43,513 nt of DNA. Source: a virus. Its lineage: Duplodnaviria > Caudoviricetes. Shown here piece after piece: positions 1-43,513 of this stretch. The notes under the pieces were generated by a model, which did no database searches, was not told the DNA's origin, and saw only the letters and a list, made by a program, of their open reading frames with translations. The first letter of the stretch is position 1. Every line of letters begins with the position of its first letter. Where the stretch lies: the IMG/VR virus record IMGVR_UViG_3300011403_000019, positions 1 through 43,513 of that record, one strand, 5' to 3'. The position numbers and the translations under genes are program-made.

Positions 1-13
1 CTATACAACGTAT

Positions 14-50
14 AAGCCGCGCGAGCCTCACAGCTTGCGCGGCTTTCTTC
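14..50 (+). terminator. Rho-independent terminator
   Basis: 13-bp stem AAGCCGCGCGAGC (14-26)/GCTTGCGCGGCTT (33-45) with one G-U pair and a 6-nt loop, followed by TCTTC. Confidence 0.65.
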
Positions 51-342
51 GTGTCTATTGTGCAACAGACATGAAAGACACACAGACAAGCGAGGCAGTG
101 TCAGCAGTAGCTGCGCACAGCCGAGCGCCCGCCACCGCATACGCCGCATCTACATCACATATAGCACATGTGCACTAGGAGCGCAGCGACACATACCCAC
201 TACACACGTAACTACTCAAACACACATATACATTGTATAAATCAACAATCAGCGACAAGTGGGTGTCGGCTCCGCCTCCTAGTGTAGATGTATAAGTCTA
301 GATCTAGTAGTTGTGTCAACTATACACACAACAGCATGTGGG

Positions 343-371
343 CTTGCATGTGATTTATATTCTGCTATAAT
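343..371 (+). promoter_or_regulatory. Sigma70-like early promoter (family copy 1)
   Basis: cTTGCAT-16 nt-TATAAT with TGn extended -10; near-identical elements at 5799, 8441, 42454, 43072. Confidence 0.75.
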
Positions 372-442
372 AAGTATACTGTCGAGGAAGATAGGTAGCA
401 TAAGTTGTGCTATATACAATGTATAACCAAGGAGATGTAGCT

Positions 443-1282
443 ATGTCACAACAACTCTGGCTCCCAATGCAGACTACTGCTGAACTCAATGCACAAGAAA
501 CTGCTAAAGTATTCGAGGACATCAATGCAGTAAGAGAACGTGCACCTGCACTATTCGCTACAACTGCACACCCACGTATGAGTGAGCGTTATAGCTTCAC
601 GAATACATATGACATTGTGTTAGCTATGCACAATCGCGGGTATCGTGTGAATAGCATTAGCGGTGGTACTAGTACGTATAAGAAACTAATGGTGCGTATG
701 CGTAATACTAACTACGATGTAAAGAATGGTGTATCATTCGCACCTGAGTTAGTACTGCTAGATAGCCATGATGGTACATCTAGGCTGAAGATGTTCCTTG
801 GTGCAATTAAGTTCGCATGCATGAATGGTATGATTGCTGGTGATATACTCTATGCACGCAGCTATCTACACTTTGCTCAAGATCTAATGGCACAAATACG
901 CCTCGACATGGATGACATCAACACGCACACAGTTAAGCTTATACAACGTATAGCTGCGATGCGTGAGCATAAGGTGACATATGCTGAGCGCATTATGTTG
1001 GCTGATACAGCAGTCAAACAACGCTATGGTGAGAACAAGGACGGCAGCTTTGTCGCTGATGTGCGTCAGTCATTCCTTGCTACACGTAGACCTGAAGACG
1101 AGAGCAATGATCTATTCACTGCAATGAACGTAGTACAGGAGAACGCACTGCGTGGTGGTGGCTACTATACTAACAACAATCGCGTACAGCATATCCGCGC
1201 TATCACTCAAGTAGATCGCAACGTACACATCAACCAAGCTCTTTGGCAGTGCGCTGAAGACATCATGCAGAAGGCGGCTTAA
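443..1282 (+). CDS. DUF932-like phage/plasmid protein
   Basis: RBS AAGGAG at 429-434, ATG at 443. Motifs SERYSF, PELVLLDSHDGTS and FACMNGMI, plus C-terminal DLFTAMNVVQEN...NQALW, resemble DUF932. Confidence 0.75.
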   Translation: MSQQLWLPMQTTAELNAQETAKVFEDINAVRERAPALFATTAHPRMSERYSFTNTYDIVLAMHNRGYRVNSISGGTSTYKKLMVRMRNTNYDVKNGVSFAPELVLLDSHDGTSRLKMFLGAIKFACMNGMIAGDILYARSYLHFAQDLMAQIRLDMDDINTHTVKLIQRIAAMREHKVTYAERIMLADTAVKQRYGENKDGSFVADVRQSFLATRRPEDESNDLFTAMNVVQENALRGGGYYTNNNRVQHIRAITQVDRNVHINQALWQCAEDIMQKAA

Positions 1283-1284
1283 CA

Positions 1285-1350
1285 ATGAGCGAGATAGTGT
1301 TATCGTGTAGCTGGGTCGTGATACTTGTACTAATAGTACTATTCGCATAG
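1285..1350 (+). CDS. Putative 21-aa hydrophobic peptide MSEIVLSCSWVVILVLIVLFA
   Basis: Read by hand; ATG 2 nt after the upstream stop; single TM-like stretch; weak RBS. Confidence 0.3.
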   Translation: MSEIVLSCSWVVILVLIVLFA

Positions 1351-1396
1351 GACGCAGCACCAAACACAAGGCGGGCTTCGCCCGTAGGGGAGCTAA

Positions 1397-2329
1397 ATGC
1401 TAGCGCAAGATTGGCTATATGGTCATCGTGTAGCTACACCATATGATGCACGTGTAGAGCGTCATCTTAAACTCCCAACGGAGTTCAATAAGCACAGCTC
1501 ACTCGCTGTGCTCAACCTATTAGCTGAGCGCATTGTCTTCACTGACGATGTGCCCAGCTTGCTCTATGATATGAATGACAACAGACAACTCACATTCGAG
1601 GGTGTACTTGGTAGTGCTAAACTACCCTATGACTGCTTCTGGATTGAATACAACACAATGATAGGCATGGGTACAGATGAGCCAGACTTAGATCACTGTA
1701 GCTATGGTGCGCTTATACAACGTATAGGCTCAATCGGTGTACGCATGTACATCATCATCGGCCTCAAGTGGAATGATGCTGACATGATAAGCACGCTTGC
1801 ATATGTAGTAGACTTCGATAAGTGGCCGCCTATTGAACCTAGTGTGAAGCATGGTGGTCGTATGGCTCTCACATTCTCTGTAGCATATGCATTCAACTAC
1901 GAACGCATAATGCGTGGTAAAGGCACCGCTGCAACGGCTGACTTGGGTAGTGTAGTGAATGAACTAATCTTCGGCATCTTCCTAGTAACACAGCCCAAGG
2001 TCTATAGTGATGAACAAGTCAAGTGGAAGGCGTCTCACAAACGCGCTCGTGTTGAACGTAACAAACCACCGCTACTTGAGTATAGAAAGATACGTCTGCA
2101 CATCTGCAAACCCAGCAAGCACTATACCACTCGACCAACTGGTATCGGTGGAGACAGTGTTGATACTGAGAGCGCCGCTGCTGTGCAACATCGTCGTTAC
2201 CACAAGGTCATGGGACACTTTCGACATTACGTCAATCACGAGCCGCCTCATACCGTCTGGATAGAGCCACACTATCGCGGTGATCCAGCACTAGGTGTGA
2301 CGTTCACAGAGAGAGATGTAACACGATGA
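1397..2329 (+). CDS. Hypothetical early protein with C-terminal His-rich H..GHFR...WIEPHYRG motif
   Basis: 310-aa ORF, GGGGAG RBS. Confidence 0.7.
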   Translation: MLAQDWLYGHRVATPYDARVERHLKLPTEFNKHSSLAVLNLLAERIVFTDDVPSLLYDMNDNRQLTFEGVLGSAKLPYDCFWIEYNTMIGMGTDEPDLDHCSYGALIQRIGSIGVRMYIIIGLKWNDADMISTLAYVVDFDKWPPIEPSVKHGGRMALTFSVAYAFNYERIMRGKGTAATADLGSVVNELIFGIFLVTQPKVYSDEQVKWKASHKRARVERNKPPLLEYRKIRLHICKPSKHYTTRPTGIGGDSVDTESAAAVQHRRYHKVMGHFRHYVNHEPPHTVWIEPHYRGDPALGVTFTERDVTR

Positions 2330-2568
2330 AGAAACGCAAACGCAGGTATATGTCTAATGGACGTGCATGCTTAATCATAGCTGATTGGGCAGCACAGAAT
2401 GACAGAGAGAACTATGAGCGTTATCGTGTTGTAGCTAGCCACATCAACATGTGGTACATGATATACATACCAACAGGTAAACAGATTGGCGATCCTAAGA
2501 TGCGTTGGCGTACTTGGTTGCGTAAGAACCATCCTGACATGTACAAGATAGTGTGGCCCAATGAATGA
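2326..2568 (+). CDS. Small basic hypothetical protein
   Basis: ATGA overlap with upstream stop. Confidence 0.6.
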   Translation: MKKRKRRYMSNGRACLIIADWAAQNDRENYERYRVVASHINMWYMIYIPTGKQIGDPKMRWRTWLRKNHPDMYKIVWPNE

Positions 2569-2794
2569 GGCATTGAACAATGTATGGCTACAACCGGGCA
2601 CACGTGCTCACATGCTTGTGTATCGTCCTATCACTAACACATGGCAACTATGGACAGCTACAAACAAACGCAGCGGCAATAGCGATACATGGTTTGGGAC
2701 TTACATGGAGTTGTATGCTGATGGAACCTGCATACAACATTACCGCTCTGAGACTGAGGTGCGAGAGATTACAGTAAGACCAGCATGTGAATAA
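2561..2794 (+). CDS. Hypothetical protein
   Basis: 8-nt overlap with upstream gene, operon context. Confidence 0.55.
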   Translation: MNEALNNVWLQPGTRAHMLVYRPITNTWQLWTATNKRSGNSDTWFGTYMELYADGTCIQHYRSETEVREITVRPACE

Positions 2795-2838
2795 CTAGGA
2801 TAACATCTATACAACGTATAACCAACGGAGTACAACGA

Positions 2839-3156
2839 ATGATACCTCTCGTAACATCACAGATTGACGACATGGACCGCGCTCGCATGGAGTTCATCGA
2901 CAAGTTGAACGACCATATACATAAGCTACGTGAGGAACTGCGCAGCAATGAGATCATACTGCATAGCGTAGTGCAATCACTTAGCGCACCTACAGATGAT
3001 ATGGCTGAGTTAGACATATCGCTGCATGAACAGAGGAAGGAGTCCGCCACCCACCGACCAATGATACTCACTGCTGATGAGCAGAAGCGTGTAAACCGTA
3101 TGCAACAGGCCCTCTTAGGAGAAGTAGGTAAGATCAATGCCGACCAAGACAACTAA
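2839..3156 (+). CDS. Hypothetical coiled-coil protein
   Basis: GGAG RBS directly after a TATAC box; helical composition. Confidence 0.65.
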   Translation: MIPLVTSQIDDMDRARMEFIDKLNDHIHKLREELRSNEIILHSVVQSLSAPTDDMAELDISLHEQRKESATHRPMILTADEQKRVNRMQQALLGEVGKINADQDN

Positions 3157-3349
3157 CTACACAGTCACTGTATTAGGTGAAGACTGCGGTGTGCTGAAGT
3201 ATGTAAGACAACGCCTTGCGTGGTTCTACGATGGTGAAATGCGTATGCTCTATCACCGTGATGCTGGCATCCGTAAGGTACGTGCTAGCATAGCTCGCGC
3301 TCTAGATGTACCTGTTGCTCAACTCAACATCAAATACAACAAGGAGTAA
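3137..3349 (+). CDS. Hypothetical protein
   Basis: 70-aa ORF filling the gap in a + strand operon. Confidence 0.55.
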   Translation: MPTKTTNYTVTVLGEDCGVLKYVRQRLAWFYDGEMRMLYHRDAGIRKVRASIARALDVPVAQLNIKYNKE

Positions 3350-3354
3350 TAACA

Positions 3355-4587
3355 ATGACTACCATGTCAAACACAGTATGCTTCTATAACAACGGCGAGT
3401 TTGATCGTCGCTCTCTCACTATGATGGGCTTGTCTGCTAAGAAGGACGATACAGCTATCGGCTTCTTTGGCACAGGCTTCAAGTACGCTATCGCTACACT
3501 ACTGCGCCTTGGTGCTACGATTGAAATCACTGCGCGTAGTGGTGAAGGCTATACAACGTATAACTTCTATTCAATCGGTGACAAGTTCCGTGGTAAGGAG
3601 TTTGAATGCATCTACTGTGAGAGTGAGCAAGATCGCATCGAGCTTCCATTCACCACACATCTAGGTGCTAACTGGAAAGCATGGCAAGCCTATCGTGAGC
3701 TATTCACCAACGCTAAAGATGAAGGCGGTGGCGTAGCTCTCATTGATGACCTCAAGGTTGCTGCTGCTGACATCGTTGTATCAGTGACAGACAACAACAT
3801 CGCTAAGGTGTTTGAGGAACATGATAAGTACTTCCTCAATGAAGAAGCTGTTAGCACTGGCTATCGCATGCGCTGCGTACAGAAACGCCAAACACATGAT
3901 AACGTGGTGTACTACAAATCCATGTACACAGGCACACGTTTAGACAAGCCAACGTTCTTCACGTACGACTATGTGAAGACTGTAGACTTGACTGAGGATC
4001 GCACACTCGCTGACACATGGTACATTCGTACACACATTGGCGAGCTATGGGCATGCAACATGGACTACGATACTCTCGTAGAATATCTGCCTAAGATCGC
4101 TAATCAAGACTACTTCGAGAACAGTCTTGACACAGGCTATCATGCAGGCAGCGAAGACTTCCTCAATGCGTGCGCTTATCTCAACAAGATGCATCGCCCT
4201 ATGCCTATGTGGGCGCGTGATATGTACATCAAGACACTACCATTCGATCAACAGATCGAGGCATACAAACCTACACGTCATCAGAAGGCACAGCTTGCTA
4301 AGGCTATCGAGATCCTCGCACACCATAAGTACATGATCGACTTGGAGAAGCTGCACCTATGCACCTCTCTACCTAGTGACGTACTCGGCTACTATCGTGA
4401 TGGTAACATCTACATCGCTAAGGAAGCGTTCGACCGTGGCTTTGAGAAGCTGCTAGGCACGTTGTATGAGGAATGGCTGCACATGCATGAACAGTGTGAT
4501 GACATGTCACGCAGCATGCAGAACATACTCGTAGATCGTGTAGCTTCACTAATGGAGCAGGTCTACGATATGGAACAGGTAGTGTAG
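3355..4587 (+). CDS. GHKL (HATPase_c-like) ATPase with permuted motif order, fused to a C-terminal zincin-like domain
   Basis: NNGE (G1-like), IGFFGTGFKYA (G2 box), WQAYRELFTNAKDE (N box); C-terminal LGYYRDGNIYI...TLYEEWLH; AAGGAG RBS. Confidence 0.7.
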   Translation: MTTMSNTVCFYNNGEFDRRSLTMMGLSAKKDDTAIGFFGTGFKYAIATLLRLGATIEITARSGEGYTTYNFYSIGDKFRGKEFECIYCESEQDRIELPFTTHLGANWKAWQAYRELFTNAKDEGGGVALIDDLKVAAADIVVSVTDNNIAKVFEEHDKYFLNEEAVSTGYRMRCVQKRQTHDNVVYYKSMYTGTRLDKPTFFTYDYVKTVDLTEDRTLADTWYIRTHIGELWACNMDYDTLVEYLPKIANQDYFENSLDTGYHAGSEDFLNACAYLNKMHRPMPMWARDMYIKTLPFDQQIEAYKPTRHQKAQLAKAIEILAHHKYMIDLEKLHLCTSLPSDVLGYYRDGNIYIAKEAFDRGFEKLLGTLYEEWLHMHEQCDDMSRSMQNILVDRVASLMEQVYDMEQVV

Positions 4588-4600
4588 CGTATGTGTAATG

Positions 4601-4643
4601 GCGGTGGTGTGCTAACAAGGTCGCGCATATAGCACGCCACCGC
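4601..4643 (+). other. 14-bp intergenic RNA hairpin
   Basis: GCGGTGGTGTGCTA/TAGCACGCCACCGC, one G-U pair, immediately followed by a TATAC box. Confidence 0.6.
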
Positions 4644-4666
4644 TATACAACGTATAACCAAGGAAC

Positions 4667-5065
4667 ATGACAATGAAATCACCAACCACGACTGATGAAG
4701 GCTACTACATCGACATCGTTAGCGATAACCCTCGCATGCCTGCACCTATGGTACAGACACACATTCGTCACCTTATGCTAGCAATCGAACTAGGTGACCT
4801 CGTAATAGTCGAGTGCATGCGTACTAACGACGACGTTACAGGCTACATCATCTGCGCTAGTGTAGTAGGCGCTGACAACAAGCGCGCTCTGCTACCTATC
4901 TGCGAACTACCGAACACTGCTGACCTGCTCGAAGGCTTTCGTCCGCCACGGGCAGCACAGAACCGCTTCGTCAAACCTACGCACACAGGACACTATGAAG
5001 TGTGCACGCTACATGACCCTGAAGAAGTCGCACTTGCGGAGGTAGCTGGCAAGGGTGCACACTGA
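4667..5065 (+). CDS. Hypothetical protein
   Basis: 132-aa ORF with AAGGAA RBS. Confidence 0.65.
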   Translation: MTMKSPTTTDEGYYIDIVSDNPRMPAPMVQTHIRHLMLAIELGDLVIVECMRTNDDVTGYIICASVVGADNKRALLPICELPNTADLLEGFRPPRAAQNRFVKPTHTGHYEVCTLHDPEEVALAEVAGKGAH

Positions 5066-5223
5066 TGCCACATGAATACGCACTGCACATGATGTGGCTA
5101 TACGCTAAGTACTACTTCTCAGCTATCCTCATCTACGGACTACTCTACATGCTACCAATCACACTCACTCTATATGGAGTTAAACAGTGGCTGAGAAGAA
5201 GACAATCCCGCAGCATGTCATAG
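5065..5223 (+). CDS. Small single-pass membrane protein (52 aa, absent from ORF track)
   Basis: TGATG coupling to upstream stop; MPHEYALHMMWLYAKYYFSAILIYGLLYMLPITLTLYGVKQWLRRRQSRSMS has a hydrophobic core and basic tail. Confidence 0.55.
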   Translation: MPHEYALHMMWLYAKYYFSAILIYGLLYMLPITLTLYGVKQWLRRRQSRSMS

Positions 5224-5885
5224 ATCAACGTGCTGGTGCTATTAACGAGAAGTTCCGCCCACGCAAACAGAAGTCAGAGTTCTACGATGTGTTCCGTCGC
5301 ATCAACATGCATGATGGTGACAAAGAACTATGCTGGGAGTGGAAGGGCGCACATGGTAAAGGCACACGCGGTGAATACAGACCGCGTGTGGTGATAGGAC
5401 AGAAGGACTACTACGTACATCGCATCGTGTATCAGCTCTATACAGGCTACACGCTGCAAACTGGTGATGTGATCAGGCACAACTGCGACAACTCATGGTG
5501 CTGCAATCCACATCACATGATCGTAGGCACACAAGCTGACAACGTTCAAGACATGCTCGCTCGCGAACGTGTAGGTATGCGCCTATTCTACGTCAAGCGT
5601 ATCATGCAGATGCTTGAGACTGGCTGCGATGCGTCATTCGTAACTGCTAAGATGAAAGAAGGCTACAACATACAGTTGGACGTATCAACTATACGTAAGA
5701 TCCGCATGCGTACATTGTATAAGCACGTTGAGTGGCCTTGGGGTGATGAGTACAAGGCCACACGTAGGAAGCGACTAGATGAGGTAAAGGCTGCTAAACT
5801 TGCATGTGTTTCTGAATGTGATATAATACTAGATGCTACCAACAGACAAGGAGACGATGATGGCAACGACAAAGATAAAGCCTAA
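5187..5885 (+). CDS. HNH endonuclease
   Basis: CWEWKG, HRIVY and VIRHNCDNSWCCNPHHM..GTQADN motifs; GTG start with GGAG RBS. Confidence 0.85.
   Translation: MAEKKTIPQHVIDQRAGAINEKFRPRKQKSEFYDVFRRINMHDGDKELCWEWKGAHGKGTRGEYRPRVVIGQKDYYVHRIVYQLYTGYTLQTGDVIRHNCDNSWCCNPHHMIVGTQADNVQDMLARERVGMRLFYVKRIMQMLETGCDASFVTAKMKEGYNIQLDVSTIRKIRMRTLYKHVEWPWGDEYKATRRKRLDEVKAAKLACVSECDIILDATNRQGDDDGNDKDKA
5799..5827 (+). promoter_or_regulatory. Promoter family copy 2 (inside HNH gene 3' end)
   Basis: cTTGCAT-16 nt-TATAAT with TGn. Confidence 0.7.
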
Positions 5886-6312
5886 AGAAGAACCGCTGCC
5901 GCTTGAAATGCGCGTTATACAATGTATAGCCGACTTCACAGCACCTAAGACTACGCAAGATAGCGTTGACCAACTAGCTGCTGAGTACATGACTGCAACA
6001 CTGCTGCGCTCCAACGCAGAGAAACGCTACAACGCTATTAAGTCAGTCATCAACGATGAGTTCGCTGTCAAGATCGCTAAGGTGCGTAACGAAGCTGCTG
6101 AGAAGATGCTGAAGGCTACTGACAACCTCATAGGTAGTGATTGGCAGTTCGACTTCGCAGCTAACAAGCCTGCTACACGTGTTGACGTTGATGAGTTGAA
6201 GACTGAGCTTATCAAGCGTGGTGTGAAGGCTTCGTTAGTAGATGAAGCTGTGACGAAGGTTGAGAAGAAAGCTACGCCTGCGCTTATCATCACAGCTAAA
6301 CCAGTGGTATAA
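5857..6312 (+). CDS. Hypothetical protein
   Basis: AAGGAG RBS before ATG 5857. Confidence 0.7.
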   Translation: MMATTKIKPKEEPLPLEMRVIQCIADFTAPKTTQDSVDQLAAEYMTATLLRSNAEKRYNAIKSVINDEFAVKIAKVRNEAAEKMLKATDNLIGSDWQFDFAANKPATRVDVDELKTELIKRGVKASLVDEAVTKVEKKATPALIITAKPVV

Positions 6313-6318
6313 CCTCCC

Positions 6319-6681
6319 ATGACAGACGACAACAACAAAGTCGTCAAACTGCGCCAGCCCACGGTAACACGTGCGGCTGGCGTTGTTGTTGATGACCCTA
6401 TCAATCCCAAGTCGCTGCTCAACATGACTGACGTTGAGCAGGATGCATTCTTGCAAACACTACGTGACCGTCGCCTTCGCGCTGCTGAACTCATTAAGTC
6501 AGCACAACAAGCTAAGCATCATGCTAGTAGCATCGCATCAGCTATCAAGTTGGAGCGCAAAGCTGAGCAAGCACAGCGCCAGTATGAGAAAGCCAACAAG
6601 GCGCTTGAGCGTCTAGAGGAACTTCTATACGATCTACGTGCGCTCACACTGCAACACGCTGACATCGACATCACCAAGTAG
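6319..6681 (+). CDS. Hypothetical coiled-coil protein
   Basis: 120-aa ORF, helical Ala/Gln/Lys/Glu-rich C-terminus. Confidence 0.7.
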   Translation: MTDDNNKVVKLRQPTVTRAAGVVVDDPINPKSLLNMTDVEQDAFLQTLRDRRLRAAELIKSAQQAKHHASSIASAIKLERKAEQAQRQYEKANKALERLEELLYDLRALTLQHADIDITK

Positions 6682-6706
6682 CTATACAACGTATAAGGAG
6701 ACTGCA

Positions 6707-6976
6707 ATGGTTAACTATGTGCAGAGAGCTAGAGATATACGTCACACCCTTAAGACAATGGGTACAGAGCAAGGTGTGATTAAGTGTCTAGAGCTACTCG
6801 CTGAAGACAACGAAATGCTACGTCAGGAAATGACGCAGATCATCACAACTGTAGATAAGATGGCTGACATCATCGCTAACATCGCTACAGTAGGACAGAA
6901 GCTGAAGCAAGACTGGGAGAAGGTCCGCCAGTCGATGCACCCGCAGAATGAAGCAGGTGAGGACATCAAACAATGA
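6707..6976 (+). CDS. Hypothetical coiled-coil protein
   Basis: TAAGGAG RBS overlapping a TATAC box; ATG 6707. Confidence 0.7.
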   Translation: MVNYVQRARDIRHTLKTMGTEQGVIKCLELLAEDNEMLRQEMTQIITTVDKMADIIANIATVGQKLKQDWEKVRQSMHPQNEAGEDIKQ

Positions 6977-7266
6977 CATTCCCACCTGATAACCAGTTCA
7001 AGATAGACATACCAGAGTACAGTGATTGGCACTGCTACATGTTCGGTGCCACACCTAAACATGGTGGCTTCGTGTGGCGTCCGCACAAAGGGTATGAACC
7101 TAACTGGTTCTGGCGTAAGATGCAATACATCTGCTTCGGCAACACATGGGTAAAGGAGCCTATCAAGAATGCCATCGACTATACAACGTATAACTACGGC
7201 GAAAGCACTGTTGGACCTAATGAACGAACAAACAGAAGGGAGCAAGGATTGGGCACGCCTAGCTGA
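6973..7266 (+). CDS. Trp-rich hypothetical protein
   Basis: ATGA coupling; PNWFWRKMQYICFGNTWVK segment. Confidence 0.6.
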   Translation: MTFPPDNQFKIDIPEYSDWHCYMFGATPKHGGFVWRPHKGYEPNWFWRKMQYICFGNTWVKEPIKNAIDYTTYNYGESTVGPNERTNRREQGLGTPS

Positions 7267-7393
7267 CCGCTGCATCGAGTTGCTGATGACACGTCACATA
7301 GAACAACTACAGGAGCTAGAAGATAATGCTAATAAAGCCAACAGTGGACCTAACGCTGCCGTGGATAGACTACAGCACGATGAGCGCAGTTAA
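7169..7393 (+). CDS. Hypothetical helical protein overlapping both neighbours
   Basis: AAGGAG RBS at 7153-7158; protein-like composition. Confidence 0.5.
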   Translation: MPSTIQRITTAKALLDLMNEQTEGSKDWARLADRCIELLMTRHIEQLQELEDNANKANSGPNAAVDRLQHDERS

Positions 7394-8408
7394 TACGTGT
7401 CCACGTTGGGGTATCATTCATAGCTGGCACGGTAAACGTTTGCCTAGCGGCAATGAACGAGTGCTACCACTCGAAGCCGGTCGCGCTATGCATGACGTGT
7501 TCGCATGTTGTCGCTTCTTCGACTTGCTAACTGACTTCAACAGCAAAGAGCCAACTAACTATACAAAGTATACCGCAATCAACGACTACGCAGGAAAGCT
7601 ATTCAACAATGCTGCTTTTCCAGATCGCTGGCAACAGGCGCACACTTACTTTAATAGCGCGGAAGATGCCGAGACACGCTGCATGCAGATGTGTCTCAAT
7701 CTCTTGGAAACGTCTGGCTATCACGATGATCCGAGAGACAATAGACGAACGCAATCTAACCTTGAAAGTGCGGCTATATCCTACGTACAGCGTTATCCGC
7801 TTGGTCGCTTCATACCAATCTGTAACGACGACGCAAGCATCATCGGCATAGAAGTACCATTCGATGTCACACTGCATGATCACGGCGATAAGCCTATTGT
7901 TCGGTTCATTGGTAGGGTCGATGCTGTGTGCCTTGATACTCTTAGACCTAATGACACCATACCTGAAGTACATGAGAACAAGACTGGTAGTCGCATTGAT
8001 ACTGTCTGGAGCAGCAGCTTTGACACTTCTAATCAAGTCACTGGATACTGTGTCGCGATGTCAACTGTCCTAGACAAGCCCATTCGCAACGTCATCATGT
8101 GGGGCCTACAGATACCAGTGCCTAAGTCTAGTAGCTACAGCGACGGCATCATGCGTTATCCTACTACACGCAATGAAGACACATTCTACGAATGGCATAA
8201 GTGGGTAATGCACACACTCGCAACCATACTACAATACGACGACGAGCCTACTAACGCACCTATGTACACACATAGCTGCAACCGCTACTTCCGTGCATGC
8301 GCCTTCATCCCACTATGCTGTGAGAATGAAGAACAACGTAAGCACATATTCGATAACGAGATGGTAGTAGATCGCTGGTCGCCACTAGCAGAAACACTTG
8401 ATCCATAG
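7326..8408 (+). CDS. PD-(D/E)XK Cas4/RecB-like exonuclease
   Basis: N-terminal CPR, GRAMH, IEVPF, GRVDAV, ENKTG, QVTGY and C-terminal C..C..C cluster (Fe-S staple pattern). Confidence 0.8.
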   Translation: MLIKPTVDLTLPWIDYSTMSAVNTCPRWGIIHSWHGKRLPSGNERVLPLEAGRAMHDVFACCRFFDLLTDFNSKEPTNYTKYTAINDYAGKLFNNAAFPDRWQQAHTYFNSAEDAETRCMQMCLNLLETSGYHDDPRDNRRTQSNLESAAISYVQRYPLGRFIPICNDDASIIGIEVPFDVTLHDHGDKPIVRFIGRVDAVCLDTLRPNDTIPEVHENKTGSRIDTVWSSSFDTSNQVTGYCVAMSTVLDKPIRNVIMWGLQIPVPKSSSYSDGIMRYPTTRNEDTFYEWHKWVMHTLATILQYDDEPTNAPMYTHSCNRYFRACAFIPLCCENEEQRKHIFDNEMVVDRWSPLAETLDP

Positions 8409-8440
8409 TTGGGAGTGAGCGTGTGTCGCTCCGCTCCTAG

Positions 8441-8469
8441 CTTGCTTGTGATTTAGTGTATGCTATAAT
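8441..8469 (+). promoter_or_regulatory. Promoter family copy 3
   Basis: cTTGCTT-16 nt-TATAAT with TGn, upstream of the ATPase gene. Confidence 0.75.
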
Positions 8470-8496
8470 AGTACTTACACATCAGGGAGATACCAC

Positions 8497-9273
8497 GTGG
8501 AGTTGAAGATAGAGAAACCTACTGACATGCTATCGCGTATGTCAATGATACTATGGGGTGATGCAGGTTGTGGTAAGACTACACTAGCTGCAACTGCGCC
8601 CGGTCGTAAGCTGTTCATCGCATTAGATCCTGACGGTGATATGTCTATTCGTAACATGCCTAATTGGGCACGTATCAACCTGACAAGTGAGAAGTCTGTA
8701 GACATTGTTAAGGAAGGAATGAAGCCTGACCCCTATACATTGTATAACATGCTGAATGACTTCGACACTGTGATCGTAGATAGCCTCACGAAGTTCTCTG
8801 AACATGCACTACGTCACGCTGTCAACGTCGCACCTAAGTCTAGCATCGAGTCGCCGGGTTTGAATGGCTACGGTATGCGTAACATCTACGTTGGTGCCTT
8901 CGTGTCTAACATGATCCGTATCACTGGCATGCTCAACAAGCACATCATCTTCATCACGCACGAGAAAGATGCAGATCGTAATAGCGATGGTGGTGTGATC
9001 GGTGTGAGCATGATGCTCGGCGGTCAACTACCTAACATGACGAGCAAGGACATCAGTGAAGTATGGAACATGCGTGATCAAGGTGGCAAACGCTATATCT
9101 CTATACGCCCTGAGCGGTTGAGAAGCCCGATGAAATCACGCATGTTCGACATGTCAGGCAACACCTCGTTCGAGTGGAAGTACAACGCTAACAAGAACGA
9201 AGGCAACACTATAGCTGACTGGTGGGACACATTCACCAAAGGCGGCTACGTTAAACTCCCAATCCCGAAATAG
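8497..9273 (+). CDS. AAA_24/Sak4-like P-loop ATPase (recombinase)
   Basis: Walker A GDAGCGKT, Walker B VIVDSLT, IIFITHEK; lies between exonuclease and SSB-like gene. Confidence 0.8.
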   Translation: MELKIEKPTDMLSRMSMILWGDAGCGKTTLAATAPGRKLFIALDPDGDMSIRNMPNWARINLTSEKSVDIVKEGMKPDPYTLYNMLNDFDTVIVDSLTKFSEHALRHAVNVAPKSSIESPGLNGYGMRNIYVGAFVSNMIRITGMLNKHIIFITHEKDADRNSDGGVIGVSMMLGGQLPNMTSKDISEVWNMRDQGGKRYISIRPERLRSPMKSRMFDMSGNTSFEWKYNANKNEGNTIADWWDTFTKGGYVKLPIPK

Positions 9274-9380
9274 CCCTACTACATCTAGTAGTAGTTCTAT
9301 CCACACGGACTAGCCGTCGTAGCTTGCTAGTTCTAATGTGTGGTTGTACGCTGTATAGCTACATAAACATGGAGACTACA

Positions 9381-9788
9381 ATGGGTTTGCTTACCTTTAG
9401 TTCTAACATTGCCGATGCGGAAGCACCTCCGCAGCTACCGCCGGGTGAGTACAAGGTGATCTGTTCTGCTGCACAGGACAAGGTTGCTGCGTCATCTGGC
9501 AACACGATGCTCACGCTCACGTTGCAAGTGCCACGCTCGGAGTTCCCTGCTGACTTCGATCCGGGTGATGGTGTTGATGAGTTGACGTTCACTCTCAACG
9601 TGGTAGCTCGCGACATTCCGGCTGATCGCTGGCGGTTGAAGAAGACGTGCCAAGCGTTCGGTGTCGCTGCATCTAACGCGGTTGATCCTAACGACTTCGT
9701 AGGTCGTGAAGCTCGCGCCCGCGTTCGTATGGGTAAAGACCTTGAGAACAATCCACGTGCGGAAGTGTCTCAGGTGTTGCCTATCTAA
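9381..9788 (+). CDS. DUF669-like single-stranded DNA-binding protein
   Basis: LPPGEY...SSGNTMLTL...WRLK...FVGREARARV pattern; follows the Sak4-like gene; GGAG RBS. Confidence 0.65.
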   Translation: MGLLTFSSNIADAEAPPQLPPGEYKVICSAAQDKVAASSGNTMLTLTLQVPRSEFPADFDPGDGVDELTFTLNVVARDIPADRWRLKKTCQAFGVAASNAVDPNDFVGREARARVRMGKDLENNPRAEVSQVLPI

Positions 9789-9804
9789 CTAGCCTGTGTA
9801 TACT
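9777..9804 (+). promoter_or_regulatory. Putative promoter for the 95-aa gene
   Basis: TTGCCT-16 nt-TATACT, same spacing as the promoter family. Confidence 0.45.
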
Positions 9805-9872
9805 AGCTAGGTGGCGTACTCAACGTGCGCCATCTAGCACTTCAACCCAACTCTTACAAGAGGATACACCTA

Positions 9873-10160
9873 ATGGCTACTTCTCCTATCCGTTCCGCCA
9901 CTTCATCGTCCGCGAAGAAGCAGGTCAACCGCGCACCGCAGAAGCGCACGTTCCATTTCTTCGTGCGTGTCACCGATGAAGCTGGCAACGTCATCCCAGG
10001 TGCCAAGCTCACTGTGGATCGCATCATGTCTGACGCACGTAAGGTGGTCGAGTTCCTTGACACCCCTGAGTATGCCAACTCGGGCCTGACGCGCATCAAG
10101 CATGAGGTCATCGCCAACAAGCGCGGTGAGGAAAGCGATGGAGCTACGTCAGTCGGTTAA
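9873..10160 (+). CDS. Small protein with basic N-terminus, possibly nucleic-acid binding
   Basis: GAGGA RBS; C-ending codon bias; flanked by hairpins. Confidence 0.7.
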   Translation: MATSPIRSATSSSAKKQVNRAPQKRTFHFFVRVTDEAGNVIPGAKLTVDRIMSDARKVVEFLDTPEYANSGLTRIKHEVIANKRGEESDGATSVG

Positions 10161-10194
10161 CGCCCCCGTTTCGTCTAGCTGACTGACTGAGCAG

Positions 10195-10239
10195 CGCCGT
10201 GCACACTTGTATTCCCCCTGTGTGTGCGGCGTTTGCTTT
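10195..10239 (+). terminator. Hairpin, probable terminator
   Basis: CGCCGTGCACAC/GTGTGTGCGGCG (two G-U pairs) followed by TTTGCTTT. Confidence 0.55.
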
Positions 10240-10290
10240 ATACAACGTATAGCTGGCTGCGAAACCTAGCAGCATATAAGGAACATCGCT

Positions 10291-11631
10291 ATGGAATTAG
10301 ATGCGGAACAGCAAGCCGCAGTAGCTGCTTGCATAGATACAGCTAAGCGTCTTGTCAGCGTAACAGGTGAGGCTGGCACAGGTAAGACTACAATCATCAA
10401 GCAAGCTTGCGAACAACTCGATGCAGTTGGTGTATCATTCGCAATCGCTGCACCTACTGGTAAGGCAGCGCGGCGTATTAGAGAAGCGACCGGCTACCCA
10501 GCTACAACTATCCACAAGCTGCTAGAGTTTAACCGCCCTGACATAGACGAAGAAACAGGTGAACCTACATCTGTTAGTGGTCCCACTCGCAAACGCACCA
10601 ACCCACTTGAGCAATACGTTATCATCGTCGATGAGTATGCGATGGTATCAACAGCACTACATCGTGACCTAGTAGCAGCTATCCCTAGTGGTGGCTGCTT
10701 GCGTACGTTCGGTGATGTTCGACAACTACCACCGATCGAGAACACACAACTAGCTGATCCAACGTCGCCGTTCAGCAAGTGTCTCGCTATGCCTAACACC
10801 TTCACACTCAACAACATCTATCGACAAGCCGAAGGCAACGGCATCATCGAAGCTGCTCGACGTATCGCACGTGGTCAGTTCTTTACTAGCAATCAAGACG
10901 TTGGCGTACATCTAGGCGACGCAGTGCTGCATACATTGTATGGCTCACTTACTAACAGCGAGGTAGATTGGAGTAGCATCAACAACCAGATCATATCGCC
11001 AGCACGTAAGAGTGACATCGGCACTATCAGGTTGAACACCATACTACAAGCACGCTTCAACCCTACCATGCCGGGTAAGATCGAACTACCACGCAACAAG
11101 TGGGAGGTGAAGAACAAGGTCTACGTCAGCATAGGCGACAAGGTTGTATGCAACACGAACAGCTACGACCTACGTGACTACGGTGAACGCTTCACAGAGT
11201 ATAACAACAATGGTGTCGGCTTGATGGGCAGCTTCATCCCATGTCCTGAGACTAAGCAGATGCTCAACGGTGAGGTAGGTAAGGTAGTAGACATCGACCC
11301 ACTAGGTGTACTTGAGATTGACTTCGGTGATCGCATTGTCGAACTACCACCAGCCGTTGAGGAATACAGTGCTAAGCATATGCGACACTACACCTACGAC
11401 CCACGTAAGGTGATCGAGCTAGCCTACGCACTGACAACTCACAAGTGTCAAGGTAGTCAGTACGACAACGTGACATACATCATGGCATCATGTGCGTTCT
11501 TCAACCTAAGCCGACCTAACTTCTATACAGGAGTAACACGCGCAGCAAAGCACGCAACGATAGTAACCGACCAACGCAGCCTAGCTACATCGCTCAAGTC
11601 AATGGGTTGGAAAAGGAAGTTCAACAAATGA
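10291..11631 (+). CDS. RecD/Dda-like SF1B helicase
   Basis: GEAGTGKT, APTGKAA, TIHKLL, IVDEYAMV, GDVRQLPP, YRQ, LAYALTTHKCQGSQY, YTGVTRA. Confidence 0.9.
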   Translation: MELDAEQQAAVAACIDTAKRLVSVTGEAGTGKTTIIKQACEQLDAVGVSFAIAAPTGKAARRIREATGYPATTIHKLLEFNRPDIDEETGEPTSVSGPTRKRTNPLEQYVIIVDEYAMVSTALHRDLVAAIPSGGCLRTFGDVRQLPPIENTQLADPTSPFSKCLAMPNTFTLNNIYRQAEGNGIIEAARRIARGQFFTSNQDVGVHLGDAVLHTLYGSLTNSEVDWSSINNQIISPARKSDIGTIRLNTILQARFNPTMPGKIELPRNKWEVKNKVYVSIGDKVVCNTNSYDLRDYGERFTEYNNNGVGLMGSFIPCPETKQMLNGEVGKVVDIDPLGVLEIDFGDRIVELPPAVEEYSAKHMRHYTYDPRKVIELAYALTTHKCQGSQYDNVTYIMASCAFFNLSRPNFYTGVTRAAKHATIVTDQRSLATSLKSMGWKRKFNK

Positions 11632-14159
11632 ACATGACAGAACTGCGCGACAAGTTCACACTACAAGCACAGACGGCGGGTATGGTTGTGGAGTGTGCGA
11701 TGGGAGGTGTCACCCTTGCCACACTCGCAGTGATAGCCGAAGCTCCCGGACGTAACGAGATCGCTCAAGGTGTGCCACTGGTAGGTGGGGCGGGCAACAT
11801 ACTGTGGAAGGCCATACGCACATACTGTCCAGAGGTGAAACGCCATGAATGTTACGTCACTAACGTAGTCAAGCGCCAAGTCGCGTTTGATGTAACTGAC
11901 AGCACTAATCGTAAACCAGTTGGTAAGCATGAGCTGACTTCATGGCAAGAGCTATTGCTGTGGGAGCTATCACTACTACCCAATCTCAAGCACGTACTAC
12001 TGCTAGGCAACTACGCAGTCGAAGCGGTGCTAGGTAAGAAAGGGATAACTAACTGGCGCGGCAGTGTAATGGATTGTCAGATACTTGGCAAGCCTGTCAC
12101 AGCTATATGCACATACAACCCTGCCTACTGCGCACGTGATCCTATGTCACACGTCATCTTCGACATGGACATCGCTGATAAGCTACGCCCTGTGATACTT
12201 GGCAAGTACAAACCACATGCAGTCACTACCCACATCAACCCCACCTACACACAAGCAGTTGACTATATTCGTATGTGTAAAGCCTCACGTGATCCGGTCG
12301 CTTCGGACATTGAGGTCATCAGTAATGAGACAGCTTGCGTCGGCCTTGCTCCTACAGCACACGAGGCCATGTGCATCGCATTCCGTAACGAACAAGATAA
12401 CATCTATACACCGTATGAAGAACGAAGCCTACGCTCTAATCTGCAACAGCTATACACATCGCCTACTGCAAAGCTGGTGTGGCAGAATGGAGGCTTCGAC
12501 ATGGCGTGGCTCTGGTTTAAGGATCGCATTCGCTGCAAGCCAGCATACTCCGACACGCTGCTTGGTCATCATGTGTTATATCCCCCAATGCCGCACGACC
12601 TTGGCTTCATCGTCAAGCAGTACACAATGCATCCGTACTATAAGAATGAGAAGGACGATTGGCGTCACACAGGGGGTGTTGATAATTTCTGGATATACAA
12701 CTGTAAAGACTGCGCTCTCACACTTGCAGCGAATGCGCACATCGTTGCGGAGTTGAAGGAGCAGAAGCTAGACAAGTTCTACTTCGAGCATGTCATGCGC
12801 TTGCAAGCACACCTAGTACTAATGACTGTCGGTGGTGTGCTCAACGACATGCCGATGCGTGAGCAGATGCTAGATCCTAACATCGGTGGCAACCTATACG
12901 CTGACCTACAACGCAAGCTGCAAGAGTTCTACGACGCAGCACGTAAGGCTGTTGGTGATGAGTACTACACACCTAACCCTAACAGCCCGAAGCAGATGGC
13001 AGAGCTATACTTCAGTAAGCTGAAGCTTGTCGGCAGGGGAACGAGTACTGACGCTACCAATCGCGAATTGATGCGTAAGCACCCAAGAACCCCTGCCGCT
13101 GCACGTGCAGTGCTTGATGCTGTAGATGCGTACATCGAAGACGACAAGTTCTACAGCGTGTATGCATCAGCTAGGCCAGACAACGACTCACGGATGCGAT
13201 GCGACTACAGACAAACGGGGGTACGCAACGCGCCGGGTAGATTGAGTAGTGCTCAAACGCTGTGGGGTAGTGGAGCTAACCTTCAGAACATTCCCGACCG
13301 CGCGAAAGCGATGTTCATTGCTGATCCTGACTGCTGCTTTATATACATCGACGGCAGTCAAGCGGAGGCTCGCGTCGTCGGCTGGCGCTACAACATCGAC
13401 ACGTGGATTGCTCAGTTTGAGCGGGCGCGTATTGATGGCTCCTACGATTGTCACCGCGCTCTTGCCGCTGACATGTTCGACATACCGTACGACAAGGTTC
13501 CCACCTTCGACCGCTACCCATTGGACGACATCGCCGCTAAGCGCGACGGCATCGAGTACAACGCGGAGCTTGCTGGCAAGCCAACCATTCGCTTCGTTGC
13601 TAAGAGGTGTCGTCATGGTCTTAACTACCGTATGATGCCTGACAGGCTCGCGCTTACAACTGGCTTATCACTAAGCACAGCAAGCGAGGCGTTTGTCAAG
13701 TACCATAAGCTAACTCCCGAACTGAAGAAAGGTTGGGAGCAAGACCTAAAAAGGGTTCGTGAGGAACGAGCGATCTACAATGCATACGGTAGGCGGTACA
13801 TGCAGTTGATACCAGCTACCGATGAAAGCACCGAAGCTATCGTAGCATTCTATCCACAGTCAACTATCGGGGATCACATATGCAGGGTAATATACAAAGC
13901 GCACGACGACCCCGCTTGGCCGAAGGGTAAAGCACGCATCGCACTTAACACACACGATGGACTCATCGGTATCGCTCGACGTGATGTAGCTAAAGCCGCT
14001 CTTAGGATACTCGTTAAGCACGCAGAAGCACCCATCCTGATAGGAGGTAAGCAACTCATAATCCCTGCCGAATGCGGTATATCTGTGCCAGATGCCGATG
14101 GTGTTCATCGGTGGTCTACTATCAAGAAGATCAAGAAGGCTGACGTATACAGTGTATAG
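11628..14159 (+). CDS. Family A DNA polymerase with N-terminal UDG family 4-like domain and 3'-5' exonuclease
   Basis: UDG-like AEAPGRNE...LVGGAG and YNPAY; exonuclease DIE, QNGGFD, YNCKD; polymerase GRLSS, NLQNIP, DGSQAEAR, RFVAKRCRHGLNY, PQST, THDG. Confidence 0.9.
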   Translation: MNMTELRDKFTLQAQTAGMVVECAMGGVTLATLAVIAEAPGRNEIAQGVPLVGGAGNILWKAIRTYCPEVKRHECYVTNVVKRQVAFDVTDSTNRKPVGKHELTSWQELLLWELSLLPNLKHVLLLGNYAVEAVLGKKGITNWRGSVMDCQILGKPVTAICTYNPAYCARDPMSHVIFDMDIADKLRPVILGKYKPHAVTTHINPTYTQAVDYIRMCKASRDPVASDIEVISNETACVGLAPTAHEAMCIAFRNEQDNIYTPYEERSLRSNLQQLYTSPTAKLVWQNGGFDMAWLWFKDRIRCKPAYSDTLLGHHVLYPPMPHDLGFIVKQYTMHPYYKNEKDDWRHTGGVDNFWIYNCKDCALTLAANAHIVAELKEQKLDKFYFEHVMRLQAHLVLMTVGGVLNDMPMREQMLDPNIGGNLYADLQRKLQEFYDAARKAVGDEYYTPNPNSPKQMAELYFSKLKLVGRGTSTDATNRELMRKHPRTPAAARAVLDAVDAYIEDDKFYSVYASARPDNDSRMRCDYRQTGVRNAPGRLSSAQTLWGSGANLQNIPDRAKAMFIADPDCCFIYIDGSQAEARVVGWRYNIDTWIAQFERARIDGSYDCHRALAADMFDIPYDKVPTFDRYPLDDIAAKRDGIEYNAELAGKPTIRFVAKRCRHGLNYRMMPDRLALTTGLSLSTASEAFVKYHKLTPELKKGWEQDLKRVREERAIYNAYGRRYMQLIPATDESTEAIVAFYPQSTIGDHICRVIYKAHDDPAWPKGKARIALNTHDGLIGIARRDVAKAALRILVKHAEAPILIGGKQLIIPAECGISVPDADGVHRWSTIKKIKKADVYSV

Positions 14160-17100
14160 CTACGGGACCGGCTGTTGTTGCGTACCGACAGGAGCAGCAG
14201 CCGGTCTACCACTGTTCTCACGCATGATCTTGTCAAGCGTAGACATGTTAATCTGCCTACCGCGTAGTAGTGGTTGCAGAGCTTGACCATACTTATCGCT
14301 TATCACCTGCTCAGCATACAGCGTTGCAAGCCTTTGCTGTTCTAGGTTAGCATTCTGCAACTTCACATACTTGTTCTTCTCTTGAGTGCGTTGTTCGAGT
14401 GGCATGTTATACTGTGCATCAATGCCACGTACAGCCGCACGTATCTTTGCTTGCTGTGCTTTCAGCTTGCCTAGATCACCACTTGGATACTGCCACGCTG
14501 CGATGTCATTAGCGATTTGTGTAAGCAGTGCACTAGTCATCGCCTTCTCAGGTATACCACCAGCATCCACCGCAGCTTGTCTACGCTCCATCGCAGCCTT
14601 GCCTAAGTCATTACGCATACCTACAATAGAGCTGATGTGCACATTGTTCTGTGATGTCACCTGCCACGTTGGCGTCATTGCACTGTAGCGTTCTTTGTTC
14701 TGCCATACTAGCGGTATCTCTGGCACCCTAGACACAGTGCGATCAAACACTTCACCAGTAGCACGACGCAACCCTTCACCGTAGTTAGCACTCTCTCTAG
14801 GTGTTGGCAGTGGCGAAGGCCCTGTGCCTTTGTTGTAGTTAGCAGAGTGCAACATCACATCAGTAGCCATCGCTATGTGTGTACCCATAGCACCGAACAT
14901 AGCGGCCATCATCAACGATGTGCTATTGCTTATCTCACCTAAGTTAGACACGCTCTCCGCATTAGGACCAGCACGGAACAGTGAGCCACTATCACGTATC
15001 CAATTGCCACCACGTGTTTCAGACGTAGATGGATCAAGCCGCTTGCCACTCTGTGCAAGTAGTATCTGCAACACAGGCGGCATAGCTGGTGTGAAGCTAT
15101 CAATGAACACCTTGCCTATGTCACTGCTCAATGGCTTGATAGTAGCACTACTAGGAATAGCGCCCATCATCTGAAAGAATGCGGCAGTACCAGCAACCAT
15201 GCCTGCGATGTCAGGAGGTATGCGTATCTTATAGTACAAGTCCTCGCTGAATGGCAGCGTCTTACCTTGGAAGTGTGCTAGTGCTAGCTTCGGTGCGGGC
15301 AAGTATGCGTAGCGATACCTGTCATACTCAGGTGTCTGCTCCCACAGCATCTTGCGGCTCTCGTCATTCCAGTGCGTCATAAAGTAGTATGACTGTGCTA
15401 TAGCACCCATACCCACCATCATACGCGGTAGTGTCGTAAGCGCGGTATCCCTACCGAACATGTTCCGTATCAGGTGATATGCACCTAACTTGGTCTGCGT
15501 CATGTAAGGTACCATGCGCTCTACATCTTGCATTATCTTACTACCCGGTACAAGCGACATGTCACCGGCGATATTGCGTGTCTCATCAAGTAGTCGCTCT
15601 ATCCGAGCAGGAGGTATATTGCCACCATACTGACGTGACAACATCGCATGGTTCTGTGTGTAGTACTGCACCTTGTCAGCCATGTGGAAGCTGTCAAGTA
15701 TGTCTGTATACAACTGCCACACATGCCTCATAGGTGCAGGCACATGCTCCTTCATTGCACTGAATGAGTTGCGTACAACTGGTATGTTGTCGATGCTATG
15801 TGTACCATGCCCAGCACCACCTCTGCGCACCGCTACAGCTTCAGCATTGTCAGCCCACAGCGCAGCGCGTGATGCCGCAGCGATCACAGCATTATATGCA
15901 CGTGGACCTAGTGCAGTCTGCAACGCCTGAAAGGGCGCTACCTGTTGTGCAAGTGCTCGCGCTATGGGACGTGTCAAGTAGTGTGTCTGTAGTTGAATAA
16001 GGTTCCTAATCGCGTAGTACGGTATACCAACTATCACCGATGATATGTCAGGCACTACAGCGTTGATGCCTCTAGCTACACGCTCTGGTAAGAACTGATG
16101 CAGCCTATGTGATATAGGTCCGAAGACACGATCATTCCTATGGGTCAGCATCGCAATCGCTGTATTGTAGTAAGCGTTGATGAATGCGAATGGTGCGTTG
16201 CCTGGACCTGTTGTCCAGAACTTATTGTTGTTAGTGATGACTGTAACAGCTTTCATCAAGCCACTAAGTTGCACAGGCTCCATGCGCGCAGCACGTGCTA
16301 CTTCAGGATCACCGAACTCCCATACACGTGCACGACCGTTCTCCCACTCGATGCCGATGTTAGGGCTATCTTCTAGGTGTCTAAACTGCTGCGACTTTAG
16401 CTGTGCAGGTGTGAACCAGTAACGACCCTGCCCACTTTGTACAGCACGTATACGCCCATTGGTAACAAGGTGTGAAGGATTACCAACAGCATCACGTGTT
16501 AGCAGTCTAAACAATTGATTACGTGCTGTCGTGTGTGCAGCCTCACGTAGCGTCTTATCTGTATATTGTTTCGCCGCACTTAGTGGATGCAGTGGTTGTG
16601 TGATGCGTGTCTCTGGCGCATTAGGTGTAGTAGGTGGTTGTGGTATCTCTCTGCTGAATGAGCGTAGTGGACCTTCACGTAGTGCACCCTTAGACGTACC
16701 CTCGCTAGCCCTGAGCCTTGAGGTACGTGCTTTATCACTGAGGTCTGCAAACGTACGCGACCAACCAGTTAGATCACCGTGCGGATCGCTGACTGCTTGT
16801 ACATAGTACGGGTTGCGTCTATGCCATTCATCAGCAACAACGCTCGACAACCTACCACTTCTTACCTGTCTATCAAGCAACTCTCTATTGCGCGCTTGTA
16901 CAGCGTTCCTATACGCAGCAACTTGTGGATCAGGATCAACTATGAATGCATTACGTGCAGCGAATACAGAGTTCTGCGGACGTGCGGGTATGCGTTGACG
17001 TGCTGTAGGATCATCAGCTACTAGCCGTTGCAAGTCAGTCTGTAATGCAGCTTCCTCTCTACGCAAGCCCGCTAGTGACGACTGGTGCGTGTAAGGATTG

Positions 17101-18482
17101 TTTATCTGTGTCTGTATATCAGCGATCCTAGCACGGTAGTCATCCATCGTCGTGAGTATGTCTGACCCGTACGATGTCAACCAATGTGAGGCAGCAACTG
17201 CGCGCTGTTTCTCAGGCACCATCGCTGACCAAGCATCAAGCACAGGGCCATCTATAGTGAGGCTGTCTGATGCTACGCGATCATTCAACACCGCGCCTGT
17301 GTTACGTGTGTATAAGTCTTCAGCTTCACGTGCTACTTGACCACCGTGTATATCACGGATCATACCAAGAGGCTGTGCGTTCTGATCAATGAAACGCTCA
17401 CGCGCTGTACGGCGTAGGTTTTGTATACGTCCCCACATACCGCTGTTAGCTACAGCATCAATCTCCGATGATGGACCTAGCTGTTGTACAGGACCACCGT
17501 CTATAATAGCTTGACCTGTCGGTGCATTAGGGCTAACGCTGTAGTTTAGGTGCGGATCATTGTTAAGGTTGATTTCAACTTGACTAGGGTGTATCGCCTG
17601 CCTAGTCCTACCACGCACAGCAGCTACGAATGCAGCGGCAGCGCCTGTTGCACCTACCACACCAGCTAGTGCAGGAATGCCAGCAGGATCTTCTGGTGTA
17701 GGTGTGAATGCAGTACTCTTACCCTGTGCATAGCGCATGCCCTGATCTATAGCTAGACCAGCACCGGCGTTGATAGCTACGTTCGTAGCGTTATAAGGTA
17801 TGGTCAACGGTGTGAGTGCTTCACCTACACGCACAGCACCACGTACTGCGGGATTAGCCATGACACTCGCGGCAGCAGCACTCGTACGTGCAATGGCATT
17901 AGCACCGCTAAGAACAGGTCCAACAGGTGCACCTATGAACGCACCACCTATAGCTTCGGCAGCACTCTCTGTCCAACTGCGCTCATCTTCGGTGCGCTCA
18001 TCACCTAATAGTCGTCTACTAGTATCACGCCACTTAGCTGCAAGGTAGTGTGGACCGCTCAACTGTTCAGTAGAGAAGTCTTCAAACGCTTTCGACTTCT
18101 GATAGTCAGCGATACCACTCTTTAGTTGTTCATCAGTTAACGAAGGATCACGCCGTCTCCATGACGCTATTACATCTTGCAGATGCTTGAGCTTGTTATC
18201 ATCAGCACCTTCAACTTGAATGCGCTTCTGAAACTCATCTGAGAACTTGGTGTCCTTAGAATACGCATCGTAGAGTGCGCCTGCACCTTGATACACAGTA
18301 GGCCCGAAGTTGATTAAGTCTGTAGGCAGTGTCATCACACCTACAGCAGCAGACTTCAAGTGGTTCCTAACCCACGGCTCATCTGCGCTCGCAGTCTTAG
18401 CGTCTGTAGCTACACCGTCAGGATCGTAGCCGAACTTGGATATGAAGTCCTCACGTGTATACGCTGTATAACCGTCAGACAT
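14160..18482 (-). CDS. Large internal virion (ejection) protein
   Basis: 1440 aa, last gene of the structural arm, helical Ala-rich; position typical of podovirus core proteins. Confidence 0.6.
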   Translation of the reverse strand: MSDGYTAYTREDFISKFGYDPDGVATDAKTASADEPWVRNHLKSAAVGVMTLPTDLINFGPTVYQGAGALYDAYSKDTKFSDEFQKRIQVEGADDNKLKHLQDVIASWRRRDPSLTDEQLKSGIADYQKSKAFEDFSTEQLSGPHYLAAKWRDTSRRLLGDERTEDERSWTESAAEAIGGAFIGAPVGPVLSGANAIARTSAAAASVMANPAVRGAVRVGEALTPLTIPYNATNVAINAGAGLAIDQGMRYAQGKSTAFTPTPEDPAGIPALAGVVGATGAAAAFVAAVRGRTRQAIHPSQVEINLNNDPHLNYSVSPNAPTGQAIIDGGPVQQLGPSSEIDAVANSGMWGRIQNLRRTARERFIDQNAQPLGMIRDIHGGQVAREAEDLYTRNTGAVLNDRVASDSLTIDGPVLDAWSAMVPEKQRAVAASHWLTSYGSDILTTMDDYRARIADIQTQINNPYTHQSSLAGLRREEAALQTDLQRLVADDPTARQRIPARPQNSVFAARNAFIVDPDPQVAAYRNAVQARNRELLDRQVRSGRLSSVVADEWHRRNPYYVQAVSDPHGDLTGWSRTFADLSDKARTSRLRASEGTSKGALREGPLRSFSREIPQPPTTPNAPETRITQPLHPLSAAKQYTDKTLREAAHTTARNQLFRLLTRDAVGNPSHLVTNGRIRAVQSGQGRYWFTPAQLKSQQFRHLEDSPNIGIEWENGRARVWEFGDPEVARAARMEPVQLSGLMKAVTVITNNNKFWTTGPGNAPFAFINAYYNTAIAMLTHRNDRVFGPISHRLHQFLPERVARGINAVVPDISSVIVGIPYYAIRNLIQLQTHYLTRPIARALAQQVAPFQALQTALGPRAYNAVIAAASRAALWADNAEAVAVRRGGAGHGTHSIDNIPVVRNSFSAMKEHVPAPMRHVWQLYTDILDSFHMADKVQYYTQNHAMLSRQYGGNIPPARIERLLDETRNIAGDMSLVPGSKIMQDVERMVPYMTQTKLGAYHLIRNMFGRDTALTTLPRMMVGMGAIAQSYYFMTHWNDESRKMLWEQTPEYDRYRYAYLPAPKLALAHFQGKTLPFSEDLYYKIRIPPDIAGMVAGTAAFFQMMGAIPSSATIKPLSSDIGKVFIDSFTPAMPPVLQILLAQSGKRLDPSTSETRGGNWIRDSGSLFRAGPNAESVSNLGEISNSTSLMMAAMFGAMGTHIAMATDVMLHSANYNKGTGPSPLPTPRESANYGEGLRRATGEVFDRTVSRVPEIPLVWQNKERYSAMTPTWQVTSQNNVHISSIVGMRNDLGKAAMERRQAAVDAGGIPEKAMTSALLTQIANDIAAWQYPSGDLGKLKAQQAKIRAAVRGIDAQYNMPLEQRTQEKNKYVKLQNANLEQQRLATLYAEQVISDKYGQALQPLLRGRQINMSTLDKIMRENSGRPAAAPVGTQQQPVP

Positions 18483-21400
18483 TATTCTGGCTCTGCGGCT
18501 TCTTCAACTATAGGTGCTTGCACTGCTGCATTAGGCACAACGAATACAGGTGTACCATCAGGACCGATGATACGCTGCACAGGTGTACCTTTAGCAGCAG
18601 GCTTACCAGCACCCGGTAGAGGTACAGCATCTGCACCTGTAGCTGGCGGTCCACTAAGCACAGTGTTAGCAGGTCCAGCTTTACCCTTTGGTGGTGGTAC
18701 TATAAGTTCTTCTGACTTCGGATAGTACGGTTGTCCGTTAGGCATCAAACGCTCAGGTGCAGGTGGTGGTGGTGTAGGTGCACTAGGTGGACGACCATCC
18801 ATCTTAGGTGGCTGCTGTTGTCGATCTCTATACAACCAGTTAGTCAACATGCTCGCAGCATTAGGACCAGCGTTCTTTACAAACTCTTGTACAGCTTTCT
18901 GGAACACCTCTTGATTATCAACAGGTGGTTTGTTGTTCTCACCTGCGTAGTTGTAACGCTCCTTCAACCACTCACCGATCTGTTGCAGCTTCTCAGATGT
19001 GTTGCCACCACTAATGTAGTTCTTGTAGCTATCAACGTCAGTCTTCGGTCGGTCATTGGTAGCGTTAGGGTCTAGCGATGTAGACATATTAGGCAGCTTG
19101 CCACTATAGATAGCATCAATGATACTACGTGTAGTAGGCGCGTTACCTGATACAACCTCCGGCTCAAGCTGACGTGGTAGATTAGGTGGTAGCTGCGTTC
19201 CACCACGCGGCATCGTGTTGCTAGGTGCGCTAGCTACTGCACTTGTGCTACTACCATCTAGGGCAGGGAACGGCACTTTGAAGCCGGGAGGCAGCGGTGC
19301 GCGTGCTTCTGCTGTAGGTGTGTCTAGCGACGGCGAGAGCTTGAAGTAGTTAGGCGGCGTAGCACCACCGAGCAGTGGGTCAGGTGTAGCCTGACGTGGT
19401 GTTACAGATGAGAACTCATTAGGCAGTGGCTGCTTAGGCATAGCACCAGCTTCAAGCTGCGGAGGCATATCCGCTGGTGGTGTAGCTACTGCAAAGTCTT
19501 CATCAGTGTACGCAGGATTAGTGCGCTGCTTCATCGCACCGACCATAGCATCCTGCACGCTGTCATACGGACCCGGCGTACGATCAGCTTGTGTTATCTC
19601 CTGTTCAATAGGTGGACGAATAGGTGGCATGGGCATATCGAAGTATGACCCATACATGTCACCCGGTAGTTCATTATCAGCAGGCGTACCAGCAGCCGCA
19701 GCGTTGTAGTCAGGATCACTACGTGCTGTGAGTGTAGCTACATCAGGCGGTGTCTGCGGTCCCTGACTAGGCTGACCTGTGATAGTGTCAACACCATCTA
19801 CGAACCTGTTAGGATGATCTGGTCCTTTGAACTTGCTGGGCCAATGCAGCATGTTGTTGTCAGTAGGATCACGTACATCAGGACGCGCTCCAGACTTCCA
19901 TGCTTCACGGTAGTTGTAGTTAGGATCATCTAGGTTAGGTGGTTCATTGTACTTAGTGTTGAACTCCTTGTACCAATCAGTGTCACGTATACCACGCTGG
20001 AAGCGGCCTTCTTCATCTAGCCCATGATCAAGGTCACTACGTGCTATGACACTAGCTCTATCAGGCGGCGTGATACCTTTAGGCGTAGCTTCAGGAGTGG
20101 TAGGTGCAGTAGCAACCTGTGGTGTAGGTGCCTTATCACCAAATGCATTTTGTATAGGCGGTGCAAAGCTAGCAGTCACTTCACCGCTAGTCGGTATACG
20201 CGACATAGCTGAAGTAACTTCAGGGCGTGTAGGTGTGGTCGATGTAGCGGCTTGAGTTTGAGTTGCAGCAGGTGAAGCTGGTCCGGGCTGCGCCCTCTGG
20301 GCTACTTGTGTAGGTGCATTGCGTTCATGGTCTGCAAGCAGTTGCAGTCTAGAGAACTGTACTTCAGGACGCAGACGACCGCGACTACCACCCCAATCAT
20401 AGTGCATCGTATCAGCACGACCACTACCTTTGCTAGTCTCAAACGCACCACCATAGCCAATATGCTTCTCAGCCTCTGGATCGTTCTCACGTACCCACGT
20501 CTTAACACCACGTGCTAGCCGCGTATACAATCCAGTGTAGTCTGGACCGCTATGAGGTATACGCTCGCCATCAGGTGTAATGATCCTGAAGTCGCCAGCA
20601 TTGCCTTTGTGATGATGACTAGAAGCACGACCACCCGGTCTAGCACCTGATGTCTGCTCTATTGTATAACCCGGAGGTAGTGCTATCTCAGCACCACCAC
20701 GCACTGCACGTACTAGACGCGGATCAGTTCCCTTCGTGTCATGCTCTCTATGTGCACCGAACTGCTCACGCGGCATAAGCCCTGCTGGACGCTGTGGTAG
20801 TTGTGCAGTCTGTGGCTCCTGTACCTCTGGAGCAGGTGTAGACTTATACTGTCCTACAGGTTGATTGGCATGATCTGGGAACTGCCGCATGTACGCGTTC
20901 AGATATGGCGCTGACTTGTTCTGCAACGCCTCACGCACAGTTACGGTAGGCTTCTGACCATTGATAGCCAACACGTTGTAGTTAGGAATGACATTGCCAC
21001 TTGCATCGCGCGTAGTACCCATGATGTTGCCATCAATCATACGCGCGTCAGGGTTCTTCAAGTATGCAGCTATAGCACGTGGCCCAGCACCGCTACCCCA
21101 CTGATGCAGCGCGACAAACATCGGCACAGTTTCAGGCGTGAGTGGTAGCTTGATCTTATGATCACGCTCTAAGATGTCAGCGTTACGCCGCATATTGAAT
21201 GCAGCCGCAGGGATCATCTTAGCAGGGTTGTATATGTCTTGATTGCTGAGCTTGTATTCATCACGCAGCTTCTGTGTGAACTGGAAGATACCTTCAGCAG
21301 TGCTGTTCGGGTTCTTACCAAATGAACGACCACCGCCGTTCTCCATACCATACGCAGTCATCAGCGTACCACGTGGCAGTTGGAACTTGTCCTCCTGCTG

Positions 21401-22090
21401 GTGCATCAAGTCTAGCCACTTCTGATCTATGGGTAGATAAGTTGCTTGAGGCCGGGTCTGTGCTGTCCTAGCGGTAACACGCGGTTGCGAGGGTAGTTGA
21501 GTGTTAGGTGGAGGTTCTCTCCGAGGGGATCGTGGAGGCGCTGAGACAGACGGTGTACCTGTTGGCGGTAGCTTTGCTTGTGCACTGAAGTCCGTATGAT
21601 CTGCGGCTGCATAAGCATCCATTCCTGCGCCAGCGTTAGATGATTGTCGCGCGGGTGCTGCTGGCGCATTCACACCCGCGCCTTGACCGTTGTCATACGG
21701 GTTAGGCAGTGAGTAGACACTAGGACGTTGAGTACCTGTAGGCGCTGCTGATTGTGGTGCAGGAGCAGCATTAGGTGCCATAGGGTTGCCAACACCGGCA
21801 GCACCGGGTCCAAGTAGGTTAGGCCCTTGTGGTGCACCTGCTGGATTACGTAGTTGGTGGTCGTAGTCTCTACGATCATACCACCTAGTCTCATTCTCAC
21901 CTGTACGCCTATCAGCATCAGCAGAGCGCATGCCGTACATCTTCTCTTGATGTTCCTGCTGCGCCATGCGTTCTTCGTATCTAGCTAGCAACTGCGTATA
22001 CAGACGTGCAAGAGCCTGATTGCCCTGTGCCATCTGCATAACAAAGTCGCCAGTCTGATCCTTAATAGCGACTGGCATCGTCTTAGGCAT
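18482..22090 (-). CDS. Pro-rich internal virion protein with lytic transglycosylase-like and M15 peptidase-like domains
   Basis: LMTAYGMENGG...AEGIFQF (SLT-like); SGAR...SHHHKGNAGDF...DTMHYD (M15-like). Confidence 0.7.
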   Translation of the reverse strand: MPKTMPVAIKDQTGDFVMQMAQGNQALARLYTQLLARYEERMAQQEHQEKMYGMRSADADRRTGENETRWYDRRDYDHQLRNPAGAPQGPNLLGPGAAGVGNPMAPNAAPAPQSAAPTGTQRPSVYSLPNPYDNGQGAGVNAPAAPARQSSNAGAGMDAYAAADHTDFSAQAKLPPTGTPSVSAPPRSPRREPPPNTQLPSQPRVTARTAQTRPQATYLPIDQKWLDLMHQQEDKFQLPRGTLMTAYGMENGGGRSFGKNPNSTAEGIFQFTQKLRDEYKLSNQDIYNPAKMIPAAAFNMRRNADILERDHKIKLPLTPETVPMFVALHQWGSGAGPRAIAAYLKNPDARMIDGNIMGTTRDASGNVIPNYNVLAINGQKPTVTVREALQNKSAPYLNAYMRQFPDHANQPVGQYKSTPAPEVQEPQTAQLPQRPAGLMPREQFGAHREHDTKGTDPRLVRAVRGGAEIALPPGYTIEQTSGARPGGRASSHHHKGNAGDFRIITPDGERIPHSGPDYTGLYTRLARGVKTWVRENDPEAEKHIGYGGAFETSKGSGRADTMHYDWGGSRGRLRPEVQFSRLQLLADHERNAPTQVAQRAQPGPASPAATQTQAATSTTPTRPEVTSAMSRIPTSGEVTASFAPPIQNAFGDKAPTPQVATAPTTPEATPKGITPPDRASVIARSDLDHGLDEEGRFQRGIRDTDWYKEFNTKYNEPPNLDDPNYNYREAWKSGARPDVRDPTDNNMLHWPSKFKGPDHPNRFVDGVDTITGQPSQGPQTPPDVATLTARSDPDYNAAAAGTPADNELPGDMYGSYFDMPMPPIRPPIEQEITQADRTPGPYDSVQDAMVGAMKQRTNPAYTDEDFAVATPPADMPPQLEAGAMPKQPLPNEFSSVTPRQATPDPLLGGATPPNYFKLSPSLDTPTAEARAPLPPGFKVPFPALDGSSTSAVASAPSNTMPRGGTQLPPNLPRQLEPEVVSGNAPTTRSIIDAIYSGKLPNMSTSLDPNATNDRPKTDVDSYKNYISGGNTSEKLQQIGEWLKERYNYAGENNKPPVDNQEVFQKAVQEFVKNAGPNAASMLTNWLYRDRQQQPPKMDGRPPSAPTPPPPAPERLMPNGQPYYPKSEELIVPPPKGKAGPANTVLSGPPATGADAVPLPGAGKPAAKGTPVQRIIGPDGTPVFVVPNAAVQAPIVEEAAEPE

Positions 22091-22099
22091 TGTGTACTC

Positions 22100-23170
22100 C
22101 TAGTACGAACTATCGTAGTCACTCTGGTTCATTGTAAACATGCCATTACTGCCACCACTATCACCTGTAGCAGCGAAGCCACCAACACCAGCACCACCAC
22201 CTTGTCTGTTGTTGTACGCACCCTTGGCACCCATAGCACCGAATGCACTGCTAATGCTGCTACCAAGTCCTGCTAGTGCATTACCGTATCCGAGGTTAGG
22301 CTGTACGTAGTCAAACTCACCACCTTGCTTAGCGAACATCTTCGTGATGTCCTGACCAGCAACCAGCGAGTTACGTGCAGCATCGCCCATCTTATCACCA
22401 GCGAGCGGATCTTGTGGCTTGTATTCAGCATTGGCACCTTGCGATGCACGTGTAGCGAACAGGTTGTAGAGGTTAGCAAGTGGCATACGCTGTTCGTTCT
22501 TCTCACGACGACCCATACCACGCGACATGAGTTTAGATTGTAGTGCTGCATTAGAGTATGCGCGGTTAGTCTTATCCTGCATAGCAGCCGCAGCAGCAGC
22601 TACGTTGCTACTACCTGCTCCAGTGCGGAACAAGTTCATAAACGCCTTGCCACCAGCTTCGCGCTCTGCATCCTGCAAGCCACGTGTCTGTGCAGTGTAG
22701 AGGTCATTAGCATATGCCTCATCACCACGCTCAGGTGTAGCTTCTAGGTTAGCAAGCTTACGCTTATACGTATCAGCTAGAGCTTCTTCACCTAGTCCGC
22801 GGTTGTAGTTGCGCTGCCGTACAGCACGCGCCATCGGCAGGTCTTTAGTGAGTACGTTGAGTTGCTCAGCCTCTTGCAACTCGAACAGACGCTTCATCGT
22901 ATCTGACGGCGTACTCACCCATCCCTGACCGGGGACGAACTTAGTACGCATACCACGTGCGTCAGTGTATCCTAGCTTCTGTTCCGCTTGCAGCTTCTTA
23001 GCCATCTGAATGGCTTCTTGCCGCTCACGTTCACGCATCGCCATGTTGGCGTAGTTGAAGTCCATGTTGGCGCGCGTAGCATCACGTTGCGCGTCAGCCT
23101 GCTCCATCTGCCCCATGTAGCTAAGGACACCACCGGCAATACCGCCGATTGCTCCTAGACCCATGTCCAT
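22100..23170 (-). CDS. Internal virion / DNA ejection protein
   Basis: Gly-rich hydrophobic N-terminus (GAIGGIAGGVLS), coiled coil; GGAGG RBS. Confidence 0.6.
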   Translation of the reverse strand: MDMGLGAIGGIAGGVLSYMGQMEQADAQRDATRANMDFNYANMAMRERERQEAIQMAKKLQAEQKLGYTDARGMRTKFVPGQGWVSTPSDTMKRLFELQEAEQLNVLTKDLPMARAVRQRNYNRGLGEEALADTYKRKLANLEATPERGDEAYANDLYTAQTRGLQDAEREAGGKAFMNLFRTGAGSSNVAAAAAAMQDKTNRAYSNAALQSKLMSRGMGRREKNEQRMPLANLYNLFATRASQGANAEYKPQDPLAGDKMGDAARNSLVAGQDITKMFAKQGGEFDYVQPNLGYGNALAGLGSSISSAFGAMGAKGAYNNRQGGGAGVGGFAATGDSGGSNGMFTMNQSDYDSSY

Positions 23171-23197
23171 TGTTGCACCTCCTATACAGCGTATACC

Positions 23198-24319
23198 TTA
23201 GAAGATGCCTTCGTTAGCCTTGACGTTGGTGTTGTTACGAGTAGCTTCATTCTCGAAGGTATCGAGCAATGCGCTGCTACCGCTATCAGCACCCGGCGCG
23301 CTAGCACTTCCAACACGTGCCTTAGCTTTACCGAGTAGCGAGTTAACATCGAAGAACTGCTTGCCACCAACAGCGCCACGTACGTCACCTTCAAGCTGCG
23401 AACCACGCTCATCAGCATAACGCTTGATGCGGCCAGCTTCAGCAGTCGGATCGTATGTAGAGCCGAAGTCCCATGCAGCAGCACTATCGAGGCTACCCTG
23501 ACGACGAGTGTTGATGTCACCAACAATGTCCTCAAGCACACCGCGACCAATGCCTTGTAGTTCGGTGTTAGCAGTAGCACGACCAGTGTCGAGGTCGCGT
23601 AGTGCACGATCATACACACTGCTCGTAGCCTGACCACGATCACGTGCAGACTGCAAGTCCGCGAGAGCATCGCCGTATTGCGTATCGAGGATGCTGCTCA
23701 GGATTGCGTCATCGCGTGTATTACCGAAGGTGTCTTCAGCGTAGTAGGGGTTGATCTGGCTACCAAACTGCTGACCGTACTTAGTACGCTGACCAGTACG
23801 TGCACTACCGATTTCTTCTTCATACACGTTCGGTGAGAATGCACCACTGTAGTCGGCACCTGTTTGCAGCGAGTTGTTAGCAGTGTCATACTTACCCATG
23901 ATGCTGCTATACAACCCGTACTCATCACCGGGCTGAATGCCGAGAGAGTTCAACCTATTACGTGCGCTTGACTGTGCACCTTGATAAGCTGAGTTCTTAC
24001 TAGACAACCACGCAGCATCAGCAGCGTCTTTCTCAGTCTTAGCTTTCAAGTCGGCAGCAGCTTGACGCTTTTCCTCACGTGCAAACTCTTGCTGAGCTTC
24101 CCACTCGCGGGCTTCAGCTTGTTCTTTAGGTGTAGGTTGCGGTGGTGGCACATATCCACCACCGCCCTTAGTCTCAAGCACACGCTCATGCTTGACGACC
24201 TTCCCAGGTTTCTTACTCGTAACTGATGTGACGGCAGTCGCAGCCACACCTTCGTTGTTGCTATTGCGCTGTGCGTTGTTCTTCGACAGCGCCCACGACG
24301 CGATGTGTGGAGCGATCAT
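23198..24319 (-). CDS. Putative internal virion protein
   Basis: 373 aa, GAGGA RBS, between GNAT and ejection genes. Confidence 0.6.
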   Translation of the reverse strand: MIAPHIASWALSKNNAQRNSNNEGVAATAVTSVTSKKPGKVVKHERVLETKGGGGYVPPPQPTPKEQAEAREWEAQQEFAREEKRQAAADLKAKTEKDAADAAWLSSKNSAYQGAQSSARNRLNSLGIQPGDEYGLYSSIMGKYDTANNSLQTGADYSGAFSPNVYEEEIGSARTGQRTKYGQQFGSQINPYYAEDTFGNTRDDAILSSILDTQYGDALADLQSARDRGQATSSVYDRALRDLDTGRATANTELQGIGRGVLEDIVGDINTRRQGSLDSAAAWDFGSTYDPTAEAGRIKRYADERGSQLEGDVRGAVGGKQFFDVNSLLGKAKARVGSASAPGADSGSSALLDTFENEATRNNTNVKANEGIF

Positions 24320-24824
24320 TGTCCTCGTCCTTGTTTACTGGTGTTGATGTGTACTTAGGCACTTTCACAGCGATATAGCCTTGAGTTCTGTAACCAAGTC
24401 TAGACATTAGTTTCATTATACGCATAACTAAAGTGTCATCAGCATCATGTTCGACTTGCATATAGATGCGCTCGACATTGTGAGACAAAGCCCAACGCTC
24501 AAATTGTACCAGTAGTTCGATTGACGCGCGAGAGCCTCTAGCTCGCGGGACAACGTACCACATTTCCTGTACAGCATAACTCCTAAAGCTGTAGAAACTA
24601 GGACGAATAGTACCAGCGAGATAACCAATAGGCTTGTCATCGTCATCGTATACCACCCAGCAGTTTAGATGCCTACGTTGCTTGTCCATTACACAGTGAA
24701 ACGCAGCTTGTCCTACAGCCTTGCGATCGAACTCGCGTGAGGTGCCGAACTCATCGTGATGCTGTTGAGCTAGTTCCTCAACATCAGTGCCGTCTTTAGG
24801 TGTTTCGATCTGTGCAATTCTCAT
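24261..24824 (-). CDS. GNAT-family acetyltransferase
   Basis: IGYLAG...EMWYVVPRARGS...LLVQFERWA...RLGY. Confidence 0.75.
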   Translation of the reverse strand: MRIAQIETPKDGTDVEELAQQHHDEFGTSREFDRKAVGQAAFHCVMDKQRRHLNCWVVYDDDDKPIGYLAGTIRPSFYSFRSYAVQEMWYVVPRARGSRASIELLVQFERWALSHNVERIYMQVEHDADDTLVMRIMKLMSRLGYRTQGYIAVKVPKYTSTPVNKDEDNDRSTHRVVGAVEEQRTAQ

Positions 24825-24826
24825 CT

Positions 24827-25021
24827 TCAATCCAAACACGCATCTGTGCGTACTGTTGTATTCCTAACACGCCCACCGACCCATGTATCAGTCACGCGCT
24901 TCTCTGTATTGATAACACCGCCACGACACTTAGGCACTTCAACATCATCTACCCATCTACCGCCTGTCACACGACACCCACAGAGTACGAGTATACAAAG
25001 TATAACCGCAGCCGTACGCAT
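24827..25021 (-). CDS. Small lipoprotein (spanin-like or exclusion)
   Basis: TGATG coupling; MRTAAVILCILVLCGC signal peptide with lipobox-like LCGC. Confidence 0.55.
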   Translation of the reverse strand: MRTAAVILCILVLCGCRVTGGRWVDDVEVPKCRGGVINTEKRVTDTWVGGRVRNTTVRTDACLD

Positions 25022-25227
25022 CACAGCCTCATAGGCGTTACTACACCAAGCAAGCCTGCGATGATCCACACTACAACAAGCACGACGATGACTGTAACGA
25101 GCACATTGATGATCGTTGCGAACGGTGGTGGCAATGGCACAAGAGGCAGCAACGACTGCACAGCCCACAAGACCACACCAAGCACGATCAACGTGAGGAT
25201 GATAGAGATCAGTGTTCCGATCATCAC
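25021..25227 (-). CDS. Two-TM membrane protein, holin candidate
   Basis: Two long hydrophobic helices separated by PLVPLPPP; AGGAG RBS. Confidence 0.6.
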   Translation of the reverse strand: MMIGTLISIILTLIVLGVVLWAVQSLLPLVPLPPPFATIINVLVTVIVVLVVVWIIAGLLGVVTPMRL

Positions 25228-25233
25228 ACTCTC

Positions 25234-25461
25234 CTATTTGAGTTCTTCAAGACGTGCCTTAATGCTTTCACATGTTTCGACCACCGAGAAGAACCGCCCA
25301 TCGGTAGTATAGATGACACAGTGTACAATGTCAGTAACTAGCTTCCCCTTTGTATCTGCTACGCCAACAATGTGCTTCGGGTTGACATTCATCTTACGTC
25401 CATCAGGCGTTTGCAGTACGATGTATTGTGTTGCAGCAGCGACAACGAGTGCCTCGATCAT
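25234..25461 (-). CDS. FlbD-like small protein
   Basis: L.TPDGRKMNVNPKHI...IYTTDGRFFSVVETCESI resembles the FlbD family pattern. Confidence 0.45.
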   Translation of the reverse strand: MIEALVVAAATQYIVLQTPDGRKMNVNPKHIVGVADTKGKLVTDIVHCVIYTTDGRFFSVVETCESIKARLEELK

Positions 25462-25871
25462 GGTGGATATGCCAGTATAGTAGCAGGGTTAGCACCGATA
25501 GCTGCAACGATTGCAAGTATCAGTGGGTTGTCAGTCATAAAGCCATCAGATGCGAGCCACAGTTCATGCTCGTAATCATGCGAATTGAAGTACGTCTTAA
25601 GTTGATTGAACTTACCCGCAGCGTTGACACGTTCAAGGAACTTCGTGCGTGTGATACGGAATACAGTAGTAGTTGGTGGCGGTACATACGGAGCAATAGG
25701 ACCATACATGCCCAAGCTAGCGTTGTTGTACAACTCTACGCCATGAGGCACTGTGTCTGTAGGTGTAGCATGGAATGGCATTTCAGCAGCAAAGCCTGAG
25801 AACTTCACAAGCAGGTTGATCGTGCCGTCTGCTGTGTAGATAGGACTGTGCGCACTCTCTATGACGTACAT
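25458..25871 (-). CDS. Tail fibre assembly-like protein
   Basis: TAATG coupling to tail fibre; PFHATPTD..PHGVELY...YGPIAPY motif. Confidence 0.65.
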   Translation of the reverse strand: MYVIESAHSPIYTADGTINLLVKFSGFAAEMPFHATPTDTVPHGVELYNNASLGMYGPIAPYVPPPTTTVFRITRTKFLERVNAAGKFNQLKTYFNSHDYEHELWLASDGFMTDNPLILAIVAAIGANPATILAYPP

Positions 25872-28800
25872 TATCCAACCCTCTGCCAGAGGCCCCACTG
25901 CGTACCACCGAACGTATCACCACCAAGCCAACGCCATGAACCCGGCAGTGCCGCACCCCATGATGTATTTGTGCCGGTACCATCCCAACGATGCAAGTAG
26001 CTGCCTGCTAGCACTTGATTAGGTGCGATATAGCTCGTACCTGTAGCTGGGTTGTACCAACCACCATCAACAGTTGCTAAGTGCTTCTCACCGATGTTCT
26101 CATACGTGTTAGTAGCCAAGCCAATCTGCAAACCACCATAGTTCTGCAAGCCGTAGATAGCAGATGTAAAGCCAGCAGCAGGGATAGCTGGTAGGTTAGC
26201 AGTAGTATAGACAACAGCACCGTTGACAAGTAACGTACCACCGGGTGTCTCAAACCTGAAATGCGTGGCATCGTTCCATAGGTATCTATTGCCAGCATTA
26301 CCGAAGAACAGCGCACCTGTAGTTGGTGATGCAGAACCAGCACGTGTGATCGTAACGTCGTTGTTATGCAACGTCGTGCCGGTGATCGTGGCATTGCCAG
26401 ATGCAGTGAATGCACCACCAACACCGAACGTACCAGTGACAGTCAGATTGCCTGTGAACGAAGCAGGACCAGTGCTAGGCAGCCTCGTGCCTATTTGACT
26501 GTCTACATACGTCTTGTTCGTAAGATGCGGACCAAGTGTAGGAGGCGCACTCGCACTAATTGGTCCTACTAATGTAAGTGCACCGTCAACCTTTAGTGCA
26601 CCGGGGATAGTGACTTTGCCATCACTACCAATACGCACGCGTTCCGTTAAGACGGTCGAACCTGTCGCCAAACTAATAGCAGTAGGCAGAACACCTGGAG
26701 ATACAGCACCATCAACAACAAAAGTAATGTTGCCGTTGATCGGCCAATTCACACCATCGAAGCCCTGCCCTTGGATGCTACCAATAATGTCATTCAGTAT
26801 TAGTGTGGTTGGTGCAGCCTTTGTTCCCCTAGCGCGCCCAAGATAGTAGATCGACGCCACCGCATCCGCGTAAGTCCATTGTCCTGTTGAGGCTCCATCA
26901 GTAGTCCAATCTGCGATAGTGCCCGACACATGAATAGGTGATGTCGGCTCGCTAGTGCCAATACCTACGAAACCACCGCTGGTGATGCGGAAGCGTTCCG
27001 CTATGTTATCGTTTGTCGTACCTGTAGCGACGTAGAACGCTAGTGGCATCACACCGGGTGAGACAGGCCCATCTACTCTAGCACCCATCTGCGCAGAGAA
27101 CTGATCTGTAACACCGTCGAAACCACCCCAGCCACATACACCGATGTATCTACCTTGTACTAGTGGCAACGGCGCATTCTGCGTACCATGTGCGAACTTG
27201 AAGTAGATGCCTTCGCTATAACCGCCGTTGCTATACGTGTAATTCTGTATGACTGATGTAAGCCCACCACCTACATCATAGTGTGATACCCACACACCTT
27301 GATCGTCCAGACCACCGGGTGTCCAACCGGGTGGACGCATGTAGATAGCACCATCGCTACCGATGCGTAGGTGTTCTTCTGGATTGCTAGCACCGTTCTT
27401 GAATACTATGTCTGTAGGAGCATGGTCAGCAGAAGGTGTACCGTTGACTACGAATTGTATACTCGCAGTCATTGGGAACGTATCAGGTGTAGCAGCACCG
27501 CCAGCTACGATCTCACCTAACACATAGCCGTTAGCAATAGCACCCCAACCTAATCCAGCACGGAAGAATGTAACCTCTGGAGCAGATAGTGGATCACCAC
27601 TAGCAACGTCGAACTCTAGATAACGACCATCAGTGTATACGTCAGCAACAGTACCCAAGCCATCATTAGTAGTGACTTGGAACTTGCCCCATAGCACACC
27701 ACCATAAGCCTCAGTACCAATGCCTACACTACCACCGCTAGTAATGCGCAAACGTTCTTCTGGAAGGGTTACACCATTAGTTTTAGATGTCTTAAGTATG
27801 ATAGCTGCTGATCCAGTAGCTCCATCATCTACGCGCACCTCAATCCGCGCGGCTTCACCCCAAGTAGAGGGTGGTGCTAATGTGCCGAAGTAGAAGGCTC
27901 CTACCATGTCGCCTAATTGTATTGGCGTCGGTGCAACAATTGTTCCTCGTGAGCGGGATACAGAAAATCCGTTAGCTGCCTCGGCACTCTCACTGGCGTT
28001 ATCTAATTGAAGCCAAGCATTACCAACAACATCGCCTCCGATGTAGGTTTGCCAAGCAACTCCATCACCTATAACAAGTTTAGCATCGTATGGCGCTCCA
28101 GCAGGCATACCAATGCCTAGAGGACCAGTCATCGTGTCGCCAGTCTTAGCGACAGCATTGATCCTAGTAGTAAACGCCTGCTGCTTAGCTAGCGTATCAG
28201 CATCTAGCATAGCTGGTGTGATCTGATCATCAACTACAACAGCAGCACCACCTTGTGCCAGCAAGTTCCAGTTCGCACTAGGAGGGGATGAGTTCGTGTT
28301 GTTGTTGATAGCGATGTATGAGTTGCCTAGTAGAGCAACAGCGTCATTGACTACATACGCAGTCGCACTGTTCCACGTGCCTTTCCATGCAATGCCGCCA
28401 GTACCGTTGATACCACGTGCACCACTAACATAGATGTTCCAGTTAGCGAGGCCAACACCGCTACCAGTCGTACCTGTGATATTGACTTGCAACGTAGTAC
28501 CGACATACGACGTGACTTGACCAGACATCGTATTCGCGATGTTGCCAGCATCTACAATCGTGACGAAGTTGCCTACGTTGAACTGCTTGCCTGATTGTGT
28601 AGTGAATGTCTTCGCACCATTGTTGATCGTGTTCGCTGTAGTAGACGTACCGAACAGAGCAAGTGCTTGGTTAGCTGCACTCGTTGCACTAGCAGCACTA
28701 GCGGCAGCAGATGCGGCTGCGTTAGTCTCACTAGTAGCAGCATTCGTAGCATGTCCTGCGGCGGTTGATGCACTAGTTGCAGCATTACCTTCACTAGTAG

Positions 28801-29458
28801 CAGCGTTAGTCGCACTAGCAGCCGCAGCCCCTGCGTGACCAGCGGCTACACCCGCACTACCTGATGCAGCTACAGCACTGCCAGCGGCATCTGCGGCACT
28901 ATCGGCAGCAGCTTCCGCACTCAGAGCAGCAGCTAGCTCAGACGCAGCAGCCGCAGATGCACTACCAGCAGCCGCGTTGATACTATCAGTAGCATCAAAG
29001 ACGATCTGCCAATTGACTTCATCAGGTGGGAAGGTTGCGCTAGATGTGTGCGGTATAGTGCACAAGCGATATGTGTAATCATCGGTGAATGTAATGTCAC
29101 CAATCGCGTATGTTGTAGTAGGCGTCCACGCACCACGGAATAGCGGTGTGCCTACAAGCTGCAATGCCCATGTATCAGGGTTGGTTAATCTAAATGCTTC
29201 AAACGTACCAGATGCAGGGCTAGTATGCGCTACAAGGCAACGATACAAGTCATTCGTAATATCATCAAATACACGATCACCTACTAAATACGCAGTGTTA
29301 TGCATCCACTCGCCACGTACCTGCGGTACTGCGGCTTGTTGTAGCATAGCATCAAGCAGGTTCCAGTTGTCATACTCAAGAGTATGCCAACGTGGTGTAT
29401 CGAAGTTTATGAGTTTGAATTTATAGTTATCAGTATAGCCGCGAACATTAGCTACCAT
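25871..29458 (-). CDS. Tail fibre / receptor-binding protein
   Basis: W...AY..GD-type carbohydrate-binding-like repeats, Ala/Ser coiled coil, four ER.RI.S.G modules, HLTNKTYVD motif. Confidence 0.85.
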   Translation of the reverse strand: MVANVRGYTDNYKFKLINFDTPRWHTLEYDNWNLLDAMLQQAAVPQVRGEWMHNTAYLVGDRVFDDITNDLYRCLVAHTSPASGTFEAFRLTNPDTWALQLVGTPLFRGAWTPTTTYAIGDITFTDDYTYRLCTIPHTSSATFPPDEVNWQIVFDATDSINAAAGSASAAAASELAAALSAEAAADSAADAAGSAVAASGSAGVAAGHAGAAAASATNAATSEGNAATSASTAAGHATNAATSETNAAASAAASAASATSAANQALALFGTSTTANTINNGAKTFTTQSGKQFNVGNFVTIVDAGNIANTMSGQVTSYVGTTLQVNITGTTGSGVGLANWNIYVSGARGINGTGGIAWKGTWNSATAYVVNDAVALLGNSYIAINNNTNSSPPSANWNLLAQGGAAVVVDDQITPAMLDADTLAKQQAFTTRINAVAKTGDTMTGPLGIGMPAGAPYDAKLVIGDGVAWQTYIGGDVVGNAWLQLDNASESAEAANGFSVSRSRGTIVAPTPIQLGDMVGAFYFGTLAPPSTWGEAARIEVRVDDGATGSAAIILKTSKTNGVTLPEERLRITSGGSVGIGTEAYGGVLWGKFQVTTNDGLGTVADVYTDGRYLEFDVASGDPLSAPEVTFFRAGLGWGAIANGYVLGEIVAGGAATPDTFPMTASIQFVVNGTPSADHAPTDIVFKNGASNPEEHLRIGSDGAIYMRPPGWTPGGLDDQGVWVSHYDVGGGLTSVIQNYTYSNGGYSEGIYFKFAHGTQNAPLPLVQGRYIGVCGWGGFDGVTDQFSAQMGARVDGPVSPGVMPLAFYVATGTTNDNIAERFRITSGGFVGIGTSEPTSPIHVSGTIADWTTDGASTGQWTYADAVASIYYLGRARGTKAAPTTLILNDIIGSIQGQGFDGVNWPINGNITFVVDGAVSPGVLPTAISLATGSTVLTERVRIGSDGKVTIPGALKVDGALTLVGPISASAPPTLGPHLTNKTYVDSQIGTRLPSTGPASFTGNLTVTGTFGVGGAFTASGNATITGTTLHNNDVTITRAGSASPTTGALFFGNAGNRYLWNDATHFRFETPGGTLLVNGAVVYTTANLPAIPAAGFTSAIYGLQNYGGLQIGLATNTYENIGEKHLATVDGGWYNPATGTSYIAPNQVLAGSYLHRWDGTGTNTSWGAALPGSWRWLGGDTFGGTQWGLWQRVG

Positions 29459-29532
29459 GATATTGCCCACATACTGCAATAGGCAATATAGCCAGCACGT
29501 CTTTTTGATGTGTCGCTGCGCGAAGCAGACTT

Positions 29533-29561
29533 CTTATAGCATGATAACTGAAAGTTGTCAA
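29533..29561 (-). promoter_or_regulatory. Sigma70 promoter for the tail fibre operon
   Basis: Minus strand TTGACA-17 nt-TATAAG with TGn; TATAC box 5 nt upstream of -35. Confidence 0.7.
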
Positions 29562-29581
29562 GGGGTTATACAATGTATATG

Positions 29582-32071
29582 TCATCCTCGCACCTGACTA
29601 CCGCGCTGATACAAGAATGACAATCCGCTAAGGCTGAGTGCTTGTGTGCTGCTTCCTGTTATACGTGTCTTAAGTATCTTGAACTTCATAGGCATCTGCC
29701 ACAGCTTCTGCTCACGTGTACGACGACCTGCGCCGTAGACTTGTGCACCGATGCCGTATGCGCCAGCGTCATTAGGTACGAACTGCAAGCTGCGTGCTGG
29801 AATGAGTTGTCCAGTAGTCGCATCCTTGTAGATGTTATCATCAAAGATGTCGAGCTTGAATGGTGCTTCACCACTTGCATCTATGTGTACAAAGCGCAGT
29901 GCTTTCGTGTTCTGTCTAGCACCGAAGTCTGACCACGGTAGCTCCCACGCAAAGTTGATACCTTCGCCGCGATATTCCTCCCAGCTATCAGGCTCCATAT
30001 CGCGTGCTTCGTGGAAGCTAGCTGCGGTAGTAGTTACATCTTCGATGCACTTGTATACGACTTCCTCGCTGTTATCGAATACACGCTGTCCTACTGTGTA
30101 TGCTTGCCCACTTGTCCATGTTGCGAAGTCGTACATACCCTTCCAATCAGCGTACACATGATTGTCAGGTGAACCATAGCGCATCATATAGCCGTCAGGT
30201 GTGAATAGGAACGAACGTCCCTCAATCGTGCCACAGCCACAGTTGAACTTCATGTTCTCTAGCGTCTTGAAGCGTGACCATGCGAATAGCTTTAGCTGCG
30301 GCACATAATGGTAGATATAGCCAATGGTCTGATCGTTGATTGGTTGTATCTTCGCATTCGCACCGCCGCCGCCGATAGTTGTAGGTGGTGTAGTAGGTAG
30401 ATCGGCACCAATGCTAACGAGCACGTAGTCATTGCTCAACACGCTGATAACACGCCGACGACCATTGATGTCTGTATCTAGTATACCTGAGAACCCTGTT
30501 GCATCTATGATGTCTAGCTGATCGCCTACTTCTAGCTGGTGATCATCATGTCGCATAATCAGCGCACGCTTAGTGAACTCATTGCGTGCCATTTCCTTGT
30601 CGAAGTAGAACGGATCGCGTGTTAGCTCGCGTACGTCCTGTGTGTCATACTTTGGCAAGTAATAGTGCACGCTCTTGTTCTTAGCATCATAGAAGCCGAA
30701 CGCTTTCAAACGCATCGTCTCTTTGCGCAATCTACCAATGTGACTGCTCAGCATCGTCTCAATGTAGTTGCTAACACGCTCAGCTTGCACAGCGTTGCTA
30801 ACTGTTGAGAGCTTCGCACTAGGTACACCGTTGAAGTCTACCATAAACACGTCGCTGCCTATCTCAACGATAGTACGCGGCGCATTAGTGCCGAAGCCGT
30901 TCAATGTGTCAATAGGTACAGGATCATGCAGTGGGCTAGATGTGCCAGCTACAGTTACTTCTGGTCCGTACTTCATCATCGTCGTAGCTGTAGGTGTAAT
31001 AACTAGCACAACGTCCTTAATAACTGCAAAGCCGCGCACTGTCTGCTCAGGGCTAGCAACGATCTTCGACATGTTGATGTCAACAGCCTTACCAGCGTTG
31101 ACAGAACCTACGTACACCTGTGCGGTGTTCTCATCTGATATGCGTATAGATGTCAGACGTTCGTCAACTGGTAGCAACTCTGTATCGTGTAGTGTGAAGT
31201 ATCTAAACGCCGACTTACACGCATCGAATGCTGGAATGTTCACATCACCATTCACACCATCTAGCAGCGGTGCTACCCAATCACTTTGTGTGAAGTCAAT
31301 ACGCAATGGCTTATCACGCCCATTGCTGCATATCAGCGCGCTACCGAAGATGTCACTAGCGACTAGCTCTGTATACGTCCACGCAATAGGTGCGAGCGGG
31401 CGTGCTGCTGTAATCTCTTGGCTCCATATACGTTGTGCCTGCTTATCACGGTCAATGCGAATAATCTCACCTGTGCTAGTCCAGATGATAATGTAGTTCG
31501 CAAAGTACTTAGCCTCGATAGGCTCACCGCCGAGTAGGTGATTGTCCTTCACATAGTTGACAGTTGTATCTGTAGAAGGTCCAGCCGCTGTAGCTCTGTT
31601 AGTGACTACAATCTCAAACTGGTTCGCATTGAGAACCTGTCTAATGCCGTGCGTGCGATTGATCATTTCAGGAACAATGCCGTTCCACGTATTAGACCAA
31701 CCGCTAAACGTCACATGCTCATGTGCAGCGCCTACAAATTGGTGATCTACCCAATCGACAAGTATAATGCGCTCTGTGTTCGATGTAACGTTTGTGGTGA
31801 GTGTGAGGCTAGTGATAGCTCCACTACTCTCTACACCTTGACGCAGCTTGTACCACATTTCGTAACCATAGCGCGGACCTACACGCCTATCGGTATACGT
31901 CACCATGTTGTCAAACACAGGTGAGAACTTGCTTGTTAAGTTCTGCTCACTATCGACAACGTTCAACCCACCGCCGAAGTCACGGATGGTGGTGTTGTTG
32001 AGCTTGCTAGTAGGACGTGGCTGTTTAGGTCTACCGAGCGGCTTCAACGAGCGGCTGAGCATCTGTACCAT
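29582..32071 (-). CDS. Tail nozzle / tubular protein B-like
   Basis: DFGGGLN N-terminus, beta-rich, ~830 aa, follows adaptor gene with TAATG overlap. Confidence 0.7.
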   Translation of the reverse strand: MVQMLSRSLKPLGRPKQPRPTSKLNNTTIRDFGGGLNVVDSEQNLTSKFSPVFDNMVTYTDRRVGPRYGYEMWYKLRQGVESSGAITSLTLTTNVTSNTERIILVDWVDHQFVGAAHEHVTFSGWSNTWNGIVPEMINRTHGIRQVLNANQFEIVVTNRATAAGPSTDTTVNYVKDNHLLGGEPIEAKYFANYIIIWTSTGEIIRIDRDKQAQRIWSQEITAARPLAPIAWTYTELVASDIFGSALICSNGRDKPLRIDFTQSDWVAPLLDGVNGDVNIPAFDACKSAFRYFTLHDTELLPVDERLTSIRISDENTAQVYVGSVNAGKAVDINMSKIVASPEQTVRGFAVIKDVVLVITPTATTMMKYGPEVTVAGTSSPLHDPVPIDTLNGFGTNAPRTIVEIGSDVFMVDFNGVPSAKLSTVSNAVQAERVSNYIETMLSSHIGRLRKETMRLKAFGFYDAKNKSVHYYLPKYDTQDVRELTRDPFYFDKEMARNEFTKRALIMRHDDHQLEVGDQLDIIDATGFSGILDTDINGRRRVISVLSNDYVLVSIGADLPTTPPTTIGGGGANAKIQPINDQTIGYIYHYVPQLKLFAWSRFKTLENMKFNCGCGTIEGRSFLFTPDGYMMRYGSPDNHVYADWKGMYDFATWTSGQAYTVGQRVFDNSEEVVYKCIEDVTTTAASFHEARDMEPDSWEEYRGEGINFAWELPWSDFGARQNTKALRFVHIDASGEAPFKLDIFDDNIYKDATTGQLIPARSLQFVPNDAGAYGIGAQVYGAGRRTREQKLWQMPMKFKILKTRITGSSTQALSLSGLSFLYQRGSQVRG

Positions 32072-32712
32072 TACGCCCACCTATTCCAAACACCACGTGT
32101 AGACAGTGAGCTATCTAGCGGTATAGTGTGCTGCGTCCTGTTGAACTGTGCTAATGCATCTTGAAACAGCACACGGAATTTGTCACTAGCACCGGGGTTC
32201 GTACCATCGTCTTCTAGTACGTCCCAACATGTGCCTAGTAGTAGAAGCTGCGTATCCATGTAAATAGGATCGCCGTCTTCTTCAAAGTCATCTGGCTTAG
32301 TGCGATACGTGATGTATACTTCACCACCTGTTGTAATAGGTAGTATCTTAAACATCTTCGCAGGGTTTGTAGCCATCGGCCTGATGCTAGGGTGCTGAAT
32401 GTCTCTATCGCGCGTATTCATAGGTGCGATAGGCAATGGCCTTGGAGAACTTTCCGACATGACACTGTGTAGATCGCGCCAGTCATTCAACTTGTTTGTG
32501 AGGTCGCCAGTGATCATGCCACTAACGCCGTCGAGTACATATGTCTCCTGATACACTGTATAATCAGGTAGCCAGTACTCTCTGAATAGCAGGTCGAACT
32601 TGTGCTGTACTGCTAGCTGTATACGTGGCTCAGCGTATATTTGTGCATCTAATCCTTCGACTAGTGCGAGCCGCTGTAGTACTTTAGTAACTATCTGTCC
32701 GAACGTAATCAT
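32071..32712 (-). CDS. Head-tail adaptor / tubular protein A-like
   Basis: MITFGQIVTKVLQRL start, ~213 aa, position after head genes. Confidence 0.65.
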   Translation of the reverse strand: MITFGQIVTKVLQRLALVEGLDAQIYAEPRIQLAVQHKFDLLFREYWLPDYTVYQETYVLDGVSGMITGDLTNKLNDWRDLHSVMSESSPRPLPIAPMNTRDRDIQHPSIRPMATNPAKMFKILPITTGGEVYITYRTKPDDFEEDGDPIYMDTQLLLLGTCWDVLEDDGTNPGASDKFRVLFQDALAQFNRTQHTIPLDSSLSTRGVWNRWA

Positions 32713-32720
32713 ATAAGTTA

Positions 32721-32756
32721 CAGCCTGCACAGTGGTCTTGTACACCGTGCAGGCTG
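32721..32756 (-). terminator. Hairpin after head gene cluster (probable terminator or attenuator)
   Basis: CAGCCTGCAC/GTGCAGGCTG perfect 10-bp stem; weak U tract. Confidence 0.5.
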
Positions 32757-32778
32757 CTCCCTTAGTTGACTAGTTAAG

Positions 32779-32991
32779 TTACGCTGCGGTCGTAATGTCT
32801 TCAGGCTTCACTACTTTGTCACTACCGTCTTCAAAGATAGCAGTCACTTGTGCGTCAGGCGTACTAAGCTGGTAGCCATCATCACCAGCACGTGATGGTC
32901 TAACAGCAACAACAAGTCGATCTCCGTACATCTTCTGTTGCTGCTGTGTCGCCTTCACAGGCGGTGTATACTTCGTTTCTTTCTCAGCCAT
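32779..32991 (-). CDS. Hypothetical protein
   Basis: GGAGG RBS. Confidence 0.7.
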   Translation of the reverse strand: MAEKETKYTPPVKATQQQQKMYGDRLVVAVRPSRAGDDGYQLSTPDAQVTAIFEDGSDKVVKPEDITTAA

Positions 32992-33006
32992 TGTAACCTC
33001 CGTTAC

Positions 33007-33654
33007 TTAAACGTGTGCCGAGCCATGCAGATTGTTGCGATCTACAAAGCAGGTGAAGCGGTAGAACGTAGTACCACCGGGACTCTGGTTCGGTGTATAA
33101 CGTCCGCGCGGATCACCACTTGTGAGCGTCTGCACAGTTACGCCAGTCTGCAACGCACCAGCAGTCGGTACAAGGTCGTTCACAGTCTCACCGAGCATCT
33201 GCGTGTTGAGCACCTTGTACGGCACACCGAGAATGTTGCCGAAGCCAAGGTTCAACGTAAGACCAGCAACAGCACTGAAGCTGATGCTAGAGATGTCAGC
33301 GAACATCTTCTGACCGAGAGTGAGTGAGTTCGCTACACCAAGCTGTTCGCGCATTGGCTGACCGAGATAGTCATAACCAGTGACGATAACAGTGCATGAA
33401 CCGACAGCACTCAGGGTACCAGTGAAGTTGCGACCATAGCGACCCATCATAGCTGGGTTGAAGGACGCAATAGGCACAGCAACACCGGCAGCATTCACGC
33501 TCTGTGCAGCGAGAATAGCATTCGATGATGCAGCAGGCATTGCAGGAATATCAACGGTAGTGATACCGTCAACACCGACATCAGCCGCATACACCATGTC
33601 AGCGACACGATGATTAATGCGACGCATTCCGGGGATAGCAACTTGTACGGCCAT
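33007..33654 (-). CDS. Putative head decoration / minor capsid protein
   Basis: Beta-rich Gly/Ala/Thr composition, downstream of capsid gene. Confidence 0.55.
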   Translation of the reverse strand: MAVQVAIPGMRRINHRVADMVYAADVGVDGITTVDIPAMPAASSNAILAAQSVNAAGVAVPIASFNPAMMGRYGRNFTGTLSAVGSCTVIVTGYDYLGQPMREQLGVANSLTLGQKMFADISSISFSAVAGLTLNLGFGNILGVPYKVLNTQMLGETVNDLVPTAGALQTGVTVQTLTSGDPRGRYTPNQSPGGTTFYRFTCFVDRNNLHGSAHV

Positions 33655-33659
33655 TGTAC

Positions 33660-34115
33660 TTATTCCTCTTTATCTGATTGCTCGCTGGCAGCAAGCAGCT
33701 TGTTGAGTAGATCAGGGTCTTTATCAAGTAGCTGCGTGATAGCATCGAGCGATTGTTTCTGCTTTGTGGATAATGCAGCGTTAGCTTGCTGCATGCCTAC
33801 AGGTGTATCGTCGCCACCATCCATGAATAGCGGCACTAGGTTCTTATCGAGCTTCAACCTCACAAGATCTTCGTGAGTGACGAACACACTATCGCCTCGT
33901 AGAGTGCGAACCATGTATCCTTCAATCTCAACATCAGTAGGCACAACACGGAAACCGATTTCGTCTTTGACGGTGCGATTGACTACAGTCTTACGCTTCA
34001 TCGGTTCAACGATGTATGCAGGCACAGCCTTCTGCTTCTGATCCATGCTAAACGCTTGTTGCGTCTGCGATGGCTTGTTCTCGAAGCTGACTACTGGTGT
34101 TGGCTCACTAGACAT
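33660..34115 (-). CDS. Hypothetical protein
   Basis: AAGGAG RBS directly after the capsid gene. Confidence 0.7.
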   Translation of the reverse strand: MSSEPTPVVSFENKPSQTQQAFSMDQKQKAVPAYIVEPMKRKTVVNRTVKDEIGFRVVPTDVEIEGYMVRTLRGDSVFVTHEDLVRLKLDKNLVPLFMDGGDDTPVGMQQANAALSTKQKQSLDAITQLLDKDPDLLNKLLAASEQSDKEE

Positions 34116-34125
34116 TGTAACTCCT

Positions 34126-35076
34126 TTAGTCGTTCACTACAGCGTGGGTGCGGTATTGCTTCCACGTGGCGAACTGACATTGCGTGATGACACGCTGTCC
34201 GTAGCCGTCAATCGTCCACGGTGCAGTGAGGTCAACATTCTTCATGTTGTTATCACCGAGGATATGAAGGCGCAGGTAGGTGTCGTTGAGGAAGTAAGCA
34301 CGATCAACCGGGCAGCTTTCATCATAGATGATGGGTACGCCGTTGTGGCTGATACCATCAAAGCCGAGGTCCATCATACGCTTGCCGCTGCTTGTGTTCG
34401 TGAGCGGAATAGTGAGCTTGCTACGAACGGCAGCACGATACAGGCGATAGTGATTGCGTCCAGCAATGATAACCTTCGGACGCTCTGTACCTTGTTTGAG
34501 GTCAAGGAGAACGTCATCATACGCTTCCTCGATATTCGTCGCGTTAAGAGTGCCTGCGAAGTCATATGACGATGAACGCCACTGTACTTCTGTCGCACGA
34601 TCAACACCAGCGAGTGATCCAACAGTAGGATCATCAGGAATAAGCAGCGCAAGTCCATTCGGATCATTGCCACCACCCAAGCCGTAGAGATAGCCGCTGA
34701 ACTTCTCCTTGATGCTCAACTCAAGAGCCTCAAGTTTACCTTGCAGCAGCTTCACAGCAGCCTGTTCACCCTTGTTCTCGTCTTCTTCCTGATTGCTGAT
34801 GATAACAGTACCAGCAATACGGCTCCAACGATATTCAAGCTTGATGAACTCCTGCGTCTGCACGACTGGCAAGCTGTCGTAGTAGCTATAGCTGCCAACC
34901 GAGGGATTGCGTCCAGTCAACAGCGGGTTCGTGATGTTGTAACCGCTGCTCTCATTCTCGATACGATCACGCGCAAAGCACCAAGCCATAAGTGCGTTGC
35001 TCTGCATAGCGGCGACAATGAGCTTCTTACGCGAACGCTCAATAGTCGTCGCCAGTACGTTCTGGAGTACGGGCAT
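34126..35076 (-). CDS. Major capsid protein
   Basis: 316 aa after scaffold; HK97-fold-like features (GLALLI, GVPIIYDESCP, YFLN). Confidence 0.85.
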   Translation of the reverse strand: MPVLQNVLATTIERSRKKLIVAAMQSNALMAWCFARDRIENESSGYNITNPLLTGRNPSVGSYSYYDSLPVVQTQEFIKLEYRWSRIAGTVIISNQEEDENKGEQAAVKLLQGKLEALELSIKEKFSGYLYGLGGGNDPNGLALLIPDDPTVGSLAGVDRATEVQWRSSSYDFAGTLNATNIEEAYDDVLLDLKQGTERPKVIIAGRNHYRLYRAAVRSKLTIPLTNTSSGKRMMDLGFDGISHNGVPIIYDESCPVDRAYFLNDTYLRLHILGDNNMKNVDLTAPWTIDGYGQRVITQCQFATWKQYRTHAVVND

Positions 35077-35087
35077 TGTTCAATGTC

Positions 35088-36143
35088 CTATTTTGAGTTG
35101 AGTTCTGTGAACACTGCCGCAGCTATGTCTTTCCAAGGAGCATTAGCGCGGAAGTCTCCACGCGAGTTAGCGTTGTTAGATGTAGTCATGCCGCCATTTG
35201 GCTGTACACCGCGCATACTACCCGGTGTTGACCTTGGACGTTGACCATTACCACGTTGGCGCTGCATAGCTTGCTCAATCTGTGGCTTCAATGGTGACGT
35301 AAAGTCAAAGCCTCTGCGTTCGGCCCAACTACGTAGTTCATAGTACGCTTTTTCTGGCGACAAGCCGTGTTGCTGTACTAAGTTGCTGATTTCTACCCCA
35401 TGCGTTTCAGAATGAGGGTGACCTTGTACGAATTGCTCCATCTGCACTTGGGCGCGTTCTTCAATTTGCGCTTGCTGCTGACGTGCTTGTGTCTGCTTCT
35501 CTAGCGGACCTAAACGGCGATCTAGCTCGTTCGTAATAACACGTGCGTTGATCTGTGGTACTGCATCTGTACCAAAGAGCTGCTCCATAGTGACGCCAGT
35601 AGCCAACACACGCGCTACAACATCACGAACTGCCATGACAGGATCTTTTTCTGCCATAGCACGTAGCTGCAACGCCTCATGCGCCATCTGCGGCGACAAG
35701 TTGTGTTGCTTCATTACTTGATCTAGGCCTTGGTAGTGTTGCAGGTGCTCCTGCATCGCCCTTATTTGTCGCGCGCTTTGATTGGCGGCATACTGCGCGC
35801 GGTTGAGGTTGTAGGCGAGTTGCTTTTCTCTGCGCGTAGCTGCGACGACTTCGCCATTCTTGCCGAGTAGCTCTCCGCGCGGACCTTTTCGCGGTTTGTC
35901 TGTGAATAGCTGGTCGTCTTTGTCTTTTCCTGCTGGCTTATGACGGTCGCTGCCCGTTTCTTGGCGTTCGCCAGCGCCCGTTCCATCTGTACCACCATCT
36001 TGTCCTCCATCTACACCTTCAGGGTGACTAATAGGCAAATCAAGCTGCTGCTCACCACCTTCATCGCCACCTTCTTGCGGCGCATCTTTGATGTTGAACG
36101 TATCACCAACAGCAGACATCAAGTCTTTGTCTTCGCCAGGCAT
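35088..36143 (-). CDS. Capsid scaffolding protein
   Basis: Acidic disordered N-terminus, coiled coils, between portal and capsid genes. Confidence 0.7.
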   Translation of the reverse strand: MPGEDKDLMSAVGDTFNIKDAPQEGGDEGGEQQLDLPISHPEGVDGGQDGGTDGTGAGERQETGSDRHKPAGKDKDDQLFTDKPRKGPRGELLGKNGEVVAATRREKQLAYNLNRAQYAANQSARQIRAMQEHLQHYQGLDQVMKQHNLSPQMAHEALQLRAMAEKDPVMAVRDVVARVLATGVTMEQLFGTDAVPQINARVITNELDRRLGPLEKQTQARQQQAQIEERAQVQMEQFVQGHPHSETHGVEISNLVQQHGLSPEKAYYELRSWAERRGFDFTSPLKPQIEQAMQRQRGNGQRPRSTPGSMRGVQPNGGMTTSNNANSRGDFRANAPWKDIAAAVFTELNSK

Positions 36144-36231
36144 TGTAGCCTCCTTTAGAGTTCGTTCACCGCTATACAGCTATACCAAAAGCGCAACCAC
36201 GCTTTGCCATAGTATTTCGGTAGATCATTCA

Positions 36232-38556
36232 TCACGCCGCAGCACCGCTCTGCATCTGTTGTATCATCTGCGTAGCAATATCAGCTACACTCTTACCGCG
36301 TGCTAGCTGCACACCGAGCGACTGCTTCATTTCAGGAGGCAAGCCGTCAATAAGCCCCGCCACTTGTTGCACAATTTGTGCTATGTCGTCAATCTGCGGT
36401 CCTGATTGTCCACCGCCCTGTTGTGGTGCACCACCTGCGCCGCCTTGACCACGTTGTGCTTGCATCTTTGCTAGCATCAACTCCTTCATGCGGTCTTGTC
36501 CTTGCTGCGCCTCTTGTCCTTGCTGTGCTTCCTCTTGCACTTGTGCAGGCTCAGGTGCGCTAGCTTCTTTCATAATGCCTTTGTAGATAAGCTCCCAATC
36601 ATCTTGACTAATCACAACGTTGTCGAACGCTTGCGCGAGAACCTTGAGGGCAACAACAGCAGCGATAGGTGTAGCGCGAGTAAATTGTCCGATGATTTGA
36701 CTAATTTGTAGCGCTTGCTCTTTCTTGGCGCGTGATGTCGGTTTGAGCGTGCTGCCGCCAACGACGCGCGGCGTGAATGTCTGCCTGATACTCTGCGCAT
36801 CCATCTGTTCCCAATCGGCAGCGAACTTCTCACCTAGTATTACAGCTACTTCTTCTCTTTTCATAAATTGCATACACATCTGCGCCGTAAGCCATAGAAC
36901 AGTGCCAACGCTATCCTCGATAGCATCCATCTTCTCGTCAGCACGTGTTTGTATCTGCGACTCATAGCTCTCGATAGCTTTGTTCGTGGTGTTTGTCTTG
37001 TATTCGACACCACGTTGAACACTCGCAACTCCTGATAAGCGATCAATCGCTTCAAGCACTGGCTTCTTGTCGAAGAACTTGATTGCTTCAGCAGAAGGTG
37101 GAAGTAGAGGTCCAAGTATGTCTGCAATCTTCTTACCTTCTGGTAAATCTACACCAAGTGTGTTCGTGTCTAGCGTACCAGCGATGAGGCTCTCAAGCAT
37201 ACTGCCGTCTTTGACTGCATTCTTGTCGAATACTACTTTACCAGCCGCAAACTTTCGTACCTTGGCCCATTCATTGTTAATGATGTTGATATCGTCTTGT
37301 TGGTCAAGGTAGTAAGTAACTTCGCCCTTGGCGTACATGGTAATAGGGTCAGTATGAAACTCCATCGGCACGACGCTAAAGAACTGGTCGAGAGCGTATG
37401 GATCATCCCACACCCACAGAGGATAGCACCAGTCATTGCAGTTGTAGAGTTCAACGCGGCGCGTAACTTTGTCCCAAACATAGACCACCTTTGTCATCTG
37501 CGCTGCTAGGAATGACTGCTGATCTGAGTATCCGTACTTCGCATACTCGCTAGTAGAGTAGCTAAACAGTTGGAAGTTGTCTGTCTGACCACGTTCACCT
37601 TGGTCGGGAGATACGCCAGCTTTGATGACGTTAGTAGGTGAGAATACGCTTTCCCACTCATCGCTATCTGGCTTCTTACGACCGTAACGCGCGCGTAGTA
37701 GTGACGTGTACATAAGGTCTTCAATCATCACCCAATTGCACGCACCGCTAAGGTCTAAGTCGGTAGCTGTAGGATCAACAATGATCTGATCTGGTCTACG
37801 TACCTTGCACCACGGACCTGATGGCGTGAGCATGTCAATTGTTTGCTCTAACGCGAGTAGCTTGCCTTCAATGTCTTTGATGACTTTCTGACTATCAGCT
37901 TTCTCTAGCTCTAAGCTGAGCTTCTGCACTTCCTCTAGTGCAGCTTCACTAGATTGCTCGCGCATCGTATAGCCTACTTCAAACCAACCGATGTTGGTGA
38001 GTGATGTGCTAACGATATTGCGCTTCACCTTGCGCTTGAGGTTCAAACCCGGTGATGTCTTCTTAGCAGCTAGTGTATTAACTAGCCGCTCTACAACACG
38101 AGCCTTCTGTTCGTCTTCTTTATCTTCGCATGAGAACTCAGCGTCGGGGTTCTTCGTAAATAGCAGTGGTACGAGTGCGCTGACATTCGCAAACACAATA
38201 TTCTCTGTACTATCAAAGCTACCTGTAAGGGACTTCGCACCTGTCGTGTTGTCTTCACCACTAGGGTTCCCGTTGTGACGTGTGTGATCGTGTCGGTAGT
38301 AACGATATGCTTCATTCCACGCTTCGACACTCTTGCCCATAGCACTCTTACCCTGATCGTAGCGACTACGCCACAATGGGCCACGATGCTTGCTGACAGG
38401 TATCTTGCTCTCACCTATAACACGGTACATAGGCGAGTCATCAACCATAGCTTCAGCAGGTTTCATCACACCTTCATAAGATGTGAACTCACTGCTGTCT
38501 GCGGCAGGCTCAGCCTTGCGGTTGTATTCTTCACCTGCATCATATTCACTAGCCAT
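36232..38556 (-). CDS. Portal protein
   Basis: ~770 aa directly after TerL; helical core and Gln-rich C-terminal tail. Confidence 0.8.
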   Translation of the reverse strand: MASEYDAGEEYNRKAEPAADSSEFTSYEGVMKPAEAMVDDSPMYRVIGESKIPVSKHRGPLWRSRYDQGKSAMGKSVEAWNEAYRYYRHDHTRHNGNPSGEDNTTGAKSLTGSFDSTENIVFANVSALVPLLFTKNPDAEFSCEDKEDEQKARVVERLVNTLAAKKTSPGLNLKRKVKRNIVSTSLTNIGWFEVGYTMREQSSEAALEEVQKLSLELEKADSQKVIKDIEGKLLALEQTIDMLTPSGPWCKVRRPDQIIVDPTATDLDLSGACNWVMIEDLMYTSLLRARYGRKKPDSDEWESVFSPTNVIKAGVSPDQGERGQTDNFQLFSYSTSEYAKYGYSDQQSFLAAQMTKVVYVWDKVTRRVELYNCNDWCYPLWVWDDPYALDQFFSVVPMEFHTDPITMYAKGEVTYYLDQQDDINIINNEWAKVRKFAAGKVVFDKNAVKDGSMLESLIAGTLDTNTLGVDLPEGKKIADILGPLLPPSAEAIKFFDKKPVLEAIDRLSGVASVQRGVEYKTNTTNKAIESYESQIQTRADEKMDAIEDSVGTVLWLTAQMCMQFMKREEVAVILGEKFAADWEQMDAQSIRQTFTPRVVGGSTLKPTSRAKKEQALQISQIIGQFTRATPIAAVVALKVLAQAFDNVVISQDDWELIYKGIMKEASAPEPAQVQEEAQQGQEAQQGQDRMKELMLAKMQAQRGQGGAGGAPQQGGGQSGPQIDDIAQIVQQVAGLIDGLPPEMKQSLGVQLARGKSVADIATQMIQQMQSGAAA

Positions 38557-40147
38557 ATCTGTGGCCCCTTGGATTTGCAGCCTTCTTATCATGTTCCTGC
38601 CACAGCATCCAGCTAGGAACACGCTCGTTCTCTGGTGTTACGTATCTACCGATGTCGGGCATGTCAGAGAGTAAGTAGCGGGTGGTGTCCATTGCATGGT
38701 CGTTTCGATCCATCGGCTTGTCGATACGTTCACCTGACGTAGACTGTTGCCAGAAATACCCTGTGCACTCATCCATCCACCAATCAAGCTTTGCATTGCA
38801 GAACAGACGTGGTGATGATGCAGTTCGTGTGATTGGATGGAGGAGTCGATAATTAATGTTAAGGTAACCTCCAACTTTAACAATTCCGTTCGTGATGTCA
38901 TTGTTACCTCGCTTCATGTAGATGCCATCATCCTTAAACATGTCAGCGATGGTCTTACCTACTGTACGTTTGTGCACTGTCTTGCGACCGAAGATACTAG
39001 GGTCAGCTTGTATCTTGTGCATCTCATCTACTTCGACATTCCATTCACCGCGTATACGTCGTATAGCTGCAATCTGTCTGTCGAGTGTCATTTCCTTCTC
39101 ATAGAAACCGTCGCATATGACAACGTGACCTTCAGGTGTTACGAATGCTAGTATGTAGCATGACTGCTGCGCTTGTCCGTAGTCGTAACCTTCTATCCAG
39201 TTCGGGTGATAATGTGTTTCGTGATAACCATCAAGTAGTGTTGTGATGTGGCCCTCTTGCAGCATGTGTACGCTGCTATCGTACTGCGGGTACACCAAGC
39301 CTTCATAGGCCACCCATTTGCCCAATAGGAAGCGGTCGCGCTGTTGACCACTGTACATCGTTTCGAGGGTTTGGATAAAGTCGCCACCCTCAGCTTCATG
39401 TACGTGACGCAGTTCATAGGTGCTACCTTCTATGACTTCGATGAGTAGCTGCGGTTTACCGTTGTCATCTAGCACAGGCTTACGGTCTACGTCACGCACG
39501 CATATGAGGTCATCTGTAATGTAGCCACCAGCTTTGTATTGTACGATAGGACGTACTAATTTCGTGTATACCCAATTGCCTGTAGGATTGCATGTGAGCA
39601 TCATCCAACGAGGACCAGTGACAGGCATAGTAGGATCATCGCCAGTGTAACGCGCTCTACCGCGCAATCGACCGAATAAGTCAAGGAAGTCCTTGTGTGT
39701 TATCTCTGGGTCTTCCACTTGATCCACTATCACCCAATCGAATGTAGCGGAGAGCAAATTTGATGAACTGCTTTCTGTCTTCGTACCTTGTTGCGCTATA
39801 TACCTGAAGTAGATGGTTGTACCGTTCTTCAGGTGGCAGATGTTGTCTCCGTTCTGCCCAACTGCGAATGACACGATCCACGTCGGGGGGCACCATTTAA
39901 GGAACTCCTTACGTATAGTGTCGTTTAGCTTAGGATACGTCGAGCGCGATATAAGACCAGTGCTACCCGGATACACGTCAGCAAGCTGGATGGCCTTAAT
40001 AACCGCAGCAGTAGTCTTGCCGTTACCGAAGCCTCCACCATAGATTTGTACCTTAGCTTTGCTATGCAAGAAGCGATCCTGCAAGCTGCCTTCTTTAAGC
40101 AGTAGCTCAGGACGTTCTACTAGTGCGTTGTTACGCGGTCGTGCCAC
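38549..40147 (-). CDS. terL: Terminase large subunit
   Basis: GGFGNGKT Walker A, VIVDQVED Walker B variant, LTCNP coupling motif, GYDYG and DHAMDTTRY nuclease motifs. Confidence 0.92.
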   Translation of the reverse strand: MARPRNNALVERPELLLKEGSLQDRFLHSKAKVQIYGGGFGNGKTTAAVIKAIQLADVYPGSTGLISRSTYPKLNDTIRKEFLKWCPPTWIVSFAVGQNGDNICHLKNGTTIYFRYIAQQGTKTESSSSNLLSATFDWVIVDQVEDPEITHKDFLDLFGRLRGRARYTGDDPTMPVTGPRWMMLTCNPTGNWVYTKLVRPIVQYKAGGYITDDLICVRDVDRKPVLDDNGKPQLLIEVIEGSTYELRHVHEAEGGDFIQTLETMYSGQQRDRFLLGKWVAYEGLVYPQYDSSVHMLQEGHITTLLDGYHETHYHPNWIEGYDYGQAQQSCYILAFVTPEGHVVICDGFYEKEMTLDRQIAAIRRIRGEWNVEVDEMHKIQADPSIFGRKTVHKRTVGKTIADMFKDDGIYMKRGNNDITNGIVKVGGYLNINYRLLHPITRTASSPRLFCNAKLDWWMDECTGYFWQQSTSGERIDKPMDRNDHAMDTTRYLLSDMPDIGRYVTPENERVPSWMLWQEHDKKAANPRGHRYG

Positions 40148-40385
40148 TTACTAGTTCCCACTTGTTCTGTCCAGCAGCTAGTGCGCGGTATATCTTGTTT
40201 GTGTTCCAATCAACGTAGATTTGATTAGCGAACTCTGCTACTTGAGTAGGAACGGCTGTCCCTGCTGCTATAGCTATACAGTATGGGTAATCACCGTTAC
40301 CTAGCTCTGGTAGCCAATGTCCCATGTATCCGACAAAACCATTAGCACGAATACCTTGACCGTCTTTGTTTCCTACCATAGCCAT
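40131..40385 (-). CDS. Small protein, paralog A
   Basis: MAMVGNKDGQGIRA...NQIY; AGGAG RBS. Confidence 0.7.
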   Translation of the reverse strand: MAMVGNKDGQGIRANGFVGYMGHWLPELGNGDYPYCIAIAAGTAVPTQVAEFANQIYVDWNTNKIYRALAAGQNKWELVSGTTA

Positions 40386-40396
40386 TGTTGTTTCTC

Positions 40397-40648
40397 CTAA
40401 AGCTCACCGAGTTCGTACCAAATACCATCCCAATACGATACGCATCGGTACTTTATACCTGTTGTTGTGTTCAAGTATATCTGATTGACATACTGCGGCA
40501 TAACACTGCCTACGAATGGTGAGACTGTGCCGAACATAGTAGGCATTTCGTGGCTACCATCTATGTCGGATGGGAGTGTGCTTTCAACATCGAAAGCTGG
40601 GGGAGCAGCCCTAATACCTTGACCGTCTTTGTTAGGTACAATCGCCAT
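40397..40648 (-). CDS. Small protein, paralog B
   Basis: MAIVPNKDGQGIRA...NQIY; GGAG RBS. Confidence 0.7.
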   Translation of the reverse strand: MAIVPNKDGQGIRAAPPAFDVESTLPSDIDGSHEMPTMFGTVSPFVGSVMPQYVNQIYLNTTTGIKYRCVSYWDGIWYELGEL

Positions 40649-40650
40649 AG

Positions 40651-41304
40651 CTACTTCTCCACTACCTGCGATGTTATATCACGTGCGTCGATGTCTACAG
40701 TAGGCATGTGCTTAGGTTGTGCGATCTCACGAATATGACGAATGACTAGGCCACCTTCCATCGAGTGACGATGTTCCATCACTTGTTTAGGTGAGAAGCC
40801 TCCGCGGTCTAGCATGTTCATCGCGATGCGAGCTTTAGTAGCTGGCCGCGTGTCTTCATGCTCCATCATATCTTCAAGCGTGTTGAGTGCGTCAGCAGAT
40901 AGCGAGTCAATGCGCTTCTGCACACTATCAGCTTGCAATGCTGCTATATTATCTTTGATTAGATGATCTAGCTGACCGAATAGCTGTAGACCTTTAATCA
41001 TGTCTACTTGTGAAATCTTCAACCCTGTAGCTTCAGCTATCTCAGCGTCATTGATACCAAGGTTGAAATACAGCCACACTATTCCAGCGGTAGTGATTGC
41101 TTTACTATCAGCGGGTAAGTCAACAAGACCACGGCGCACAGCACGATTATTGCGATCACGACCTCGTACAGTAGCTTCTTGAGTGGTCTGCTTCGTACGC
41201 TTGGTCTGCTGTTGTATAACTGCCTCTGGCGACGTGCTTGGTAGCATCGCTTGGCCCGTTGCAGTATCAATGACAAGACCATTAGCGAGAGGGAGGTCCG
41301 GCAT
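40651..41304 (-). CDS. Putative terminase small subunit (HTH)
   Basis: HTH-like INDAEIAEATGLKISQV, helical ALNTL...MLDRGG; upstream of TerL. Confidence 0.6.
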   Translation of the reverse strand: MPDLPLANGLVIDTATGQAMLPSTSPEAVIQQQTKRTKQTTQEATVRGRDRNNRAVRRGLVDLPADSKAITTAGIVWLYFNLGINDAEIAEATGLKISQVDMIKGLQLFGQLDHLIKDNIAALQADSVQKRIDSLSADALNTLEDMMEHEDTRPATKARIAMNMLDRGGFSPKQVMEHRHSMEGGLVIRHIREIAQPKHMPTVDIDARDITSQVVEK

Positions 41305-41590
41305 TTGCTTTCTTCTGTGTTTTAGGTGCGCCACCCTGCTTACGGAATATCTCAGTGATCATCGCTTGCTGTGGGTTGCTACTCTTAGGCTGTCGGTTGA
41401 CAGGAATAGCTGGGCGTTGCTGTCTACCAGCCTGCTTACCAGTTGGTACAGGTGCGTTAGGATTACCTACAGCAGACTGCATCATCTGTGCGCTGATAAG
41501 ATCATCAATAGGGTTGTTGCTCTGTTGAGGCATACCCTGCGGTTTAGGAGGCATACCACGTGGAGGCATACCCGGTGGCATCATTGGCAT
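41282..41590 (-). CDS. Pro/Gln/Met-rich disordered protein
   Basis: GAGGA RBS, low complexity. Confidence 0.55.
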   Translation of the reverse strand: MPMMPPGMPPRGMPPKPQGMPQQSNNPIDDLISAQMMQSAVGNPNAPVPTGKQAGRQQRPAIPVNRQPKSSNPQQAMITEIFRKQGGAPKTQKKANAGPPSR

Positions 41591-41594
41591 AGTG

Positions 41595-41897
41595 CTATTC
41601 CTCATCTACAGGTTCAGGGTCAGCAGCTTCAGCTTCCATGTTCTCCATTTCAGCTTCATCGTCTGTCTCAGGAGGAACGCCAGCTTGTTTACTAGCGGCA
41701 TCGTCCATCCACTGACCCACTTCATCTACGTCACTCTTATCTAGACCTAGATGCTTTAGTACTTCAGCAATAGCCTGTGGTGGTAGCTGTTGCATGACAG
41801 CAGGATTTTGGTTGATCTGCTGTATGAAGGCATCCATTTCAGGAGTGCCTGCTACTGGTAGCTGTTGACCAGCTTCACCCCTTGATGGTTGTTCCAT
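41595..41897 (-). CDS. Acidic hypothetical protein
   Basis: ATG abuts upstream stop; Glu/Asp-rich tail. Confidence 0.6.
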   Translation of the reverse strand: MEQPSRGEAGQQLPVAGTPEMDAFIQQINQNPAVMQQLPPQAIAEVLKHLGLDKSDVDEVGQWMDDAASKQAGVPPETDDEAEMENMEAEAADPEPVDEE

Positions 41898-42287
41898 TTA
41901 CTTGTTCACCGTATTGAGGAAGCCACCACCGCTGTTGCCTGACTTCTCAACAGGATACGGGTTAGGTGCCCATGTCGGTGTCATCTGTGCTTGGAAGGCT
42001 TCTTTCTCAGTGATAGTAGTAGCGTGGAGCGGTACAACTACATACGTAGCAATAGGCCGCACACCACCCAAGTTCAAACCATCAGCTTGTACAGCTTGCA
42101 CCTGCTTGATGCTGAGATCGGTGTTAGCACCTACGCCGTTAGCGAGTGCACGAGCTACTTCGCCAAAGTGTTGACCACCTACTGAGTTGGTGAGACGAGC
42201 TACACTACGCATCGTAGCGGTTGCTTGATTGATAAGTGCATGAGGTGCACCGAATACGTTATTCCATCCGCCTTGCCATGCTGGCAT
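41898..42287 (-). CDS. First gene of the structural arm, hypothetical
   Basis: AAGGGAG RBS, 129 aa. Confidence 0.7.
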   Translation of the reverse strand: MPAWQGGWNNVFGAPHALINQATATMRSVARLTNSVGGQHFGEVARALANGVGANTDLSIKQVQAVQADGLNLGGVRPIATYVVVPLHATTITEKEAFQAQMTPTWAPNPYPVEKSGNSGGGFLNTVNK

Positions 42288-42453
42288 GATGCTATCTCCC
42301 TTGCGTCATGTAGTGGGAACCTATAATACACTGATGCATACTTTAGCCGAAATGTCAATAGATACATTCGGTTATACAATGTATACGCATCTATACTAGG
42401 ACGGGGACGCTAGTCCCCGATTGCGACTTCCCCTCCCGTTAAACTACATGTGA

Positions 42454-42482
42454 CTTGCATGTGATTTAGTTTGTGCTATACT
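42454..42482 (+). promoter_or_regulatory. Promoter family copy 4
   Basis: cTTGCAT-16 nt-TATACT with TGn. Confidence 0.7.
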
Positions 42483-42488
42483 ATATAC

Positions 42489-42603
42489 ACTGCACGCATG
42501 TAATGTACCAAGACTGCCACTGCATGTGTGTAGTAGTCTACTTGACATGGTAGCTCCTACTTACGCCTCTAGTAGTATAACAACTACTAGGGGCGTATTT
42601 TTT
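42489..42603 (+). ncRNA. Candidate ~115-nt small RNA
   Basis: Bracketed by promoter 42454-42482 and terminator 42562-42603; 14-bp 5' stem 42489-42502/42521-42534. Confidence 0.5.
42562..42603 (+). terminator. Rho-independent terminator
   Basis: 15-bp stem TACGCCTCTAGTAGT/ACTACTAGGGGCGTA followed by TTTTTT. Confidence 0.8.
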
Positions 42604-42628
42604 ATATGTGGTATAGACTAGAGTACTA

Positions 42629-43035
42629 CACATATAGCGCGTTTGGGTTTTTCTCATACGCATAAACACTCATAAATACACACGCAGGGGCTTGAGACAG
42701 TGCTCATCCTCCAGCTCACACGCACTGCTATGCTCCGCGTTTGGGAATTGCCGGGGGAGTGTCTCGCTGCAACACATGTAGTATAGCAGCAACACGCTAT
42801 ATGCAGGGGCGAAGCGGCCTCGCACCCACTACATATAGCCTATGTCACCATGCTATATGTGGTGTGTAGTAGGTTGGCACGCTTGCTGTTTATACGTTGT
42901 ATAGCTGTTAGCTCCGCTTTAATTGGCCTGTTATGCGTGCGCTATATGTGCAAGCTATTGATATGATTGCAGTATCTTTGCGCGGTAGTGCTACACATAT
43001 GCACACAACGCACGCTGATATGCACCACATATAGC
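42629..43035. repeat. CACATATAGC decamer cluster (iteron-like)
   Basis: Forward at 42629 and 43026 (also 156); reverse at 42852 and 42941; 1-mismatch copy at 42830. Confidence 0.65.
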
Positions 43036-43071
43036 GGCTTACATGCGCACCTTGCCACTAGGTTTAGTAAG

Positions 43072-43100
43072 CTTGCATCTGATTTATAAACTGATATTCT
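43072..43100 (+). promoter_or_regulatory. Promoter family copy 5
   Basis: cTTGCAT-16 nt-TATTCT with TGn; overlapped by inverted repeat ATCTGATTTA/TAAATCAGAT. Confidence 0.6.
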
Positions 43101-43295
43101 AGCTAAATCAGATTGACGGCTATCCCGCTGGGCGCAATCCCTACCGGTCGTATTGCAGGGTGTCTGATAGCTAGCCTCACTAACGATACGTGCAAAGGGT
43201 GTGCACGTGTGCGGGCTAGCGTACGAAAGAGCGGCAATGCTGCGGCATTGTGCGCTGCGTATCTCACATCAAACCCAAACAAAGGAAATGTTACC

Positions 43296-43513
43296 ATGTC
43301 AAAGTCTAACTCTAACCTGTTCGCTGATATGCTGCGCATCGCCAACAATAAAACCGATTATGACAGTGGCCCGGTTTATCTGGTTCATGCTCATTACTCG
43401 GAGCTAGCAGAGCTAGTCGCACTGCTTGCTAAGCGTGGCGAACAAAGCGTACGTGCATGCGTGCTGGAGTATTGGTCCGAACGTACGCCCGATGGAAAGG
43501 CGTTTGAAGCGGA
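43296..43513 (+). CDS. Early gene truncated by the window end (MSKSNSNLFADMLRIANNK...)
   Basis: AAAGGA RBS at 43281; frame open to the last base; absent from ORF track because it has no stop. Confidence 0.65.
   Translation, partial: MSKSNSNLFADMLRIANNKTDYDSGPVYLVHAHYSELAELVALLAKRGEQSVRACVLEYWSERTPDGKAFEA

Follow-up and report, generated by a model that had tools for sequence, protein, structure and literature searches.

A Clade-Wide Array of TATAC-N3-GTATA Palindromes in Uncultured Podoviruses and Its Candidate Phage-Encoded Reader

Results

An uncultured phage of ~44 kb, of which the whole 43,513-nucleotide stretch analysed is called here the window, carries 22 perfect copies of a 13-letter palindromic box, TATAC-N3-GTATA. 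Tentatively, and at not quite an even chance, we propose from sequence comparisons that these boxes are double-stranded docking palindromes for a dimeric phage protein, probably gp1, the product of the first early gene; its binding would repress that gene and dampen early-arm transcription.

A Single Enriched Palindrome

The 22 box starts listed in the preliminary description are exact, and 14 of them do fall within the first 10.3 kb (Table 1). Their number is far beyond chance, as had been claimed: dinucleotide shuffles (n = 100) contain on average 0.05 boxes and at most 1, Markov models of orders 2–4 lead one to expect 0.06–0.17, and resampling codons under fixed proteins (1000 runs) gives a mean of 0.30 in-gene boxes and a maximum of 2, to be compared with 11 distinct ones (12 if the box lying in two overlapping frames is counted twice). 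TATAC-N3-GTATA is the sole enriched palindrome of the window, where enrichment concerns the 3-nt spacer only; in 880 kb of sequence this spacer accounts for 383 sites and every other length for at most 3. Among the near-matches previously noted, those at 9345, 12405, and 32550 are one-mismatch boxes, but the one at 36173 has five mismatches; one-mismatch boxes at 366 (over a TATAAT −10 hexamer) and 42603 had been overlooked.

The control and early regions hold 16 boxes in 11.5 kb, the late arm five in 28.1 kb, and this trend in density is repeated in four more genomes. Early-arm boxes are spaced more regularly than random (CV 0.53, P 0.01), at about one per 0.8 kb. About half of the boxes had been placed inside coding sequences; the count is 11/22, with peptides of the IQRI, IQCI, YTTY, YTKY, YTLY, and IRRI types. 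The other 11 lie in non-coding DNA, which makes up 5.6% of the window, and five are within 18 nt of a start codon. The spacer is of the type R-N-Y in 20 boxes. The plus-strand bias attributed to it is weak: in this phage the AAC spacer is indeed that of the sense strand in 9/9 early-arm cases, but orientation goes both ways across the family (AGT 24/ACT 11, ATT 14/AAT 13, AAC 12/GTT 6, TGA 9/TCA 8). The spacers AAT and ATT differ at the centre letter only, and GCT and GTC are the plus-strand readings of two of the six minus-arm boxes.

Table 1. Boxes and associated features of the window
Feature	Position	Strand	Remarks
Box (AAC)	2..14		Near-identical and close relatives (L041, L011) have it 5 nt past the stop codon of gp1; terminator directly after
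Intrinsic-terminator-like hairpin and T-run	16..49	+	Putative end of the gp1 transcript, from sequence; relatives share the layout
Box (ATT), intergenic	227..239		Predicted DUF932 start site lies ~145 nt downstream
Predicted sigma-70 promoter, CTTGCA-17-TATAAT	343..378	+	One-mismatch box 366-378 overlaps the −10 hexamer
Box (AAT)	413..425		17 nt ahead of the DUF932 start codon
DUF932 gene	443..1282	+	Box within, at 940; weaker reader candidate
Box in gene 1397-2329	1714..1726		Peptide IQRI
Box, intergenic	2808..2820		Start at 2839, 18 nt on
Box in gene 3355-4587	3550..3562		Peptide YTTY
Box, intergenic	4644..4656		Start at 4667, 10 nt on
HNH (His-Me finger) gene	5187..5885	+	Clade-conserved; HTH-like C-terminus by eye; rival reader
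Box in gene 5857-6312	5916..5928		Peptide IQCI; predicted promoter at 5799, ~88 nt upstream
Box, intergenic	6683..6695		Start at 6707, 11 nt on
Box in overlapping ORFs 6973-7266 and 7169-7393	7180..7192
Box in exonuclease gene 7326-8408	7560..7572		Peptide YTKY; position shifts in relatives
Box in Sak4-like gene	8734..8746		Peptide YTLY
Box, intergenic	10239..10251		Helicase start 39 nt on
Box over DNA polymerase stop codon	14146..14158		Point where the two arms converge
Box in 1440-aa gene	18458..18470		Codons 5-9; peptide YTAY
Box, intergenic	23183..23195		12 nt before minus-strand start 23170
Box in small gene 24827-25030	24992..25004		Peptide ILCI
Box 29567-29579 and predicted tail-fibre promoter, TTGACA-17-TATAAG	29533..29579	-	Box ends 5 nt upstream of the promoter
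Box in terminase large subunit	39053..39065		Peptide IRRI, with two ATA codons
Box 42373-42385 at head of late arm	42353..42385	-	Ends 14 nt upstream of a TTGACA hexamer
Box in divergent control region	42891..42903		392 nt upstream of gp1
gp1, first early gene	43296..43513	+	First 72 codons; lead reader candidate

Conservation of Arms and Drift Between Lineages

The clade consists of uncultured podoviruses, and boxes are present in 59 of its 62 related loci and in 18/18 larger records. Conservation in relatives extends to boxes inside genes, where the arms are held at the DNA level: with redundant sequences left in the counts, the terminase box is kept in 11/13 homologues, the Sak4 box in 43/59, and the box of gene 5857-6312 in 24/33. 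The arms are constant while the spacer codon changes the amino acid (IQCI, IHCI, IQRI, ILSI, IQSI, IRSI). The two tyrosines of the Sak4 box are spelled TAT in 43/50 and 50/52 cases, and two other tyrosines in 29/54 and 4/54. In the exonuclease gene the box is found at six positions across relatives, i.e., it is relocated within the gene rather than lost, and in-gene boxes have no common flanks and occupy different reading frames. As judged from these comparisons, in-gene boxes are under DNA-level selection.

Some lineages tolerate a particular variant arm: TACAC in G002 (seven) and G006 (four), TGTAC in G008 (10), CATAC in G015 (seven), and TCTAC in G004 and G005 (four each). Six strict genomes have 0–2 such variants each. 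The changes are nearly always confined to one arm (37 single versus 4 double in six genomes). The stem that a box could form is weak (+0.4 to −1.0 kcal/mol; −0.3 to −0.8 kcal/mol when computed as DNA) and its loop sequence variable. Together, the kept arms and the lineage-specific one-arm variants argue that the site is read in double-stranded form, by a phage protein that evolves along with it, and not as a hairpin, which supports the earlier suggestion of a DNA-level protein-binding site rather than an mRNA element.

Cultured relatives are remote (best identities of 30% for the capsid, 25% for the polymerase, and 27% for DUF932; no match for gp1). Five distant phages, two of them with DUF932, have neither the box nor a comparable array (for those two, 50 kb of 52.7 and 54.8 kb were covered). 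A prophage search of GTDB genomes with the capsid protein gave one match only (68 residues, 37%) and none of prophage type.

The First Early Gene as Candidate Reader

The open reading frame at 43296, formerly taken for a small protein, turns out to be the first 72 residues of a gene of ~285 aa cut by the window end. Closing the window as a circle was rejected, since it gives a false read-through of gp1 at the join; relatives show that ~650 bp are missing. Among the proteins put forward in the preliminary description, DUF932 and HNH have lost ground and gp1 has become the lead candidate. It is restricted to the clade, mainly helical, and fast-evolving, with 27–54% identity among seven relatives, and would thus be able to absorb specificity drift. 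Of the 11 gp1 copies with sequence, 10 have an exact box within 1 kb upstream, and in 7/10 an exact box lies no more than 9 nt from the stop codon; G008, the exception, has variant boxes on both sides of the gene. Searches for the gp1 family in Pfam, PHROG, NCBIfam, and PDB returned nothing, fold searches in three libraries no clear match, and the ESM Atlas only unnamed viral clusters (0.91); no contigs carrying divergent gp1 relatives of this clade were found for a covariation test. On this sequence evidence gp1 is the best candidate reader, with about an even chance of being the right one. As a counterpoint, a family only 27–54% identical is less expected on a nearly invariant arm than a conserved reader.

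A Possible Mode of Action

Probably, the reader is a phage dimer for which each 5-bp arm is a half-site, with the 3-bp spacer fixed between them; that this dimer is gp1 is an evenly balanced proposition. Accumulating gp1 may then fill the boxes that stand every ~0.8 kb in the path of early transcripts and ahead of ribosome-binding sites, and so serve as a roadblock or a long-range repressor, a step to which we give again about one chance in two. Since the boxes at late promoters lie upstream of the −35 hexamer and would leave it uncovered, expression would on balance shift from early to late. Any co-infecting relative that carries these boxes would likewise be damped.

Around the 17 predicted promoters, 2 of 20 nearby box placements overlap the promoter (raw count), so the boxes would not work mainly by classical occlusion. 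A fixed activator geometry at late promoters was also rejected, the distance from box to TTGACA varying between 2 and 33 nt. The stoperator-like role proposed earlier is plausible as to function, but the box is a symmetric sequence without polarity across the family, and neither a repressor nor an integrase was matched among the 48 window proteins scanned (a profile search that may miss remote HTH domains).

A Second Podovirus Group

In a second podovirus group, whose examined stretches give no tblastn match to window proteins, the first early gene is bracketed by palindromes in 23 of the 37 genes checked, just as gp1 is bracketed by the palindrome of its own lineage. A few of these palindromes are the same TATAC-N3-GTATA box, and many different ones are found even between close relatives. 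The alignment of gp1 with the first protein of this group by hhalign is not significant (probability 0.2–0.3%, E 0.23–0.38); its register is the same each time. Across 24 loci, palindrome similarity has a partial r of 0.33 with terminase similarity and of 0.12 with first-protein similarity (permutation p 0.087). That palindromes track the terminase better than the first protein was counted against gp1 as reader.

A rather unlikely generalization is that unrelated, apparently non-integrating podovirus groups share an undescribed class of DNA reader: a fast-evolving helical first-gene product that matches no known fold and whose gene is flanked by a palindrome private to the lineage, with further copies all along the early arm. 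This would amount to a self-recognition code for non-integrating phages, one that times early genes and silences co-infecting kin while protein and site drift together; gp1 of the present clade would be a distant member whose sites have spread into late genes too.

Other Readers and Roles

It is unlikely that a phage protein, gp1 or another, reads the boxes for a structural purpose, i.e., to organise, protect, or pull in the first-injected DNA in the manner of MatP/matS. The 13-bp 5-3-5 layout with its 20/22 R-N-Y spacers does parallel matS (PMC6907758, in the part consulted), and such a role would suit the even spacing in the early arm, the six exonuclease positions (boxes that move within a gene rather than vanish), and the unfixed distance to late promoters (2–33 nt to TTGACA). 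However, half of the boxes are packed into the 5.6% of non-coding DNA, five of them close to start codons (≤18 nt), the late arm carries boxes too, and no MatP-like protein was found in the window.

Quite unlikely as reader is the HNH protein (5187-5885), which could be a repressor acting through its HTH-like C-terminus or, by virtue of its intact nuclease, a nickase that starts recombination-dependent or strand-displacement replication. It is present in all relatives covering the region, 57–81% identical, with H98, C100, C105, H110, and N119 invariant in 16/16; a conserved helix suits a conserved arm, and a nickase would suit a phage with no primase match among 48 proteins scanned. Yet its putative recognition helix is identical in G015, which tolerates CATAC, and in the strict G014 and G016, it matches no HTH family, and tblastn gave no match to the HNH protein in the examined stretches of the second group, where the same box occurs. 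Moreover, half of the boxes are at gene starts and stops, so transcription fits better than nicking.

Still less probable is a host transcription factor or nucleoid protein exploited by the phage. That two phage groups for which no common gene was detected have the same box, and that the window has no recognisable repressor, would suit such a reader, but spacers and arm variants are lineage-specific inside one phage clade and close relatives in the second group carry many different palindromes, so a phage-encoded reader fits better than one of the host.

Several other phage genes were considered. Genes 3355-4587 (ATPase-like, HEXXH), 2326, 6973, and 7169 are missing from the complete genome G001, which has 23 boxes, and gene 1397 is absent from G016; hence none of them is required. 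Two further candidates are the HTH-like stretch of the terminase small subunit, which is almost invariant and so cannot account for arm drift, and the conserved, basic protein 9873-10160, for which a poor model (pLDDT 69, pTM 0.43) matched no fold.

It is very improbable, finally, that the boxes work as single-stranded DNA or RNA hairpins (in N4-type promoters, as had been suggested, in priming, or as translational operators) or that they are left behind when recombination shuffles early genes: the 5-bp stem is perfect around a 3-nt loop, AAC keeps to the sense strand in the 9/9 early-arm cases, and a 46-aa gene of G001 is flanked by two copies of the box plus ribosome-binding site, but the stem reaches only +0.4 to −1.0 kcal/mol, one-arm changes (37 versus 4) break pairing with no compensation, loops are read in both orientations, in-gene boxes share neither flanks nor frame, and no virion RNA polymerase was detected (no family or PDB match for the 1440-aa protein, no RNA polymerase-type family match for the 1202-aa protein, no D-x-D-x-D motif in the large virion proteins).

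Discussion

The motif and the clade are new to the literature covered, the main text of open-access papers; within the same coverage, only two mycobacteriophage papers were relevant to arrays of this kind. Should gp1 prove to be the reader, it would represent a new DNA-binding fold, and phages that lack an integrase would be seen to exert repressor-like control over the whole genome; otherwise the array would still strongly mark a clade of uncultured soil and sediment phages that is abundant. Phage palindrome arrays such as those of Cluster O are so far without reader or function, and this clade allows a direct test, as the natural TACAC, TGTAC, CATAC, and TCTAC lineages predict which gp1 binds which variant.

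The comparisons with known systems rest on the consulted portions of the cited papers. MatP of Escherichia coli is a dimer that reads matS, a 13-bp 5-3-5 palindrome (GTGACRNYGTCAC) with 23 copies in one region (PMC6907758). The boxes share this layout and the R-N-Y spacer, but matS is chromosomal and occurs once per 35 kb versus once per 0.8 kb here, its outer arm letters differ, and no MatP homologue was found. The KorB operators OB of plasmid RK2 lie 4–10 bp or 45 to >1000 bp upstream of promoters, and are, like the boxes, palindromic sites, able to repress without covering the promoter (PMC11790492); unlike KorB, a ParB-type CTPase clamp needing KorA, no window protein was found to have a ParB domain. 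Aca operators (PMC12658196) differ from the boxes in their sites, and N4-type promoters need a stable hairpin and a fixed loop, of which the boxes have neither.

The stoperators of Cluster A mycobacteriophages, read by L5 gp71 and Bxb1 gp69, are 13-bp sites present in 24–34 copies per genome, for which a block of elongation has been proposed (PMC3029335). The 22 boxes resemble them as numerous genome-wide 13-bp sites with a lineage-specific spelling tied to a phage reader, here a putative one. Stoperators, however, lack symmetry, follow the direction of transcription, lie mainly between genes, and are bound by the HTH repressor of a temperate phage (PMC3029335), whereas the boxes are symmetric, half of them lie within genes, and the searches turned up no HTH repressor, integrase, or prophage copy.

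Cluster O mycobacteriophages offer a further close parallel in their 17-bp dyad repeats, TGTTCGG-NNN-CCGAACA, with 34 copies in Corndog and, in the portion consulted, an unproven reader and function (PMC4351075). Both arrays have invariant inverted arms around a variable 3-nt spacer, tens of copies, intergenic and in-gene sites, enrichment in one genome arm, positions largely kept among relatives, and little orientation bias, and a dimeric binder has been proposed for the repeats as well (PMC4351075). The boxes differ in their 5-bp AT-rich arms (7 bp in Cluster O), in the absence of the TGTTCGG-NNN-CCGAACA sequence, and in belonging to a podovirus clade with a probably non-actinobacterial host. 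In conclusion, the array appears to be of a known kind, that of Cluster O repeats and L5 stoperators, and goes beyond the Cluster O work in that in-gene boxes are followed across far more distant relatives, arms drift between lineages, and one orphan first gene is bracketed.

Box Numbers and Distribution

The window contains exactly 22 boxes (the 13-nt palindrome TATAC-N3-GTATA), and a motif scan recovered all the perfect copies listed in the preliminary description. Dinucleotide shuffles give 0.05 boxes on average (maximum 1 in 100 runs), and Markov models of order 2–4 expect 0.06–0.17. About half had been placed inside coding sequences; indeed, 11 of the 22 lie in genes, against 0.30 (maximum 2 in 1000) under synonymous resampling with the proteins fixed. 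The other 11 fall in the non-coding DNA, which makes up 5.6% of the window, five of them no more than 18 nt from a start codon. Among the near-matches, those at 9345, 12405, and 32550 are correct, the one at 36173 is wrong, and two at 366 and 42603 had been overlooked.

The boxes recur in related phages, as 59 of the 62 loci found by the Sak4-like protein carry them (two of the three box-less loci are 25–27% outliers) and all 18 larger records searched bear 3–23, against 0–1 for the reversed control pattern. None was found in five distant phages. Across 880 kb of clade DNA the N3 spacer occurs in 383 sites, any other spacer length in at most three. Density in the window is 16 boxes in 11.5 kb of control region and early arm versus 5 in 28.1 kb of late arm, a trend repeated in four other near-complete genomes. 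The boxes are real, under selection, and clade-wide.

Selection on a Probable Double-Stranded Site

Within genes, box positions are retained in 11/13 terminase, 43/59 Sak4, and 24/33 gene-5857 homologues (near-duplicates counted; the gene is named, like other window genes, by its start). The spacer codons vary in the residue they encode (IQCI, IHCI, IQRI, ILSI, IQSI, and IRSI) and the arms are fixed, and both isoleucines are encoded by ATA, a codon accounting for 201 of the 723 isoleucine codons in the window. The box tyrosines of Sak4 are TAT in 43/50 and 50/52 sequences; for two other Sak4 tyrosines the figures are 29/54 and 4/54. The exonuclease gene has its box at six different codon positions depending on the lineage. 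Judging from such patterns, selection acts on the DNA of the boxes. The earlier proposal of a DNA-level site is thus supported, the arms staying fixed while spacer residues change and the hairpin energy being negligible (+0.4 to −1.0 kcal/mol).

Spacers are lineage-specific (AAC, AGT/ACT, TCA/TGA, AAT) and occur family-wide in both orientations. Some relatives have private arm variants, namely TACAC (G002, G006), TGTAC (G008), CATAC (G015), and TCTAC (G004, G005), each found 0–2 times in six strict genomes, which nearly lack such variants. One arm is altered in 37 variant sites and both in 4, and the conserved Sak4 site of G002 and G015 has switched to precisely the arm variant of its own lineage. 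Independent half-sites with lineage-specific tolerance are the trace one would expect of a co-evolving dimeric phage protein. We infer that the box is a double-stranded site with a dimeric reader tuned to each phage.

Candidate Readers

A phage dimer is most probably what would read the boxes, and there is an even chance that this dimer is gp1, the product of the first early gene. The window end cuts gp1 after 72 codons; it has 288 aa in G001 and is whole as protein P0002 of a 44,166-bp contig, so that about 650 bp are missing from the window. The box at position 2 lies 5 nt past the gp1 stop codon. An upstream box is present in 10 of 11 copies, and a box at most 9 nt from the stop in 7 of 10; the exceptional copy has variant boxes on both sides. 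The protein is clade-restricted (53 matches among 1.84 billion representatives) and shares 27–54% identity among seven relatives. Its predicted fold (pLDDT 78) runs from a helical N-domain through a β-hairpin and a loose basic linker to a helical C-domain; no family or fold match was found for it.

Genes 3355, 2326, 6973, 7169, and 1397 were rejected as readers, as they are missing from box-rich relatives. Two other phages with DUF932 have no array.

Among the alternatives, a structural or protective role of the boxes is unlikely. It is doubtful, too, that the HNH protein reads or nicks the boxes: it is universal in the clade with intact catalytic residues, and its gene is fixed and syntenic, unlike mobile homing endonucleases, but its putative recognition helix is the same in a CATAC-tolerant lineage and a strict one. 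Binding by a host factor is improbable. That the boxes are hairpins or recombination by-products is very improbable, given the hairpin energies and the excess of one-arm variants.

Boxes and Promoters

A strict σ70-like pattern applied to 12 genomes predicted 17 promoters, 15 with an exact box within 260 nt, a nearness that early-arm density alone makes common. Boxes are placed downstream in 11 cases, upstream of −40 in 7, and overlapping in 2. At late promoters the box ends 2–33 nt upstream of TTGACA. Boxes would thus mainly stand in the way of early transcripts and ahead of late promoters, and neither simple occlusion nor a fixed activator geometry fits well. A dimer bound there might, with about equal odds for and against, act as a roadblock or at long range, repressing gp1 and damping the early arm without obstructing the −35 elements of late promoters.

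Genome Context

The window, a virus record 98% complete, is from a podovirus whose arms converge: the + strand carries the early and replication genes, the − strand the virion genes. The 48 scanned proteins include DUF932, an HNH nuclease, an exonuclease, a Sak4-like protein, a helicase, a family A polymerase, terminase, portal, capsid, and tail fibre; no integrase, repressor, sigma factor, RNA polymerase, or primase was found among them, in agreement with the earlier remark that no cognate repressor is recognisable. Cultured phages are distant (best identity 25–30%), and the capsid protein as query found no prophage among GTDB genomes. Runs containing window DNA come chiefly from freshwater sediment, with no RNA runs among those listed. 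The 46-aa gene of G001 suggests that genes can be inserted by recombination at boxes.

Features of the window and of related records
Feature	Coordinates	Observation
Early arm	1–10290	AATT scarce, 2 seen vs 11.5 expected from shorter words; milder deficit in late arm (29 vs 43)
410-aa protein	3355–4587	N-terminus weakly sacsin-like ATP-binding; C-terminal HEXXH motif; absent from G001
HNH gene	5187–5885	
Gene-5857	5857–6312	
Replication block	7326–14159	Exonuclease, Sak4-like protein, DUF669 protein, RecD/Dda-like helicase, family A polymerase with N-terminal UDG-like domain; primase undetected
Basic 95-aa protein	9873–10160	Between DUF669 gene and helicase; highly conserved, with R, K, H, F residues that do not vary (94 relatives); matches no known family or fold
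Capsid stop region	34115–34126	No box; eight relatives have one directly past the stop codon
Major capsid protein	34126–35076	96–98% identical among relatives whose other proteins share 30–85%; only 24–30% to any GenBank phage capsid
Window hairpin	about 42395–42412	Differs from the G+C hairpin of relatives
gp1, first 72 codons	43296–43513	
G+C hairpin	L200:1659–1675 (example)	7-bp stem, GAA loop; identical in G002, G003, G009, G010, G016, adjoining late-promoter box
Inserted 46-aa gene	G001:28078–28253	Flanked on each side by a box with ribosome-binding site; lies upstream of DUF932
Secreted-type protein	L189:9873–10685	Sorting signal; after DUF932 gene in three relatives (like genes in G007, G008); G005 copy passes TIGR03370 VPLPA-CTERM, whose distribution hints at an alphaproteobacterial host

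A Second Podovirus Group

Scanning for box patterns picked G019, whose early arm contains 8 boxes, as well as further contigs where a first early gene of 170–220 aa, divergent from the terminase, is flanked by the box. In the loci tested, tblastn of window proteins gave no match to G019. Of 80 loci (L403–L482) picked by this group's terminase alone, only 3 have the exact box, and 33 have some lineage-specific 5-bp-arm palindrome in at least three copies, one of these palindromes being a plain TA run; in many of the loci little of the early arm is present. In L409 and L436 a single palindrome occurs in both a 15-bp and a 16-bp form within the same genome. Matching palindromes on both sides were found for 23 of 37 first genes checked, a 24th pair being dropped as a G+C hairpin. 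The alignment of gp1 with this group's first protein has one register and is non-significant (hhalign 0.2–0.3%), and in a crude test on 24 loci palindrome similarity followed the terminase (partial r 0.33) better than the first protein (partial r 0.12, p 0.087), a result that does not confirm covariation of palindrome and first gene. Hence, what links the two groups is layout rather than significant homology.

Comparison with Known Systems

Searches for the motif, in several spellings, or for the clade returned nothing relevant in a literature sample covering few subscription papers and no supplements. The array had been likened to stoperators; the likeness is plausible for its way of working, but does not extend to membership in the family as defined: the L5 and Bxb1 sites lack symmetry, keep one orientation, and are recognised by an HTH repressor (PMC3029335). 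The sites from which KorB represses lie upstream of promoters (PMC11790492), and matS has the same 5-3-5 layout as the boxes (PMC6907758). The closest described case is the 17-bp dyad repeat of Cluster O, with 34 copies and a 3-nt spacer, found in and between genes and proposed to bind dimeric proteins, its authors doubting a transcriptional role (PMC4351075). The box array is a variant of a kind already known but unexplained; new in motif and clade within the searched literature, it offers in gp1 a testable candidate reader.
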